A DNA stretch of 64,000 nt from a virus (taxonomy: Duplodnaviria; Heunggongvirae; Uroviricota; Caudoviricetes), in the IMG/VR virus record IMGVR_UViG_3300029705_000018; one strand, 5' to 3'. The notes beneath the pieces are model-generated. The model was not told the origin of the DNA, did not search any database, and worked only from the letters and a program-made list of their open reading frames with translations. The position numbers and the translations under genes are program-made. This document shows, one piece after another, positions 1 to 64,000 of the stretch (position 1 is its first letter; the number at the start of each line of letters is the position of its first letter).

Positions 1-609
1 TTCGTCCGCGCAAACCAACAAATCTTCCATCCTTATCAAAGTGCGGGATGGTTATTTGATCTCCTCCTGGATAAAAACCAATGCGAGCTTGGTCTAATGC
101 GGCCTGGGAAATACCCTCCCGCAACCACGGGCCAATCTTCACCTTGTAGTTGAAGCGTTCCAATATGTCATTTTCATAATCTTTTAGTAAAATCGTATTA
201 GACTTCACAGAGACTTCTTGAATACGCTCGTAGTTAGCAAGAAACTTCCAATCGTCTAATGCTTCATCGTCTGGGCCATCTTCATGTTCGCCAGAAAATC
301 CAAATCTTTGAGCGACCCACCTTACTGCGTCGTTAAGGTCAAAGTCTTTATCCCATTGGATTTTCGCAACTTTGATGACTAACTCAAACGGGTCGAAATA
401 TTCGTCGCAACCAGTGAAACACTTGAACAGACCTGTATTCTCATAATAATACAATTTACGACTACCTTCTCCAGGAGGATTGTGGCAGATAGTAGAAGAG
501 GTGAGCCCGAACGATGTGCGTCCGGGATCACCGCCAAATTCTTGAAGTAAATCGTATATATAGTCAGTTGTAAGTGCTTCTCTGATTTTGACTTTATCAA
601 AGACGAGCA
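1..609 (-). CDS. DNA primase, partial. Start ATG at 607-609; the gene runs off the window at position 1.
   Basis: My own minus-strand translation starts MLVFDKVKIREALTTDYIYDLLQEFGGDPGRTSFGLTSSTICHNPPGEGSRKLYYYENTGLFKCFTGCDEYF, a CHC2-type zinc-binding primase N-terminus. It is absent from the ORF track because there is no stop inside the window. The track ORF 379..600 is a wrong frame of this gene. Confidence 0.65.
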
Positions 610-921
610 TTAGTTGATGTCAACAAGGACCTTGACGCAATAGCCCTTCAGACCGCACTCCTGATTTACATACTTACACAGGACTTCCTGGGGAGTGCCA
701 GGCAACTTACCGCTCTTGGACTTAGCTGCCTTCAGAATCTCTTCTGCCATCAGCTTGCCCATCTTATACTCGATGGTGCCAGCACAAACATCGGGAGCGG
801 GCTGACGAATGTCGCTCTTACTGCCGAAGTCCTTATTACGGGGAGCGTTGTTCTTATTGCGGTTGAAGTTACCCTTGGTCTTGTTATTTCTCTTGTTGTC
901 ATTCTTTACAAACTCTGCCAT
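610..921 (-). CDS. Small basic hypothetical protein. The likely start is the internal ATG preceded by AAGGAGA.
   Basis: Track ORF 610..1053. The Lys/Asn-rich protein MAEFVKNDNKRNNKTKGNF...CAGTIEYKMGKL follows a strong RBS and ends in TAA. Confidence 0.4.
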   Translation of the reverse strand: MAEFVKNDNKRNNKTKGNFNRNKNNAPRNKDFGSKSDIRQPAPDVCAGTIEYKMGKLMAEEILKAAKSKSGKLPGTPQEVLCKYVNQECGLKGYCVKVLVDIN

Positions 922-1000
922 ATTATTTATCTCCTTTATATTTCCAATTCCAAAATCGGAATCGTGTAACAAATTTAGTTTAGCTCTCAACCCTCGTTGC

Positions 1001-2539
1001 TTAGTCGCACTCAAAGGCAGATTCTTCGTCGATTCTAATTCGTACATCATCAATACTTACCATTTCATAATCATAGGTAGTGCAGAACATTGGCTTGATT
1101 CTACATACACCCAAGTCTGCCTTACACCACAAAATTACACCCTTGTATCTTCCTCGTCTATTTTTGTAAACCGACATTTTGATTGTAGGTCTTTCAAAAA
1201 CATTTGTAGACAAGATATTTTCCAGAGCAACAAGGTCATCGTCTTTTACCGCCAATAGAATTGAACCATAGTCAATCTTATCCGCAATAGACTTAGCACC
1301 ACGAAGTAGATTTTGGTCAGGAGTCTTACTGTCTTGATAATCGCCATTTAGCTGAGTAGCAGACATAATAAATACTCCATATTGATTACAAATATCTTTC
1401 AAACGAGTGGATAACATAAATAGAATATTATCTTCTCTCAATTTTACGCCGCCAGATCGACGAGTAATTTCTTCCAAGATTTTTAGACTTGTATGAATAT
1501 AATCATGGAAAATATATTTGACACCATGGTCGCGAATATTCTTCTTGATTTTATTCTCAATATCCTGAAGAGAGAAGTCAGGAAGTTCTTCTACATAAAT
1601 TGGACTCTCTTTTAAGAGTTTTGCGGCCTGAAGCACGCGCTCTTTTTCACCCTCGCCATATTCACTGTAAATGATATGTTCCTCATTTACATTAGACAAG
1701 AATGCCAACATCATAGTTTGAATTTCCTCAAGGTCCTGCTCTGTTGCGATGAATAGGACTGGTTCCGCAGGACCGCTACCAATCCACCCGAAAGTTTCAT
1801 CGTAAATCTTATTACAGCCAATATAACAGGCATCCGCAATCATTGAACGAGTCTTACCGATACCAGTAGCCGCGGACCGCAAATAAAATTTCTTCAATCT
1901 TGCTCCACGAGTGACTGTATTTACCAATGGACCATATAATGGAACACCAGCTTCTGGATGCTCAGCAAATCGTTCAATTAGTTCAAAAATACCTTCAGCG
2001 GCTTGTTGGGCCTCGCCAAAGGCGTCATCAACATACTGAAGTCGGATAGAGTCAATCTTGGCATCAACCTTGTCCGCAATCTGTTCCAGCGTCGCATTAT
2101 CTAATTGGTCCTCCTGTAATTGTTTTTTCTTTGTATCTAAAATATTGTCGGCATCGTAAATATCAGATACATCAACACCGCAATTATCATACGCACGAAG
2201 CAAAGAGAATTTCTTCAATCGTCCATAATAATAATCAAATGCTGATGGCATACAATTTTCTGATATTTTTAGTAGCCATTCTTCGCCCTTGCCTTGCTTA
2301 TAGACTGCCGCACTCTTGGGGCGAGAACTGAAAAAGTCTGATAGACTTTCTAATGTGATTTTATTTGCGCCAAGCTCATGGATTTTGTAAATTGCACCGA
2401 ATACAGTTTTATGGAATGTATCAGCGAAATCTTCATCCACGATTGAATACTTATCAGTGATTTCCAAAAGACGAGGATTATTGAACACACAACCAATAAC
2501 CTGCATTACCGCAGTTGTATCAACATATTTGCTACCCAT
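1001..2539 (-). CDS. Replicative DNA helicase, DnaB-like
   Basis: 512 aa. It has a DnaB-like N-terminal domain and a RecA-like core with a GIGKTRSM P-loop. It sits immediately downstream of the primase. Confidence 0.7.
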   Translation of the reverse strand: MGSKYVDTTAVMQVIGCVFNNPRLLEITDKYSIVDEDFADTFHKTVFGAIYKIHELGANKITLESLSDFFSSRPKSAAVYKQGKGEEWLLKISENCMPSAFDYYYGRLKKFSLLRAYDNCGVDVSDIYDADNILDTKKKQLQEDQLDNATLEQIADKVDAKIDSIRLQYVDDAFGEAQQAAEGIFELIERFAEHPEAGVPLYGPLVNTVTRGARLKKFYLRSAATGIGKTRSMIADACYIGCNKIYDETFGWIGSGPAEPVLFIATEQDLEEIQTMMLAFLSNVNEEHIIYSEYGEGEKERVLQAAKLLKESPIYVEELPDFSLQDIENKIKKNIRDHGVKYIFHDYIHTSLKILEEITRRSGGVKLREDNILFMLSTRLKDICNQYGVFIMSATQLNGDYQDSKTPDQNLLRGAKSIADKIDYGSILLAVKDDDLVALENILSTNVFERPTIKMSVYKNRRGRYKGVILWCKADLGVCRIKPMFCTTYDYEMVSIDDVRIRIDEESAFECD

Positions 2540-2550
2540 GCGCGCCTCCT

Positions 2551-3201
2551 TTATTCATCTAAAAATGTAAATAATTGACGCTTCTTGACTGTGCTCTGCG
2601 GTCTTGGGATAACAATCTCTTTGACTTTTGGAGTGTATAGTTCAATTTGGACGTCCTTGTTTTTCTGTTGAGTAAGCCATAAGTTATAGTGATAATTGTA
2701 AGCATCCTTATATACATAAGGCACAATACCAATACCACCATTTGCCTTCGACTTATCTCCGCCTTTTATTTCGTAATGATAGTATAATGCTTTTTGGATG
2801 CCCGAATAAGTATAATTATATTCCTCCACATATTTTTTGATTTGTGCTTTTACTCTTGGCTCGATAAAAGAAATTTGGAATAATTCTTTGATATAATCTT
2901 CCAACTTTTCTCGATCAGTTTTTTCACGATGCTCTTCTAAATCTTTACAAGCGGCGTGAACATATTTACCATTACCAATCATTACACAATCTGCGTCCTT
3001 TTTGGATAATAGCTTTTTACAGTAAGCACAAGTCACATTGTCTGAGGGGTCAATAATTTCTACTTTCAGAGCTGGGTTCTTTGCTGCTTCACGAAGCATA
3101 CAGGCGGCATGAGCATAACGACGAGCACCCACTAAGGCATACTCTTCCTTATCTCTATCAAACTTAGCTTTACAATATGGACAGATGACAATATGCGCCA
3201 C
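2551..3201 (-). CDS. Zinc-ribbon protein with repeated CxxC motifs, function unknown. It may be a replication accessory protein.
   Basis: 216 aa with CPYCKAKF...HAAC and CAYCKKLL...HAAC modules. It is the first gene after promoter 3236..3264. Confidence 0.45.
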   Translation of the reverse strand: MAHIVICPYCKAKFDRDKEEYALVGARRYAHAACMLREAAKNPALKVEIIDPSDNVTCAYCKKLLSKKDADCVMIGNGKYVHAACKDLEEHREKTDREKLEDYIKELFQISFIEPRVKAQIKKYVEEYNYTYSGIQKALYYHYEIKGGDKSKANGGIGIVPYVYKDAYNYHYNLWLTQQKNKDVQIELYTPKVKEIVIPRPQSTVKKRQLFTFLDE

Positions 3202-3235
3202 TATTATGCTCCTTTCTTTTCATTTCTTATATTAT

Positions 3236-3264
3236 ATTATACCAAAAAATATAAAAAAAATCAA
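3236..3264 (-). promoter_or_regulatory. Sigma-70-type promoter (-35 TTGATT, 17-nt spacer, -10 TATAAT) for the operon running from 3201 down to position 1
   Basis: The minus strand reads TTGATTTTTTTTATATTTTTTGGTATAAT. The upstream hairpin 3264..3288 (caagtcgg...ccgacttg) is the terminator of gene 3298..4269. Confidence 0.7.
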
Positions 3265-3297
3265 GTCGGAGCGGATCGCCCCGACTTGACATAAATA

Positions 3298-4269
3298 TTA
3301 CATCAGGTCAGCCTTAATATCGCTAACGATTAGGCTTACAAACTCAGCCTGCTCGGGAGTGGTATCACTTACCTTCTTGCCCTTACCAAGATACTTCTCA
3401 ACAACAGCAGTGATCTTGGGGCCATTGGTAGTGCCCTTGCTCATCAGCTGTCCAACCAGATCCTGGAACTCACCCATCAGAGCCTCATAATTATAAGAAA
3501 CTTCAACGGGAGCAACAATGCGCTCATTGGTTACGAACTGACCAGCAGTTTCGACTGCTTCCTTATCGATAGCTTCATTTAGAGCATCGATCAAGTTCTT
3601 ATAGCTCATAGTAATCTCAACAGGCATATGCTTGAAGCGGCAGCCGCACTCAATAATACCAGAGCCATCACGCAGAGTTAGAACAGACATTTCACCGGCG
3701 GCCTTCTGATGAGCATAACCATAAATGTCAGCCATACCAGCGATAACGGTCTTGGTAGAATTGCTCAACTGAGGACGAATCTTGGTGGTCTTAGTACCAT
3801 CAGGATTATCAATACTCTCCAGCTTTTCGTGTCCGATGAAGAACACAGCATAACCCAGTTGAGTTAGTCCACGGAAGACTTCGTTGAATTCATCCTTGAA
3901 CTTAGTCCAGCCCTTGCCGTAACCCATATCACCCAGGTCTTCGATGCCATTCTGATTGCAGATATACTTTTTACAACGATCAGCGGCAATATCGATAGTA
4001 TCAACGATAACACAGTTATACATTTCCTTGACCTCAGGCATCTTCAACTGACGATAAACCTGCTTCATTTCGGCCCAAGAAGTAATATCCTGTGCCATGA
4101 TACCAGGCAGTGCGTGGTAACCAGGCTCGAAAGCCAGCAATAGAGGCTTATCCATCTGGGCGGCAAGAGTGGTCTTGCCGCACTTAGGAGCGCCATAAAT
4201 ATAAGTAATGTAACCACTTAGGTCACGAGAAACCTTGTGAGGCTTCAAAGCCAATAAATCAATAGCCAT
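3298..4269 (-). CDS. RecA-like AAA ATPase, Sak4/AAA_24-like recombination or replication protein
   Basis: 323 aa with Walker A YGAPKCGKTTLA and a RecA-like core. Confidence 0.5.
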   Translation of the reverse strand: MAIDLLALKPHKVSRDLSGYITYIYGAPKCGKTTLAAQMDKPLLLAFEPGYHALPGIMAQDITSWAEMKQVYRQLKMPEVKEMYNCVIVDTIDIAADRCKKYICNQNGIEDLGDMGYGKGWTKFKDEFNEVFRGLTQLGYAVFFIGHEKLESIDNPDGTKTTKIRPQLSNSTKTVIAGMADIYGYAHQKAAGEMSVLTLRDGSGIIECGCRFKHMPVEITMSYKNLIDALNEAIDKEAVETAGQFVTNERIVAPVEVSYNYEALMGEFQDLVGQLMSKGTTNGPKITAVVEKYLGKGKKVSDTTPEQAEFVSLIVSDIKADLM

Positions 4270-4293
4270 ATTTTATGTCCTCCTCAGATTTGA

Positions 4294-5238
4294 TTAGAAA
4301 TTGAAGCCACCAGCGGCAGGAGCAGCAGCGCCAGCCTTAGGAGCAGCGTTACGGGATGCCTTGTATTCATCCTGACGCTTCTTCATAGCAGCCAAATCAA
4401 CTTCACGCTTCTGGATAGCCTCGTTCAGTTCAGCAACGGTGATAGAACCTTCATCGTCCCAAACATAAGGCTCCTTAGCAGCGCCAGTAATAACGAAGTC
4501 ACGACGAGTGTTCTTTACCTCACGAACTTCATCTTCACCGAAGGCGGATTCAGTACGAATCTGCTTTACAACAGTCTCAGAAACCTGGCGGCCCCAGACA
4601 CAGGTGAAGACAGGATTCTTCTGAGAAGCTTCCAGACCCTCAAAGTATCTCATAGCATTGGGGTTGGTAGCACTGAATTCGATAGGCATCAAATCCTTAC
4701 GGAAGTTGAAGATAGCACCCTTGACAACGCACTTTTCAGGCAAGCTCTTCTCTTCATCAGCGTCAACGTGAGTAACGCAGGTGATAATCATATCAGCCTT
4801 GAAAGTGTTACGGACCTTTTCGTCCTCGTCCAGAGCGTCAACCTTGTGAACGAAACCACCCTCGTTACGCTTTGCAGAAACCAGCTCTTCCTTACCATTA
4901 CGGTCAGTATAGAACTCATTCAAGCCCAGGGCAGAATCAACACGAAGCTTAACAGCCTTATCGGCGCCATCCTTCATATAAGTACCAAAAGTACCATTGA
5001 TGATATTAGAAAGAGTGGTGTAAGTGTCGTTAGGCTTACCAGAACCAAAAGTGGCAGTCACATAAGTGAAGTGAACAGGAACAATGTTGGTCATGGCATC
5101 ATCAGTTGCGATACTGATAGTACCGGTGATGAAGGGAGTGCCAGGATTCTTGGAAGTATCACCAGAAACCTTGGCTTCCAAAGCGTGTTCGTACAATACA
5201 CCCTCGATGTGAGTCTGATTAATCATAGTCTTTTTCAT
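4294..5238 (-). CDS. Hypothetical protein. It may be a ssDNA-binding protein, given its replication-module context.
   Basis: 314 aa with an Ala/Gly-rich C-terminal tail. No diagnostic motif was recognised. Confidence 0.3.
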   Translation of the reverse strand: MKKTMINQTHIEGVLYEHALEAKVSGDTSKNPGTPFITGTISIATDDAMTNIVPVHFTYVTATFGSGKPNDTYTTLSNIINGTFGTYMKDGADKAVKLRVDSALGLNEFYTDRNGKEELVSAKRNEGGFVHKVDALDEDEKVRNTFKADMIITCVTHVDADEEKSLPEKCVVKGAIFNFRKDLMPIEFSATNPNAMRYFEGLEASQKNPVFTCVWGRQVSETVVKQIRTESAFGEDEVREVKNTRRDFVITGAAKEPYVWDDEGSITVAELNEAIQKREVDLAAMKKRQDEYKASRNAAPKAGAAAPAAGGFNF

Positions 5239-5255
5239 AATTAAAATAAATCTCC

Positions 5256-5615
5256 TTATTCAATAGTAATATTCTTTCCATTTTCAGTAATAGAATAGAT
5301 TACTGGGTCTTGGCCGACTTTCTCGACAAAACCATCAGTGACTAGCTTTCGCATAGCACCAGACACCGCACGAGAACTGATAAATAGTCCTTCGGCAATA
5401 TCTCTTGCCTTCCACATAGGAGTCTCCTGGTGATTCTGTAAGAACTGAAGAATCAGCTTACCATTATCAGTGAATAGAGGCTTTTCTCCATTTTCGTCCA
5501 AGCCACAGAATGCAGTCCAATACAGCTGTGCTTCCTCATTCATAGGAACAGGATCTGCCTTGGTTGCATCAATCAATTCATTTACATACTTAATAAATTC
5601 TTGCTTTTTACTCAT
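5256..5615 (-). CDS. Winged-helix (MarR/PadR-like) putative transcriptional regulator
   Basis: 119 aa with the wHTH-like segment ARDIAEGLFISSRAVSGAMRKLVTDGFVEKV. Its promoter, 5657..5685, lies inside the 3' end of the DHFR gene. Confidence 0.4.
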   Translation of the reverse strand: MSKKQEFIKYVNELIDATKADPVPMNEEAQLYWTAFCGLDENGEKPLFTDNGKLILQFLQNHQETPMWKARDIAEGLFISSRAVSGAMRKLVTDGFVEKVGQDPVIYSITENGKNITIE

Positions 5616-5656
5616 AGTTATTTATAACTCACTTTCTTTATTTACCTTATGTATAT

Positions 5657-5685
5657 ATTATAACAATTTTATTTAGAAAAATCAA
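5657..5685 (-). promoter_or_regulatory. Sigma-70-type promoter (TTGATT-N17-TATAAT) overlapping the DHFR stop codon
   Basis: The minus strand reads TTGATTTTTCTAAATAAAATTGTTATAAT. Confidence 0.6.
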
Positions 5686-6173
5686 CTAATTCTATCATAT
5701 TGCCAGAATTGATAAGATAAATCATTATATGTTCGAATGTCGCTACAACAAGCTGGCGCCCATTCATCCGATTCATCTAGATTCGGGAAATATGTATCAA
5801 CATTTTCGTGGTCTTTGTAAATCTTAGTTACATATACTCGGTCACAAAGAGGCAGTAGTTCTTTATATATTTGCCCTCCGCCAATAACGAAAGAATCAAT
5901 GGGATGATATAACATCATATTAACTCCCTCTTTCCAATCGGCAAACCATCTGTCATGTAGAGAAGGATCGTTCTCTGGATTGCGAGTTAGAACAAGATGG
6001 AAGCGATTTGGTAAAGGGCCTGGAAGGCTCTCCCAGGTTTTACGACCCATAATAATCATATGGTCATCTGTGAGAGCCTTGAAGTATTTCATATCTTCGG
6101 GGATTCGTTCCAAAAGCTGGCCATTATAACCAATTCCCCAATTATTATCCACAGCAACGATTGCGGAAATCAT
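5682..6173 (-). CDS. folA: Dihydrofolate reductase
   Basis: 163 aa. MISAIVAVDNNWGIGYNGQLLERIPEDMKYFKALT...MGRKTWESLPG...VIGGGQIY is the canonical DHFR signature. The stop is TGA. Confidence 0.85.
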   Translation of the reverse strand: MISAIVAVDNNWGIGYNGQLLERIPEDMKYFKALTDDHMIIMGRKTWESLPGPLPNRFHLVLTRNPENDPSLHDRWFADWKEGVNMMLYHPIDSFVIGGGQIYKELLPLCDRVYVTKIYKDHENVDTYFPNLDESDEWAPACCSDIRTYNDLSYQFWQYDRIS

Positions 6174-7030
6174 ATACCCAACTCCAATGTCAATTGAGGT
6201 TTGATAGGATTATATGCGAACATAGTAAAATCATCGATAGTAAATTCGTAGAAATTACTTGTGCGGTCAGTGTTCAAAAACAGACTTGGAGTAGGGGATT
6301 TTACTTGCGCTCCCTCTGGATAAAATTCATCATATCTGCGGAGCATTTCATAAGCAGCATTGATGTGTCTGTCATAGATATGCTCATTAGCTACAATATG
6401 AGTGAAAACACCAGGAGTCAAACCAGTGTCGGCCGCAGTCATCATCAGCAAAGCCGCATACTGAATTTCGTTGATTCCTCCTGGACCAGAAGCAGTAAGC
6501 ATATCGCCACTACGCTGAACCAGCATCATATCAAGGAAGCCATCACGCACATTCCAAATGGTCATGAATGCACATGGAGCCAATCCAGGAGTCTCTCTCA
6601 GGTCAGTTTCTTGCCACAAAGAACAAATCTTGCGACGACCATATGGATCTTTCTTAATAGAATCCAAAACATTAGTTTTGAATAAATCATAACGGTCAAT
6701 GGTTGCACCATAACGCTGTCCGATAGTACCATCACCAATATCCCACTCATCCCACCAATTTACACCCATTTCATGCATTTTAGCAATATTATTGGTTGGT
6801 TTTTGATAAATAGTAAAGATTTCTCTAATACCAGTTTTCCAAGCCATGGGACGAAGAGTACAAATAGGAAATTCACCCTTACTCAAATCATACTGTCTGA
6901 AAGTATGGTTTACAAAATAAGTGTGTGCGGGAGTGCCATCCGCATATTTTGGACGAGGATTTACATCTTTTGTTCCCTCAGCCAAAATTCTTTTTATCAT
7001 ATCATACATATACTTATCTGCTTTTGTCAT
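6170..7030 (-). CDS. thyA: Thymidylate synthase (ThyA family); a dNMP hydroxymethylase is not excluded
   Basis: 286 aa. It has the catalytic LAPCAF segment and the ThyA C-terminal core. It overlaps folA by 4 nt. Confidence 0.75.
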   Translation of the reverse strand: MTKADKYMYDMIKRILAEGTKDVNPRPKYADGTPAHTYFVNHTFRQYDLSKGEFPICTLRPMAWKTGIREIFTIYQKPTNNIAKMHEMGVNWWDEWDIGDGTIGQRYGATIDRYDLFKTNVLDSIKKDPYGRRKICSLWQETDLRETPGLAPCAFMTIWNVRDGFLDMMLVQRSGDMLTASGPGGINEIQYAALLMMTAADTGLTPGVFTHIVANEHIYDRHINAAYEMLRRYDEFYPEGAQVKSPTPSLFLNTDRTSNFYEFTIDDFTMFAYNPIKPQLTLELGI

Positions 7031-7033
7031 AAC

Positions 7034-7309
7034 TTAATCCTCATTTGTTAGAGAGTAGCCTACGATGGAGGCATCAATATACTGCTTGACAAATTCTTCC
7101 AGTTCATCAATCAGAACATCTTCTTCGGTCCATTCGCCATTAAATAATTCACTATAACTGATAAAATCAATTCCAGTGATTCCATAAGCATATGCTTTTT
7201 GGCGCATGGCAGAAGGATTGGAGCAAGCGATTGCGGCATTTTTCTCCTTAGCCAGGAGCATCAATCTACCGGTCTTGCCAGAACTGCGACCATCAATAAT
7301 TCTGTACAT
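7034..7309 (-). CDS. Hypothetical protein
   Basis: 91-aa ORF with a GRSSGKTGRL segment. Confidence 0.3.
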   Translation of the reverse strand: MYRIIDGRSSGKTGRLMLLAKEKNAAIACSNPSAMRQKAYAYGITGIDFISYSELFNGEWTEEDVLIDELEEFVKQYIDASIVGYSLTNED

Positions 7310-7320
7310 AAAAACTCTCC

Positions 7321-8280
7321 TTACTTTATACTATATCCAAATTCTTTTGCTTTGAAATAATCCTGCCAGTAGTCTTCTCGTTCATCCAAGAGCGCACGAG
7401 TGCATTCTTCAATGACTTCAAAGGTGAAATTTTCTGGACCTGCCGCAATCATTGCAGGATAAAGTTTATTGCGGGTTGGGGCATCTGCGCCGACGCCACG
7501 CTTGATATGTTGTTTCCAACGGTCTGCTAAGTTAGCAGCTTGACCAACATAACATTTTCCAGTTTCAATTTCAGTTATTTTATAAATGCCGGTATGGATT
7601 CCTCCGCCAATTACTCTGCCAATCAAATCAGTGGTTGGTTTTTCGTAATAACATTTCCAAATAACTTTATTCAAAGGCTCTTTATCTCTCAATAAATGTT
7701 CAATTGACCGCAAGGCTTTGATTTCCTCAACGTCAATATCATTTAGTTGAATACGATAAAAATCCTTTGCTGTTTTCATTTCTTCTGCTCTTTTGGCGGC
7801 CAGGACGGCGGCATCATTAATCGCACGCATAGCACTAACGTTATCAGCCATTTGGCGATATTGTTCCATAAAGTGTGCGACAGTTTCTTCATATTGTCTT
7901 TGAAATGCTTCAACATTTTCTTGATGCTCCTACGCTGCGCGAACTGCATCTTTCGCGAAGCAATCTTTCATAGCATCCATCTTAGACTTATATAGAGCAT
8001 TTGCGGCCTCAGTAGCTTGTTCCTCAGCAACTTTTATTGTTGAACGCAAATTTTCAAGACGGTCATTTTCACGACCTCTTTCAAGAACAAGTTTTGTGTG
8101 CTCTTGGTCCAAAATGGAATTTGATTCAATGAGTTGTTTATTTTCTAACTCAAGTTTTCTATTCTATTCAATAATTGAACTATTGATTTGAACAGTCTAT
8201 CGTAATTTTGGTTTTAGAGTTAGATAAACAACTAATCCACTTATAATTGCCGCAAGTAGAAAAATAATTATATAACTCAT
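7321..8280 (-). CDS. Membrane-anchored coiled-coil protein with a C-terminal GIY-YIG nuclease domain. It has three in-frame TAG codons read as Gln.
   Basis: Track ORFs 7321..7869 and 7930..8112 and an upstream ATG at 8278-8280 all share one frame. TAG codons at about 8196-8198, 8166-8168 and 7930-7932 are the only stops. The N-terminus MSYIIIFLLAAIISGLVVYL is a transmembrane segment. The C-terminus GIYKITEIETGKCYVGQAANLADRWKQHIKRG is GIY-YIG. Confidence 0.55.
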
Positions 8281-8335
8281 ATCAAAAAAGAAGGCGTAAG
8301 ATATATTTCAATCTTACGCCTGGTATATGTCAAAA

Positions 8336-8611
8336 TTACTCAGCAGCTTCAACAACGGCATCGGGATCGAAAGCCATACCTGCGTCAGTCAGCTTCAGGA
8401 ACTTGACAGGCTTGTGGGAGCCATCTTCCAGCTCAACTTCTGCGGGAATACGAACACCGTAGCCCTTTCTCTGAATAGCACTGGTGAAGATACCATCAAC
8501 CTGACGCTTTTCCAGACCCAAAGCAGCAGCAACGTCAGCAGCAGTTACGTCAGCGCCATTAATCTCCTTCATGTAATTTAGAACCTTCTTAGAATTATCG
8601 CTCATAGCCAT
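8336..8611 (-). CDS. Hypothetical small protein
   Basis: 91 aa with a terminator hairpin at 8292..8325. A TTGACA-N17-TATAAT promoter lies at about 8650..8705. Confidence 0.35.
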   Translation of the reverse strand: MAMSDNSKKVLNYMKEINGADVTAADVAAALGLEKRQVDGIFTSAIQRKGYGVRIPAEVELEDGSHKPVKFLKLTDAGMAFDPDAVVEAAE

Positions 8612-8715
8612 AGTAAATAATCTCCTTTAATAAATAATATTTTTTAGTTAATTTTGTAACCTGATTGGTTATGTAAATATTATATCAAAAAATTTTTGAA
8701 ATGTCAAGAAATTTT

Positions 8716-8949
8716 TTAATTTTTTTCAAGCAATTCCATTACAAGTTCGTCAATAGCGACCATATCTTCCAGACTGTGTACGCTACTTGAGATTCTCATA
8801 ATTTCTTCTTCTGCCTGCTTGACAGCCTTAGGATCTTCATTCTTCATAATGATCCTCTCGCACTTAGCGATCTTGACCGCCAAGTTTTTCATTTCTTTTT
8901 TCTTCATTTGAAAATTTTCATCCTTAATCTTTACGATTTTATTATACAA
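8716..8949 (-). CDS. Hypothetical coiled-coil protein
   Basis: 77 aa with a promoter of the TTGACA variant at about 8945..8975. Confidence 0.3.
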   Translation of the reverse strand: MYNKIVKIKDENFQMKKKEMKNLAVKIAKCERIIMKNEDPKAVKQAEEEIMRISSSVHSLEDMVAIDELVMELLEKN

Positions 8950-8969
8950 AAAATTTTTCGTTTTGTCAA

Positions 8970-10958
8970 TTACACGATTCCAAATGTCTCAATGAAGTCG
9001 GTTTCTGACAAGATCGCAACCCCCAAAGACTTCGCAGCTTGATTCTTTGAAGAGGTCGAGTTCACATCATTATTGATAAGATAATTAGTATTCTTGCTAA
9101 CAGAACCTGTTACCTTACCACCAAGAGCCTCAATTTTAGCTTTCAAAGCATCCCGATTCTTGAAATGAGTGAGCTTTCCAGTAATTACAAAGGTTTTTCC
9201 TGTTAAATCAACAGCACCTTCCGCAGTCTCCTCAACCTTTGCTTCTGGAGAATTAAATTGAATAAAATGGTCAGCAATATATTTTGCTTCGGAGTAATCA
9301 AAATCGATTAGATTACGATGCATCTCGCCTCCAAAACCGGAAAGCTGATAGAATGGATACTTACTATCCACAGCCACTACAAAATCTTCCCAAGTCTTGA
9401 AATGCTTGACCAATTCCTTAGAAGCCGTTGAACCAATCAACGGAATACCAAGAGCCGCAATGAACTGATGAAGTTCACAGTGAGAACCAGTACTAATGGC
9501 ATTAAATACCTTCTCGACGGATTTGACACCAAATCCAGGTTTTTTAATCCATTCTTCTTTATGAGTAGCCAAATCAAAAATGTCGGAGCATTTACTTACC
9601 CAACCCCAATCAATCAATTTCTCTAGAGTGGCTTTAGAAATACCCTTCATATCAAGGCCCTTCTTACCACAGAAATGATCTAATCGGTTAATCAACTTAC
9701 CAGGACATCCGGAATCAATACAAATCAACACAACGGAATCATTCACGCCCCAATGCTGAGTCATTCCGCCGCAAACAGGACACTCATGAGGAATAAGAAT
9801 CTTATTCTCTTCATATAAGCCTTCCTTACTAGCAGAAGCAATCTGCGGAATAATCATATTAGCCTTGAATACTTCAATCTCTTGATACTTATGCGGACCA
9901 AGAGGGGCAAAAATTCCTGCCATAACACTGATATTGTGTAAACTTGCTCTTTCTACGGTAGAACCATCAATATCGACTGGTTCAAAGATTGCGACGGGAG
10001 TCAAAACGCCTGTTCTACCCATCGTCCATTCGATATCCAAAAGCCTGGTAGTGTAGGTATCATCATAGAACTTAAATGCCAACGCATTTTTGAAGTGATG
10101 TGTCGTTTCGCCAAGAGAACGTCCGTATGCACAGTCCGCAAATTTGAATACTACGCCATCAATGGGATAAGAATGAATTTTTGCAGTATTTCTAATCGCA
10201 TCAATTACGTGTTCAATGTTCACTTGATTAACTGCTTGACCTGTTAGTGGAACAAATGGGACAATTGTAAATCCAAAAGGACGAAGTAATTCAAGCTTTT
10301 GGTCTAACCGATATTCCACTCCATCTTCAAAGTAGATGGAAGAAATAACATCCCATACCACAAATGTGAGCCTGCGGGCCGCACATTCCTTGGCATCTAA
10401 TAGACGAATACTACCTGCAGCGAAATTTCTTGGGTTCCGATACTGATTACTGAACTCTTGGAAATCATCATATGTGCAAATAATTTCACCATCAATTACC
10501 AGTTCATCAGTATATGGGATTTTACGCGGAATAGAAGAAAGAACTCTTGCGTTATGTAAAATATCTTCACCAACTAATCCGTTGCCCCGAGTCTCCGCAG
10601 CAACTAATTCTCCATTACGGTAAGTAAGAGAACAAGTAAGACCATCCATCTTACACATTGCCAGGAATAATTTATTTCCGACAAAATCTAATACTTCCTT
10701 TGAAGATTTAGTTTTTTCTAAGGATAACATCTTATGATTATGTTCTGCTTTTGATAAAGCATTTACTACTTCATAAGTAATAACTTGAGTAGGAGAATTA
10801 GGAAGGACTAATCCAGTTTCTTCTTCTAATTGTTTCAACTCAAAATATTTATTATCCCATTCTTCGTCTGTAATTATTGGATTTCCTTCATCATATTTTT
10901 TAGTAGCATCATTTAAGATAGCTACTAAATAATGAATTTTATCATAGATACTATCCAT
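8970..10958 (-). CDS. ligA: NAD+-dependent DNA ligase
   Basis: 662 aa. It has the adenylation motif KMDGL, an OB fold, a Zn-finger (CPVCGG), HhH repeats and a BRCT-like C-terminus. Confidence 0.9.
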   Translation of the reverse strand: MDSIYDKIHYLVAILNDATKKYDEGNPIITDEEWDNKYFELKQLEEETGLVLPNSPTQVITYEVVNALSKAEHNHKMLSLEKTKSSKEVLDFVGNKLFLAMCKMDGLTCSLTYRNGELVAAETRGNGLVGEDILHNARVLSSIPRKIPYTDELVIDGEIICTYDDFQEFSNQYRNPRNFAAGSIRLLDAKECAARRLTFVVWDVISSIYFEDGVEYRLDQKLELLRPFGFTIVPFVPLTGQAVNQVNIEHVIDAIRNTAKIHSYPIDGVVFKFADCAYGRSLGETTHHFKNALAFKFYDDTYTTRLLDIEWTMGRTGVLTPVAIFEPVDIDGSTVERASLHNISVMAGIFAPLGPHKYQEIEVFKANMIIPQIASASKEGLYEENKILIPHECPVCGGMTQHWGVNDSVVLICIDSGCPGKLINRLDHFCGKKGLDMKGISKATLEKLIDWGWVSKCSDIFDLATHKEEWIKKPGFGVKSVEKVFNAISTGSHCELHQFIAALGIPLIGSTASKELVKHFKTWEDFVVAVDSKYPFYQLSGFGGEMHRNLIDFDYSEAKYIADHFIQFNSPEAKVEETAEGAVDLTGKTFVITGKLTHFKNRDALKAKIEALGGKVTGSVSKNTNYLINNDVNSTSSKNQAAKSLGVAILSETDFIETFGIV

Positions 10959-11018
10959 TATTATTCTCCTTAATTACAAATATATTATATAAAAAATTTT
11001 TTCTTTTGTCAAGTAAGT

Positions 11019-11390
11019 TTAGCCTATAAGCGTGGGTTCAAAATGCTCATAATCATGATGTGGAATGGCTAAAATTTCACCAATTTTCAAAAAATTGAGT
11101 CTTGGTACAATATGCAATCCATCCATTTGCAATTCACTTGGAGCAACAATACTATTCATTTTTACTCCTTTACTTTGACAGAGTAAATCAAAAGTATCTT
11201 CACTCATATAATAATCATAATTATGTGCATATTCATAATGGCGATTTAGAAAACCTTTTAGACTTTCTAAATTTACCACCTGAGATTGAACTCTGTCTTC
11301 ATGATAAGAACTTACAAGCGCATCTTTATCATCTAGCTCGTCCCAACCAATAGAGTTGGGACGGCTATAATATTCACTCAAAATCATCAT
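11019..11390 (-). CDS. Hypothetical protein
   Basis: 123-aa ORF between the ligase and topoisomerase genes. Confidence 0.3.
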   Translation of the reverse strand: MMILSEYYSRPNSIGWDELDDKDALVSSYHEDRVQSQVVNLESLKGFLNRHYEYAHNYDYYMSEDTFDLLCQSKGVKMNSIVAPSELQMDGLHIVPRLNFLKIGEILAIPHHDYEHFEPTLIG

Positions 11391-13762
11391 ACTTTACTTA
11401 CAGAAAGAACCTTATTTCCTTTGATTACTTGATTACCGATTGAAGGACGGCCCAAAGTGGGAATTTCAGATGCTTCAATACAAATACTGCTCTTATCACC
11501 CAAAATCAAGATACTATCCCCATCCTCAATTAAGGTTGCCGCACTTACCATTCCAGTAGAATCAGTAGGCTTGTAGCACATTAGACCCTTACCTCCACGC
11601 TTCTGGATTGGTAATTCAGACAGGTCAAACTTCTTAGCCAGACCATTCTGAACAAAAATTGCTAACTTATCAGTCTTATTGCGGATTGGAACTGCGCTGA
11701 CTACCTTATCTTCGGCGCCCAAGGTAATACCCTTTACACCAGAAGTGGTTCTAGAAGTAGCTCCAATTTCCTTAGAATCAAAATGGATACCATAACCCTT
11801 TTCAGTTACGATAATCAAAGGTTCATCCTTGATTAGAGAAACAGCAGCCAGCTCATCGCCCTCTTTGATAGTGATTGCGGCAATGCCAGTCTTCTTCTTG
11901 GTCTTGACATATTCATCTAAAGCGGTCTTTTTGACCAAACCATTCTTGGTCACGAACAGGACATATTGAGCATCAGTATCACGATAGATAGAATACATCA
12001 CCGCAGGCTGTTCATCCATCTCCATATTGATTAGAGATTTGATAGAAGTGCCCTTACTTACATTAGTTCCTACTGGAACATCATTTACAAGTAGACGATA
12101 CATCTTACCCTTGTTACTGAAAATCATCAGAGAATCAATAGTATTGGTGCGGATAACAGCATGAGTAATGTCATCTTGAGTCTTTACACCTTTACCATTT
12201 CTCTTCTGGGTGCGGAAACTGGTTGCGGGGATGCGCTTGACAAGACCACCTTCGGTCATAATAACAACGCACTTTTCAGGTTCAACGAACTCAATTTCCT
12301 TTTCTTCCTTAGTGGAAGCGACCTGGGTTATAGTACTTCTACGAGCATCACCATAAAGCTTTTTAAGTTCGGTGAATTCTTCCACAAGTGATGGAGTTGG
12401 ATTCTTAAGAATATTCTCCAATCGCTGGGACTCAAGAATTTTTTCATTTCTCTCAGTTTCAATTTCAACCTTCTCCAATTTAGCCAACTTAGAAAGCTTC
12501 ATATCTAAGATTGCCTTTGCCTGGGCTTCAGAGAAGTTATACTGGCTCATAAGCGCAGTTTTAGCAGCGGCCGCACTTTCAGACTTTTTGATAAGTGCGA
12601 TAATATTATCAATATTTTCTAGTGCCTTTAACAGACCCTCTAAAATATGGATTCGTGCGGCAATCTTATCTAATTCAAACTTTGTTTTTCTTAGTAGAAC
12701 ATCCTTTTGGTGATCAATATAAATCTCCAAAAGTTGCTTGATATTCAATAGTTGAGGCTTTTTATCCACAAGGGCAACTTGATTGAAACTGTAAGTATCT
12801 TCCAATCGTGTGAGCTTGAATAATTTTGCGATAATCGGTTCAGTAGAAACTCCTTTAGCAACTTCAATAACAAAGCGCACACCATCTTTATTGGATTCAT
12901 CTCGAATTGCGGTAATACCTTCTAACTTACCTTCTTCGCAGAGCTTATCAATCTCTTTTACAAGGTCTTCTTTAGAAACTTTGTAGGGAATGGAAGTAAA
13001 AACGATACTATCACTTTTCTTATCAGATTCAACAACATATTCGCCCCGAATCCTTGCTCTGCCCTTACCCATTAGGTAAGCTGCGGGCAGTTCGTCCTTA
13101 TTGATAATTGTTCCGCCGGTGGGAAAGTCAGGTCCAGAAATGTAATTCAAAATTTCCTTGATATCACATTCAGGGTTCTGCGCGACATGGATAGCCGCAT
13201 CCATAACTTCATTCATATTGTGAGGGGCGAAACTACAAGCCATCGCAACAGCAATGCCAGAAGTACCATTAACAATCAAGTTAGGAACTCGACCGGGTAG
13301 ATAAATAGGCTCTTGCTCTTCATCAGTATAAGCGTTCTGCCAATCTACTGTATCTTTCTTGATGTCTGCTAACATTTCTTCGCCAGCCTTAGATAGCTTA
13401 CACTCAGTATAACGATAAGCAGCGGGTTCATCACCATCTCTACTACCATTATTGCCATGGAATTGAATCAGCGGATATCGCATATTCCAAGGCTGACTCA
13501 ACCAGACCAGCGCACCATAAATAGAACTGTCACCATGAGGATGGAAACGGCCCATGGTGTCACCGACGGGCTGGGCGCACTTTACAAATTTCTTATTATT
13601 CATATAGCCTTTGTCGAACATATCCCAAAGGATACGACGAGCAACAGGCTTCAAACCATCTTCTGCGGAAGGGATGGCTCTGTCTGTGATGACACTCAAA
13701 CTGTAATCAAGGAAACTTTGTTCAACTTCCCTGATGATCGGTGTCTGAATTATGTCTCCCAT
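11387..13762 (-). CDS. Type II topoisomerase subunit A (GyrA/ParC-like)
   Basis: 791 aa. It has a GyrA N-terminal breakage-reunion domain with the active-site region, and C-terminal beta-pinwheel repeats. Confidence 0.85.
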   Translation of the reverse strand: MGDIIQTPIIREVEQSFLDYSLSVITDRAIPSAEDGLKPVARRILWDMFDKGYMNNKKFVKCAQPVGDTMGRFHPHGDSSIYGALVWLSQPWNMRYPLIQFHGNNGSRDGDEPAAYRYTECKLSKAGEEMLADIKKDTVDWQNAYTDEEQEPIYLPGRVPNLIVNGTSGIAVAMACSFAPHNMNEVMDAAIHVAQNPECDIKEILNYISGPDFPTGGTIINKDELPAAYLMGKGRARIRGEYVVESDKKSDSIVFTSIPYKVSKEDLVKEIDKLCEEGKLEGITAIRDESNKDGVRFVIEVAKGVSTEPIIAKLFKLTRLEDTYSFNQVALVDKKPQLLNIKQLLEIYIDHQKDVLLRKTKFELDKIAARIHILEGLLKALENIDNIIALIKKSESAAAAKTALMSQYNFSEAQAKAILDMKLSKLAKLEKVEIETERNEKILESQRLENILKNPTPSLVEEFTELKKLYGDARRSTITQVASTKEEKEIEFVEPEKCVVIMTEGGLVKRIPATSFRTQKRNGKGVKTQDDITHAVIRTNTIDSLMIFSNKGKMYRLLVNDVPVGTNVSKGTSIKSLINMEMDEQPAVMYSIYRDTDAQYVLFVTKNGLVKKTALDEYVKTKKKTGIAAITIKEGDELAAVSLIKDEPLIIVTEKGYGIHFDSKEIGATSRTTSGVKGITLGAEDKVVSAVPIRNKTDKLAIFVQNGLAKKFDLSELPIQKRGGKGLMCYKPTDSTGMVSAATLIEDGDSILILGDKSSICIEASEIPTLGRPSIGNQVIKGNKVLSVSKV

Positions 13763-13989
13763 AAGGAACCTCCTTTACATCTACAAATTGATCGAAAAAC
13801 TCATTCATCGTTTGAGGTAAAGTTCGATCTATAACATCTTCAATTATTTTAAGTAATGTCTCAGTTGGGTAACGCGCATCAAGCCAAGGTTTTTCTGTGG
13901 AAATGGCAGGAATTGGCATATATTTTCTTTCCAAATCTATTGACCAATCTTGACTTTTAGGCTTGACAAGTGTGCGTCTTTCTTTCCAA

Positions 13990-14466
13990 TCAACTATATG
14001 TGGCATATGCTTCTTCCTCACTAATATATCCAGTAGCCAATTGGTCGGCTAGTTCATTCCACTCATGTCCATTATGACCTTTAATTTTTCTCAAATCAAT
14101 GCGGTAACCTTCTTTGTACCAGTCATAATATGCTTGAATCAAATCCAGATTTTCTGGTTTTTGCTTATCACTTTTAATCCAGCCTCGTCTTGCCCAGTTG
14201 AACATCCACTCATTGAATGTATTCACGCAATATGCAGAGTCGCTATATACGATCGGTGGCTGGCCCCAATCATCGCACTTCTCTCCGTAATTGAGCATTA
14301 CATATAAAATTGCTTTTAGTTCTTCTCGATTATTTGTGGTATCATTGGATCTCTTGGCTCGAACAAATTGAACAGAACCATTATCATCGACACCAACGAT
14401 ACCATAACCACCTTTTGCATTGGCCTTACCATTGCCAATACAGGAACCATCAGTGTAAAAAGTCAT
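13990..14466 (-). CDS. rnhA: Ribonuclease HI
   Basis: 158 aa. MTFYTDGSCIGNGKANAKGGYGIV...NNREELKAILY...GHNGHEWNELADQLA is the RNase H fold with conserved acidic residues. Confidence 0.8.
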   Translation of the reverse strand: MTFYTDGSCIGNGKANAKGGYGIVGVDDNGSVQFVRAKRSNDTTNNREELKAILYVMLNYGEKCDDWGQPPIVYSDSAYCVNTFNEWMFNWARRGWIKSDKQKPENLDLIQAYYDWYKEGYRIDLRKIKGHNGHEWNELADQLATGYISEEEAYATYS

Positions 14467-14920
14467 TTGGATGTCCTTTCAAAATATCGTCAATTATTTT
14501 ATCAATATCTACTTCTTCAGCAATATCAACAATGGAACTAACTTCTTTAGTTCCTTTTAGAACAGTCATTCCCTTCAACACTTGCTCATTACAAAGCATT
14601 ACAGTATTATTAGGAAATGCTTCTTGTAATTCTTTTAGAATGTTTTGGCAATCACTCAATTTCATATTCGCAGAAATATGACATAACAGCACATCACCAG
14701 GGTCAAGAGATACTTTTTGAATTTTATATCCCTCCCAAGTTCCAGTTATTCCATCCTGCTTCACAGAAGCAGGCGGAATATAATTTGGATTTACTGCTGT
14801 TGTAGAGCGATTATTCAAATAACTATAAGGAGTGCCGGTACTATACGCGTTAGTTAAGCCAGCATAAATTTCTCTTTCTTTTTGGTATCCATTATACATC
14901 GATATTCGCCCTTTCTGCAT
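14450..14920 (-). CDS. Hypothetical protein
   Basis: 156-aa ORF between rnhA and the topoisomerase B gene. Confidence 0.3.
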   Translation of the reverse strand: MQKGRISMYNGYQKEREIYAGLTNAYSTGTPYSYLNNRSTTAVNPNYIPPASVKQDGITGTWEGYKIQKVSLDPGDVLLCHISANMKLSDCQNILKELQEAFPNNTVMLCNEQVLKGMTVLKGTKEVSSIVDIAEEVDIDKIIDDILKGHPNDFLH

Positions 14921-16787
14921 TGTCCTCGATAAATTTCTTACGAGGAGTGACTGATTCGCCCATCAAGCTCATGAAGACATTAGCAACGGAGGCCGCATCT
15001 TCCATAGTAATCTGCTTCAAGGTACGAGTGTTTGGATTCATAACAGTTTCTGCCATTTCTTCGGGGTCCATTTCGCCCAGACCTTTCATACGACCAAGTT
15101 CAAATTTCTTTGTATTAGTCTTACGGAAGGCTTCAAGAGCTGGGTCATCTTTCAGATACTGAATCTTAGTTCCCATAGTAACCTTATAAAGTGGAGGAAC
15201 TGCCGCATAAATATAACCCTTATCCAAAAGATCAGGACAGAACTTCCAAATGAAAGTTAAGAACAAAACACGAATGTGAGAACCGTCAACATCAGCATCA
15301 GCAGTAATGATAAACTTACCATATCTCAACTTAGATTCGTCAACAATGATTTTACCATCCTTGACCTCTAAGCCAAAAGCGTCAACCATACCGTTAATTT
15401 CCTTATTTTGAAGCGCTTTATGTAAATCGCATTTCAAAACATTTAAAGGTTTACCTCTTAGCTGGAATACTGCCTGAGTGCCACGATCTCGCGCTTCTTT
15501 AGTAGAACCCGCTGCGGACTTACCCTCAACGATAAATACTTCACACTTTGCACGATCCTTAGAACTGGCATCTGCCAGAACGTCAGGCATCACAACTCTG
15601 CGCTTGGCGTCAACCTTACGGACGGTTTCCTTGGCCTTCTTTGCCTTTTCGCGGGCCGCACGTGCCAAGAGTGCTTTATCAACTATTGCTTTTGCATCTT
15701 TTGGATTTGCGTCCAGCCAAATTTTAATTTCCTTAGAAACTAAGCGTTGGACTGCGGTTCTTGCTTCACTACTGGAAAGAACATCCTTAGTCTGACCAGA
15801 GAAAACGGGGTCAGGCATGATGAAAGACAAGACCAGAACTAAACCTTCTTTCAATTCTTCGCCAGTGATATTAGCATCTTTTTCCTTCAATAGCTTATTT
15901 TCACGAGCATAATCATTGACAGTAGAAGTTAGTGCAGTTCTGAAACCTGTTAAGTGAGTTCCTGCGCTATTGGGAATGGAGTTAGTATATAATTTATATA
16001 CATCGGTGTAAGTATCATTATATTGCATGGCAATTTTTACACCGATTCTATCTTCCATACTTTCAGTATAAAATACGGAAGTAAGTTTAGTTCTTTCTCT
16101 ATTGAGATCATCAATGTAATCTCTAATGCCATTTTTGGAGGTAATATATTCAGTTTCATTACCCTCAAAATTCAAAACAAAATTCATACCAGGAGAGAGA
16201 TATGCTAACTCCTGGATTTGCTTCTTTAAAGCAGTATAATCAAGATGAATACCCTCCTTGAAAATGGTTTCATCAGGAAGGAAAGTTACTGTAGTGCCAG
16301 TTTTTACTCCACGGGCAGTATTTTCATTATAACTTATCAATTCACCTTTCTTAAATTTAGCAATAGCCAATTTTCCTTCTCTCAAAGAACGAACTTCAAA
16401 AGTTTCAGAAAGGGCATTAGTTGCCTTAGCACCAACACCATTCATACCGCCAGAAGTATTATAACCAGTTTTACCTTCACTATCGAATTTTGCACCAGTA
16501 TGAAGTTTAGTATAAACATTTACAAGAACTTCACTACCATCTTCTGCTTTACCAAAGGGGACGCCACGACCATTATCTTCAATCTCAATGGTGCCATCTT
16601 TGCTTACGGTAATAGCACATTCAGTACAATATCCGTTTAAATATTCATCAACAGCATTAGAAATGATTTCGAGTGTAATATGTCTAACACCTGCAGGACC
16701 GACTGAGCCTACATACATACCTGGACGCAGGCGAATCGCTTCGATACCTTCAAGCGTTTTTATGTCTTTTACGCCATAATCTAACAT
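14892..16787 (-). CDS. Type II topoisomerase subunit B (GyrB/ParE-like)
   Basis: 631 aa with a GHKL ATPase N-terminus, a TOPRIM domain (EGKSA, DADVDGSHI) and a GyrB C-terminus. Confidence 0.9.
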   Translation of the reverse strand: MLDYGVKDIKTLEGIEAIRLRPGMYVGSVGPAGVRHITLEIISNAVDEYLNGYCTECAITVSKDGTIEIEDNGRGVPFGKAEDGSEVLVNVYTKLHTGAKFDSEGKTGYNTSGGMNGVGAKATNALSETFEVRSLREGKLAIAKFKKGELISYNENTARGVKTGTTVTFLPDETIFKEGIHLDYTALKKQIQELAYLSPGMNFVLNFEGNETEYITSKNGIRDYIDDLNRERTKLTSVFYTESMEDRIGVKIAMQYNDTYTDVYKLYTNSIPNSAGTHLTGFRTALTSTVNDYARENKLLKEKDANITGEELKEGLVLVLSFIMPDPVFSGQTKDVLSSSEARTAVQRLVSKEIKIWLDANPKDAKAIVDKALLARAAREKAKKAKETVRKVDAKRRVVMPDVLADASSKDRAKCEVFIVEGKSAAGSTKEARDRGTQAVFQLRGKPLNVLKCDLHKALQNKEINGMVDAFGLEVKDGKIIVDESKLRYGKFIITADADVDGSHIRVLFLTFIWKFCPDLLDKGYIYAAVPPLYKVTMGTKIQYLKDDPALEAFRKTNTKKFELGRMKGLGEMDPEEMAETVMNPNTRTLKQITMEDAASVANVFMSLMGESVTPRKKFIEDNAERANIDV

Positions 16788-16832
16788 ATCGTTCTCCTTT
16801 CAAATTTCCTTAGATTTTTTTCTTATGTGTAT

Positions 16833-16861
16833 ATTATACCATTATTTTTTTGAAAAATCAA
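16833..16861 (-). promoter_or_regulatory. Sigma-70-type promoter for the topoisomerase B operon
   Basis: The minus strand reads TTGATTTTTCAAAAAAATAATGGTATAAT. Confidence 0.6.
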
Positions 16862-17118
16862 GTATTTTGTTAGCAAGGATTTGATAGGTCAAAAAATAAT
16901 ATTATAATGATAATAAATTTGATTTACAATGAAAGAAGATAAGGGAGGGGATTATATTGTCTTTATTAGAGAAAATATAGCTTATAGTAGGATGTTATTA
17001 TTTATCAGACTTACGTTTTCAACCTTATAATTTAATTGCAAAATGGATTTTCAGGATTGTAAGTCTTGAAAATTACACGCAAAAAGAAATTGATGATGCA
17101 TATAATTATATTTTTGAG

Positions 17119-17164
17119 TAAAAAAAAATAAAGCCGAGTAGATAAAATATCTACTCGGCTTTAT
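17119..17164 (-). terminator. Rho-independent terminator downstream of the holin-like gene
   Basis: A 14-bp stem (aagccgagtagata / tatctactcggctt) is followed on the minus strand by a U-run. Confidence 0.6.
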
Positions 17165-17170
17165 TGTCAT

Positions 17171-17500
17171 TTAACCGCAGGCATCGTCTACGAATTCTTC
17201 TTCTGGGACAGGTGGGGCATTATCCTGAGTTAGTAATTGTTGCATTACGCTTTCATATTTTATGCCACCCTTAGTATTTTCTTTTTCGGCTTTTTTATAA
17301 TATGCTTGTTGACTGATAGCATATGCGCCCCAAGGACAAGCTGCCATAGCAGTGACCCAAGGTAATTCACCGAAATATTGATTTATGATACAAACGAAGG
17401 CTAAAATAATGAAAGCAATAGTAACTAACCAAATAAGCGCTGATTCTTGAACCAGTAGCTTTTTGGAAAATTCCATTTTTTCTTTCTTCTTATCAGCCAT
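17171..17500 (-). CDS. Putative holin (two transmembrane segments)
   Basis: 109 aa. It has two hydrophobic helices and a charged C-terminus, and lies immediately downstream of the endolysin gene. Confidence 0.45.
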   Translation of the reverse strand: MADKKKEKMEFSKKLLVQESALIWLVTIAFIILAFVCIINQYFGELPWVTAMAACPWGAYAISQQAYYKKAEKENTKGGIKYESVMQQLLTQDNAPPVPEEEFVDDACG

Positions 17501-19170
17501 TACTTTTTAGCTTCAATCTTCTTGGTGAAATCTAGGCAAATCCAGCCAGAACCATTTTTCATCTTGCCCCAGCCATCTTTTTCATCAATGATGGTGTATA
17601 ACTGGTTCTGCTTTACTTGAGTATTAACTTTGTAATTAGTACCTGCGCCCGCACGTACATTTACTACATCACCGGTAATCATTATGACGTAAGCTTCAAA
17701 ACCAGGAGCAGTAGCTAATTCAGAATCATATTCTTTCAAATACTTCTTATCAACAATACCGCTAATAGGACCGGTCTTTACAGTAGAAATAGTGATATTA
17801 TCTCCATTGATCTTACGAACAAATAATTTTTTACCAAACATCCAAGAGGCTACAGATTTACCATTGGTAAATACAGCATCATTAGTTAGCATGACTTCCA
17901 TGCCAGGCTCTAATTTTAATTCCTCTTCTGGAACAATAATAGTATTTTCACTCATTTTATTTACAGCCTCCTTAATAGCTTTTTTAGTTAAAGGTCCGAC
18001 GATACCATCATCGTCTAGGTTATTCTTTCTTTGGAAGTCAATAACTGCGGCATATGTCTTAGAACCAAAATCTCCATCTGGTCCTTTAGAACCAACATTA
18101 TAACCCAATTTAACTAACCATTCTTGTAACTCTCTTACGTCTTCACCAGTATCACCAATGCTTAAAACATCATTGTTAATAGATGGAGTTGGAGTTGGTG
18201 TAGGAGTTACAGAGCTTCCACCGCCAAAAGTAGTACGAGGAGCTTCATTCTGTCCATACCAGAAAGATTTCTTATCTCTAGTATCGACGTGAGTAAAATG
18301 TCCATCAGCACTGGTTTCATATAAACCAATACCTTTAATTCCAATACTTTCAGCATATTTTGCTACTTCTCTTGGAGCAACTCCCTAAACAACAATATCA
18401 GCAGCATCACCTTTAGAGTGACGAGAGCCAGTAGCGCCACCAATACGCTTATTGTGAACTGGACATCTGTATCCACTAGTTACAGTGATAGATTTACCAA
18501 AATGGTCTCTAATTTTTTGAACATATTCAACTAATTTAGGGTTGATAATGGTCTCAGAGCAGCAGCCAGAACCATGACAATCGAACTCTAAAGAGTTGAA
18601 GTTTTCAGATAACTTAGTCTTTTGACCCTTTTTATAAGTATTAGTAGCCATAGTAGTATTTTCAACTCCTTTTACATATTTATCATAATACACTTGGCCC
18701 ATTGCGGCACGCTTGGATTTTTGAGCGGCTGCATTAGCAGGTCTTTCAAAATTCATAAGAACTACATCGGATGCTTGCTGAACTGTAGTAGCATTTACTA
18801 AAATATTATAAACTGAATTCTTATAAGAGGTTTTCAATTCCTTTATTAAAAATTCTAACTACATTTCCAAATCTCCAATGGATTTCTTCTTGGACTTTGC
18901 ATAGTTTAATAGATTTTCCTTACGAGACCAATAAGTCCATTGAGCCAAGCCATATCCTGCAGAGTCACGCACAAAGTTGGTATATGTTCCATTATCAACT
19001 TTTGCGGTATACTCGGCATCGCTTAGTCCCAAAGAACGACTATATGTATCTTGTAAGTTATTGGGGCGAAGGGCAGATTCGGCGTCTAAATTTCCCATCA
19101 GACCGGCTACACCGAAATCGCTAAAGCCTTCTTTCTTTAGAAAATCCCAAATGATTTTACTATTAGACAT
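17500..19170 (-). CDS. Multidomain endolysin (lysozyme-like, M15 D-Ala-D-Ala peptidase, PG_binding_1, SH3-like). It has two in-frame TAG codons read as Gln.
   Basis: Track ORFs 18859..19170, 18385..18837 and 17500..18108 are in one frame. My translation of 18109..18384 gives HFTHVDTRDKKSFW...PTPTPTPS...GDTGEDVRELQEWLVKLGYNVG with no stop. TAG codons at 18859-18861 and 18385-18387 are the only interruptions. The M15 motif is SGYRCPVHNKRIGGATGSRHSKGDAADI. Confidence 0.7.
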
Positions 19171-19229
19171 TCCTCTTCCTCCTTTAGATATGAAATATCC
19201 CCAATGGGAAGACCCATCGGGGATAATAA

Positions 19230-20516
19230 TTACATTTTTTCAGCAATACGAGCGATTTTAGAACGATGAATATTTTTCAAAGTAATTTCACCGTATATAT
19301 CTTCGCCACGATAAACTTGAGAAGCTCGCTTCATACCATTACTACTACCAGCAAAGTGAATATCATCAACCTGTGCTTTACAGTCACCATCAATAATACA
19401 AATGCTATCTTCACCGATACGTTGTAATGTTAGTTTCATCAGCTCAATATCTAAGTTTTGAGCCTCAGAAATATAAATGCCAGCTTTCATTCCAGTAGTA
19501 TCATAACCACGAATATCAGATAGTGGAAGCAAAATTAATTTTTCGTCGTTAATCATTTGTTCAACAGCAATACGACCACCAAATTTACTAATTAAAAGAT
19601 TACCAATTTGAGAATCTAATAACTTTTCATCCCTGGTACCAGGATAATAACCCAATTTAGCAGAATTCTTAGTTGCTACAGTATTACAGAACACAATAAT
19701 TTTATCAATGCGATTGCGTTCCAGCTTATGTAACAAGAAGCCTAGACTAATGAAAGTTTTACCGGTTCCCGCAGGTCCCTTAATCATAGTAATTTTGTTA
19801 TTACTCAAGCTGTCGAAAGCCAAGGATTGATAAGCATCACTTTTCATTGGCTTGACATTGCCGAAATAATTAGAGTTGAATGAGTCATACGATAAATGAC
19901 GATAACCTTCACCTGTCCAGCATAGTCTATCCACTAACTCACCTGTCTCTTGGTCATACACTAACAAATATTCATTTATATATAAGTCAAATAAATTCTT
20001 ATTCATATTAGAATAAAAATTACTCATAGCTTCAGAATCTAAATATACCTCTTTATATCCGTCATAATCATATGCTTCTTCTTGATATGATTCAACGGGA
20101 ATGGGTAATACAGTTCTTGCTAAATGCTTACAGCATAAATCATTTGTTACGAAAATTACTTCATCGTCTTGGTGGTTACGAGCGAACCAGTCAGCGCAAG
20201 CAATAATTTTACCATCTTCATTAGACAATAAACTTAGTGCAAAATCACTGCTCCAAATAACGATTTCATAATCTCCATAGTGTTGATCCAATTCATGGAC
20301 TACTTTGCGGGCCGCAAACTTTACATCTGGGTCTTTATTTGCGGAAGTCTTGATATGTTCTAATTCTTCTAATGTAATGGAAGAAATGACCAAAGTACAA
20401 TCTTCGTCCCATAAATGGTTTGCTTTTAGAAGTAAAGAACAAGTGTCATAAAATTTATACATCATCTTCAATAACCTCTTCTTCCTCTTGGTCGTCGTCA
20501 GGAACTTGGAAGCCAA
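19230..20516 (-). CDS. phoH: PhoH-like ATPase with an N-terminal PIN domain
   Basis: 428 aa. It has a PIN-like N-terminus and Walker A GPAGTGKTFISL followed by a PhoH core. Confidence 0.8.
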   Translation of the reverse strand: MASKFLTTTKRKKRLLKMMYKFYDTCSLLLKANHLWDEDCTLVISSITLEELEHIKTSANKDPDVKFAARKVVHELDQHYGDYEIVIWSSDFALSLLSNEDGKIIACADWFARNHQDDEVIFVTNDLCCKHLARTVLPIPVESYQEEAYDYDGYKEVYLDSEAMSNFYSNMNKNLFDLYINEYLLVYDQETGELVDRLCWTGEGYRHLSYDSFNSNYFGNVKPMKSDAYQSLAFDSLSNNKITMIKGPAGTGKTFISLGFLLHKLERNRIDKIIVFCNTVATKNSAKLGYYPGTRDEKLLDSQIGNLLISKFGGRIAVEQMINDEKLILLPLSDIRGYDTTGMKAGIYISEAQNLDIELMKLTLQRIGEDSICIIDGDCKAQVDDIHFAGSSNGMKRASQVYRGEDIYGEITLKNIHRSKIARIAEKM

Positions 20517-20745
20517 TCTATCTCGTAGGAGGGTCTTGGTCAGCAGAGGCAGCGTCCTGACGCATCTTAATGTTCGCTTTGTTTACAATTTCACTTTGTT
20601 TGGATTTTTTTGCTTCAACCCAGGTTAAAAACCAGGCACTTACTCCATCAATAATAGGAATGACGTATGAAACAAATATAATTCCAAGGATAAAATACAA
20701 TAATTCCATATGTATATCTCCCCCTTGATTTATATAAGAATACAA
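20455..20745 (-). CDS. Small membrane protein. The track ORF ends at TAG; with TAG read as Gln it gains a 20-aa acidic tail and ends at TAA.
   Basis: Track ORF 20518..20745 has a hydrophobic core LLYFILGIIFVSYVIPII. Reading through the TAG gives QIGFQVPDDDQEEEEVIEDDV followed by TAA. Confidence 0.3.
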
Positions 20746-20757
20746 TCAATCATATTA

Positions 20758-21180
20758 TTAGTTTTTGGCCCTAAGTCTTTTATATAGCTTGTCTTTACCG
20801 TCGATATAATTTCTAATGAATGCTTTTTCATCAGCAATCATATTATTAACTTCAGTTAATTCTCTTTCAAGAGCACGAATTTGACTTCTAATACGTCTAG
20901 ATTCATGGCTCTTTGGATTATGGTTTTTACTGGTTTGAATATTAGAATATAAATGTTTTAACGCATTTAGTTCAAGTTTTACTTCATGATCACGAATAAA
21001 ACGTAATACTTTAATATTAGCACGAGCTTCTGCGATTGTCAAACCAACTCGCTCATTAGCGAACTCCATGTCTTCTGGATGACAAGCAGCTCCACCTTCA
21101 AAACTCATACCATTATATGAAACTAAGCATCTTGCCCAGCCATTTTTTTCATCATAATTATATTCAACTAATTTTACCAT
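20758..21180 (-). CDS. Hypothetical protein
   Basis: 140 aa with a coiled-coil C-terminus. A TTGACT-N17-TATAAT promoter lies at about 21195..21240. Confidence 0.35.
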   Translation of the reverse strand: MVKLVEYNYDEKNGWARCLVSYNGMSFEGGAACHPEDMEFANERVGLTIAEARANIKVLRFIRDHEVKLELNALKHLYSNIQTSKNHNPKSHESRRIRSQIRALERELTEVNNMIADEKAFIRNYIDGKDKLYKRLRAKN

Positions 21181-21362
21181 TAGGATTTCCTCCTTTTGAA
21201 TTTAATTTATATTTATTATACCTAAAAAATATGGAAAAGTCAAATTGAGGCATTTTGAAGAAAAAATTCCTATGGGCGATCGGAATTCCAGCAACGACCG
21301 ATACCGAAGACAACGACAAATAGCCCCAGGAATTTCTTCCTGGGGCTGGAAATTACGTTATA

Positions 21363-22895
21363 TTACTTGCTGTCGTTGTTGTCAACGATCTTGGCGCCGA
21401 GCATACCACCGACCAGAGAGGTCAGGTCCATGCCGGTTGCACCACGGAAACCTTCGGTAATCTGAGTGATACCACTCATCATGTTACCAGCCAGCTGACC
21501 AGCATCGTTGCCAATCACGTGGATGTTAGCACCCTTATAGCCTTCGCCGATAGCGGTTGCAATCGCAGGCAGCTGCTCATACAGCACCTTGATAGCATCC
21601 AATTCCATCTGCTGCTTAGCAGCGTCACCGTACTGCTTCAGTGCTTCAGCCTTTTCCAGCATACCCTTTGCTTCAGCCTCAGCCTTAGCACGGATAGCTT
21701 CTGCTTCTGCAACACCCAGAGCCTGTGCGGCGGCAGCCTTAGCCTTACCTTCGGCCTCAATAGCCTCAGCCAGACGCTTCTGAGCTTCTGCCTCAGCAGT
21801 TGCCAGAGCCAGGTCGGCCGCAGCCTTCTTCTCAGCCTCGATACGAGCGGCTTCTGCCTGACGCTCACGCTCAAACAGTTCAGCTTCCGCAGCCTTCTGA
21901 GCGGCGTAAGCACGTGCGTCTGCTTCCTGAGCCTCGGCATACTTCTTAGCTTCAGCGGTCTTCTTCACTTCAGCTTCCAGCTTACGCTCCTTGATAGCGA
22001 CTTCACGCTCCTGGAGTTCGATAGCCTTCTCCTGACGAGCCAGGTTTGCTTCTGCTTCTGCGATTTCCTTTGCCTTACGCTGGTTCTCAGCCTCGATGGC
22101 CTTAGCAGCGTCAGCCTTTGCCTGAGCGGTGTCAGCCTGCTCCTGCATCTGAGCCTTTTCGATAGCGAACTGGGTCTGCTTCTTAGCGATCTCAGTTGCG
22201 GCCTCAACCTTGGCATCGTTAGCGGCCTTATCAGCCTTAGCCTGGGCGACAGCAACCTCAGCCTTTGCGTTAGCAGCAGCGATGGATGCTTCCTTCTTGA
22301 TCTTCTCGATGTTCTCGATACCCAGGTCACGAATTACACCATTCTTATCAGAGAAGTTCTGAATGTTGAAGGTGGTTAGATCGATACCCATATCGGCCAG
22401 GTTAGGAGTGACGTTCTCCTGAATACGCTCTGCAAAGATCTTCTTGTCGCCACGGATCAGGTCCTCAAACATGGTTTGAGAAATGATTTCACGGATATTA
22501 CCTTCCAGAACAGGGATTACAATATCACGGATCTGGGCAGTGGAATAGCCGGCGAACTTGGAAGCCGCAATAGCCTGACGTGCGGGATCAATGGAAATGC
22601 TCATGTTGGCAACTGCGTCAACCAGAACGTGAATTGCGTCCTTGGTGGGGATTTCCTGACGAGAAGTGAAGTCAACCTGGATGTTTTCCAGAGTCATTCG
22701 CTGAGTCTTCTGCAGGATAGGTAGTACGAAGATACCGCCACCGGTGCGGGTCTTTACTCGACCCAGACCAGATACGATCAGAACTTCGTTAGTACCAGCG
22801 ACCTTCCAGAAAGCCTTGAAGATAACGACGAATACGATGATTGCCAGAATCGCCAGACCAGCGATGGACAAAGTGGGAATCAAAAATGCGGGCAT
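21363..22895 (-). CDS. Flotillin-like SPFH/band-7 protein with a long Ala/Glu-rich coiled-coil
   Basis: 510 aa. It has an N-terminal transmembrane segment, an SPFH domain and a flotillin-type AEA-repeat coiled-coil. The antisense plus ORFs 21519..22379 and 21589..21783 are artefacts. Confidence 0.75.
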   Translation of the reverse strand: MPAFLIPTLSIAGLAILAIIVFVVIFKAFWKVAGTNEVLIVSGLGRVKTRTGGGIFVLPILQKTQRMTLENIQVDFTSRQEIPTKDAIHVLVDAVANMSISIDPARQAIAASKFAGYSTAQIRDIVIPVLEGNIREIISQTMFEDLIRGDKKIFAERIQENVTPNLADMGIDLTTFNIQNFSDKNGVIRDLGIENIEKIKKEASIAAANAKAEVAVAQAKADKAANDAKVEAATEIAKKQTQFAIEKAQMQEQADTAQAKADAAKAIEAENQRKAKEIAEAEANLARQEKAIELQEREVAIKERKLEAEVKKTAEAKKYAEAQEADARAYAAQKAAEAELFERERQAEAARIEAEKKAAADLALATAEAEAQKRLAEAIEAEGKAKAAAAQALGVAEAEAIRAKAEAEAKGMLEKAEALKQYGDAAKQQMELDAIKVLYEQLPAIATAIGEGYKGANIHVIGNDAGQLAGNMMSGITQITEGFRGATGMDLTSLVGGMLGAKIVDNNDSK

Positions 22896-23109
22896 TGTGT
22901 GTTCTCCTTTTTCTCCAAATTATATATTTTTCAAGGTTCATATCCAAGTTTTTTGAGTAAATCAATCAACTTGGTTTGCTCTTGTAAGAGCCGTTGTGTT
23001 TGCTCCCAAGAGATAAAGTAATCTCTCAGAGCATAATCAATTTCAGTCAGCCTTTTGAAAATTTCTAAAGCTGATTTTTCTTCGTGAGGTAGCACTGTCC
23101 ACTTAGTCG

Positions 23110-23379
23110 TCAACAGTGCCACTCTACTTTCACGAGCCAGTAAATCTTGCGGCCATTTCGATACCGCACTGCATGGTCATCATACCAACCTTTATCCATC
23201 TTTGTAATGGCTTCGGCGGCATCTTCTCTGTTTTTATAAACAGGCTCTTTATGGAATTTTAGATTTCCATGATAACCAGAACTCTCTTGCGGATCATAAG
23301 CAAAACTATTGAGTTCTTTTAGAATTGCTTTTTCACTTGTTGAGCAGTGATAATCTCGGTATTGAATTGCGTGTCCCAT
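23110..23379 (-). CDS. Hypothetical protein. The start is the internal Met preceded by GGAGG.
   Basis: The RBS context is ctaGGAGGttgatcATG, and the protein starts MGHAIQYRDYHC. Confidence 0.3.
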   Translation of the reverse strand: MGHAIQYRDYHCSTSEKAILKELNSFAYDPQESSGYHGNLKFHKEPVYKNREDAAEAITKMDKGWYDDHAVRYRNGRKIYWLVKVEWHC

Positions 23380-23381
23380 GA

Positions 23382-24062
23382 TCAACCTCCTAGCAGCGGA
23401 TCTGCAAGGTAATCCTTGCAGCGCTTTCCATCTGCACTTGCGGAGCATTGGGGGTTGTGGCCGCAGGTGTCGCATTCATTTTTCTGCTCCTCCTGGAGGC
23501 CAAGCATTTCAATACAAATTTCGGTTTCTTTCTTCATCATTTCAATTGCATCATCTAGTAGAACCGGAGTGCAATTATTGGAGTCCATACCAACATGGAA
23601 CATATAGGGCATACTCATATAGAACTTGTTTTGCTGATGAGTATGACCAAACAGATTGATTAGGTGCATCCGCAGATACGGAGCCTTTTCCAGATTAGAA
23701 GTAATGGTAGGATGATGACTCAAATAGAAGTTATACTTCTTATACTTGATCATTTCAGCCAAACCGAGAACTTCAACACGAGGGAGCTTCTTATAAAGTA
23801 CCAAACGAGTTGCGGTGTCATGATTACCGGGGATAATCTTAATATTACCATTTAGCTCTGCTAAACAGTCCATACCATAAGAATTATCACCGAGCATTAC
23901 ATCACCCAAATGGAATACGGTATCATCGGGACCAACAACCTCATTCCATCGTCTGATAACTTCATTATCATGCTCCATGTAATTCGAGAAACCTCTTGGA
24001 CCCCATAGAAACTCTCGGTCATGACCGAAATGAGTATCAGAAGTCACAAAAATCCTTCCCAT
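23382..24062 (-). CDS. Calcineurin-like metallophosphoesterase
   Basis: 226 aa with DTHFGH, GDVMLGDNS and GNHD motifs. Confidence 0.7.
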   Translation of the reverse strand: MGRIFVTSDTHFGHDREFLWGPRGFSNYMEHDNEVIRRWNEVVGPDDTVFHLGDVMLGDNSYGMDCLAELNGNIKIIPGNHDTATRLVLYKKLPRVEVLGLAEMIKYKKYNFYLSHHPTITSNLEKAPYLRMHLINLFGHTHQQNKFYMSMPYMFHVGMDSNNCTPVLLDDAIEMMKKETEICIEMLGLQEEQKNECDTCGHNPQCSASADGKRCKDYLADPLLGG

Positions 24063-24588
24063 CGGTTTTCACTTCCTTTCTTTCTTCACCAAATTCATTA
24101 ATATGGATAATCATATCATAACCCTCATACAGAGAAGGAGCAATGAAACGCTTATTCATATCACGAATTACAGTCATAGGAACGTCCGCGCGTCCGACGC
24201 GGTTCTTGTTTCTTTCGACCGCCACATCAGTAGGAATTTCAAAAGAAACACCAATTACTTCAGCAGCGTTCTTCAGATTGATATTGCGGAACAGCTCTCT
24301 TCGAGCTTTAGGTGTCAAGTGGGTGGCATCAACATAAACATCAGAATGGAAGTAGTCAGAACTCAACTTGTTGTTGATTTCCTTATAAAACTCCCGCAGA
24401 ACCTGATCTTCGTGAGAGAAATAACTTTCATTCTCTTCAACCAGAGAAAGACGAATCAAATCTCTGGAAATCCAGTTGCCACCGTGAATCGCAATCTGCT
24501 TCTGAATCCAGGAGCTCTTGCCGCATCCACTAGGACCGGACATGACAAATAGACGTTTCCGCTTCATCCTTATACACCCCATTCTCAA
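24037..24588 (-). CDS. P-loop kinase, a candidate polynucleotide kinase
   Basis: 183 aa with Walker A VMSGPSGCGKSS at the N-terminus. It is adjacent to a phosphoesterase. Confidence 0.5.
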   Translation of the reverse strand: MRMGCIRMKRKRLFVMSGPSGCGKSSWIQKQIAIHGGNWISRDLIRLSLVEENESYFSHEDQVLREFYKEINNKLSSDYFHSDVYVDATHLTPKARRELFRNINLKNAAEVIGVSFEIPTDVAVERNKNRVGRADVPMTVIRDMNKRFIAPSLYEGYDMIIHINEFGEERKEVKTDGKDFCDF

Positions 24589-24787
24589 AATTATAACGAA
24601 ATTCTTCTACATCTTCCATTGTCTTACATTCGACATGATTGATTTCCATACGACAGGTCGGACAGTAGAGCTTCTTGCGATGCATCCGTCCATGTTGATG
24701 ACCTTTGAGGCGCATCAGAGGAATACCCTTGTTGCCACAGCTGATACAATAAAAGCTGTGTTCGTTATATGCTTTCTGCTTTGCCAT
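24530..24787 (-). CDS. Small Zn-ribbon protein. The track ORF ends at TAG; a TAG-as-Gln readthrough would add about 30 aa.
   Basis: 85 aa with CISCGN...CPTC. It is preceded by promoter 24818..24846. Confidence 0.3.
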   Translation of the reverse strand: MAKQKAYNEHSFYCISCGNKGIPLMRLKGHQHGRMHRKKLYCPTCRMEINHVECKTMEDVEEFRYNFENGVYKDEAETSICHVRS

Positions 24788-24817
24788 TTCATATTCCTTT
24801 CTTTACCTTACACATAT

Positions 24818-24846
24818 ATTATATCATATTTTTTTATAAAAATCAA
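24818..24846 (-). promoter_or_regulatory. Sigma-70 promoter with an extended -10 element (TTGATT-N17-TGATATAAT)
   Basis: The minus strand reads TTGATTTTTATAAAAAAATATGATATAAT. Confidence 0.65.
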
Positions 24847-24857
24847 TTAAGATCTAT

Positions 24858-25586
24858 TTAACTGAAAAATGAATAACTTTGGTAGGTGTTCAAATCCAAA
24901 AGACAGAACTCACCCATAAAGAATCCACCAGTGTCAATGCACACTTTATGGCCGTCCGCATACCAGATGGGACCGGACTCCCAATCGATATACAAATCTT
25001 CACTGATATAACATACAGGAGTATGACCATGAACAACAAGGAAGTCATCATAACCACCCTCGTTCAGTGGGTCCCAGGGATCGAAATAGTCATCTCTGTT
25101 CCAGATAAGATGCTCATCATCGGGAATGATAAGCTCTTTATCTTCGTCAGCTTCAGGATCACTCCAATAAGGAGTATAACCCGCATGACTCAGCAGAATT
25201 CTCATTCCAAGAGCATTAGTATACTCTACATGGGTAGGCAGGTCACGCAGATACTCATACCACTTCATGCGGTCAGGGTCCCGCTCCCAAGCTTCCATTG
25301 TAGGTCGTCCACCATTGTGAGAAGAAAGAGAATAAGAGTGATAATCCCACATGAAACCATCATCGAGATAATCTTTGATGGCCTTTACGAGCATATCTTC
25401 ATGGTTGCCCTTAATGTAAACAAATCGAGGGTCTGCCGCAACTGCCTTGATACATTCATAGGACTGCAGGCCGCGGTCGCACGCATCGCCCAGAAAATAG
25501 ACCTTATCATCGGGCTTTAAAAATGCTTGAATCTTACGAAACACTTCTAAATGCCCATGCAGGTCGCCCAGCGCATATGTAGCCAT
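24858..25586 (-). CDS. PPP-family Ser/Thr phosphatase-like metallophosphatase (lambda-phosphatase-like)
   Basis: 242 aa with GDLHG, GDACDRG and GNHE motifs. Confidence 0.7.
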   Translation of the reverse strand: MATYALGDLHGHLEVFRKIQAFLKPDDKVYFLGDACDRGLQSYECIKAVAADPRFVYIKGNHEDMLVKAIKDYLDDGFMWDYHSYSLSSHNGGRPTMEAWERDPDRMKWYEYLRDLPTHVEYTNALGMRILLSHAGYTPYWSDPEADEDKELIIPDDEHLIWNRDDYFDPWDPLNEGGYDDFLVVHGHTPVCYISEDLYIDWESGPIWYADGHKVCIDTGGFFMGEFCLLDLNTYQSYSFFS

Positions 25587-25785
25587 TATTCTCCCTCCTT
25601 TATTACTACTGGAATAAGTGTAAACATATAATTCGTAATTCCCATTGCCGCAAATGTTTCATGGGCCTCGTCATGATCTTTTGCGAGAAGGCCATTCGGC
25701 AAAGGAATTCTGTGAATTACATTATCCTTTTCTGTAAATATAAAGCCTTTTACTGCATACATATTTATCACTCACTTTCTATATA

Positions 25786-25814
25786 TATTATAACATATTT
25801 TTTATAAAAAATCA
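25786..25814 (-). promoter_or_regulatory. Sigma-70 promoter, downstream of terminator hairpin 25826..25851
   Basis: TTGATT-N17-TATAAT on the minus strand. The hairpin is tcccccgga ttttatt ccggggga. Confidence 0.6.
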
Positions 25815-25856
25815 AAAAAGAAAAAATCCCCCGGATTTTATTCCGGGGGACTAAAT

Positions 25857-26801
25857 TTAGGGCATCTGAATGACGGGGGTATTATCGCCACCATAGATGG
25901 TAGGCAACTTACCGTCCCACTTTTCGTAGTACATCTTTTCGAGCAGATTACCAGTCAGAGATTCAGCCAGTAATCTGTTAGCTTCAGCCTGGGCCTCAGC
26001 CAACATAATCATAGCCTCAGCTTCGGCTTCAGCCTTAGCGATATTAGCTTCATTCTTATTCTGCTGAATTACCAGTTCCTGCTCGGACGCAAACTTGGCA
26101 TCGATTGCCCTCTGGATTTCGGGGTTCTCATAGGAAATGTCTTCCTTGATACCCAGGACAGTAATGGTAATGCCGTATTCCTTGAAGTAAGGAATTACAT
26201 ATTCCTTGACAGCTTCCATAATCTTGCCCTTGTTGGCGCCCAGCTCAGTAGAAGTGTACTTAGAAGTTTCAATGTTGAAACGGTCTTCAACCAGCTTCTT
26301 AATGTCGTTGTCAATAATCTGCTCCAGAGGAGTGTTATTGTAGCGATACAGGAACTTTACGGCATCAGCTTCCTCGATCATGGTAGTACAGTTCATACCG
26401 ACATAGATGCCGATGTTATCAGAACTACCGCCAAAGATGGCGCGGTTAGAAGAAGAAGCAGTGTCGTCGCCGGAATCCCAAGAGCGAGATACAGGCTTAC
26501 GCTCAACGACAATCAGTTCTGCGGAAGGCTTCCATTCACCAGTCCAGCTCATGCGGCCCGTCTGGACCCAGCGGTGAGGAATCTGGACTTCTTTAGTGGC
26601 AACCTTGTGCTCAGCCAGCAGCTCTTCAGAAGCAAAGGCGGACTGAGAACTGGAATCACCAACCAGAGGGATCAGGAAACCGGTCTGCGAGGGAGAAATC
26701 TTGGCGAACTCAGGCTTGTCATAGGGCTTTCGACAACCAGCCAGGCTCAAACACAGGACCAGCATCAGGACGAGCAGAACCAACTTCTTTACCTTATTCA
26801 T
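25857..26801 (-). CDS. SPFH/band-7 (prohibitin/HflC-like) lipoprotein
   Basis: 314 aa. It has a signal peptide with lipobox LSLAGC, an SPFH core and a C-terminal AEAEAEA coiled-coil. Confidence 0.65.
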   Translation of the reverse strand: MNKVKKLVLLVLMLVLCLSLAGCRKPYDKPEFAKISPSQTGFLIPLVGDSSSQSAFASEELLAEHKVATKEVQIPHRWVQTGRMSWTGEWKPSAELIVVERKPVSRSWDSGDDTASSSNRAIFGGSSDNIGIYVGMNCTTMIEEADAVKFLYRYNNTPLEQIIDNDIKKLVEDRFNIETSKYTSTELGANKGKIMEAVKEYVIPYFKEYGITITVLGIKEDISYENPEIQRAIDAKFASEQELVIQQNKNEANIAKAEAEAEAMIMLAEAQAEANRLLAESLTGNLLEKMYYEKWDGKLPTIYGGDNTPVIQMP

Positions 26802-27081
26802 TTGTAATATTTTCCTTTCTATCGTTGAAATATTTTACGAAATCTACTGCGATGGATGCGCCGCAAATAAGAACAACCAGCACTTCTCCACTTGCGACCA
26901 TATTCTGGACATGACTTGCGGTTTCCATCGCTACAAAACCGAAGTTGTCATTTTCTAGCTGCCCCATTGCGACTTCATTCATCAGGATTGGGGCGAGTCC
27001 TGTGAGTAAGGCGGACAATATAGCACATATCACAATTGCGATAAATGCCTTTTTGACCGCCTTTCTAATTAGCGGTTTCAT
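26794..27081 (-). CDS. Small membrane protein
   Basis: 95 aa with two hydrophobic helices. Promoter 27115..27143 lies upstream. Confidence 0.3.
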   Translation of the reverse strand: MKPLIRKAVKKAFIAIVICAILSALLTGLAPILMNEVAMGQLENDNFGFVAMETASHVQNMVASGEVLVVLICGASIAVDFVKYFNDRKENITNE

Positions 27082-27388
27082 TTCGCTTTCTCCTTTCCTT
27101 TACCTTACATATATATTATATCATATTTTTTTATAAAAATCAAAGAAGATTTTTTGCGTTAGAAGGTTGGGCCTTTACGCTCGTTGAAACAGACATCTCT
27201 TGCTGGGTAAAGGTATTTCTGAAAAACAGGACAAAAATATTTTTCCTCGTAAGTTATATCATAGTATTCTGGATGGTCTTTGCCAGCCCAGTAAAGTTTT
27301 CGTTCTTCCATGATAACTTTTGAGCCATCAAAGAATGGACATTTACGATATAAGCAGGTGTGCCACCAGAATTGTTCATCAAATTCTT

Positions 27389-28105
27389 TCATTTGGCCTC
27401 CTGGATATACTGCCGAATTTCTTCTCGGTAGTTATAGACAAAAGACGGAACTAACTGTTTTACAGCATAGTCGCCACCCTCCATCTGGAATGCCTGCCGC
27501 ACCAGAGTAGCGCTGATACCCTCATATCGGTCCAGGAATTTGAAGCGAAGTAACCATCTTTCATCCTGTGCGAACCAACCGAGCATGATGCGGGGATCGT
27601 CACTGTAGTAGATGGTCATATCAGAATCCTTGGTCTTGCCGAACATCTTGATGTAAAGGTATCGGCCCCAACCGTGACTGTTGTCGCTTTCATCAGTCAT
27701 ATCATCCAAGGGATAGACATGAATGTGTTTCAGATCTTCGGTAGAAAATTGCTCGTGTAAAGCACCTTCCAGGAGCATCAGACGAAAATCAATGGGCAGA
27801 GGATTGCGCTTGGTGCCAGACTTGTCTGCGGAACCCACGAAAATGTGCAGGTCGCAATGATTTGCGGTGCAATCTTCATAAGCCTTCTTCACCATGTTCA
27901 TATGACCATTATGAAAAGGCTGTGCGCGGAACAGAATTACTCCAACCATATAATCCTCCTTACTTGATTTCCAGTTCTCTTGCTTGTTCGCTAGTGATAC
28001 CGAAGTACTCCTCAAACCCCTCAATGTCAGCGGGGTCGCAGGCACCTGAACAGATACATTTTCCGTCATGAAGCACCCAGTACCACATACCATCGGGATA
28101 CTCAA
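27389..28105 (-). CDS. Nicotinamide/nicotinate mononucleotide adenylyltransferase (NadM/NMNAT-like). The true start is probably the internal MVGVILF.
   Basis: The HxGH nucleotidyltransferase motif FRAQPFHNGHMNMV is present with a Rossmann-like core. Confidence 0.65.
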   Translation of the reverse strand: MSIPMVCGTGCFMTENVSVQVPATPLTLRGLRSTSVSLANKQENWKSSKEDYMVGVILFRAQPFHNGHMNMVKKAYEDCTANHCDLHIFVGSADKSGTKRNPLPIDFRLMLLEGALHEQFSTEDLKHIHVYPLDDMTDESDNSHGWGRYLYIKMFGKTKDSDMTIYYSDDPRIMLGWFAQDERWLLRFKFLDRYEGISATLVRQAFQMEGGDYAVKQLVPSFVYNYREEIRQYIQEAK

Positions 28106-28563
28106 CCAGGTGCTCCATAAGATTGAAAAAGTCTTTCAAATTGGAACAGCCATAGACCGCAACCAGACCTTTTCCGGTAAATTCTTCGGTAAAATAAACA
28201 TACGGATCAAGTACTATACGATCCCTAATTTTGTCAGTAAAAGCTACAATGATGGGGGCATCAATATTTACTGTCATTCTTATCAATCCCTCTCTTTAAT
28301 TGTGTATTTATCCCAACCATATTTGGGAATCATTTTCATAAGTGTTATTGAATCTTTTACGCTAAAAAGTTGACAATGCTCGCAAAAAGTCTTATAAAGA
28401 AAATCTTCTGTTAGAGATAAGACCATATCTTGAGCATCTTCCAGAGAGTCACAAAAACATACAATATCATAGCTGTATCGCTCATCACGATAGACTTTTA
28501 ATCTATTTTTCTCGTAAATAGCATACTTGCACATCTTTTCCCCTCTCTTTACTTTGTATATAT

Positions 28564-28592
28564 ATTATATCATATTTTTTTATAAAAATCAA
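28564..28592 (-). promoter_or_regulatory. Sigma-70 promoter with extended -10, fused to terminator hairpin 28596..28618
   Basis: The minus strand reads gagacccctcattttgaggggtctTTTTGATTTTTATAAAAAAATATGATATAAT. The terminator U-tract runs into the -35 element. Confidence 0.7.
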
Positions 28593-28621
28593 AAAGACCC
28601 CTCAAAATGAGGGGTCTCGTA

Positions 28622-29065
28622 TCACAGTTCGGAAATCAATTCTTTACGCTTTTCCATAAGAATTTCACCAAGCCAGTTTTTACCAGCAATTTCTGCACAT
28701 TTGGGACAGAAGCAGGAACCCCAAGTATTGTCATGCCAAGAGTTGCCTTCAATAAGAATGCAATCATTTGTAGCAATCAACTTACTTGCGAGTTTAGGGT
28801 GCGTATCAAATTTCCGCCCTACGCCAACGCGCATAGCAGTGTATTTGACCTGTTCCCAATCCTCACGCAACTGAACTTGACGGCCCATTCGCTTAGCCTT
28901 ACCCGGAGTTGCGGCGGCCGCAATCTTCTTTCTTTCCTCTTGGTCGAGGGTTTTCATTGCCTGAAAGAAGTGTTCGTTGGTAGGATATTCAATTCCATCA
29001 TAGGTAAAAGGGGCATAATAGAAGTTACTTAGAAAAGCGTATTTTCCATCAAATTCAGTAATCAT
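28622..29065 (-). CDS. NADAR (YbiA-like) domain protein, a putative ADP-ribose N-glycosidase
   Basis: 147 aa. FLSNFYYAPFTYDGIEYPTNEHFFQAMK is the NADAR signature. Confidence 0.7.
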   Translation of the reverse strand: MITEFDGKYAFLSNFYYAPFTYDGIEYPTNEHFFQAMKTLDQEERKKIAAAATPGKAKRMGRQVQLREDWEQVKYTAMRVGVGRKFDTHPKLASKLIATNDCILIEGNSWHDNTWGSCFCPKCAEIAGKNWLGEILMEKRKELISEL

Positions 29066-29074
29066 ACTTCCTCC

Positions 29075-29908
29075 TTAGAAATCAATAAACGGGGTATCTT
29101 CATGGAGGACTTCAAAGCAACCTCCATGTCGATTGGAACTACCTTCCCATTTTCTGGTGCGGGCACGAATATAGGGAATATTCAGCATACGCATTTTATG
29201 AGCATTTCGCTCATGACGCTCTTCAATTAGTCGCAGAGTTTCATAAGAAGGCGTCTTATTGTCCAGAAGATAAGCATCGAGGACTTCATAAGTGAAGCCG
29301 AAATTATCTTCATCGGTTTTACCGGTCATGCCATCGCCAGGAGCCTTATGAACCAGCTCAGCAGGCAGATTCAGAGCATCACCGATAGCCAAAATTTCAC
29401 GAACATAAAAGTCGTAAAAAATGGAGAAATCACCGGCCATATCGCCAAACTTAGTAGTATAGCCGACATACATTTCAGATGCATTGCCAGTATGAACCAC
29501 TCGACCGCCGATCAATGCGGCGATGCCATACAGAGTAGTCATGCGCAGGCGAGCAGGAGTATTAGTGTAGAATACATCATTGCCACCACCGAAATACTCT
29601 TCGGGGATTGCTTCCACCAAAGCATCCATGGTGGAGCCAATATTGACGACAGTATAGGGCATATGCAGATGCTCTACGACTTTGTAAGAATCTGCGATGT
29701 CAGCCTGTTCGCCACAGGGCATCAGAACACCGAAGACATTCTCAGAACCCAAAGCGCGACACAACAGGGCAGCCGCAATTGTAGAATCCTTGCCACCGGA
29801 GATGCCGATAACAGCTTTGGTGGTTTTACCACCATTCTTCACGAAATACTTTTTGATTTCGGTAATCATATACTGGATTTCCAGTTCAGCGTCAAATGCT
29901 CTACCCAT
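29075..29908 (-). CDS. nadE: NH3-dependent NAD+ synthetase
   Basis: 277 aa with the PP-loop GISGGKDSTIAAAL. Confidence 0.85.
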   Translation of the reverse strand: MGRAFDAELEIQYMITEIKKYFVKNGGKTTKAVIGISGGKDSTIAAALLCRALGSENVFGVLMPCGEQADIADSYKVVEHLHMPYTVVNIGSTMDALVEAIPEEYFGGGNDVFYTNTPARLRMTTLYGIAALIGGRVVHTGNASEMYVGYTTKFGDMAGDFSIFYDFYVREILAIGDALNLPAELVHKAPGDGMTGKTDEDNFGFTYEVLDAYLLDNKTPSYETLRLIEERHERNAHKMRMLNIPYIRARTRKWEGSSNRHGGCFEVLHEDTPFIDF

Positions 29909-29910
29909 TT

Positions 29911-30417
29911 TTACTCCTCCAAATAGTAGATATATACTTCATAGTCCTCATCAAGGACTTGCTCGATCATTGTCTTGATGACCTCCCAGTTGCCGCCACC
30001 CAGGCCGCAACCAATATGGGATGGGAAGCCAATTGTTGCGCCTTCTGGAACAAATTCTCGGATATGTCCGAGGCAGCTCCAGAAGCCATCATAAGAAGTG
30101 TATCTGCGGCCATCATAACCATAGTGCTCTTGGGCGAACATATTGATTACAGTATGAGTTTTATCCACCTGGACTAGTTGAATATCGCCTAAAAGCACTT
30201 CGCTGGTCTCGGGACAATGTTCAAAACCACCGCAGTTACGCAGAATATTATCCTCAGTATCATTATACTTCTGGATATATTCGCTGTAAACTACGGGCCA
30301 CTTATCTTTAATTGCCTTAGCGATGCCAGAGCCCATGCGACCCTGGCAATTCACCTGATGGCAGTAATAGTCAACATCTGCATCAAGCAGACTACCTTTT
30401 ACATGGTAAATACTCAT
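29911..30417 (-). CDS. Macro domain protein (binds or hydrolyses ADP-ribose or O-acetyl-ADP-ribose)
   Basis: 168 aa. VDYYCHQVNCQGRMGSGIAKAI and GCGLGGGNW are macro-domain motifs. Confidence 0.7.
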   Translation of the reverse strand: MSIYHVKGSLLDADVDYYCHQVNCQGRMGSGIAKAIKDKWPVVYSEYIQKYNDTEDNILRNCGGFEHCPETSEVLLGDIQLVQVDKTHTVINMFAQEHYGYDGRRYTSYDGFWSCLGHIREFVPEGATIGFPSHIGCGLGGGNWEVIKTMIEQVLDEDYEVYIYYLEE

Positions 30418-32207
30418 TACTTACCCCACAGTCTTTCGCGGATTTCAGCCAGACTCTGTCTATTGGTCAATTTACCATTATAGAACACAGTCTGAAGCAG
30501 ATTCTTTTCGCCCAGAGTATCTTCAAATGCGTGCTCGTCGGTATAGGACTCACCATCCAGAGCAACAACACAGCAACCCTTCTGGCTCTTTTTCCAAGCC
30601 AGAGCTTTAGGCTTCTTGAAGATATTGATACCATTACCAACGCAGTCTTCGGCATAAGTAGCCTTTACAGCAATGCCAAAAGTATCACGAGTATAAGGAC
30701 CAGCATTGGTACCGTTCCACTTACCAGCGAACTGGAGAGTACCTTCATCGTCAGCACAAACCAGAGCCATCATGAACATAGAACCAGCGCCCATAACGAC
30801 ATTATTGGCAGCGTAGCCCTGGGCGGCCAGACGCTTGTAAATTTCATTGGCATAGTCAGGCAGAATGCTGTCGCCGTAGATTGCCTTTAGATGGGGGTCC
30901 AGAACCTTATAGCCCTTTTCATTCACAGTATGACCGACAATCTGGTCCAATGCCCAAACGGTGCCGAGCAGTTCCAGAGAAGGCTGAATTTCTTCCCACT
31001 CAAAAGCATAGTCTTCAACGTAGTAATACTTACGATCAGTCCATGCGCCACGCTCATTAGTCCAGTCAGGATAGACATTCAGAGCGTAGAACTTGTCATT
31101 GAAATGGAAATACAGGACAGTTTCTTCCTCAACACCGCAGTCACGGCAGAAATCATACATCCAGTCCTTAGTGAATTCCTTGTCGGAAAACAGCTTTTCA
31201 GCTTCTTCGTCATCATAAGGAGTCAGCCAGTCAATGGGCTTACCAGCCAGGATTTCGACAGGATTACCGGAATCGCCACGCACCAGAAGAGTACCATCAT
31301 GAGCCATAATTTCTCTTTTGCACTGAGGAAGCAGGTTCATAACCAGATTTTCGTAGTCATAAGAGTCGGAAACCATGGAGAAACTGTGGTGTAGATAAAT
31401 TTCACTCAGCAGGCGCTTGATGTGAGTAATTTCATCACCATCAACGGCGAAGTTAGAACACATGACAGAGTGTTCGGTGGAGATAGCACCGAAGCCGACA
31501 GGCTCATTTTCGATGTTGCAATCATAATGCTTTTCCATCCACATGATTGCGGGAACAGTTGCAGTATTATGGTGGCTCAACAGCCATGCGCCAGAAGCCT
31601 TGATAGCAGATTCAGCGGAGTGCTGACCACGCATAGAGAAATCACCGATCATCTTCCAAGGACTTACAGAAGAGTCGCAGGTTTTTTCAACCCAAGTATT
31701 AACGACCTTGCGGTAACGATAACCGACTTCAGCCGCAATCTGCGTATGCCACATGGAGCAGGACAGCAGAGTTTCGATGGTATTTACCAGCCAGACGAAA
31801 TTGGGATGAGTATTGGAAATCTCAATCTGAGGTACACCAACTTTAGTGCGAGACCCCTCGGGGACAGCACGAATTTCCAGGGGTAGATAACCCAACTCCC
31901 ACAGGTCACGAATCTTACGATCCTCATAAGAACCGGGTCCCATGGTATAGGTCAAAACACGGTTATACTCATACAGAACTTCATCCAGATCACGGTCAAA
32001 GAACCAAGTTCTGAAACCATTGATCAGATATTCGTCAATGAAAGCCTGCAGACCAAAGAAAGTGATATGGTCTACATCATCCAGGCGACTTATTCTGGGA
32101 GTGTAATAGGAAACCATCTTGGTCAGACCCTTGGGATACTGCTCATGGTGAGTAGCTTTATAGAAGTCAATCAGCAGAAGAGGATTGTAATTATCCATAG
32201 TTATCAA
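30417..32207 (-). CDS. Nicotinamide phosphoribosyltransferase family enzyme (Nampt/NadV-like, or the NARP1 Namat-like enzyme) with an insertion of about 100 aa
   Basis: 596 aa. It shares LLIDFYKATHHEQYP, EIRAVPEG, VSDSYD, RGDSGNP and a C-terminal GKLTNRQSLAEIRERL with Nampt. Confidence 0.8.
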   Translation of the reverse strand: MITMDNYNPLLLIDFYKATHHEQYPKGLTKMVSYYTPRISRLDDVDHITFFGLQAFIDEYLINGFRTWFFDRDLDEVLYEYNRVLTYTMGPGSYEDRKIRDLWELGYLPLEIRAVPEGSRTKVGVPQIEISNTHPNFVWLVNTIETLLSCSMWHTQIAAEVGYRYRKVVNTWVEKTCDSSVSPWKMIGDFSMRGQHSAESAIKASGAWLLSHHNTATVPAIMWMEKHYDCNIENEPVGFGAISTEHSVMCSNFAVDGDEITHIKRLLSEIYLHHSFSMVSDSYDYENLVMNLLPQCKREIMAHDGTLLVRGDSGNPVEILAGKPIDWLTPYDDEEAEKLFSDKEFTKDWMYDFCRDCGVEEETVLYFHFNDKFYALNVYPDWTNERGAWTDRKYYYVEDYAFEWEEIQPSLELLGTVWALDQIVGHTVNEKGYKVLDPHLKAIYGDSILPDYANEIYKRLAAQGYAANNVVMGAGSMFMMALVCADDEGTLQFAGKWNGTNAGPYTRDTFGIAVKATYAEDCVGNGINIFKKPKALAWKKSQKGCCVVALDGESYTDEHAFEDTLGEKNLLQTVFYNGKLTNRQSLAEIRERLWGK

Positions 32208-32708
32208 ATTCCTTTCTCAAATCCGCAAACGGAAATTTCAATGTCATTGGGAAATACATCAGCCTGATGTGCTACATAATCGGTAACCGCTTCCATATAA
32301 TTTTCAACTGCGGTTTCAAATTCCTCTTTACCGCAGTCATCTTCGAGACCGACTAATTCAGGCTCTATTGTGAAGAGGTATGTGACGGACACATAAGCAA
32401 CTTTTTCCATTACTTATACCCTCTCTTCTTTCTTAGCTTACGCAGACCTTTGCTTTCCCACTTATTCGGGACGTGTTCTCTGGTCGCCAGCTCAGCCTTG
32501 AGCTGGGCACGGTAGCAGTTCAACTGATCCCAATCTTCGTTCCCCCAACAATGCTGACAACCCCAGGTGTAGGTGCTTCTCAGTTCAGCCAGTAGCTGAC
32601 GAGTATGCATTTTAGTCATTTCTTCGGGAGTGTGGATATTGATATCTTTGAAACCTGTATAACAGTAAAAACTCATTTTTTTTTCACTTCCTTACTTTTT
32701 GTATATAT

Positions 32709-32737
32709 ATTATATCATATTTTTTATAAAAAATCAA
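32709..32737 (-). promoter_or_regulatory. Sigma-70 promoter fused to terminator hairpin 32742..32766
   Basis: TTGATT-N17-TGATATAAT on the minus strand. The hairpin is agtccctctg aacg cagagggact. Confidence 0.65.
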
Positions 32738-32771
32738 AAAAGTCCCTCTGAACGCAGAGGGACTCTCAATA

Positions 32772-33056
32772 TTACTTGATAAATGTTTCGCAGAACGTCT
32801 CATATAAGGATTTTGCGAAAATCCAACAAACTTTGAATACGAACCAAATCATCCAGCCTATCCAGCCAATGACTACAATTCCGGCGATAACTACGCCGAC
32901 AGAAGCAGGAATGACAAGGAATAGAGCTTCGAGAAAAGAGGCTACAAGCCAGATTGCTGCTCCGACTAGGGCAAAGCCAAAAATGGTACAAACCATTGCC
33001 AGACAGGCAAGTAAAAATTTAATCATTGGGAATTTCAATCCTTTCAAAGACCTCAC
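32772..33056 (-). CDS. Small polytopic membrane protein
   Basis: 94 aa and strongly hydrophobic. Confidence 0.3.
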   Translation of the reverse strand: MRSLKGLKFPMIKFLLACLAMVCTIFGFALVGAAIWLVASFLEALFLVIPASVGVVIAGIVVIGWIGWMIWFVFKVCWIFAKSLYETFCETFIK

Positions 33057-33810
33057 AAATATCTTCGGTAAAACGCAATTTTACGGGGAAATAACCTTTG
33101 CGCTCGACCTCATCACGATTGATTATTACGATATTATCAGAGTGGAACCAATCAGGTAAGAAATTTGCGGGAGCGACTGCCAAAGAAGTGCCAACGATAA
33201 TCATAAGGTCAGCTGCAGATACATGAGCCATTGCCATTTGCCACTGAAGACCCGGTAAACTTTCGCCATATAGGGTGATATCGGGGCGGATAGTGAACTC
33301 GCCGCCGCATAGAGGGCACCTCGGCACACCATTTTTATCATCATAGTTGCCATCCATTACATCTTCTGGAATGAATGTCTCACATAAGCAGCCAGGGCAG
33401 TACCAGTCAGCCATGGTGCCATGAATTGTGTCAACTACTTTTGAACCGGCTTTTTCATGGAGTCCGTCAATATTCTGAGTAACCACAGACACAGTTCTTG
33501 CTTGCTGCAGCTCAGAGATTTTTTTATGAGCGATGTTCGGTTCAGCATTGCGAAAATCCATATTATTTCGTAAATACTGGAAGAACCGCTCAGGTTCCAT
33601 TTTGAGGCAGGTGTGGCTCAACATATATTCTGGCTCATCTTCTTCACTGGTATTGTATAAGCCATTATTGCTGCGGAAGTCCGGAATGCCGGAGCCGGTA
33701 GAGATACCAGCTCCGGTCAAAAATACGATACGCTTGGCTCCCGCAATCATTTCATTCAATTGTTTTATGCGTTCGTCAAAGCTTTCCATTTTAGTTATCT
33801 CCTGTTCCAT
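33019..33810 (-). CDS. Sir2-family NAD-dependent deacylase or ADP-ribosyltransferase
   Basis: 263 aa with GAGISTGSGIPDFR, a Zn module CPGC...CPLCGG and the motif VTQNIDGLH. Confidence 0.8.
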   Translation of the reverse strand: MEQEITKMESFDERIKQLNEMIAGAKRIVFLTGAGISTGSGIPDFRSNNGLYNTSEEDEPEYMLSHTCLKMEPERFFQYLRNNMDFRNAEPNIAHKKISELQQARTVSVVTQNIDGLHEKAGSKVVDTIHGTMADWYCPGCLCETFIPEDVMDGNYDDKNGVPRCPLCGGEFTIRPDITLYGESLPGLQWQMAMAHVSAADLMIIVGTSLAVAPANFLPDWFHSDNIVIINRDEVERKGYFPVKLRFTEDICEVFERIEIPND

Positions 33811-34339
33811 TCAGCTGGGCTTCCAGAACGACGTCGCCCTGAGCCATAGCCTTATCCACAGCCATCTTAGCAGACTTCATATCACAACCCTGCTTTTTCA
33901 AGAAAGGCATTACATTCTTTACGATAACGCCCTTATTGCCAGAAGTGATAGAAACAGCATTGCAGATACCCCAGTAATTGACCATCTTGACGATTTCATC
34001 AACATCGTCAATGACCTTGGGAGCATATTCCTCCACAATAGCCAACTTTTCGCGGTATTCAGCCTTGCGGGCCGCATACTTCTCACCGTCGGGGCAGGTA
34101 TCGATCATTTCTTTTACAGTCTTGACATACTTTGTCAATACTTCATCAACCAGTGTATCAGTGATTGCAACACGGGTTTTGTCGGCAGTAGCAGCCTTGT
34201 CAATGGAAGCTACCATATCGGCGATAGTTAGACGACGAAGTTTATTACCCTCTTTTAAAGCTGTCGTCATATCAGCTTTGAGGGTTTCATACTTATCCAT
34301 TGGAGTATGCTCCTTTCTTAGTGAAATATAGTAATCCAA
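33791..34339 (-). CDS. GatB/YqeY-domain protein
   Basis: 182-aa helical protein with a YqeY-like pattern. Confidence 0.4.
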   Translation of the reverse strand: MDYYISLRKEHTPMDKYETLKADMTTALKEGNKLRRLTIADMVASIDKAATADKTRVAITDTLVDEVLTKYVKTVKEMIDTCPDGEKYAARKAEYREKLAIVEEYAPKVIDDVDEIVKMVNYWGICNAVSITSGNKGVIVKNVMPFLKKQGCDMKSAKMAVDKAMAQGDVVLEAQLNGTGDN

Positions 34340-35148
34340 CCGCCCCAGCCAGCACCGTCATAGGGACCATCAATCAGCATCTGGGGGAAAATGGATTCAG
34401 TGGTATAGATATGCTTGATCAGACCGGACTCGGGCAGATCGCCAAGAGTAACAGTTTCTTCCAGGTGGGTCACATACAGACTTACGCTCTTGGCACCTGC
34501 TTCCAGCAAAGCCTTTGCGGAGTGGTAGAAAGTGCCACCTCTGGAGCAAATATCATCAACAATCAGAACATCTTTGTCTTTGATGTTCTCGGCATTGATA
34601 ATATCTAGACCTAAAATCTTGCCAGTAGCCCAGTCTCGCTTTTTCATACCAAAAGCATAAGGTAGAGGGGACTTATCAGAGTAGCGCTTCATTGCGCCCT
34701 CATCGGGGAAGAACAGAACTTCAGCCTTGGAAGCCAGAGTAGCCTTATGAATATAAGGCTCAACACCAGTATCCTCTACTCGATCAAGCAGAGCCAGGCT
34801 CACGTTGCTATGGGCGTCCCGCACCCAAACAATCTTGAAGTTCAGAGAGTTAATAATCTCGCAGAAATACTTCAGAGTAAAGACGTCAGAATCAGACTTT
34901 ACTCGATCCATGCGAGCGTGGGGAATGTAGGGCATATCCAGAACAACATCGGTGTTGCCAAAGTGGCGGTCGATATGACGCTTCACGCAGATTAGAGTGA
35001 AGAGTTCGCTATCGTCTTCATAAAGCCATTCCACCTTGATGGCGCCTCTGTTATCAAACATCTCTTCTGGATTGAGCTTGATAAGCAAAGAGTGATCGGG
35101 GAACATGGACTGACCGCTACGAATAGAAATATTACCTACTCTAATCAT
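34318..35148 (-). CDS. Ribose-phosphate pyrophosphokinase-like enzyme: either a PRPP synthetase or an ADPR-pyrophosphate synthetase of the Adps type
   Basis: 276 aa with the PRTase P-loop VLIVDDICSRGGTF. The Prs fold is present but the N-terminus is divergent. Confidence 0.7.
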   Translation of the reverse strand: MIRVGNISIRSGQSMFPDHSLLIKLNPEEMFDNRGAIKVEWLYEDDSELFTLICVKRHIDRHFGNTDVVLDMPYIPHARMDRVKSDSDVFTLKYFCEIINSLNFKIVWVRDAHSNVSLALLDRVEDTGVEPYIHKATLASKAEVLFFPDEGAMKRYSDKSPLPYAFGMKKRDWATGKILGLDIINAENIKDKDVLIVDDICSRGGTFYHSAKALLEAGAKSVSLYVTHLEETVTLGDLPESGLIKHIYTTESIFPQMLIDGPYDGAGWGGWITIFH

Positions 35149-35160
35149 TGGCTATCCTCC

Positions 35161-35769
35161 TTAGATAATGTTGATCTGGCACAGCTTCATTGCTTCCAGG
35201 GCGGTCTTGTGGGACTCAGGAGTCACGCAAGCGCAGCAGTCAGCAACGACATTGACAGGAACTTCGGGCAGAGTTGCCTTACACAGAATTGCATTGGACA
35301 GGACGCAGATGCCAGTGCATACGCCCATCAGAGTGATTTCCTCGATTTCAAAGCGGTCATTCATATCATACAGAATATTCTGCAGTTCAACAGAGCCAAA
35401 AGTAGGCTTCTTGACGCGGATGGGGTTCTCGTCATAAACGGGATATGCATCATAACCGGACATATAGCGATTTTCGCCCTGGGCATGATGAATCCAGGCT
35501 TCAAAGACTTCATCGACGATGCCATAGCCAGCGGTGCCTTCGATGCAATGAGGAACGGGCAGGTTCTTACCTTCCAGAGTATTCATATAGTCATCGGTAT
35601 GAGTATCCTTGGTGAAGATGATAGCGGTATTGGGATCAGCAAGTTGATGAATGGTTTCCGCAACCAGAGGAACGATAGCCTGGGCTTCGGGAGTACCCAG
35701 TGCGCCATCGATAAAGTCCCTCTGCATATCAACGACAATGACTACCTTAATCTTTTCCATATTTTTCAA
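35161..35769 (-). CDS. Isochorismatase-family cysteine hydrolase, a putative nicotinamidase (PncA-like)
   Basis: 202 aa. VVIVVDMQRDF, a later Lys and the motif GVCTGICV give a D-K-C triad arrangement. Confidence 0.65.
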   Translation of the reverse strand: MKNMEKIKVVIVVDMQRDFIDGALGTPEAQAIVPLVAETIHQLADPNTAIIFTKDTHTDDYMNTLEGKNLPVPHCIEGTAGYGIVDEVFEAWIHHAQGENRYMSGYDAYPVYDENPIRVKKPTFGSVELQNILYDMNDRFEIEEITLMGVCTGICVLSNAILCKATLPEVPVNVVADCCACVTPESHKTALEAMKLCQINII

Positions 35770-35794
35770 TTCCTTCCTTATTCTTTATACATAT

Positions 35795-35823
35795 ATTATA
35801 ACATATTTTTTTTGAAAAATCAA
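35795..35823 (-). promoter_or_regulatory. Sigma-70 promoter fused to terminator hairpin 35827..35849
   Basis: TTGATT-N17-TATAAT on the minus strand. The hairpin is aggctctct tgttc agagagcct. Confidence 0.6.
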
Positions 35824-35855
35824 AAAAGGCTCTCTTGTTCAGAGAGCCTTTTCTT

Positions 35856-36506
35856 TTAGTTCATGCGCCAGTAGTTAGTGTTGCGGTTTTCCTCAAATGT
35901 GTCGCGCAGTAAAATCTCCTTGGAAGACCAAGTCAGATATACGAAGTCTGCGGTCATGGGGCGAGGAACGCCATTATGCCAGCTCTTTAGTTCGGTCAAA
36001 GCGATGTCATACAGCTTAGCCAGCACGGGGTTATCATCGGAATAACCCATCCACTGCTTAGCCTGCTGACATACAGCCTGGATTTCTCCGGGATAAGCTC
36101 TGTTGTCAACACGGTTCAGAATACACCAGACGATTGCGCGCAGGTCAGAATCCTTGTGGTCAGGCTTGTACATACCATACATAACCCGTGCGATCCACTC
36201 GGCTTCCAGTTCAATCTGTTCTACATCGCCACCATATTCGTAATATTTCTCAATCGCAGCGATTTCAGATTCATATTCATCTCGCAGCTCAATTCGCAGA
36301 GCAATCATGCCCTCCTGGTGGAGTTCATTCAGTTCTTTGATTTGATTTTTATACTTGACTCGCTGGGAAATTGAAGTAATCATGATGGTGATTACGAGAA
36401 TCAAGACATAAACTGTGATTCTCTGAATCTGGGCGATTTGACGACGACGGCGCTTAGTAGAATTACTCTTCTTAGTGTACTTACCCATAGTATCCTCTCC
36501 ATTCAT
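35856..36506 (-). CDS. Membrane-anchored coiled-coil protein with a C-terminal SleB-like cell-wall hydrolase domain
   Basis: 216 aa. It has an N-terminal transmembrane segment YVLILVITIMITSI. The segment RAIVWCILNRVDNRAYPGEIQAVCQQAKQW resembles the Hydrolase_2 (SleB) core. Confidence 0.45.
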   Translation of the reverse strand: MNGEDTMGKYTKKSNSTKRRRRQIAQIQRITVYVLILVITIMITSISQRVKYKNQIKELNELHQEGMIALRIELRDEYESEIAAIEKYYEYGGDVEQIELEAEWIARVMYGMYKPDHKDSDLRAIVWCILNRVDNRAYPGEIQAVCQQAKQWMGYSDDNPVLAKLYDIALTELKSWHNGVPRPMTADFVYLTWSSKEILLRDTFEENRNTNYWRMN

Positions 36507-36759
36507 ATCTCTTATTCTTTACATATATATTATAACATATTTTTTGTAAAAAATCAAAAAGGACACTTTTTAGGTGTCCTTTGGGAATAATAAACGGGTT
36601 CCGCAACGGAAACAATAACGCTTCTCATCGTCCCATATGACAGAGCCACCGGGCAGACAGTCAGGTTCAAGCATTCCGCAATTAGAACATATTCGATTAC
36701 CTTCTGGAGTCCATTTCCACACTCCCACTTTAGCGGGAGGTGGAGGAGGAGGTGGAGCT

Positions 36760-37416
36760 TTAAGAATGTTCATTCTTATCTTCCCTCTTATAGATATACG
36801 CCCATCGGGTGTATTCATCATAACACTGAACTTTGATAGCCTCATTGAGAGTGCTAATATTCGTGCGGAGAATAAATAAAATGTCCGCCAAGTCAGCATA
36901 TCTCTCCTTTGCCCGTTTCAATACGGGGAGCAACAGAACCTCTGTTTCTGCGACATTTTTACCCATGGCATCTTTGGTAAAGGATATGGGCATATCGCCT
37001 AGGTTGTTGTATCTGTCAAGAGCCTTACAAATCAAAGCTTCCCGGCAGTCAAGGAGTTCATTGAAATAACGGCATTTTGTTTCAATTTTATCTAAGTCAG
37101 TATCGAACTTAGTGATAGTCATATACTGAACCGCACGCTTAACAGTATCGTTTACCGGCAGATACTCGGGCCGCACACCGCAATCTTCTACGGTATCATG
37201 AAGTAGGATGGTAGCAATGATATTATCATCGCGCAAGCCAAGAGCCACGGCATAGCAGGCCATTGACAGGGGATGAACAATATAAGGCGTTCCATCTTTG
37301 CGAGTCTGCCCACTGTGATGTTCACGGGCGAACTGCAAAGCGGTGATGGACTGCTTCATATTTGCGCCGATTAGATAACCTCTGAGATAGGTATACATTT
37401 TTTCAACGTTAGCCAT
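36760..37416 (-). CDS. HD-domain phosphohydrolase, RelA/SpoT-type, a putative (p)ppGpp hydrolase
   Basis: 218 aa. YIVHPLSMACYAVALGL...LLHDTVEDCG is the SpoT/Mesh1-type HD motif. Confidence 0.55.
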   Translation of the reverse strand: MANVEKMYTYLRGYLIGANMKQSITALQFAREHHSGQTRKDGTPYIVHPLSMACYAVALGLRDDNIIATILLHDTVEDCGVRPEYLPVNDTVKRAVQYMTITKFDTDLDKIETKCRYFNELLDCREALICKALDRYNNLGDMPISFTKDAMGKNVAETEVLLLPVLKRAKERYADLADILFILRTNISTLNEAIKVQCYDEYTRWAYIYKREDKNEHS

Positions 37417-37709
37417 TGTGCTACCTCCTTACTGAGCAACGATATGGGGTAAATCAATTAGAGCATTTTCGCCGTCTCCGACCTTTATCCACACAGCATC
37501 TAATTGGCGAATCCGAAATACATATATAGAGCCTTTTGGCACGATGAATTTCGGGTAGTTGTATAGATAGGTGGCATACTCCTCCATCAGGTCGAAAACC
37601 ATATACTCGGGGGATTGTAGTAGATTCATTTTTCTTCACTCTTCCTCTTGGTACTGTGCCTGTGGGGAGGGGATGGGCGGCCGCCCAGGCAGCGACCGCC
37701 AGTGCTGGA

Positions 37710-39173
37710 TTACTCGCCTGCTTCATCTAAGCCATCAGCCTCTTCCATATCAGGTGCTTCGGCAGTGTCTTTGATAATGCCTTCCAAAACCTTGAAATTG
37801 AAGTTCTTATGCTTATAAGCAGTAAAAGTAGGACGATTGATTACACGAACTACGACACCCTCACGGATATGAGTGGGGTCGATAGGCTCGGGACCATCGA
37901 AGAACTGTTCAGCCTTTTCCAGTACGAACTGGCCTGCGTCAGTCAGCTCGCAAGAAGTTCCGGTGAAAACTTCCTCGTCGGGGATAAAACCGGCCCAGTG
38001 GACAGGCACAGTCTTGACGCCCATGTACATACAACGGTAACGCATAAAGTCGGGAGTGTACTCCACAACCTGGCCATCTTCGTTGGTCATGGTCATACGG
38101 TATACGTAGATATCGCTCTGAGGCTTGGACACGCTGAATGCGGTATCGGGGTTAGAAGGATCGGCAACTCCAGCAACCGCAACTCCCTTTGGATCGCAGC
38201 CGTAAGAGAAGGTAGTGACCTTACCATACTGCTTTACGAAAGCCTTATCCTTCAACTTCTCATTGGAGCAGGTGCTCATGATAGGAGTACCATCATGAGT
38301 AAAGCCAACGATTTCGTAGTAGATAGTTTCACCCTTCCACAGCTTACCCTTGAAGAAGTCATGGTACTGCTTACGGAACTCATTAGAGCCGTAGAAACCA
38401 CCATCGAAGCTATCCAGGATAGTACGACGAGTGCCGGTTACGATGTCGTAATCAAACACAGGAGTGCAGTGCTTTTCCGCAAACTTCTGAGCCTTTGCCG
38501 CAGGCAGAATCTTACCCAAGAACTTGTGGAAAATGTTATTGGTAGTATAAGAATGTCCATCAAAAGACTGGACAAATGCAGTACGGCCAGAAGTGCCATG
38601 TAGCTTACGGGTGATTTCGATGTAGTCACCGGGCTTGAATTCGCTCAGATGGTAAACCAACTGCTCAGTATCCTTGTGTTCGAAGAAAGTAGGTGCCATA
38701 TTCTTACGCTTTAGCTTCTGGCCAGCGTGACGCTTCACACCATTACCCTTATTCTTGCCACGAGGGATATATTTCTGACAGATTTCATGACCGTTTAGCA
38801 CGGTGATAGGAGTGCCAGGAGTCAGTTCATCCAGCTTAGCGCCGGTGTAAGCCAGACACTCGATAGGCAGGAACAGACCATCGGACTGCTCACCGCGAAG
38901 CTTGATTGCGCGCACATTGCGCTTGGCGGGGTCTAGGTATCCGCCGGAGATATTCTTGCCGAACTCATCATAGACTGCCAGCAAGCCGTTCTTTTCACAG
39001 AACTCCATAGACAACTGACCGTCTACGGGGAAGTAAACACCCAGCTGTCCTTCAAAATACTTATCCTTTGCAACACAGACGGTGTTCTCAAAGCAGGTTG
39101 CTAGAACCAGATTATCTGCGTTGCCGTGCTCACGCACATTCATTAGATTGGTGATGTATCCACAGTAAGACAT
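37710..39173 (-). CDS. ATP-dependent RNA ligase (Rnl2-like nucleotidyltransferase)
   Basis: 487 aa with motif I ITRKLHGTSGR (KxHGT, as in T4 Rnl2) and downstream NTase motifs. Confidence 0.5.
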   Translation of the reverse strand: MSYCGYITNLMNVREHGNADNLVLATCFENTVCVAKDKYFEGQLGVYFPVDGQLSMEFCEKNGLLAVYDEFGKNISGGYLDPAKRNVRAIKLRGEQSDGLFLPIECLAYTGAKLDELTPGTPITVLNGHEICQKYIPRGKNKGNGVKRHAGQKLKRKNMAPTFFEHKDTEQLVYHLSEFKPGDYIEITRKLHGTSGRTAFVQSFDGHSYTTNNIFHKFLGKILPAAKAQKFAEKHCTPVFDYDIVTGTRRTILDSFDGGFYGSNEFRKQYHDFFKGKLWKGETIYYEIVGFTHDGTPIMSTCSNEKLKDKAFVKQYGKVTTFSYGCDPKGVAVAGVADPSNPDTAFSVSKPQSDIYVYRMTMTNEDGQVVEYTPDFMRYRCMYMGVKTVPVHWAGFIPDEEVFTGTSCELTDAGQFVLEKAEQFFDGPEPIDPTHIREGVVVRVINRPTFTAYKHKNFNFKVLEGIIKDTAEAPDMEEADGLDEAGE

Positions 39174-39460
39174 ACATTACTCTCCTTTCTTCTGTTCTCT
39201 GTATGTTTTTTCACGGAGGCAAATGATAGGCTGTTTGCCCTCTCTGCCCCAATGCTCTTCAATGCGGGAATAACCCTTACAGTAATACGGGGACATATCG
39301 GAAATGATCCCGCACTCGTCGGGTTCAAGATGGGGTCCCGCAAGTTCCACAACCTCAATAGCGAGGTCTCGTTCTTTGTCGATATCATAGACGAACACCG
39401 GCACATGAGGCGGATGCTCCTGAAGCTTGGCGATTAGCTCGCCCACAGTTATGGTTTTCA

Positions 39461-40372
39461 TTACTTTTCACCACTTTCACTCTTGGCAACCATTGTGATT
39501 GCGCCCTCGGGATTATATTCCCAATAGCAGTTATATCGGCACTTACCGGTCTGAGGAGCAGACTGGATTGCGCTGATAACCTTCTTCATCTGCTCTTCCT
39601 TCTTGGGGGAGATATTGCGAGCGATATACTTGACAATCCACAGAGCAGCGATGTTCCAGTCAGGGAAATACAGGGTTGCACCATTGTCCTTATCGATAGC
39701 CTTGACTACCCAGTTATCCTTATTTGCGCCGGTGGTTGCCGCCCACTTCTTTTCACGCTCCCACTGAATGAATAGGGGATGAACCTTGCTTCCGCGAGGG
39801 AAGGGCTTGGGCTGAGAGGGCATGGACAGGATAGTTTCCTTATCCTCCGGCTTACACTTCTCATAAAGATGCTCAACAACGGTGCAGAGCATCCGAGCGT
39901 CTTCCAGAGCATCGTGCTTCTGGACCAGATCCTTTTCATCCTGGACCAGCATATAGACTTTCCGCAGAGCCAGATCATTCTTGGCAACGAAGAACTGTTT
40001 CACAGTAGAAGCATAGTCGATCAAATTACCGGCGAGTGCCTGTGCAAAGATGATAGCCTTGGGGATGGTCATTTTGCGAGCAGTCGCGTGGAGGAAAGAG
40101 CTGTCGCAGTTGCCATAAACATAATACTCGGGAGGCTCTTCATCAAAGTTAGAAACGACGAAATCGTAAAAATCCAGAAATGCCTGATCGGCGCTGGGAG
40201 CATTTTCCAGCATTTCATTGGTAATGCCAGTCAGCTCGGTGATAAACTTATCAACCTTTTTCTTACCGGGATGAACCAGAGTTGAGAATGTGCTACCATT
40301 TTCGGCTACACAACCAATGCTGATAATGCGGTTAGAGAAACGGGTTGCTTCAAAGTCCATGAAACATTTCAT
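39461..40372 (-). CDS. DEDDh 3'-5' exonuclease (DnaQ-like) with a C-terminal extension
   Basis: 303 aa with Exo I FMDFEAT, Exo II YGNCDSSFL and Exo III HDALEDARML. Confidence 0.7.
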   Translation of the reverse strand: MKCFMDFEATRFSNRIISIGCVAENGSTFSTLVHPGKKKVDKFITELTGITNEMLENAPSADQAFLDFYDFVVSNFDEEPPEYYVYGNCDSSFLHATARKMTIPKAIIFAQALAGNLIDYASTVKQFFVAKNDLALRKVYMLVQDEKDLVQKHDALEDARMLCTVVEHLYEKCKPEDKETILSMPSQPKPFPRGSKVHPLFIQWEREKKWAATTGANKDNWVVKAIDKDNGATLYFPDWNIAALWIVKYIARNISPKKEEQMKKVISAIQSAPQTGKCRYNCYWEYNPEGAITMVAKSESGEK

Positions 40373-40411
40373 TTTTTATCAATTCCTTTCTTTTCTTACC
40401 TTTGTATATAT

Positions 40412-40440
40412 ATTATATCATATTTTTTTATAAAAATCAA
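40412..40440 (-). promoter_or_regulatory. Sigma-70 promoter with extended -10
   Basis: TTGATT-N17-TGATATAAT on the minus strand. Confidence 0.65.
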
Positions 40441-40556
40441 AAAGAAGGTTTTTGGTTAGAAAATTTCTAAATCGCTTTTAGATTTGGGGTGTCGGTTGTC
40501 TCAGTGTCAGCGGCCGGAGCAGATAAAAGAAAAATGGCTCCCGAAGGAGCCATTTA

Positions 40557-40916
40557 TTATCCAAAAATCTTATTGAAATAATTACCAATCATTTCCTCGG
40601 TAATGCCCATTGCATAAGGCTTTGCGACAATTTGACCGTTTTCATATATGGCACCATAAATTGCGCCGTCCTTATAAATCTGGTAAGGGGTTAGATAACC
40701 ACCATGTCCAGCAGTTTCAATATAGAGTACAACTCTGGTATTGATATCATACACGACATAATTGCCATATTCAATTTCCTCAATTATGGCAAAACGATTA
40801 TCAATAACTTCAACCTCTGCGCCATCAACAACTTGAGTGGCAGAACAAGCAGCCAAAGTGCCAATACAGAGTACGATAATCAAAATTATCAGCCAACAAA
40901 TAGTATATCTTTTCAT
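40557..40916 (-). CDS. Secreted or membrane protein
   Basis: 119 aa with a signal or transmembrane segment ICWLIILIIVLCIGTLAAC. A terminator hairpin lies at 40536..40556. Confidence 0.3.
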   Translation of the reverse strand: MKRYTICWLIILIIVLCIGTLAACSATQVVDGAEVEVIDNRFAIIEEIEYGNYVVYDINTRVVLYIETAGHGGYLTPYQIYKDGAIYGAIYENGQIVAKPYAMGITEEMIGNYFNKIFG

Positions 40917-40993
40917 GTTATCTCCTTATCCTGCGCAGGCGGCCATCAAAACTAGGCCGATAAAAATCCACGGAATTATTGCCCACCATTCCA

Positions 40994-41899
40994 TTATGCC
41001 ATAGCCTCCCTCAGCATTCTCGCACGAGCGGGATGCCGCAACTTGCGAATTGCCTTATTTTCGATCTGACGAATACGTTCCTTGGTAATGCCGTAGACCT
41101 TACCAACTTCTTCTAGGGTCATTGCCTTCTCGTGGTCAATGCCGAAACGCATCTTCATAATCTCACCTTCACGAGTGGGAAGAGTATCCAGAACCGCACG
41201 GACAATCTGGCTGTTAGCTTCCTTGACAAGGTTGCCGTAGCCACTTTCAGCATTATGGTCTGCTACCAGGTCACCAACACTGGTTTCACCGTCTTCATCA
41301 ACGGCCACATCCAGAGAAGATACTGCCTGAGAAATGTCCAGAATGGTCTGAACCTTTTCCAAATCTTCATTCAGATACTTGGCGATTTCTTCATCGGTCG
41401 GCTGACGATGATTTTTCAGAAGTAGTTCATTGGTTGCCTTGCGGATTTTGCCCAGAAGCTCAACCATATTTGCGGGAATGCGAATGGTGCGAGACTGGTC
41501 ACCGAGCGCACGAGAAATAGACTGGCGAATCCAGTAGGTAGCATAGGTAGAGAATCTCCAACCCTTAGTACCATCATACTTCTGAGCGGCCTTTATCAGA
41601 CCGAGATTGCCCTCCTGGATGAGATCAAGCAGGGGCAGACCGCAACCATAATATCTCTTTGCGATGGGAACAACCAGAAGTAGATTACAGCTTACCAGTT
41701 CATTGATTGCGTCCTGGTCGCCCTTGAGCGCCTTTACGCTCAATTCTTTCTCCTGGTCAAAATTCAAACGGGGGTGATTACCGATAGACTTCAGATAGGC
41801 TTTTACACCATCGAGGACTACCACATCGGCAACAGTAGCCTCGAAATCATTGAGAGCTTCCTGGGCCTCATCTTCCATAATAATTACATTTTCTTCCAT
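40994..41899 (-). CDS. Sigma-70-family RNA polymerase sigma factor (regions 2 to 4)
   Basis: 301 aa. Region 2 reads RYYGCGLPLLDLIQEGNLGLIKAAQKYDGTKGWRFSTYATYWIRQSISRAL. Region 4 reads MTLEEVGKVYGITKERIRQIENKAIRKLRHP. Confidence 0.85.
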   Translation of the reverse strand: MEENVIIMEDEAQEALNDFEATVADVVVLDGVKAYLKSIGNHPRLNFDQEKELSVKALKGDQDAINELVSCNLLLVVPIAKRYYGCGLPLLDLIQEGNLGLIKAAQKYDGTKGWRFSTYATYWIRQSISRALGDQSRTIRIPANMVELLGKIRKATNELLLKNHRQPTDEEIAKYLNEDLEKVQTILDISQAVSSLDVAVDEDGETSVGDLVADHNAESGYGNLVKEANSQIVRAVLDTLPTREGEIMKMRFGIDHEKAMTLEEVGKVYGITKERIRQIENKAIRKLRHPARARMLREAMA

Positions 41900-41937
41900 T
41901 ATTATGCTCCTCCCTTACTTTCTCATTTTCTATATAT

Positions 41938-41966
41938 ATTATATCATATTTTTTTATAAAAATCAA
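41938..41966 (-). promoter_or_regulatory. Sigma-70 promoter with extended -10 for the sigma factor gene, fused to terminator hairpin 41969..41993
   Basis: TTGATT-N17-TGATATAAT on the minus strand. The hairpin is aagcccttcc gaat gggaagggctt. Confidence 0.65.
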
Positions 41967-42008
41967 ATAAGCCCTTCCGAATGGGAAGGGCTTATATTTT
42001 ATCGGGAC

Positions 42009-42563
42009 TTAGCCTTTTGCGGAAGTGTCAATGGTGAGAAGCATCAAAGGCTTACCATCAAAAGAAATCCAGGGAGCAACTTCAACTTCAACAATAGGAT
42101 TATCGCTTCGCAAAGCGAAGGAAGTCATAACTTCAATGGTAGCACCAGGACGAATCTCAGTCATAGCATGATCATACTGCTTTGCAATGTCATCATCTAA
42201 AATCAAAATTGCAGGATCTAGACCAATACCATCCTGGAAAGCACTGACGCCATAAGTAGTAGCGAACATGGTGGTCTCTTCAGTGGTGTTAGTCCAAATT
42301 AGATATACGACCAGAGCAGGATTGCCTTCATAGTCTTCAACGATATCAAAACCGGTAATGTCAAAGTCCAGAATCGGTGCTTCGGGAGAAGGAATGAACT
42401 CATTGGTTGTTTCGAGCGGCAGAGTAGTTTCTACAACCTCAACATACTCAGTAGTAGGCGGAGCAGTCATGGTTTCAGTTACGGTGATCGTTTCATCACC
42501 GCCGCAGGCAACCAGAGAGAATACCATACACAGGGCCAGGATAAATGCGAAAATCTTTTTCAT
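42009..42563 (-). CDS. Lipoprotein, paralogue A
   Basis: 184 aa with signal and lipobox MKKIFAFILALCMVFSLVACGG. Confidence 0.45.
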   Translation of the reverse strand: MKKIFAFILALCMVFSLVACGGDETITVTETMTAPPTTEYVEVVETTLPLETTNEFIPSPEAPILDFDITGFDIVEDYEGNPALVVYLIWTNTTEETTMFATTYGVSAFQDGIGLDPAILILDDDIAKQYDHAMTEIRPGATIEVMTSFALRSDNPIVEVEVAPWISFDGKPLMLLTIDTSAKG

Positions 42564-42581
42564 ATCTTTTACCTCTTTTAT

Positions 42582-42854
42582 TTATTCAGTGACATCCTGG
42601 AAGCCACGCTCCCATTCAGCCATAGTTTTATCATATTCAGCGAAAATTTCTGTCTTGGTTCGCTTTAGCGCTTTACGAGCTTCCAACCAATAGCCAAGCT
42701 GAGTCCAGGCATTATAAGAATCACAGCCAAAAGCCATCGCAGCGATTACTACGGCCCAGTATTCTGCGCGCGTCCACTGGGCGACTGCACATACAGCCAT
42801 CAGAATTGCGAGCAGTGCCCACAGAATTGCAAAAATCAGATTGCGAGTTTTCAT
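42582..42854 (-). CDS. Small membrane protein
   Basis: 90 aa with two transmembrane helices. Confidence 0.3.
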   Translation of the reverse strand: MKTRNLIFAILWALLAILMAVCAVAQWTRAEYWAVVIAAMAFGCDSYNAWTQLGYWLEARKALKRTKTEIFAEYDKTMAEWERGFQDVTE

Positions 42855-42866
42855 TTCATTTCCTCC

Positions 42867-43253
42867 TTAGAAACATTTATCACAAGAGTCATATCCTGCG
42901 GCGATTGTTTCAGATAAAAGCATGGGGATATCTCCCCAACGGCAAGATTCAGTATGGTATTTTTCTCCAGATTTAGTGACATATACAATAGGGTCAATTA
43001 CCTCTTCCTGATCCTCAGGAGGGAAAGTCTCTTCATCGGGAATTGTCGCCTCGGGAGAGGGAACAAATCCAACTGTTTCTTCTGTCGGAGCTTCTGTTAT
43101 GGGAGGTAAAGTCTCTTCTACTACAGGTTCAGTAACCGCATATGCGATAGCTTCTGTTTCAGTCGGCTCAATTTCGATCTCAGGCTCGCCGCCGCAAGCA
43201 ACCAGACTGAAAATCATACATAGCGCGAGGATAAAAGCGAAAATCTTTTTCAT
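42867..43253 (-). CDS. Lipoprotein, paralogue B. Its signal peptide is near-identical to that of 42009..42563.
   Basis: 128 aa starting MKKIFAFILALCMIFSLVACGG, with a C-terminal Cys cluster CRW...CDKCF. Confidence 0.45.
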   Translation of the reverse strand: MKKIFAFILALCMIFSLVACGGEPEIEIEPTETEAIAYAVTEPVVEETLPPITEAPTEETVGFVPSPEATIPDEETFPPEDQEEVIDPIVYVTKSGEKYHTESCRWGDIPMLLSETIAAGYDSCDKCF

Positions 43254-43646
43254 TTACTCATCTACTCCTTCTGGAAATGTATAGTCTTCGGGGTGAATAG
43301 GTTCACCTTCGGGAATACCTTTATGTAATGTTTCATTATAGACGAGGGAGTATTTCACACTACCATCATCATATTCGTGAGTAATTAGGTAACAACGAAT
43401 AGTGCTACCTAAATTATCTTTGTATTGTTCGTGTACGCCCCATTCGTCAATCCATCGAGTTTTACAAGGGCCATATGCTACCCATACATAACGATAACCC
43501 CAATTATCGATGGAGCAGTCATATACGATAGCATCAACCGCTTCAGCAGTTGTATTTACTACATTTGCGGTCCGTAGTTCACAACCGCATAGAGTCAATA
43601 GTAGACAGAGCGCCAGTAGGAGAGTGATTAGTCTTTTCATAATCAC
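43254..43646 (-). CDS. Lipoprotein
   Basis: 130 aa with signal MIMKRLITLLLALCLLLTLCGC. Confidence 0.4.
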   Translation of the reverse strand: MIMKRLITLLLALCLLLTLCGCELRTANVVNTTAEAVDAIVYDCSIDNWGYRYVWVAYGPCKTRWIDEWGVHEQYKDNLGSTIRCYLITHEYDDGSVKYSLVYNETLHKGIPEGEPIHPEDYTFPEGVDE

Positions 43647-44425
43647 TCACCCACATAAATCACGTCGTCAACATACTTGCGGTCCTCGCCTTTGAGAATG
43701 GGCATTTCATAGTCAACGCCGATGTCGCGTCTCCATGCGGTGCCACGCTTCCAGCGAGTGGGGTAATTACCCCAGATAATTCCTTTATCCACTTCCAGCA
43801 TGGTCTTGATGTTCTGGCAGCACATACCCTGCAGGACAGCATGAGAATAATTTGCCTGACCGACCATCTGAATGGAGTTGCGGGTGGCGTCCAACTGGCG
43901 CCAATAGACCAAGTTACAGGCTTCTTCCTTGGGAATGTTGAAGCATCGGGAGTCAAACATTGCACCTTTTTCAGCGGCTCGAGAATAAGTATCAATCAGC
44001 TTGATCTCTTCATCAGTAATGAAGATTGGTTCAGTGCTGTCGATGTGCTTCTGAACTTCCTCCTGGAAATATTTATTGAAAGCCATGGTTGCCATAGAAG
44101 CAGAGATGGAACACATCTTCTGAATTTCATAATCAAACCAGGCGGAGCTGGTGAGTTTCTGGTAGTCAATCAGCAGGAGAGTGATTTCATCGGACTGCTG
44201 ATAAGCAAAAACACATCCTTGAATATTTTTCGCTAAATATTCCATAGTTCTTACCATAGCATTTCCTAATACCTCATCAAAAGGTTTTTGAAATCCTCTG
44301 GTAAAAGTATGAAATGCTTTTCCATCTATACGAATTGCCACAGGCATCCGTCTTACGAGGCGATGTTTAGGCACCGCCTCGTAATAAGTTTTCATTCTAT
44401 TTCCGAGATCATCATGAACTGCCAT
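43643..44425 (-). CDS. Thg1-like protein (tRNA-His guanylyltransferase / 3'-5' polymerase family)
   Basis: 260 aa. RMPVAIRIDGKAFHTFTRGFQKPFD is the Thg1/TLP N-terminal palm signature. Confidence 0.7.
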   Translation of the reverse strand: MAVHDDLGNRMKTYYEAVPKHRLVRRMPVAIRIDGKAFHTFTRGFQKPFDEVLGNAMVRTMEYLAKNIQGCVFAYQQSDEITLLLIDYQKLTSSAWFDYEIQKMCSISASMATMAFNKYFQEEVQKHIDSTEPIFITDEEIKLIDTYSRAAEKGAMFDSRCFNIPKEEACNLVYWRQLDATRNSIQMVGQANYSHAVLQGMCCQNIKTMLEVDKGIIWGNYPTRWKRGTAWRRDIGVDYEMPILKGEDRKYVDDVIYVGE

Positions 44426-44438
44426 AATTAATTCTCCT

Positions 44439-45176
44439 TTATAACATAAAACGACTATTTTCTAATAAATCATCTATTTTAAGTGTAGATAAGTGAGTAT
44501 AGGGTATTCTAATTAAATTAATCCCATTATCCTTACACCATTTAGTCTTAAAATTATCTTTTTCAATGGTTTTAAGATAATTTTCTTCTGTATTCCATTC
44601 ATATCCTGTAAAATAGAAGTGTTGATAACCATCAAATTCAATTACTATATTATAGGTCGGTAAATAAAAATCAAATCGTGCTTTGGCTTGTGTATCGGGA
44701 AATATACAAGTATCAAAGGTTTTTTCTTTTTCAAATTCAATATTATAATATTCTAGCAATTCTTGGATTTGATATTCACCTTTAGAGGTACCAATACATC
44801 CACAGGAAATGGTTAAACCTCGCTTAATATTTTCTCCATCTTTAATTAAAGAACTATTCCCACAATCACAATCACAATACCAAAAAGAATGTCTATTTTT
44901 TCCTCCTGTAGGATTTGGAGCCTTGCCTGTGACTACCAATTTACCAAATCGTTGCCCCGTTAAATCTATTACTCGCTTTTGGGCAGATTCTTTTTGCAGA
45001 CAACCACAACTTAAAGTATGGTTGCGACGAAGATTGTCTCCCGATACGATGGTAGATTTTCCGCATTCACATTTACATATCCACTGAACAGAACCTTGTG
45101 GAGTGCGCTCAGAATGTTCTTTTATAACGGTTAATTTTCCAAAAACCTTTCCAGTTAAATCAATTTTTCTTCCCAT
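44439..45176 (-). CDS. Homing-endonuclease-like protein: tandem Zn-ribbon modules plus a C-terminal DUF559/Vsr-like nuclease fold
   Basis: 245 aa with the repeats GKLTVIK...WICKCECG and GKLVVTG...WYCDCDCG. The C-terminus reads IEFDGYQH...LIRIPY. Confidence 0.45.
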   Translation of the reverse strand: MGRKIDLTGKVFGKLTVIKEHSERTPQGSVQWICKCECGKSTIVSGDNLRRNHTLSCGCLQKESAQKRVIDLTGQRFGKLVVTGKAPNPTGGKNRHSFWYCDCDCGNSSLIKDGENIKRGLTISCGCIGTSKGEYQIQELLEYYNIEFEKEKTFDTCIFPDTQAKARFDFYLPTYNIVIEFDGYQHFYFTGYEWNTEENYLKTIEKDNFKTKWCKDNGINLIRIPYTHLSTLKIDDLLENSRFML

Positions 45177-45277
45177 AACATTTACCTCATTTCGTCATAG
45201 TATTTTTTCTCTACTATATATAAGTTTGACGAAATAGAAATTATAATGTTTCGTCCAAAGAATTGCGGAACTCCGGT

Positions 45278-46024
45278 TCAGCGGTCGGCTGACCTGGCTG
45301 CCGCAATCTTCTTACCACCGCGCTTTGCCTTACGCTCAATGGCGCCATCAATAGCCATGCGGTGAATGGAAGTGATTTTGGAAGAAATGCCGAACTTGTT
45401 GAGGAAGGAGTTCAGATGCAGAGGCTCATAGCCGCAAGCATCGGAACAAACATTGGTATGGTTGGCACGGAAAGCGCCAGCATGGTCATGACCGTGGAAG
45501 TTCCACAGCCAGGGAATATCAACGGGTTCGTGGGTCAGAATAATCTTCTCACCGATAATCAGAGCGCCCTCATAGACCTCGTCAAAGAGGCAGTTATCGG
45601 CATGAGCCACCCATCTCTGGAAAGGAGCATGGAACTCCCACTGCTCAGTAACCCAGATCTTCCAACCGGGATACTTCTTAGTCATATCGACAACAACCTC
45701 GTCCTGAGTCCACTCGTCCTGATCGTAGATTTCTTCGACGATCTTACGCTCATAGTTAGTGCGGCCCACATCATGATTGCCCATGACTAGAACCTTATAA
45801 CCACGGAGCTGGCGCACGCATTCAATATCGCCTACATCACCCAGGAGAATCAAAGTATCCTTTCTACCAACCTTGGAATTGATCTTGGCGATATGTTCGG
45901 CGTCAGAAGGACGCTTCTTGATGCTCTTGGCGAGATCCTTATCACCGAAGTGAGGATCGGAATACATCCAGACGGTGTTCTTACACCAATGCTGGAACTG
46001 AGGATAAATTCCGGGAATAGCCAT
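45278..46024 (-). CDS. Calcineurin-like metallophosphoesterase. The start is probably the internal MYSDPHFG.
   Basis: Motifs DPHFGD, GDVGD, GNHD and GHDH are present. Confidence 0.65.
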   Translation of the reverse strand: MAIPGIYPQFQHWCKNTVWMYSDPHFGDKDLAKSIKKRPSDAEHIAKINSKVGRKDTLILLGDVGDIECVRQLRGYKVLVMGNHDVGRTNYERKIVEEIYDQDEWTQDEVVVDMTKKYPGWKIWVTEQWEFHAPFQRWVAHADNCLFDEVYEGALIIGEKIILTHEPVDIPWLWNFHGHDHAGAFRANHTNVCSDACGYEPLHLNSFLNKFGISSKITSIHRMAIDGAIERKAKRGGKKIAAARSADR

Positions 46025-46320
46025 AGTATCAAACTCCTTTTCTTAGTAGTCTAAACAATCAATTGCGAAATGGGCATAACCCAAAAGGAAGGGAATTACC
46101 AGTAGATACAGGAAAATGCAATCCGGAGCATTCAGCCAAACGCATAATGCCTGCGGCAGAAGGAAAATTAAAAAGGCAATTAGTACCGCCATGATGATGA
46201 AAAACGATTTTGCCATTGTATGAAAGTAAGGATGATCGTATTTCAGTTTTCTGAACATTCTACTTACTTCATAAGGATTTATTTTTTTCATTTCTTTTCC
46301 CTCCCTTATCTTACATAAAT

Positions 46321-46349
46321 ATTATATCATATTTTTTTATAAAAATCAA
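46321..46349 (-). promoter_or_regulatory. Sigma-70 promoter with extended -10, fused to terminator hairpin 46353..46379
   Basis: TTGATT-N17-TGATATAAT on the minus strand. Confidence 0.6.
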
Positions 46350-46626
46350 TAAAGACCCTATGGATGCCACAGGGTCTTTATCTTACCAATAAGGGTCTTC
46401 ATTGATTGAAGATATTGGTTCTTCTTCGATAGTCTTTTCCATGAGCTTTTCAACAAACTCAGTCATATGACGGCATTTGTTCTCTTGATAGAACTTGCGT
46501 CCTGCTTCAGCGACCGGATACAAGACCGCAACCAATATGCCCCACAATACACCATATCCCATAAGAGATAAAAATGCAATGCAGACAGTTAGCATTGTAG
46601 CCAGGAGCACAGAAATTCCCATGGAC

Positions 46627-47481
46627 TTAATCGTTAGCTTCTTTACTTTTAGCTTCATTTTCTAAGTCCCACCATTCCATATAAGGACTCTTGGGCAGCC
46701 ACCACTCAAGACAGTAAGTTTCTTTGTCGTACCACCGATTCCAGATGTTCTCCAAGTCCTCATAGTCGTTATAGAACTGTTCTACGCAAGGCCGTTCAAT
46801 CCGGTCGGCATGATAATGACCAAAGCACCAGCATTTCCAAGTGAAGTTATCCTTCAACTTATCCATCCAGACTTCCATGGTCTTATCGACCATAGACTGG
46901 TCAATGCCGCCGATAAACAAGTCCCGAGGCTCCCAAGAGATAGGACAAGTGTGAGAGAATACAAAGTCAAACTCTTTTCCGGTAGTATTGTTCATAATCG
47001 CCCGCATTTCAGCTTCAGTAAGCTGTTCATCGGGGAACCAGCCAGGATGTTCCTTTGTACCTTCAACCCGCTTCAACCGATACCACTTGTCAACAGAATA
47101 AGCACCGCCAACAACCAAGCACTTATGATTGTTGAGAGTGTAGACATTACCATCAACAAAATACCGAATATTGGGGAAGTCTTTATCTACATAGACTGCG
47201 CCATCCACATTGGGATCATATTCTACTTTATAACCCAAGTTTTCAGGCCGCTCTTCATGATTACCCCGAACGCAGTAGAAGGTATAGCCATATACGCAGG
47301 ACAGTTTCTTATATTTTTTATCAGTTTTATTTAACCAAAAATTTAGACCACTATCGCCTAAAATAATGATTGCAGTTTCAGTGGGAGTAAAATTGGGCAT
47401 ATTCCGATTTATATTACCTGCCCGATTGACTACTCCCATGCCACCGTGACAGTCTCCTGTAATTATAAAATTTTTTATCAT
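46627..47481 (-). CDS. Calcineurin-like metallophosphoesterase
   Basis: 284 aa with GDCHGG, GDSG, GNHE and GHYH motifs. Confidence 0.65.
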   Translation of the reverse strand: MIKNFIITGDCHGGMGVVNRAGNINRNMPNFTPTETAIIILGDSGLNFWLNKTDKKYKKLSCVYGYTFYCVRGNHEERPENLGYKVEYDPNVDGAVYVDKDFPNIRYFVDGNVYTLNNHKCLVVGGAYSVDKWYRLKRVEGTKEHPGWFPDEQLTEAEMRAIMNNTTGKEFDFVFSHTCPISWEPRDLFIGGIDQSMVDKTMEVWMDKLKDNFTWKCWCFGHYHADRIERPCVEQFYNDYEDLENIWNRWYDKETYCLEWWLPKSPYMEWWDLENEAKSKEAND

Positions 47482-47484
47482 ATA

Positions 47485-48213
47485 TTACACTCCTAAATCT
47501 TGTAAAGTTAAAGTATCTCGTTTTTCATAAGGAATACGAATAAGTTTAATATTATGATTTTTACAGTATTCATTTTTTAACTTATCACGATACTATCTTT
47601 CTTCTAAAGTTTCGGAATTGTCCCATGGAGTATAATCGTTACTATGTTGACGTCCATCAAATTCTATTAAATGAGACAAGACATTATTACTATCAAAAAT
47701 AGCAAAATCAAATCGTAGTCTTTTTTTATTTCTTAAATCTGAGAAGCTATATTCTTTAGCATAGTTAATATTATTTTCTCTTAATAATAATTCAATATTT
47801 TCTTCGCCAATAGAACGATTAGCACATCCACAACTTGTTGTATGTAATCTTGTTAGATTTGAGCCGAATATAGATACTATATTACCGCATTCACATTCAC
47901 AAATCCACTTACTTTTCCATCCATTTTCTTCTGTGCTAATATAATTATTATCTGGACCTTTAACGGTAAGTTTTCCATAAACATTTCCCGTTAAATCATT
48001 TCTTTGAGCATGACATTTTCCACAACTCATATTTTGTCCAGATTTTATTCCACTATTTAGATTGCAGCTATTAACACTAGTCAAATTACCGCAAGAACAG
48101 CGACAAATCCAATAAATATTATGACCTTTTCCCCGAGGTTTTGTTTCATCTATATATAATGGTTGTAGCTATCCTATTGTTTCAATAGAAAAATCTCTTG
48201 GTTTTCTTCCCAA
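47485..48213 (-). CDS. Homing-endonuclease-like paralogue of 44439..45176. It has a TTG start and two in-frame TAG codons read as Gln.
   Basis: Track ORF 47593..48084 extends both ways once TAG is read as sense. Upstream, GAAGGAG-N8-TTG starts GRKPRDFSIETIG(TAG)LQPLYIDETKPRGKGHNIYWICRCSCGN, matching the paralogue start MGRKIDLTGK...WICKCECG. Downstream, (TAG)YRDKLKNEYCKNHNIKLIRIPYEK...TAA matches the paralogue KTKWCKDNGINLIRIPYTH. Confidence 0.5.
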
Positions 48214-48295
48214 ATAATCAACTCCTTCTATAATAATTGAAAAAAGTCGGGGTTCAATTATTATTCTTTGTCCATATTTTCATTTCTTTATATAT

Positions 48296-48324
48296 ATTAT
48301 AACATATTTTTTTATAAAAATCAA
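48296..48324 (-). promoter_or_regulatory. Sigma-70 promoter fused to terminator hairpin 48329..48347
   Basis: TTGATT-N17-TATAAT on the minus strand. The hairpin is gggagcc ttgat ggctccc. Confidence 0.6.
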
Positions 48325-48347
48325 AAAAGGGAGCCTTGATGGCTCCC

Positions 48348-48638
48348 TTAAATGTATCGTGGAGGAATAGGATCATCTGATCGCATTTCCTTTAGTTTCT
48401 GTGCGCTCGTGGGTTCTTGTTTTGCTCCTTTTGGCATAAAGAACGCATCAAAAATATCCGCATAGGTAGTTTTTTCTAATGCTTCTCGTGCGGCACGCGC
48501 TTCTCGTTTATCTTGGACATAGCAGGCAAGTGCCTGTTTGATAAGGCACTCGCCAGCTTCATCAGTTAGTTCACATTCATTACCCTTACAGACTGGCACA
48601 TAACCATGCTGACTGCAACATAGGGGACAATAACTCAT
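48348..48638 (-). CDS. Small Cys-rich protein
   Basis: 96 aa starting MSYCPLCCSQHGYVPVCKGNECE. Confidence 0.3.
   Translation of the reverse strand: MSYCPLCCSQHGYVPVCKGNECELTDEAGECLIKQALACYVQDKREARAAREALEKTTYADIFDAFFMPKGAKQEPTSAQKLKEMRSDDPIPPRYI

Positions 48639-64000: not shown

Follow-up and report, generated by a model that had tools for sequence, protein, structure and literature searches.

The 64-kb stretch of DNA analyzed here (the window) comes from a large phage of ~180-220 kb, whose host probably belongs to the gut Clostridia. Scattered along it is a real set of RNA break-repair genes, comprising a ligase, a kinase, phosphatases and two end-rebuilding enzymes, which can be recognized by the families they belong to, by their intact active-site motifs, and by their linkage and operon structure. 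On balance, we favor the view that these genes make up parts of a cassette for RNA break repair, a functional module backed by comparative genomics. All four open reading frames singled out by the initial annotation were confirmed at their given coordinates, all on the minus strand, and their sequences assign them to the RNA ligase, P-loop kinase, metallophosphoesterase (MPE) and Thg1 superfamilies through family matches too strong to be due to chance. That annotation had proposed a phage tRNA end-healing system directed against host defense. Linkage backs the RNA-repair module itself, while we infer tRNA as the substrate, the order of the steps and the anti-defense purpose; no tRNA gene occurs in the window or in the ~10 kb beyond its low-coordinate end, the window shows no nuclease target, and for host nucleases none is known. 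Phage RNA repair is already a known kind of system (Iyer et al. 2021), and because counter-defense toolkits like this one have already been described for big phages, the find is solid but unsurprising.

The sealing enzyme is an ATP-dependent RNA ligase (37710..39173, minus strand, 487 aa) that matches phrog_968, "RNA ligase", at 1e-59. Although its KLHGT motif and its activity class had been read correctly, it is an Rnl5-type rather than an Rnl2-type enzyme. As in NgrRnl and DraRnl, an N-terminal OB domain precedes the nucleotidyltransferase domain, here with insertions, and only a short acidic tail follows, with no C-terminal domain. Sequence patterns place motif I at K190 (KLHGT), III at E287, IV at E438 and V at K454/K456; these residues are invariant in 28 homologues, as are the counterparts of the essential K/E/E/K residues. 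TIGR02306 (RNA_lig_DRB0094, DraRnl) matches residues 9-203 at 4e-15 and the N-terminal OB region matches NgrRnl; the Pfam scores for RNA_ligase and for the PHA02142 OB-fold domain both fall just under threshold. In a Foldseek search with a structure model of modest quality (pLDDT 60), the top 13 matches were all NgrRnl, at ~1e-12 over the full length, versus 1e-4 for T4 Rnl2, and the Rnl2-type assignment was rejected on architecture. The enzyme does not classify as a DNA ligase or capping enzyme; a separate NAD-dependent DNA ligase (LigA) is encoded at 8970..10958.

The ligase gene lies in a transcription unit that opens with a DEDD (RNase_T/DnaQ-like) 3'-5' exonuclease (39461..40372, minus strand; Pfam RNase_T 8e-14). 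Linkage was counted over 114 related loci whose ligases are 44-69% identical, 80 of them from IMG/VR, and wherever the exonuclease was detected it sits directly upstream of the ligase at a distance of 18-990 nt (18/80 IMG/VR loci; 22/114 overall). This arrangement parallels Deinococcus DraRnl, whose operon partner DR_B0095 is DEDDh-like (PMC5397189). Between the two genes is a 94-aa ORF (39177..39461, minus strand) of no assigned family, for which a Pfam search gave no match; four relatives have an ORF of 90-94 aa at the same position. The last gene of the unit encodes an HD_4 (SpoT/RelA-type hydrolase) protein (36760..37416, minus strand; Pfam HD_4 8e-9, TIGR00691 spoT_relA 4e-15). Among 80 relatives a single one has it near the ligase, and it probably falls outside the core repair set. 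Transcription would start at a promoter on the minus strand (40412..40440; TTGATT, 17 nt, TATAAT plus a TG extension), an exact copy of a 29-nt element, and terminators lie upstream of the unit (40532-40555) and at its end (36558-36582).

The 5'-end healing enzyme is predicted to be a true, stand-alone polynucleotide 5'-kinase of the Pnk clade (ORF 24037..24588, minus strand). The ATG at 24567 is the likelier start codon, giving a gene at 24037..24567 and 176 aa, since it is closely preceded by an AGG and homologues have lengths of 167-176 aa. It contains a Walker A motif (GPSGCGKS), D36/R39 and R119/R123/R126, of which D36, R39 and R123 are invariant in the homologue alignment. Matches include phrog_505, "polynucleotide kinase" (5e-18), TIGR04075 bacter_Pnkp (5e-9) and, in the PDB, the CthPnkp kinase domain and T4 Pnk. 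Might it instead be a small-molecule kinase of the NAD+ pathway, such as a nicotinamide riboside kinase, or a protein/tRNA-aminoacyl kinase, with the MPEs acting as nucleotide or Ap4A/protein phosphatases? The gene does adjoin an NAD+ salvage block, its Pfam family is the generic AAA_33 only (2.5e-15), and a family profile search scores PSTK (1e-20) level with T4 Pnk (2e-21) and CthPnkp (8e-21); one of the neighboring MPEs, moreover, is best matched to ApaH and PrpA/B. Yet the same profile, which matches T4 Pnk, CthPnkp and Pnkp1 at 1e-17 to 1e-21, reaches adenylate kinases at only ~1e-3, which argues against the nucleoside or nucleotide kinase that would have undercut the initial annotation. 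The general-base Asp and phosphate-binding Arg residues of Pnk are invariant, and the Pfam search of the kinase returned no NadR/NRK family. Even relatives without the NAD+ block have the kinase beside the RNA ligase, and its distant homologues are PNKs adjoining RNA ligases. A role as a small-molecule or protein/tRNA-aminoacyl kinase is very improbable.

The kinase is flanked by two metallophosphoesterases. The first (23382..24062, minus strand) is a binuclear enzyme with DxH, GD, GNHD and GHTH motifs (Metallophos_2 1e-8; phrog_547 2e-45). The two reading frames share 26 nt, from its ATG to the kinase stop, and are translationally coupled. It adjoins the kinase in 23 of 26 relatives and is a candidate 3'-end healing enzyme. 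On the other side, the unit begins with an 85-aa Zn-ribbon protein (CxxC...CxxC; 24530..24787, minus strand; phrog_1257 7e-9), whose gene end overlaps the kinase start by 38 nt and which adjoins the kinase in 18 of the 23 relatives that have both; the promoter (24818..24846, minus strand) is an exact copy of the 29-nt element. Directly beyond, as the last gene of the preceding unit, comes a lambda-phosphatase/ApaH-type (PPP) metallophosphoesterase (24858..25586, minus strand) with GDLHG, GDACDRG and GNHE motifs. It matches lambda phosphatase in the PDB (1e-7), ApaH (5e-14), bacter_Pnkp positions 222-270 and positions 176-327 of the fused Pnkp-like phrog_8238. Its signature recurs in Fusobacterium phage FNU3, where a single 738-aa protein joins a kinase, a GDxxDRG/GNHE-type MPE and a ligase.

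The two phosphatases compete for the same role. Kinase and phrog_547 enzyme had been likened to a split Pnk, and the distribution over the 114 loci supports this idea: the phrog_547 enzyme adjoins 19 of 33 stand-alone kinases and none of the 57 that are fused to an HD domain (Fisher 6e-11). The lambda-type enzyme is likewise within 2.5 kb of 23/33 stand-alone and 1/57 HD-fused kinases (1e-12). Against a special part for the former, phrog_547 is a generic family (1,505 phage records, most without a detectable Pnk-type kinase), and the lambda-type enzyme corresponds more closely to the phosphatase domain of Pnkp.

That kinase and ligase belong together, as initially suggested, is borne out by their linkage in 89-90 of 114 loci, corresponding to 45/55 lineages at 80% identity and 11/12 at 65%; a large part of it was seen among related phages, which makes the counts phylogenetically non-independent, and unrelated genes travel with the cassette too, namely SPFH, PIN-PhoH and an MVP-like gene. 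In five relatives the cassette is contiguous, in the order RlaP, MPE, DEDD exonuclease, Rnl5-type ligase, lambda-type MPE, Zn-ribbon protein, kinase and MPE. More distant phages show similar neighborhoods. For instance, the ligase of Bacillus phage vB_BcoS-136 is followed 5 nt downstream by a PNK-HD fusion, whose HD domain is not similar to the HD_4 protein of the window. Microbacterium phage Necrophoxinus has the order PNK, ligase and DnaQ-like exonuclease, Gordonia phage DatBoi an NTase and then a ligase, and Streptomyces phage Enygma an RNA ligase and then a PNK amid tRNA genes.

The initial gene list held up for what it named but overlooked the exonuclease and two further members. One, a divergent RlaP (RNA-ligase-associated Pol-beta) 3'-nucleotidyltransferase (48635..49519, minus strand), has a GS...DVD motif and a sub-threshold PF10127 score (18.6 bits), and PF10127 matches 17 of 24 homologues (best 3.8e-23). 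It is the most constant partner of the ligase, within 10 kb in 81/114 loci and on the same strand in all 65 IMG/VR loci that have it. On damaged RNA, RlaP extends the 3' end by 1-2 NMP (PMC12776372). The other, in RlaP's unit, is a cRec (cyclic-phosphate-processing receiver) domain protein (50560..50877, minus strand; PF20274 8.5e-19), found near the ligase in 21/80 loci and a candidate 2',3'-cyclic phosphate opener, as proposed by Iyer et al. (2021). A third metallophosphoesterase (phrog_1649; 46627..47481, minus strand; Pfam Metallophos 1e-10) also travels with the cassette (29/80 loci), typically between RlaP and exonuclease.

The biochemistry of the ligase family raises the question of whether the ligase, kinase, exonuclease and MPE set serves genome maintenance rather than broken tRNA, repairing nicks in DNA or RNA:DNA hybrids. 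Examples would be phage-genome nicks that contain ribonucleotides or have 5'-OH/3'-phosphate ends, or primer/patch processing, as in the proposal for Deinococcus DraRnl. The Rnl5 ligases characterized so far act on duplex nicks rather than on breaks in anticodon loops; they need RNA only on the 3'-OH side, accepting DNA for the 5'-phosphate and template strands. The family's physiology is documented only for radiation resistance in Deinococcus, where loss of DraRnl, with its DEDDh-like operon partner, causes radiation sensitivity and delayed genome reassembly. The exonuclease of the window scores against DnaQ/PolC-exonuclease models, DNA ends are also healed by Pnkp and HD-Pnk enzymes, and the cassette adjoins replication genes (topoisomerase, LigA, RNase H, DnaB, DnaE) in a 64-kb window with zero tRNAs. 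The phage nonetheless has its dedicated DNA ligase, and RlaP, the most constant partner (81/114 loci), had RNA as its only substrate among cellular macromolecules (PMC12776372). Furthermore, in 53/80 loci (27/38 lineages) tRNA arrays are found no more than 10 kb from the ligase, and in distant phages the ligase-PNK pair is found inside tRNA gene regions. Repair of nicks in DNA or RNA:DNA hybrids is an unlikely alternative to RNA break repair.

The second end-rebuilding enzyme is a bacterial-type Thg1-like protein (TLP; 43643..44425, minus strand), confirmed by the Pfam Thg1 profile at 9e-30 (103.7 bits, cutoff 29.2), by phrog_4717 (1.5e-81) and by BtTLP 4kgk (2e-52). The catalytic residues R32, D34, D79 and E80, with roles known from PMC3701042, are present, and the protein is predicted to be a template-dependent 3'-5' nucleotidyltransferase. 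It had been flagged as uncommon in phages, which is right in terms of frequency (163 annotated among 50,697 phage records) but does not make it a novelty, given these records and 350 IMG/VR contigs. Its unit runs from a promoter at 46321..46349 (minus strand) to a terminator at 41967-41995 and contains a second phrog_547 MPE (45278..46024, minus strand; 1.5e-21), a paralogue of the first (4e-7), which adjoins the TLP in 5/5 ligase loci with both; an HNH homing endonuclease (44439..45176) lies between them here. Lipoproteins are also encoded in this unit.

Membership of the TLP in the repair set is loose: it is near the ligase in 26/114 loci, a ligase occurs in only 4/80 TLP-centered loci, and it is an optional companion rather than a fixed part. 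Could the four genes then be independent accessories without a concerted pathway, the TLP maturing tRNAs, by adding G-1 to phage or host tRNA-His or by editing 5' ends, instead of repairing damage? They do occupy three transcription units 6-15 kb apart with NAD+ genes between; 76/80 TLP loci lack a ligase, no neighboring family is common to more than 25 of the 80, and Staphylococcus phage PMBT8 has a TLP without ligase or kinase. Phage FNU3 pairs its TLP with a tRNA-His(GTG) gene with A73, and such a gene could lie in this genome outside the window. But phage tRNA-His is rare in relatives (1/295 tRNAs near ligase or TLP genes), and PMBT8 lacks any tRNA genes, so its TLP cannot mature a phage tRNA. 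In vitro, the favored substrates of bacterial-type TLPs are 5'-truncated tRNAs of many kinds (PMC3701042). Many relatives have ligase, RlaP and kinase together in one uninterrupted block, and in three the TLP lies inside the cassette. Wholly separate functions are accordingly a doubtful explanation.

A concerted RNA-repair pathway could proceed as follows. Cleavage by a host ribonuclease would leave 2',3'-cyclic-phosphate and 5'-OH ends. The kinase would phosphorylate the 5'-OH, and one or both binuclear MPEs, standing in for the HD domain fused to the kinase in sister lineages, would open and remove the 3' phosphate, perhaps helped by cRec. The DEDD exonuclease and RlaP may then trim the 3' side and re-add 1-2 nucleotides, before the Rnl5-type ligase closes the 3'-OH/5'-phosphate nick within a base-paired region; 5'-truncated acceptor stems could be rebuilt by the TLP.

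The 21-kb span (23382-44425) initially treated as one set is in fact several transcription units, mostly NAD+ metabolism genes, and these units share an identical 29-nt promoter. Interleaved with the repair genes is a 12-kb NAD+ salvage/ADP-ribose block, and the cassette was probably pulled apart by two insertions, this block and another with a sigma factor and the TLP. As all pieces lie behind copies of one promoter, they are probably expressed together.

The four open reading frames that the initial annotation had grouped as an RNA-repair toolkit were all found, on the minus strand and with exactly the boundaries assigned to them. One encodes an RNA ligase of 487 residues (37710..39173; phrog_968 "RNA ligase", 1e-59; motif I K190-LHGT). 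It had been described as Rnl2-like, which its architecture contradicts: an N-terminal OB domain is present, a C-terminal domain is absent, and the sole resemblance to Rnl2 is the KxHG spelling of motif I. The enzyme is predicted instead to be of the Rnl5 type. Rnl5 ligases are defined by an N-terminal OB domain and a nucleotidyltransferase (NTase) domain with no C-terminal appendage (PMC4408790), and all three features are seen here; the roughly 30 residues after motif V are acidic and disordered (pLDDT < 30). In profile searches the protein falls slightly below the Pfam thresholds for RNA_ligase and the PHA02142 OB-fold domain, and PF21189 scores 25.8 bits in it and is recorded in nearly all close homologues. 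The sole NCBIfam match is TIGR02306 "RNA_lig_DRB0094", the Deinococcus DraRnl family (4e-15), which spans residues 9-203, from the N-terminal domain to motif I, and scores 55 bits, far under the equivalog cutoff of 151.

When the ligase was searched against PDB sequences, the only matches were the N-terminal OB domain of NgrRnl and the segment PTFxxxxD...KL(H/D)G, with phmmer and hmmsearch both aligning it to NgrRnl residues 32-102. When a predicted model was submitted to Foldseek, thirteen NgrRnl structures ranked first (~1e-12) over the whole length, followed by T4 Rnl2 (1e-4) over the NTase core only. Since the AlphaFold (AF2) model is mediocre (pLDDT 60) and its TM-scores to NgrRnl are low (0.27-0.39), the fold assignment rests on this ranking and on sequence evidence rather than on good superposition. 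The residues essential in NgrRnl are K170, E227, E312 and K326 (PMC7261155). Their counterparts, invariant in 28 homologues, would be K190 (motif I), E287 (III), E438 (IV) and K454/K456 (V), all assigned by motif pattern, with a direct alignment to NgrRnl for motif I alone. The window ligase thus shares with DraRnl and NgrRnl the OB and NTase domains, the missing C-terminal domain and the essential Lys/Glu/Glu/Lys set, but is longer than either (~340 residues). Compared with NgrRnl, it carries about 105 extra residues in two insertions (~40 between motifs I and III, ~65 between III and IV), its motif I reads KLHG, as in Rnl2, rather than KLDG, and a Gln occupies the position of R149. As the phage also encodes a separate NAD-dependent DNA ligase, the Rnl5-type enzyme is not needed for replication.

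The second component is a polynucleotide kinase (24037..24588, minus strand; AAA_33 2.5e-15; phrog_505 "polynucleotide kinase" 5e-18), whose start is better placed at ATG 24567, because an AGG lies just upstream and homologues measure 167-176 residues. By single-sequence search its best solved relatives are the CthPnkp kinase domain and T4 Pnk. A family profile that contained three annotated phage PNKs matched T4 Pnk (2e-21), CthPnkp (8e-21), Pnkp1 (7e-17) and mammalian PNKP (1e-6); PSTK, a kinase of this clade with a link to tRNA, was matched as well as the Pnks were (1e-20), and adenylate kinases only at about 1e-3. The Walker A lysine, the Asp-x-x-Arg pair (D36, R39) and the Arg of RNKNRxGR (R123) are invariant, including in distant phage PNKs. 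Judged by profile and motifs, the kinase belongs to the polynucleotide 5'-kinase (T4 Pnk/CthPnkp) clade, and the worry that it might be a nucleoside or nucleotide kinase is answered by a profile that favors Pnks and by the invariant catalytic Asp and Arg residues. A single-sequence search of IMG/VR found no relatives of the kinase, and a large protein database held only 40, all stand-alone and of one clade. TIGR04075 (bacterial Pnkp) scores 34.8 and 17.5 bits against a cutoff of 750. A trifunctional Pnkp chain with a Hen1 partner is not encoded, as the genes are separate and no Hen1-like match occurs among the annotated genes.

The kinase had also been proposed to act with the adjacent metallophosphoesterase as a split Pnk. 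That phosphoesterase (MPE547; 23382..24062, minus strand; Metallophos_2; phrog_547 2e-45) is translationally coupled to the kinase, its start overlapping the kinase stop by 26 nt. A second candidate is the lambda-type metallophosphoesterase at 24858..25586 on the same strand (GDxHG, GDxxDRG, GNHE), the last gene of the unit preceding the kinase unit. Four metallophosphoesterase genes lie within 24 kb (23382..24062, 24858..25586, 45278..46024, 46627..47481), and two of them are phrog_547 paralogues, one coupled to the kinase and the other in the unit of the Thg1-like protein (TLP). The metal-binding motifs DxH, GD, GNH(D/E), H and GHxH are all present in the first three.

The split-Pnk proposal gains support from comparing 90 loci in which a kinase lies near the ligase. 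In 57 of them the kinase is fused to a C-terminal extension of 138-246 residues, with an HD domain detectable in 47; MPE547 is adjacent to none of these fused kinases, and the lambda-type enzyme lies within 2.5 kb of one. Among the 33 stand-alone kinases, in contrast, MPE547 is adjacent to 19 and the lambda-type enzyme lies within 2.5 kb of 23 (Fisher tests, 6e-11 and 1e-12, respectively, values that overstate independence because the loci are related). Such strict complementarity would be expected had metallophosphoesterases replaced the HD phosphoesterase. Together with the coupling it supports the split-Pnk idea; its choice of partner is less secure, given that the MPE547 family is generic, with members in 1,505 phage records, in most of which no such kinase is detectable, and that the lambda-type enzyme is a candidate as well. 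The latter aligns with the phosphatase portion of Pnkp-like fusions (phrog_8238, TIGR04075 and a 738-residue kinase-MPE-ligase protein of Fusobacterium phage FNU3). A passage in PMC2190708 places the CthPnkp phosphatase in the lambda-phosphatase family and describes both lambda phosphatase and CthPnkp as 2',3'-cyclic phosphodiesterases. On this context of coupling and complementarity, MPE547 and the lambda-type enzyme are both candidate 3'-end healers.

Neither phosphoesterase matches the C-terminal half of a Bacillus-phage PNK-HD fusion. The HD_4 protein of the ligase transcription unit (36760..37416) likewise bears no similarity to the HD domain of that fusion; it is a stand-alone SpoT/RelA-type hydrolase resembling small alarmone hydrolases. 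Just 1 of 80 relatives has it close to the ligase, and it was rejected as a core repair component. From what is known of toxSAS/CapRel systems, a hydrolase of this type could hydrolyse (p)ppGpp or strip 3'-pyrophosphate off tRNA.

Which genes travel with the ligase was assessed in 80 IMG/VR and 34 bacterial or MAG loci whose ligases are 44-69% identical to that of the window; flanks of 8-10 kb each were searched with the window proteins, and lineages were defined at 80% ligase identity (n=55). A Pnk-type kinase is found in the flanks of 89-90 of the 114 loci and in 45 of 55 lineages (11 of 12 at 65%). An RlaP-like NTase, related to the RNA-ligase-associated Pol-beta nucleotidyltransferases, occurs in 81 loci (38 lineages), and on the ligase strand in 65/65 of the IMG/VR loci having it. 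A DEDD exonuclease occurs in 22 loci (17 lineages), always immediately upstream of the ligase. Ligase-RlaP and ligase-RlaP-PNK are frequent layouts, and five related loci (L121, L134, L151, L155 and L163) have a contiguous series of RlaP, the phrog_1649-type phosphoesterase, DEDD exonuclease, ligase, lambda-type phosphoesterase, Zn-ribbon protein, kinase and MPE547. The same pairings recur in unrelated phages: Bacillus phage vB_BcoS-136 has a kinase-HD fusion 5 nt after the ligase, Microbacterium phage Necrophoxinus encodes a PNK, a ligase and a DnaQ-like exonuclease, Gordonia phage DatBoi an NTase and then a ligase, and Streptomyces phage Enygma an RNA ligase and PNK amid tRNA genes.

In the window, the RlaP-like gene (48635..49519) lies 9.5 kb from the ligase. 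Its product scores 18.6 bits with PF10127 (threshold 23) and has the GS...DVD motif; 17 of 24 homologues (38-64% identity) match the family, the best at 3.8e-23. Protein and profile searches of PDB sequences gave no match for it. RlaP enzymes add one or two nucleotides at the 3' end of damaged RNA (PMC12776372). The same transcription unit encodes cRec, a cyclic-phosphate-processing receiver domain protein (50560..50877, minus strand; PF20274 8.5e-19). The exonuclease has a parallel in Deinococcus, in which DraRnl and the DEDDh-like DR_B0095 share one operon (PMC5397189); the window ligase likewise has a DEDD-type exonuclease in its operon.

The genes of interest are not organized as a single 21-kb unit, since several promoters and NAD+ units intervene. 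The 29-nt sequence TTGATTTTTATAAAAAAATATGATATAAT resembles a sigma-70-type promoter close to consensus, its -10 being of the extended kind. Twelve copies within three mismatches occur (0 expected by chance), and a thirteenth lies at 36529..36557. All are intergenic and on the minus strand, many directly after a terminator hairpin, and they span 24818..59337 (sites at 24818, 27115, 28564, 32709, 35795, 36529, 40412, 41938, 46321, 48296, 51462, 54075 and 59309). The copies suggest a single regulatory class across the accessory region, which these promoters and terminators divide into transcription units. From promoter 51490 run a 186-residue ORF, cRec, small ORFs and the RlaP-like NTase; from promoter 46349, an 82-residue ORF, the second phrog_547 phosphoesterase (45278..46024), an HNH endonuclease, TLP, two lipoproteins, a 90-residue ORF and a DUF5067 protein, up to a terminator at 41995. 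Promoter 40440 serves the DEDD exonuclease (39461..40372), a 94-residue ORF, the ligase, a small ORF and the HD_4 protein (terminator 36582), and promoter 24846 the Zn-ribbon protein, the kinase, MPE547 and an 89-residue ORF. The gap between ligase and lambda-type phosphoesterase is filled by three units of NAD+ and ADP-ribose metabolism. The window layout is the contiguous repair cassette of the relatives with two insertions: this NAD+ block, and sigma-factor and TLP units between the phrog_1649-type phosphoesterase (46627..47481) and the exonuclease.

The 12-kb NAD+ salvage/ADP-ribose block (27389..35769) encodes a nicotinamidase-like isochorismatase, PRPP synthetase, YqeY, Sir2, NAMPT, Macro, NAD synthetase, NADAR and an NMNAT-like enzyme. 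A plausible role for the block is to counter defences that deplete NAD+; several relatives, L121 and L008 among them, lack it or have a shorter version. Three homing endonuclease genes, two of the HNH and one of the GIY-YIG type, are inserted among accessory genes at 44439..45176, 47593..48084 and 7321..7869, one of them between the second phrog_547 phosphoesterase and TLP. A PIN-PhoH fusion and two SPFH/Band-7 proteins are encoded downstream of the kinase unit (19230..20516; 21363..22895; 25857..26801), and the PIN-PhoH gene and one SPFH gene accompany the cassette in relatives. An 833-residue protein (51528..54029), without a PHROG match, resembles Major Vault Protein (MVP), with hits to its shoulder domain at 8e-22 and to a Vault repeat at 1.5e-8 (above threshold). 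Its gene neighbors the ligase in 25 of 80 relatives, and an MVP-like protein is unusual in a phage.

TLP (43643..44425, minus strand) is identified by Pfam Thg1 (PF04446; 103.7 bits, cutoff 29.2). It matches BtTLP (PDB 4KGK) over its full length at 2e-52, an archaeal TLP at 2e-9 and eukaryotic Thg1 at about 2e-4, which marks it as a predicted bacterial-type TLP. The catalytic residues R32, D34, D79 and E80, the last three being the metal-binding carboxylates, correspond to R28, D30, D75 and E76 of BtTLP, from which the window protein differs in being phage-encoded and in an insertion of about 30 residues (124-154). Such proteins had been thought uncommon in phages; they are in fact annotated in 163 phage records, and homologues at 55-74% identity were found in 350 IMG/VR contigs. 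The link between TLP and the repair cassette is loose. TLP lies in the flanks of 26 of the 114 ligase loci (17 of 55 lineages); in L107 the order is ligase, TLP, RlaP and kinase, all inside 5 kb. Conversely, a ligase is present in only 4 of 80 TLP-centered loci, across which no conserved neighbors were found, no neighboring family occurring in more than 25. In the window, TLP shares its unit with the paralogous phosphoesterase, a homing endonuclease and lipoproteins. The genes after it (42009..43646) code for a DUF5067 protein and for small proteins whose lipoprotein signal peptides have a lipobox with its final C at residues 20-22; all are probably cell-surface proteins outside RNA repair.

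TLP might alternatively mature a phage tRNA-His, and the evidence is mixed. Fusobacterium phage FNU3 encodes both TLP and a tRNA-His gene (L178:38498-38569, in its locus) with an encoded G at -1 and A, not C, at 73, and TLP could act in tRNA-His maturation in that phage. Staphylococcus phage PMBT8, however, has TLP without tRNA genes, ligase or kinase, and among the 295 tRNAs located near a ligase or TLP gene in the relatives just one is a tRNA-His. The FNU3 tRNA-His gene stands beside a fused kinase-MPE-ligase gene.

As to what the ligase set repairs, 53 of 80 loci, representing 27 of 38 lineages, have a tRNA array no more than 10 kb from the ligase. Every array lies on the same strand, usually upstream, which favors a tRNA-related role. 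The window itself has no tRNAs or other known RNAs over its 64 kb (ARAGORN; Rfam at gathering thresholds). The main rival, repair of nicks in DNA or RNA:DNA hybrids, is retained because the characterized Rnl5 ligases seal 3'-OH/5'-phosphate nicks in duplexes whose 3'-OH strand is RNA, and not loop breaks, and their only known physiology is radiation resistance (PMC4408790, PMC5397189).

RNA-repair sets of this kind are already known from jumbo phages, in which Iyer et al. 2021 (PMC7824862) described a ligase, PNK, phosphoesterase (calcineurin-like or HD), cRec, RlaP and sporadic Thg1 beside NAD+ salvage and Macro/NADAR/SIR2 genes, read them as counter-defence, and placed most phage ligases in Rnl1 or Rnl2, with "rare divergent versions" besides. 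The window shares this inventory and the NAD+ neighbors, but its ligase is of the Rnl5 type, its cassette is split by insertions and its kinase is unfused and flanked by two phosphoesterases. With Clostridium thermocellum Pnkp/Hen1 and the FNU3 fusion it shares a Pnk-clade kinase, a lambda-phosphatase-type enzyme and a ligase, and the kinase and lambda-type phosphoesterase match consecutive segments of Pnkp-like fusions. In the window, however, these are three separate genes, the ligase is not the Pnkp C-terminal adenylyltransferase, and it is another phosphoesterase, MPE547, that is translationally coupled to the kinase. The HD-Pnk and ligase clusters of Runella slithyformis and of the Deinococcus LigB-PARG-DR_B0098 kinase operon similarly have the ligase abutting a kinase/phosphoesterase healing enzyme, and in the vB_BcoS-136 pair the ligase is 46% identical to that of the window and the kinase domain homologous; the window kinase, by contrast, lacks an HD domain and has metallophosphoesterases in adjacent positions. 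T4 Pnk with Rnl1 (and Rnl2), acting against the PrrC anticodon nuclease, follows the same heal-and-seal logic with a homologous kinase domain, but the phosphatase of T4 Pnk is of the HAD type and T4 Rnl1 acts specifically on tRNA anticodon loops. The window yielded neither Rnl1 nor Rnl2 nor a HAD phosphatase, and Tpt1/KptA, RtcB, Hen1, a CCA-adding enzyme and 2H phosphoesterases were not detected among the genes scanned.

The RNA-repair interpretation of the initial annotation is partly supported: the Pnk-clade kinase, the RNA ligase and their linked partners speak for it, and the Rnl2 class, the single span and the novelty of TLP fall away. Phage-encoded RNA repair is a recognized counter to tRNA-cutting defences, with experiments mainly in T4. 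The concept being known (Iyer et al. 2021), the locus adds a variant and leaves the current picture of phage RNA repair unchanged. Specific to it are the Rnl5-type ligase with its insertions, the unfused kinase with metallophosphoesterase partners, the recurring pairing of Rnl5 ligase with DEDD exonuclease and the split layout. It is conceivable, though in our view unlikely, that the set could be a multi-enzyme pathway restoring RNAs with lost nucleotides, beyond clean breaks. In such a pathway the 3' side of a break would be rebuilt by RlaP and the DEDD exonuclease, TLP would rebuild 5'-truncated acceptor stems and the Rnl5-type ligase would seal nicks in stems. If this is true, bacterial-type TLPs and Rnl5 ligases would for the first time have a defined role in vivo, in phage counter-defence against tRNA-targeting nucleases, and the widespread phage family phrog_547 would have an RNA-healing function. 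In itself, the complementarity of HD domains and metallophosphoesterases gives a testable lead to the function of a phosphoesterase family that about 1,500 sequenced phages encode.

At the DNA level no close relative was found: 8 kb of the window, compared by megablast with 50,697 phage records, gave no match. Proteins identical to those of the window are encoded in the same gene order on metagenome contigs of 183 and 220 kb, and extension past the low-coordinate end of the window brings in only replication genes. For replication the phage has genes of the SPbeta/Tsamsa type, namely those for a DnaE-type polymerase, YorF, YorH, a gyrase-like topoisomerase and the NAD-dependent DNA ligase. Isolates and MAGs of gut Clostridia (among them Hominicoprocola, Dysosmobacter, Roseburia, Acetatifactor and Acutalibacteraceae) carry ligases 44-62% identical on contigs of phage size, so the host is probably a gut member of the Clostridia. 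The window and about 340 IMG/VR relatives represent abundant large phages that carry an Rnl5-RlaP-Pnk cassette, usually beside tRNA arrays, and probably infect gut Clostridia. They offer a natural system in which to learn what Rnl5 ligases, RlaP and bacterial-type TLPs act on physiologically. The near-identical 183-kb contig (L001) encodes a tRNA with a CUA anticodon, of the amber-suppressor type, at L001:236-310; its counterpart in the window (~54116..54190) is a terminator hairpin. Similar CUA-type tRNAs are present in 11 other related loci, a hint that some phages of this group recode TAG.

Follow-up and report, generated by a model that had tools for sequence, protein, structure and literature searches.

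A phage NAD+ and ADP-ribose gene island with a NARP1-family core that may be routed through nicotinic acid

The gene island and its conservation

Which route of NAD+ metabolism does a phage obtain by carrying eight genes for NAD+ and ADP-ribose handling side by side? The question is posed by positions 27389-35769 of the window, i.e., the whole 64,000-nucleotide stretch of viral DNA analysed here, where a large phage of about 200 kb, probably with gut Clostridia as hosts, encodes all eight genes on the minus strand, divided among three transcription units. An earlier note, made from the sequence, had listed eight such genes within about 8 kb, and these identifications hold, with every domain confirmed at its position (Table 1). 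Chance clustering is ruled out because gene set and order are identical on a 203-kb contig of a relative (Namat 82% identical) and all eight genes are also present on a second viral contig of 190 kb.

The boundary between units A and B consists of a 13-bp stem (terminator-like hairpin at 32738-32767, after the 94-aa ORF) and, after it, the promoter sequence TTGATT-17-TATAAT, whose -10 element is extended by TG. A Pfam search gave no match for the 94-aa ORF or for the 88-aa and 68-aa ORFs. The latter two are both kept in the 82% relative, and the 88-aa ORF has a homologue in locus L018.

Table 1. Features of the island and one context gene, from high to low positions
Feature	Coordinates	Strand	Remarks
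PncA-like nicotinamidase	35161..35769	-	First gene of unit A; probable start 35760, giving 199 aa
Adps-like ADP-ribose pyrophosphokinase (Prs family)	34318..35148	-	phrog_619 E 4e-70
YqeY-domain protein, 169 aa	33791..34300	-	Pfam YqeY E 1e-8; cluster member
Sir2/CobB-type sirtuin	33019..33810	-	Pfam SIR2 E 1.4e-47; NCBIfam NF001752 245 bits (cutoff 221)
Small membrane-like ORF, 94 aa	32772..33056	-	Last gene of unit A; from ORF list
Hairpin terminator and conserved promoter cassette	32709..32767	-	Separates units A and B
Two small ORFs, 88 and 68 aa	32204..32676	-	Head of unit B
Namat* (Nampt/Namat-like), 596 aa	30417..32207	-	phrog_448 E 1e-138
Macro-domain protein, candidate Adpp	29911..30417	-	phrog_335 'phosphatase' E 1e-37
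NadE, NH3-dependent NAD+ synthetase	29075..29908	-	Pfam NAD_synthase E 8e-48, 163 bits
NADAR-domain protein, AdfN-like candidate	28622..29065	-	Last gene of unit B; Pfam NADAR E 2e-31
Hairpin terminator and conserved promoter cassette	28564..28618	-	Separates units B and C
Two small ORFs	27960-28534	-	Unit C, ahead of NMNAT-like gene
NMNAT-like adenylyltransferase, 186 aa, archaeal/NadM type	27389..27949	-	Unit C
NAD+-dependent DNA ligase (context only)	8970..10958	-	phrog_3869 E 3e-159

Family placement of the Prs-like and Nampt-like proteins

The Prs-like protein is 36-37% identical to the Adps proteins of SPbetaL1 and Tsamsa (E 4e-39 and 6e-41, respectively), whereas identity to E. coli Prs is 28% over 165 aa (E 2e-9), and its 71 bits on the NCBIfam Prs model fall under the cutoff of 113. 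A neighbour-joining tree nests it inside the Adps clade, verified members of which use ADPR according to the literature, and far from E. coli Prs, which identifies it as Adps rather than Prs.

For the 596-aa protein, here called Namat*, the best solved structure by sequence is SPbetaL1 Namat (crystal structures 9w5w/9w5x, E 1e-103), followed by weaker matches to H. ducreyi NadV (8e-76) and human NAMPT (1e-38). Identity is 41% to SPbetaL1 Namat and 27% to the Nampt from a NARP2-type locus. Foldseek gave a target-normalised TM-score of 0.88-0.89 against 9w5x, and the AlphaFold2 model has a mean pLDDT of 80.8. SPbetaL1 Namat is nearest by sequence and by fold, which bears out the Namat-like reading. 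An insertion of about 100 aa had been placed at residues 330 to 450; it is a domain insertion of about 88 aa at about residues 324-412, and a second one of about 23 aa (residues 478-505) lies inside the selectivity-clamp helix. Bacillus phage Tsamsa and many relatives carry the large insertion as well, so that it is a variable hotspot common to the family and not the special feature of this protein it had been taken for.

Substitutions in the nicotinamide pocket and the adenine clamp

Relative to SPbetaL1 Namat, Namat* shows the changes Asp215→Ala (window A216), Ser239→Gly (G240), Ala242→Ser (S243) and Pro307→Gly (G311), at positions that contact, or adjoin residues contacting, nicotinamide or its ribose. 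Positions 215, 239 and 242 separate Namats into Ala/Ser and Asp/Glu groups fully, and position 307 does so almost fully. Asp215 of Namat hydrogen-bonds nicotinamide, and NAD+ production drops 8.1-fold in the D215A mutant. The corresponding Asp219 of human NAMPT sets specificity for nicotinamide versus nicotinic acid, and D219S switches the substrate; D219A, on the other hand, was reported inactive and not switched, which counts against the nicotinate route that we favour below.

The rest of the catalytic core (F189, R192, His245, R306, D308, TRD) and the SCL stacking residue Arg40 are conserved, but across the window clade an insertion breaks up GSxΦxΦxΦTRD, the Namat-specific motif of the adenine clamp. 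Because of this interruption, the replacement of clamp Phe392 by Met in the window protein and the poor modelling of the inserted segment (pLDDT below 50), use of ADPR-PP is less certain than for a canonical Namat. With the clamp motif disrupted and the nicotinamide-binding Asp lost, Namat* is not a canonical Namat.

Linkage of Ala/Ser Namats to PncA and NadE

The census took in 92 distinct viral Namats with identities as low as about 30% and, in most loci, 8-10 kb of flank; 48 were Ala/Ser and 44 Asp/Glu forms. PncA and/or NadE occurred in the locus of every Ala/Ser form (48/48) and both in 43; counted separately, PncA stood beside Adps/Namat* in 45 of the 48 loci and NadE in 46. Of the five loci with one partner gene, three are at contig edges and two, L035 and L036, lie away from them. 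PncA and NadE were both absent from all 44 Asp/Glu-type loci in this census. Fisher p values for the linkage, with phylogeny ignored, are about 1e-21 to 1e-27 and overstate independence because a neighbour-joining tree unites the Ala/Ser forms in one clade; for the same reason the linkage could go back to one ancestral event followed by inheritance. Gene order varies among subclades while the four core genes remain clustered, and the Ala/Ser type accounts for 117-118 of the 120 closest homologues in the database. The complete genome of Phass-1 encodes PncA, Adps, Namat*, NadE and NADAR, and a model-based search of that genome found neither NMNAT nor PncB.

Both partner proteins match their families. 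PncA hits Pfam Isochorismatase (E 5e-23), has nicotinamidases of P. horikoshii and M. tuberculosis as its best solved-structure matches, aligns with them at the motifs for catalysis and metal binding (Asp, DxH, HC, Cys; i.e., Asp/His/His/Cys) and is 38% identical to a Phass-1 gene annotated as nicotinamidase. NadE scores 154 bits on TIGR00552 (cutoff 63.65), and its solved-structure matches are short NadE enzymes, including F. tularensis 3FIU (E 1.6e-27). By this comparison, PncA, Adps, the pocket-altered Namat and NadE form a conserved four-gene core in which PncA and NadE are not add-ons. Such a core would point to a nicotinate/NaAD route, which was absent from the earlier proposal.

Sister phages that share the flanking genes have neither Adps nor Namat*; they encode a bona fide PncB, together with PncA, NMNAT and NadE. 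A genome scan with search patterns biased to the Ser242 form located the PncA-Adps-Namat*-NadE cassette at 69 Clostridia-type genome loci, including gut Clostridia chromosomes. One of these loci, a chromosomal operon of Lachnotalea glycerini, reads PncA-Adps-Namat*-NadE(Gln-dependent)-NrtR, NrtR being an ADPR-responsive regulator. The published C. acetobutylicum operon, nrtR-pncA-pncB-nadD-nadE, shares with the cassette PncA first, NadE last and the nicotinate/NaAD route, and with the Lachnotalea operon also NrtR, but has PncB and NadD where the cassette has Adps and Namat*. Adps and Namat* therefore fill the slot of the two enzymes leading from nicotinate to NaAD, and the ribosyl-adenylate part would come from ADP-ribose, not from PRPP plus ATP.

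A putative nicotinate route and its alternatives

On balance we favour the reading that the island is a NARP1-family toolkit for NAD+ reconstitution and ADP-ribose handling, with a four-gene variant core that runs through nicotinic acid; this core looks like an undescribed variant of a phage NAD+ reconstitution pathway. PncA would turn the nicotinamide from NAD+ cleavage into nicotinate, Adps would pyrophosphorylate ADP-ribose to ADPR-PP, Namat* would join nicotinate and ADPR-PP to nicotinate adenine dinucleotide (NaAD), and NadE would amidate NaAD to NAD+. We infer the substrates of Namat*, and hence the NaAD intermediate, from two to four substitutions and the gene linkage. ADPR as pathway input is suggested by the Adpp-type macro gene described below and by the ADPR-responsive NrtR. 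The toolkit presumably has an anti-defence role. Adps and Namat* are split between transcription units in the window, 2.1 kb apart, which counts against this reading, as do the extra ATP cost and the destruction of nicotinamide, from which the phage has no obvious benefit.

Like NARP1 (Adps and Namat; Osterman et al., bioRxiv 10.1101/2024.02.11.579819; structure PMC12774641), the island combines an Adps-clade kinase with a Namat-clade transferase in a phage setting, and the Namat fold, dimer-type catalytic core, SCL Arg40 and TRD motif are conserved. It differs in its four-gene core with obligate PncA and NadE, in the Asp215→Ala and Ala242→Ser changes and interrupted clamp-helix motif of Namat*, in the separate transcription units and in the predicted Namat* product, NaAD instead of NAD+.

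Alternatively, a canonical NARP1-AP might be accompanied by unrelated helpers: in the manner of the SPbetaL1 and Bas63 systems, Adps and Namat* would combine ADPR and nicotinamide directly into NAD+, PncA and NadE would boost Preiss-Handler salvage by the host (host PncB, NadD), and the Ala/Ser pocket would be a lineage marker. The conserved remainder of the catalytic core, the roughly one eighth of wild-type activity that SPbetaL1 D215A retains and the single, possibly inherited origin of the linkage agree with this, as do the complete Preiss-Handler sets encoded by related phages, to which PncA and NadE are therefore useful even without Namat. We still consider it unlikely, since the linkage is perfect in both directions over the whole census despite the shuffling of gene order. 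Moreover, PncA would destroy the substrate that Namat needs, in genomes without PncB and NMNAT, e.g., Phass-1, the phage would make no substrate for NadE, and Adps-Namat* and PncB(+NMNAT/NadD) appear as alternatives for one slot in the bacterial operon and the sister phages.

The disrupted clamp helix of the window clade, and the activity with PRPP that Namat retains in vitro, would also suit a PRPP-based deamidated salvage, i.e., a nicotinate version of NARP2. Here the Prs-like protein would make PRPP and Namat* would convert nicotinate and PRPP to NaMN; phage NMNAT or host NadD would make NaAD, or NadE would act as an NMN synthetase as in Francisella, and NadE or NMNAT would finish NAD+. The NMNAT genes of the window, L105 and L106, the resemblance of the window NadE to short enzymes such as 3FIU and the long-standing reading of prs-nadV operons as PRPP supply fit as well. 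This route is quite improbable in view of the Adps-clade position and sub-cutoff Prs score of the Prs-like protein, the conserved Arg40, the ADPR-yielding Adpp-type macro gene embedded in many of the loci, and NMNAT being undetectable in most Ala/Ser loci and in the complete Phass-1 genome.

Accessory genes

The macro gene and Namat* share one base, at the start of the former and the stop codon of the latter. The macro protein is 35% identical (E 4e-28) to its counterpart in Vibrio phage K408, encoded between the Adps and Namat genes. Its identity to the Adpp of Vibrio phage Gary, a verified enzyme, is 28% (E 9e-12), and macro homologues of verified Adpp occur in 31 of the 48 Ala/Ser loci; the match to the DarG macro domain is weak (NCBIfam E 1.7e-15; solved structure 5m31, E 2e-6). 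By homology and position, the gene is better explained as a candidate Adpp, the ADPR-1''-phosphate phosphatase of NARP1-AP, than as a DarG-like DNA de-ADP-ribosylase, and the DarT-reversing function proposed for it earlier is less likely. It would recover ADPR from ADPR-1''-phosphate and perhaps also from the O-acyl-ADPR that the sirtuin of the phage produces. Direct adjacency of macro gene and Namat is shared with NARP1-AP (Adps, macro phosphatase Adpp and Namat; bioRxiv 10.64898/2026.01.28.702374), but the order is Namat-macro, not Adps-macro-Namat, and PncA and NadE are added.

The NADAR protein scores 109.8 bits on Pfam (cutoff 35.1), matches phrog_1017 (E 2.5e-45) and weakly matches T4 gp30.3. 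Phage NADARs counter DarTG1 (PMC11825919), and an anti-DarT role, in which the protein would strip ADP-ribose off guanine in DNA (anti-DarT1), agrees with that published work on AdfN. As with AdfN factors, it is a stand-alone phage NADAR protein; unlike them, this candidate is embedded in an NAD+ salvage cluster.

The true start of the NMNAT gene is M53 of the listed ORF, and the gene call in a relative is also 186 aa. The protein hits Pfam CTP_transf_like (E 1.5e-7) and NCBIfam NMNAT models (E 1e-11, scores under their cutoffs), archaeal NMNATs are its best solved structures (E 2e-6), and HxGH (FHNGH) and ISSTxxR-like (ISATLVR) motifs are visible. NMNAT accompanies Namat only in the window lineage (window, L114/L115) and on viral contigs L105 and L106, and is thus a sporadic accessory. 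It may recycle NMN or NaMN, for which the NAD+-dependent ligase of the phage, NAD+ cleavage of the pyrophosphatase type or a side reaction of Namat* with PRPP are possible sources. The DNA ligase is itself a phage-encoded NAD+ consumer that releases NMN.

The earlier note had proposed that the island could support NARP1, NARP2 or both, with macro and NADAR as domains that could undo DarT-like DNA ADP-ribosylation. Taken as a dual NARP1 and NARP2 toolkit in which both domains serve this reversal, the proposal is supported by the presence of Adps, an enzyme of the Nampt family and NMNAT, by the action of phage NADARs against DarTG1 and by the weak DarG match of the macro domain. The Adps/Namat pair upholds the NARP1 part; NARP2 in the form described is absent. 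An NMNAT-like gene is what the island has in common with NARP2 (Nampt and NMNAT, Vibrio phage KVP40), but its sole Nampt-family enzyme is Namat-like, outside the Nampt clade and tied to Adps, and most related loci have no NMNAT. The position of the macro gene and its Vibrio phage homologues also disagree with the dual proposal, which takes no account of the substitutions in the pocket or of the obligate linkage to PncA and NadE; we regard it as very unlikely.

Sir2 was seen only in close relatives of the window, L018/L041 and L019/L105, and, by family, would be a lineage-specific accessory, an NAD+-consuming deacylase. YqeY may likewise be an accessory; its gene also adjoins Adps-Namat in Bacillus phage Tsamsa (gp191), L012, L013, L018, L019 and L106.

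Gene content and organization of the island

The eight NAD+/ADP-ribose genes that the earlier note had assigned to a single island were all recovered at 27389-35769 by ORF, domain and family matches (see table), with several small ORFs and a YqeY-domain gene interspersed among them. At 35823, 32737 and 28592 a hairpin terminator precedes a conserved promoter cassette, and these elements split the island into three units. Their gene orders are PncA-Adps-YqeY-Sir2-TM94 (unit A), orf88-orf68-Namat-macro-NadE-NADAR (unit B) and orf83-orf108-NMNAT-orf77 (unit C). The NMNAT-like gene truly starts at Met53 of its listed ORF, which the gene call of a relative confirms. Gene set and order are identical in a relative whose Namat shares 82% identity with that of the window, and all eight genes are also present on the 190-kb IMG/VR contig L105.

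Features of the NAD+/ADP-ribose island and of other genes discussed in the text, with positions in the window
Feature	Position	Strand	Unit	Remarks
PncA-like isochorismatase-fold hydrolase	within 27389-35769	-	A	
Prs-family (Adps-like) protein	within 27389-35769	-	A	phrog_619, E 4e-70
YqeY-domain gene	33791-34300	-	A	
CobB-type sirtuin	within 27389-35769	-	A	above NCBIfam cutoff
596-aa Nampt-family protein (window Namat)	within 27389-35769	-	B	
Macro-domain gene	within 27389-35769	-	B	start overlaps stop codon of Namat
NH3-dependent NadE	within 27389-35769	-	B	
NADAR-domain gene	within 27389-35769	-	B	
NMNAT-like adenylyltransferase	within 27389-35769	-	C	
NAD+-dependent DNA ligase, full-length	8970-10958	-		phrog_3869, E 3e-159
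HD_4/RelA-SpoT-type hydrolase, stand-alone	36760-37416	-		TIGR00691, E 4e-15 over N-terminal hydrolase region
Calcineurin-like metallophosphatase and SPFH/Band-7 protein	24858-25586 and 25857-26801	-		

Transcription over the 64 kb is almost wholly from the minus strand. Outside the island, the window carries phage replication and nucleotide-metabolism genes, including a DnaB-like helicase, both topoisomerase II subunits, PhoH and RNA ligase, and no tRNA genes were found in the 64 kb. Searched as nucleotides against 50,697 phage records, the island gave no match. An exact-sequence look-up showed that the 596-aa protein is not on record, and its close relatives, which reach 94% identity, come exclusively from metagenome assemblies, on contigs as long as 203 kb. 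The lack of a nucleotide-level phage match and the confinement of the protein relatives to metagenomes point to a large uncultured phage as the source.

The promoter core TTGATT-N17-TATAAT is present in 18 copies on the minus strand of the window and in none on the plus strand, with starts at 59337, 54886, 54103, 51490, 48324, 46349, 41966, 40440, 36557, 35823, 32737, 28592, 27143, 25815, 24846, 16861, 5685 and 3264. The five fully read copies (36557, 35823, 32737, 28592, 27143) have the longer cassette TTTTTGATTTTTwwAAAAAAATATGwTATAATATATAT in common, and a GC-rich hairpin directly precedes four of them. The repeated cassette looks like the phage's own promoter. The HD_4/RelA-SpoT-type gene just upstream of the island, which is kept in the 82% relative, could encode a small alarmone hydrolase. 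Among the first 15 related loci, the metallophosphatase lies downstream of NadE/NADAR in 13, and the SPFH/Band-7 protein was detected in three.

Family placement of the Prs-like and Nampt-like proteins

The suggestion that the Prs-like protein is an Adps was borne out. Its relatives nest among Adps, apart from housekeeping Prs, in a neighbour-joining tree for which E. coli Prs served as the root; outgroup sampling was thin (one Prs, plus PDB Prs structures at E 2e-17 or weaker). The protein has 36-37% identity to the Adps of both SPbetaL1 and Tsamsa (E about 1e-39 to 1e-41) and 28% identity to E. coli Prs in a partial alignment over 165 aa (E 2e-9), and its score is under the NCBIfam Prs cutoff. 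Of the 100 fetched loci with a Namat homologue, 93 also contain Adps; in the window, the two genes share a strand, with Namat 2.1 kb downstream.

The 596-aa protein, for which both Nampt and Namat had been considered, is closest to Namat by sequence as well as by fold, although two nicotinamide-pocket residues of Namat are substituted in it and the clamp motif is interrupted. Its best sequence match among solved structures is SPbetaL1 Namat (9w5w/9w5x, E 1e-103), with H. ducreyi NadV (E 8e-76) and human NAMPT (E 1e-38) as other matches. Identity is 41% to Namat and 27% to the Nampt of L112, a NARP2-type locus with NMNAT nearby and no Adps. An AlphaFold2 model (mean pLDDT 80.8) gave the best superposition with Namat, at a target-normalised TM-score of 0.88-0.89. 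Judged from sequence, the Prs-like and 596-aa proteins are a NARP1-family pair by descent.

A distinct NARP2 arm alongside NARP1, as proposed earlier, is rejected. No second, Nampt-clade enzyme was found, and the lone Nampt-family gene is Namat-like and Adps-linked, so NARP2 in the sense of Osterman et al. is absent. NARP3 (PnuC and NadR) is a different pathway and does not apply here.

Substitutions in the pyridine pocket

The window Namat was aligned to SPbetaL1 Namat, a protein with published ligand contacts, the numbering of which is used here. It keeps Asp13, Tyr15, Arg40, Phe189, Arg192, the catalytic His, Arg306, Asp308 and the TRD. Whereas five of the seven nicotinamide-pocket residues are conserved (Phe189, Arg192, Arg306, Asp13', Tyr15'), Asp215 is replaced by Ala and Ala242 by Ser. 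According to published work, Asp215 of SPbetaL1 Namat hydrogen-bonds nicotinamide, and the D215A mutation cuts NAD+ output 8.1-fold. The equivalent residue of human NAMPT, Asp219, is the accepted determinant of nicotinamide versus nicotinate use, and the D219S mutation switches the substrate. Across the typed Namats, positions 215, 239 and 242 fully separate those with Ala215 and Ser242 (Ala/Ser form) from those that combine Ala242 with Asp215 or Glu215 (Asp/Glu form), and position 307, beside Arg306 and Asp308, does so nearly.

In the selectivity-clamp loop, PRISRLDD of the window Namat aligns with PRTSRVED of SPbetaL1, and the stacking Arg40 is conserved. The alignment marks the adenine clamp helix as the weak point of a route through ADPR-PP. 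The published helix motif is GSxΦxΦxΦTRD, but the window Namat has GSMFMMALVCADDEGTLQFAGKWNGTNAGPYTRD, in which the GS-to-TRD spacing is 29 residues instead of 6 and position 3 of the motif (Phe392) is Met. Throughout the window clade, 9-29 extra residues break up the motif, which reads GSFS[FM]MCLE...PYTRD in the relatives of the window protein; in phage Phass-1 it is of canonical length (GAYTYQYVTRD). The clamp-helix segment of the window Namat is a low-confidence part of the model.

The insertion of about 100 aa in the 596-aa protein does exist, but it spans approximately residues 324-412 (window about 30972-31238) and not 330 to 450. Nor is it distinctive: the same site holds insertions of varying length in Bacillus phage Tsamsa, in the Vibrio phages K408 and Ceto and in many relatives. 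Since the insertion also occurs in the Tsamsa and Vibrio phages and is missing from equally close Ala/Ser relatives (L016, L019), the site is better described as a variable hotspot than as a distinguishing feature. In the model, the insertion forms two helices and a three-stranded antiparallel sheet, which are confidently predicted (pLDDT above 90).

Linkage of the pocket form to PncA and NadE

We examined 95 IMG/VR loci with Namat relatives of 32-73% identity, together with the reference phages. Each Namat was typed at the pocket, each fetched locus was scanned with profile HMMs, and counts were made over 92 distinct Namat sequences. Ala215/Ser242 was found in 48 of the 92. For 43 of these 48 both PncA and NadE were present in the fetched locus, and for the other five one of the two; three of these partial cases are at contig edges, and L035 and L036 are not. 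The Asp-or-Glu215/Ala242 form accounts for 44 of the 92, including SPbetaL1, Tsamsa, K408 and Ceto, and the scan of the fetched loci detected PncA or NadE beside none of them (0/44). Among the 120 closest database homologues, 117-118 are of the Ala/Ser type.

By neighbour joining, the Ala/Ser forms group as a single clade in which Phass-1 branches deepest, so the association with PncA and NadE may stem from one event. It persists at identities as low as about 30% and despite rearrangement of gene order, e.g., Adps-Namat-macro-NadE-PncA in locus L050 and PncA-Namat-NadE...Adps in locus L066. The complete 136-kb genome of Phass-1 encodes PncA, Adps, Namat, NadE and NADAR; profile models picked up neither NMNAT nor PncB nor a macro gene in it.

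The Namat of these loci may still use nicotinamide, with PncA and NadE serving the host pathway. The five conserved pocket residues would suit such an enzyme, and the replaced Asp215 and the co-occurrence of the Ala/Ser pocket with the two genes would suit nicotinate. We prefer nicotinate as the substrate: the four genes at the core of the island seem to make up an undescribed variant, for which we predict a route through nicotinate. In the searchable library we found no literature tying Namat to nicotinate, NaAD, PncA or NadE, and the literature search turned up no structural work on NAMPT nicotinate selectivity.

Phass-1 (OQ749652.1; loci L001, L116-L118), the deepest-branching cassette phage, is annotated as using code 15 (TAG-recoding). 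Several suppressor tRNAs are present, and PncA is immediately preceded by a large tRNA array.

Apparent replacement of PncB and NadD by Adps and Namat

An NMNAT-seeded scan identified sister phages that have the same flanks (RNA ligase, SPFH, metallophosphatase) but neither Adps nor Namat. Their gene set comprises PncA, NMNAT, NadE and a bona fide PncB (L107:13012-14235, L109:11178-12395; also L108 and L110), and the PncB matches Pfam NAPRTase (E 9e-68) as well as the NAPRTase N-terminal domain. By gene content, the sister phages possess a complete phage-borne Preiss-Handler set. The window shares PncA and NadE with this salvage pathway but does not hold the full PncA/PncB/NadD/NadE set: PncB is absent from the 64 kb, and the NMNAT-like gene is the only one in the window that could supply NadD function.

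In these sister phages the NMNAT (L109:9107-10561, 484 aa) is fused to an N-terminal Nudix domain and an NrtR-type winged-helix DNA-binding domain, a domain composition that makes it a regulator-like module joined to an NAD+ biosynthetic enzyme. A DUF5662 gene is located between NADAR and NMNAT in the 82% relative (L114:13588-14049) and between NMNAT and macro in sister phage L107 (10812-11330), and roughly where the 82% relative has DUF5662, a 108-aa ORF is found in the window instead.

A scan of species-representative bacterial genomes, with search patterns biased towards the Ser242 form, found 69 bacterial loci, mostly from Clostridia MAGs and with isolates included. PncA, Adps, Namat and NadE are contiguous, in that order, in nearly all 69. 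Lachnotalea glycerini DSM 28816 (L185:6647-12393) has the operon PncA-Adps-Namat-NadE-NrtR, with a Namat of the Ala/Ser form and a NadE of the long glutamine-dependent form (647 aa). The cassette is on a 1-Mb contig with ordinary chromosomal genes around it and is therefore not phage-specific. NrtR is an ADPR-responsive repressor of NAD genes. Conversion of nicotinate to NaAD takes two steps, catalyzed by PncB and NadD (or NMNAT). The sister phages and the bacterial operon together suggest that Adps and Namat stand in place of these two enzymes.

The macro and NADAR proteins

The earlier note had suggested that the macro domain could reverse DarT-like DNA ADP-ribosylation, but we read it as Adpp-like. 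The protein has 28% identity (E 9e-12) to an Adpp that has been verified, that of Vibrio phage Gary, the sequence of which was taken from the preprint's supplement (bioRxiv 10.64898/2026.01.28.702374), and the two have the motifs HQxNCxxRMGxGIA and IGCGLxGGxW in common. Among the phage relatives of the window protein are macro genes of Vibrio phages K408 (35% identity) and Ceto that are flanked by Adps and Namat, which is the NARP1-AP arrangement. The match to Poa1p is weak (E 3e-3), and those to the DarG macro domain and TARG1 are at similar weak levels. These comparisons, along with the gene overlap with Namat, argue for an Adpp-like rather than a DarG-like protein, i.e., a candidate Adpp. 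In NARP1-AP, Adpp converts ADPR-1''-phosphate, the product of aRES defence, to ADPR (bioRxiv 10.64898/2026.01.28.702374), and the window resembles this system in having a macro gene within the NARP1 cluster, adjoining Namat.

The NADAR assignment is clear, with 109.8 bits against a cutoff of 35.1 for Pfam PF08719 and 100.7 bits against 73.7 for TIGR02464. Stand-alone phage NADARs (AdfN) reverse DarT1 guanine ADP-ribosylation (PMC11825919), and the anti-DarT role that the earlier note suggested for the window NADAR would agree with the published work. Homology thus far places the macro and NADAR parts as a match to systems published in 2025-2026.

A predicted route through nicotinate

Depleting NAD+ is one of the most common ways in which bacteria resist phages, and NARP1 is the main known phage answer. 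As described, NARP1 is a two-gene pathway that needs nicotinamide (bioRxiv 10.1101/2024.02.11.579819). The island is, going by its genes, a NARP1-family counter-defence and NAD+ economy module. In the proposed mechanism, PncA would convert nicotinamide to nicotinate, Adps would form ADPR-PP from ADPR and ATP, Namat would form NaAD from ADPR-PP and nicotinate, and NadE would convert NaAD to NAD+. The macro protein would let ADPR-1''-phosphate enter the route as well, and perhaps also O-acyl-ADPR produced by the phage sirtuin.

Alternatively, Namat may use PRPP, after which NMNAT or the host NadD makes NaAD. The interrupted adenine clamp leaves room for this, while ADPR, and not ribose-5-phosphate, is indicated as the input by the Adps ancestry, the conserved Arg40, a macro partner in 31 of the 48 Ala/Ser loci and the link to NrtR. 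Weighing both sides, we consider the chances evenly balanced that Namat is a nicotinate ADP-ribosyltransferase, an undescribed activity giving NaAD from ADPR-PP and nicotinate, and that PncA-Adps-Namat-NadE is a fourth, deamidated route of NAD+ reconstitution. This route would operate in gut Clostridia, under the ADPR-sensing NrtR and replacing PncB and NadD, and in their large phages, with Adpp and against NAD+-depleting defences. We infer a plausible payoff of using nicotinate, in that Clostridia hosts salvage via nicotinate and would quickly deamidate freed nicotinamide.

If the cassette does run via nicotinate and NaAD, both the enzymatic reaction and the NAD+ salvage route would be new. 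The cassette would also account for the recurrent nicotinamidase and NAD synthetase genes in gut phages, and one and the same cassette would serve bacteria as a housekeeping-type operon and phages as a counter-defence module. Genes annotated in metagenomes as nicotinamide phosphoribosyltransferase could then be sorted by a sequence rule, namely whether Namat position 215 is Asp or Ala, together with whether position 242 is Ala or Ser.

Accessory genes

Comparison of related loci places Sir2, NMNAT and YqeY outside the conserved core, as accessories of the window lineage. The NMNAT-like protein contains the HxGH and ISxTxxR motifs, with weak matches to NCBIfam (E 1e-11, well below cutoff) and to solved structures (E 2e-6). 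NAD+-dependent DNA ligase consumes NAD+ and releases NMN, so the phage-encoded ligase is a possible source of substrate for the NMNAT gene, and some defences have been mentioned in the literature as cleaving NAD+ into AMP and NMN. NMNAT could recycle NMN from either source, or adenylate NaMN.

The sirtuin scores 245.4 bits with NF001752 (cutoff 221) and 162 bits with Pfam SIR2, and it has the GAGISxxSGIPDFR motif, the catalytic His and four zinc-binding Cys. Sirtuins consume NAD+ and yield nicotinamide and O-acyl-ADPR, both of which the rest of the island might recycle. No RyR-domain glycosidase (RyDEP), a published NARP1 accessory, was found among the small ORFs. A YqeY/GatB-like gene recurs beside Adps-Namat in the window lineage, in Tsamsa (gp191, L002:7941-8378) and in several IMG/VR loci.

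Follow-up and report, generated by a model that had tools for sequence, protein, structure and literature searches.

A predicted stand-alone RSH hydrolase encoded by an uncultured, probably gut-derived jumbo phage

We suggest, with a probability of roughly 75%, that a gene in the window (the whole 64-kb stretch of viral DNA analysed here) encodes a catalytically intact stand-alone hydrolase of the RelA/SpoT-homologue (RSH) superfamily, a small alarmone hydrolase (SAH), by means of which an uncultured jumbo phage counters alarmone-mediated growth arrest. Most likely, the enzyme destroys host (p)ppGpp/(p)ppApp signals, or else reverses tRNA damage caused by related toxins. An earlier note on this DNA had proposed a hydrolase of the SpoT/Mesh1 type; profile searches, motif conservation and the predicted fold together confirm an RSH hydrolase domain of this type in a hydrolase-only protein.

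The gene and its translation start

The coding sequence of SAH (36760..37416; 218 aa, ATG start) is present in the ORF list at exactly the coordinates first proposed, and lies on the minus strand, which had been left unstated. The protein has one RSH hydrolase domain (HD_4), beyond which a long C-terminal helix (residues 174–217) extends. A Shine-Dalgarno sequence, AAGGAGG (37424..37430, minus strand), is located 7 nt 5' of the ATG, where it overlaps the TAA stop codon of an upstream 66-aa ORF; it is carried by the 20-mer preceding the SAH start, CTCAGTAAGGAGGTAGCACA. Further to that, the choice of start codon is supported by the N-terminus MANVEKMYTYLRGY, as this is kept among homologues.

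Family assignment by sequence and fold

The SAH protein matched Pfam HD_4 (PF13328) far better than expected by chance (E 8e-9; 35.8 bits, with a cut-off of 27.2), and the same domain was carried by 120 out of 120 homologues among the matches listed. The NCBIfam model spoT_relA was also matched (E 4e-15), with coverage confined to the N-terminal hydrolase part of the model: in the long-RSH models (spoT_relA and the SpoT equivalog), only positions 1–61 of 687 and 5–85 of 702 were aligned. The best PHROG, phrog_15275 (E 1e-21), is of unknown function. Searches of the PDB with phmmer recovered T. thermophilus Rel (E 3e-14), and the matches consisted solely of Rel/SpoT catalytic fragments, MESH1, other SAHs, a (p)ppApp hydrolase and Lmo0812, the last being a PDB deposit (4yf1) without a functional name.

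A family profile built from 66 homologues, reaching down to ~30% identity, gave much stronger E values against the PDB, with B. subtilis Rel at 2e-29 and T. thermophilus Rel at 2e-27. MESH1 (3nr1, E 4e-21; 5vxa, E 5e-20) was matched more weakly than these long Rel domains, and P. aeruginosa SAH (PaSAH, 7e-14) and an Aph-type (p)ppApp hydrolase (2e-12) followed. All 23 of the significant PDB profile matches were RSH hydrolases, SAHs, the (p)ppApp hydrolase or Lmo0812.

The AlphaFold2 model of SAH (pLDDT 95.7, pTM 0.92) is all-helical and ends in a C-terminal helix of 44 residues. When it was compared with the PDB by Foldseek, the top 47 matches were all Rel, SpoT, SAH, Mesh1, Aph or Lmo0812, and the 25 with E<=1e-3 were all RSH hydrolases, SAHs or Aph, each at a probability of 1.00. 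The viral predicted structures retrieved by Foldseek came from jumbo phages and giant viruses and are annotated as (p)ppGpp hydrolases or HD proteins. More than 1000 homologues were retrieved from the database clustered at 90% identity, and at 50% identity the number of clusters matched with E<=1e-3 was 8534. At the same time, the identity of SAH to any characterised enzyme is only 19–29%.

Catalytic motifs

Both motifs quoted in the earlier note are present in the translation, YIVHPLSMA as residues 45–53 and LLHDTVED as residues 71–78, and they belong to a series of hydrolase motifs running through the domain (all on the minus strand). The first, HD1 (QTRK, residues 37–40; 37297..37308), contains the invariant R39, which is aligned with RK in the first Rel hydrolase motif. 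It is followed by HD2 (PYIVHPL, residues 44–50; 37267..37287), where H48 is a putative metal ligand and Y45 is retained in at least 90% of homologues, and by HD3 (LLHDTVED; 37183..37206), where H73-D74 are putative metal ligands and E77-D78 the putative catalytic pair. HD4 (ICKALDRYNN, residues 129–138; 37003..37032) aligns with KLADRLHN of Rel, and HD5/6 (NVAETEVLLLPVL, residues 154–166; 36919..36957) aligns with NETLEIFAPL of B. subtilis Rel.

Across the 66 homologues, R39, H48, H73, D74, E77, K131 and D134 are invariant, while H34, Y45, P49, D78, Y117, R135, N138, E157, T158 and P164 are conserved in at least 90%. These residues align to the Rel motifs RK, Y..H, HD..ED, K..DR..N and ET, and we take them, on the strength of structural work on Rel and Mesh1, to bind the metal, to form the catalytic Glu-Asp pair and to contact the nucleotide. 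SAH is therefore predicted to be catalytically intact.

The phage lineage and its host

Called genes in the window (GC 40%) lie on the minus strand except for a few short ORFs. According to PHROG and Pfam, they include DnaB, an NAD-dependent DNA ligase, two topoisomerase II subunits, PhoH and Sak4, together with thymidylate synthase and a full-length sigma-70; no structural genes were found within the 64 kb. An 833-aa homologue of the Major Vault Protein is encoded at 51528–54029, and may merit more attention than SAH itself.

A DNA search with the 15 kb around SAH found no near-identical GenBank phage, and the best protein-level phage matches reached only 28–31% identity. Homologues of SAH at 59–100% identity number in the hundreds and come from metagenomes only, on contigs of up to 254 kb, and relatives are also present on IMG/VR viral contigs of 47–402 kb. 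A scan of cellular genomes with the SAH alignment returned just four MAG contigs, binned as Bacteroidales, Lachnospiraceae and Clostridia. The carrier is an uncultured jumbo phage, probably gut-derived. Its lineage corresponds to the "NAD-jumbo phages" described from animal guts, and that description mentions no alarmone hydrolase (PMC11662467).

As clues to the host, tRNA genes were sought in the window and none was found. Strong Shine-Dalgarno sequences precede 34 of the 57 window genes, compared to 4.8% of random positions. Together with the TTGATT-17-TATAAT promoters described below, this suggests that the host is probably an SD-using, Firmicutes-like bacterium.

Transcription unit and gene neighbourhood

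The unit containing SAH is predicted to extend from a promoter with a TG extended -10 (TTGATT-17-TATAAT; 40412..40440, minus strand) to an intrinsic terminator with a 9-bp stem and a T-run (36558..36582, minus strand), directly after which the next predicted promoter is located (36529–36557). This promoter class is represented by ~16 near-identical copies on the minus strand of the window, the motif being matched 20 times against 0.57 expected by chance, and each of the promoters examined around SAH comes directly after a hairpin and T-run terminator.

Six genes make up the predicted unit, all on the minus strand. The first encodes a DEDD/RNase_T-family 3'-5' exonuclease (39461..40372) and is followed by orf94 and by an RNA ligase (37710..39173; PHA02142 OB fold and RNA_ligase, phrog_968, DRB0094-like), whose co-transcription with SAH is predicted. 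Next come the 66-aa ORF directly upstream of SAH (37429..37629), SAH itself, and, as the last gene, a 67-aa zinc-ribbon ORF (CxxC...CxxC; 36570..36773), the start of which overlaps the SAH stop by 14 nt. Downstream of the unit there is a single-gene SleB-like cassette, and beyond it another promoter precedes PncA, Prs, YqeY and Sir2, after which come NAPRT-like, Macro, NadE, NADAR and NMNAT genes.

Comparison with related loci shows that this arrangement is only partly maintained. In two contigs of 402 and 177 kb (L011 and L016, 76% identity), both the six-gene unit and the NAD island are kept; the zinc-ribbon ORF is conserved in these two only, and the 66-aa ORF has a 33% match there. In another pair (L002 and L003, 75% identity), the gene order is kept, but SAH has a promoter and a terminator of its own. 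In other relatives at 69–75% identity, SAH is found among small ORFs, coming after a Band_7 gene in four of them (L005, L006, L012 and L013). No RNA ligase is present within 10 kb of SAH in L001, L004–L007, L012–L015 or the more distant L017 (59% identity). None of the NAD genes of the window occurs in L001, L004–L007 or L012–L015, apart from a weak YqeY ~9 kb away in L001, L012 and L013, while L017 carries PncA-like and NadE genes 2–5 kb downstream of SAH. An obligate operon with the RNA ligase is therefore rejected, given the separate promoter and terminator in L002 and L003, and so is co-transcription with the NAD island, as terminator-promoter pairs intervene. SAH is kept at 59–100% identity on viral contigs of 90–402 kb although its neighbours change, and, since they change from relative to relative, we conclude that it behaves as a mobile cassette of one promoter class. 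The identity of the neighbours suggests a shared auxiliary or counter-defence theme with no obligate pathway.

This genomic setting bears on two other readings of the gene. According to the first, the main substrate would be the tRNA 3'-CCA end pyrophosphorylated by toxic small alarmone synthetase (toxSAS) defence proteins of the CapRel, FaRel2 or PhRel type, and within a phage RNA-repair module SAH would be the component that removes the pyrophosphate. Such a role would agree with the single predicted promoter-to-terminator unit shared with the exonuclease and RNA ligase in the window and in L011/L016, and with the presence nearby of Thg1, an AAA_33 kinase and three metallophosphoesterases. 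A very distant SAH homologue lies ~2 kb from an RNA ligase in Klebsiella phage K64-1, and the SAH of phage SSU5 reportedly reverses the modification of tRNA by FaRel2 (PMC11245113). However, the independent transcription of SAH in L002/L003 and the lack of a nearby RNA ligase in L001, L004–L007, L012–L015 and L017 make a dedicated repair role unlikely. The two activities are in any case compatible, because the SAHs tested so far perform both. We regard as similarly tentative the broader idea that, in gut jumbo phages, a tRNA-repair operon (DEDD/RNase_T exonuclease, RNA ligase and SAH, with Thg1, a PNK-like kinase and a phosphoesterase nearby) and NAD+ reconstitution could form a combined counter-defence island directed against toxSAS/CapRel-type immunity.

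According to the second reading, SAH would be a Mesh1-like 2'-phosphatase acting on NADP(H), or on another phosphorylated derivative of ADP-ribose or NAD, and would feed the adjoining NAD+ salvage island. In the window and in L011/L016, SAH is indeed positioned just upstream of the whole series from PncA to NMNAT; in L002/L003 just PncA, Prs, YqeY and Sir2 follow it, and in L017 the association with PncA-like and NadE genes within 5 kb is looser. MESH1 is also a clear homologue (4e-21), and both Mesh1 and a bacterial SAH, XccSAH, hydrolyse NADPH (PMC9765508). Nevertheless, one or two terminator-promoter pairs separate SAH from the NAD genes, most of the relatives listed above have SAH without them, the protein is closer to the hydrolase domains of long Rel/SpoT enzymes than to Mesh1, and the paper on NAD-jumbo phages lists no such enzyme (PMC11662467). 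We therefore consider an NAD-related function very unlikely.

Catalytic identity and stand-alone status

With the alarmone hydrolase as the preferred reading, two further alternatives concern the nature of the domain itself. The idea of a generic HD-superfamily phosphohydrolase (dNTPase, nucleotidase or phosphodiesterase) with no link to alarmones draws on a match of SAH to the generic Pfam HD family (PF01966), which at E 0.0095 is weak and under the cut-off, and on several phage records in which homologues are labelled merely "phosphohydrolase". The earlier note had singled out a best match to generic HD proteins or dNTPases as the result that would speak against its proposal; in both the profile and the Foldseek searches, the best matches were RSH hydrolases instead. 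No dNTPase, YpgQ or PDE occurs among the 23 significant PDB profile matches, and in Foldseek the matches to YpgQ and PDE5 have E>1 and a probability of 0.35 or less, whereas every RSH-specific motif outside the HD dyad (R39-K40, E77-D78, K131xxDRxxN138 and E157-T158) is present. Profile, fold and RSH-specific motifs thus effectively refute a generic HD or dNTPase identity, leaving this reading scarcely credible.

Apart from HD_4 and the weak HD match, Pfam finds no domain in SAH, be it synthetase, TGS or ACT. Without synthetase, TGS and ACT/RRM domains, SAH is therefore expected to be unable to make (p)ppGpp and to be free of ribosome-coupled or allosteric control. Nor was a RelA_SpoT synthetase domain (PF04607) found among ~50 ORFs of the window scanned with Pfam, which included all neighbours of SAH and all but one of the ORFs of at least 170 aa. 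With no synthetase domain of its own and no toxSAS among the scanned ORFs, SAH can be classed as an orphan. Rather than an adjacent, co-oriented toxSAS, the 66-aa ORF, the RNA ligase, the zinc-ribbon ORF and the SleB-like gene surround it, and no partner gene is conserved across all of the related loci compared. A conserved partner, whether the zinc-ribbon protein, the small upstream ORF or a toxSAS, is accordingly rejected, as the neighbours differ between context types.

Among the relatives of SAH there are fusions to NUDIX and histidine-phosphatase domains, and XRE-type HTH domains are another frequent fusion partner; beside one such HTH-SAH fusion (P0135), no toxSAS was found. Judging by domain content, the NUDIX and histidine-phosphatase fusions would fit a nucleotide substrate. 

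Pseudo-hydrolase domains are known in RelA, and SAHs can act as antitoxins (ATfaRel), but we reject both a dead RSH hydrolase-like domain and a type IV antitoxin of a phage-borne toxSAS as hardly tenable here: SAH is not a RelA-like dead domain, since every hydrolase motif residue is kept in at least 90% of the 66 aligned sequences, and several in all of them, and a synthetase-domain protein is found neither adjacent to it nor among the scanned ORFs, with no partner kept across contexts.

Proposed function

By homology, SAH would be a Mn2+-dependent 3'-pyrophosphohydrolase, in which the metal would be coordinated by H48, H73, D74 and D134, E77/D78 would serve to activate water, and the purine would stack against R39. 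Such an enzyme would strip the 3'-diphosphate from (p)ppGpp, and probably also act on (p)ppApp and on tRNA 3'-ends pyrophosphorylated by toxic alarmone synthetases. It would be expressed from a strong sigma-70-type promoter set which also drives the neighbouring auxiliary cassettes, the timing of expression being judged from promoter-like sequences only. As a result, the infected cell could be kept out of alarmone-mediated arrest, be it the stringent response or abortive infection of the toxSAS/CapRel type. As SAHs are promiscuous, the physiological substrate is not readable from sequence, and at such divergence specificity predicted in this way is considered unreliable (PMC12846349).

The significance of the finding is that a divergent, strongly conserved SAH clade forms a stable part of a lineage of uncultured jumbo phages, probably of animal guts. 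Its one less ordinary aspect is that in some members of the lineage SAH sits among RNA-repair and NAD+-reconstitution cassettes. The protein is a reasonable candidate for assays of toxSAS neutralisation and substrate range, and could serve to flag counter-defence islands. CapRel, FaRel and PhRel are alarmone synthetase toxins with an established role as anti-phage effectors, to which phage SAHs are the obvious antidote; we know of no phage SAH for which activity in an actual infection has been demonstrated. On the whole, we see this as a solid but ordinary finding, which leaves current understanding unchanged.

Comparison with known systems

One of the comparable enzymes is the Aph1-type (p)ppApp hydrolase of Bacteroides caccae (7smg; PMC10083569). 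It shares with SAH the metal-binding half of the HD domain (E 2e-12), but the match extends over ~94 profile positions only, Aph1 is shorter (149 aa), and the full RSH motif set is present in SAH. PaSAH (6yvc/6z3n), C. glutamicum RelH (7qoc/7qod) and L. levettii SAH (7qoe) have the same fold, with a TM-score normalised to the target of 0.63–0.77 and an rmsd of 3–4 Å; their identity to SAH is 19–24% and their profile matches are weaker (E 1e-12 to 1e-14). These enzymes hydrolyse (p)ppGpp and (p)ppApp.

Mesh1/HDDC3 and XccSAH are, like the protein described here, homologous single-domain SAHs of the orphan type with no toxSAS partner (profile E 4e-21, TM ~0.55–0.66). Mesh1 and XccSAH act as NADPH phosphatases as well, and the phage protein is closer to the domains of long RSH enzymes than to Mesh1. 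These long enzymes, namely Rel of B. subtilis, S. aureus, T. thermophilus and S. equisimilis and SpoT of A. baumannii, are its best matches both by profile (E 2e-29 to 4e-26) and by Foldseek. The aligned region, residues ~5 to ~176, takes in the helix that precedes motif HD1, and all hydrolase motifs are common to both. Unlike them, SAH is devoid of synthetase, TGS and ACT/RRM domains.

A close parallel is provided by the phage SAHs of Salmonella phages SSU5 (PaSpo) and PVP-SE1 (PbcSpo), which neutralise all tested toxSAS and led their authors to propose that incoming phages bypass alarmone defence via SAHs (PMC7229694). PaSpo of SSU5 has since been routinely used to detoxify CapRel and FaRel2 (PMC9712102; PMC11245113). 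Similarly to these, the protein described here is a phage-encoded single-domain RSH hydrolase of ~210–220 aa without an adjacent toxSAS, sharing the HD, ED and DxxxN motifs, and the same role in countering alarmone or toxSAS toxicity is proposed for it. Of the two Salmonella phage proteins, the pairwise comparison covers PaSpo only (SSU5_099; 29% identity over 176 aa, hhalign probability 98%); judged by sequence, it and SAH share a superfamily but probably fall into different subfamilies. Eleven SAH subfamilies are named, PaSpo, PbcSpo and Mesh1 among them. PaSpo and PbcSpo belong to enterobacterial phages, while SAH comes from an uncultured jumbo phage with a probably SD-using, Firmicutes-like host, and has an extra long C-terminal helix. 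Phage SAHs are thus already known, tested and routinely annotated, and the idea put forward in the earlier note is not new. Since the SAHs of SSU5 and PVP-SE1 had previously been shown to neutralise toxic alarmone synthetases, we conclude that the jumbo phage protein is a new, divergent addition to an established group.

Promoter-terminator cassettes and the phage sigma factor

Approximately 16 near-identical promoters are predicted on the minus strand of the window, with a consensus of TTGATT-N17-TATAAT and an extended -10 element of the form TATG[T/A]TATAATATAT. The motif is strongly over-represented, with 20 matches observed in the window against 0.57 expected; examples are found at positions 25783-25797, 35791-35805, 36525-36539, 40408-40422, 41934-41948, and 48292-48306. 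Each of the promoters examined is directly preceded by a hairpin terminator, an arrangement that divides the genes into cassette-like units. Identical promoter-terminator pairs are carried by L002 and L011, two related viral contigs which keep the gene order around the small alarmone hydrolase gene (SAH). At 40994-41899 (minus strand) the phage encodes a sigma-70 family factor that is full-length, comprising regions 1.2, 2, 3, and 4; a promoter of this same type stands ahead of its gene, and the factor is kept in both contigs (71-75%).

A self-contained example of such a promoter-gene-terminator cassette is inserted between the SAH transcription unit and the nicotinamidase gene pncA. It consists of a gene with a SleB-like (Hydrolase_2) cell wall hydrolase domain (35856-36506, minus strand), a promoter at 36529-36557, and a terminator at 35822-35854. 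The syntenic loci of L002 and L011 lack this cassette. The N-terminus of the protein is a basic or transmembrane segment, and the true start of the gene is probably the ATG at 36488, with GGAGAGGA as its Shine-Dalgarno sequence.

RNA repair-like genes in the window and in phage K64-1

A set of RNA repair-like genes is distributed over the minus strand of the window: a Thg1-family 3'-5' nucleotidyltransferase (43643-44425), an RNA ligase of the DRB0094/PHA02142 type (37710-39173), a DEDD exonuclease (39461-40372), an AAA_33 (PNK-like) kinase (24037-24582), and three calcineurin-like phosphoesterases (23382-24062, 24858-25586, and 46627-47481). A toolkit of this kind points to phage-directed repair of tRNA or other RNA damaged by host defence nucleases. 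Klebsiella phage K64-1 (NC_027399) is a second, independent case of proximity between SAH and an RNA ligase: its distant SAH homologue gp590 (3971-4588), annotated as a "phosphohydrolase", is located ~2.3 kb upstream of the RNA ligase gp598 (6841-7986) and ~2.6 kb downstream of a nucleotidyltransferase.

Other neighbours and fusion partners of SAH

In related contigs where SAH adjoins neither an RNA ligase nor NAD genes, small zinc-ribbon proteins are encoded directly upstream of it (L006, 9634-9843; L012, 9754-9960; L004, 866-1171). They share the N-terminus MLTILKPCPFCxGxAKRK and, we presume, resemble Lar-like restriction alleviation proteins. More distant SAH homologues from outside the window (P0141, P0177, P0135, P0145, and P0136; 29-44% identity) include fusions to NUDIX plus histidine phosphatase domains, to NUDIX alone, and to an XRE-type HTH domain, as well as tandem double SAHs. 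The HTH-SAH fusions, of ~280 aa, are a common class; in the one such gene whose surroundings were examined, an nSTAND-like NTPase gene comes next, and no toxic small alarmone synthetase (toxSAS) follows.

A Major Vault Protein homologue and SPFH/Band_7 proteins

An 833-aa protein encoded at 51528-54029 (minus strand) matches the Pfam families MVP_shoulder (8e-22) and Vault_3, and its residues 320-785 match the rat and human Major Vault Protein structures in phmmer (E 1e-25). The eukaryotic Major Vault Protein is thus a homologue of this phage product. A full-text literature search combining "major vault protein" with "jumbo phage" returned nothing relevant, and a phage-encoded vault shell-like protein looks unusual and deserving of separate study. 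Its shoulder domain is SPFH-related, and two further SPFH/Band_7 proteins were recognised in the window by domain match, of 510 aa (21363-22895) and 314 aa (25857-26801), both on the minus strand. Homologues of the latter are encoded immediately upstream of SAH in L005, L006, L012, and L013, contigs of the other context type.

The NAD+ island and known systems

Domain and family matches delimit an NAD+ island at 27389-35760 (minus strand), which is kept in the syntenic contigs L011 and L016. Its genes encode a PncA-like nicotinamidase, a divergent Prs, YqeY, a CobB-type Sir2 deacylase, a 593-aa NAPRT/Nampt-like enzyme, a DarG-like Macro domain protein, NadE, NADAR, and an archaeal-type NMNAT. 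With these genes, every step of a deamidated (Preiss-Handler-type) pathway leading from nicotinamide to NAD+ is covered, PRPP supply included. The Macro gene adjoining the phosphoribosyltransferase recalls Adpp of NARP1-AP. The island differs from each of NARP1, NARP2, and NARP3, and is of the same kind as the island described for the "NAD-jumbo phages" of animal guts (PMC11662467).
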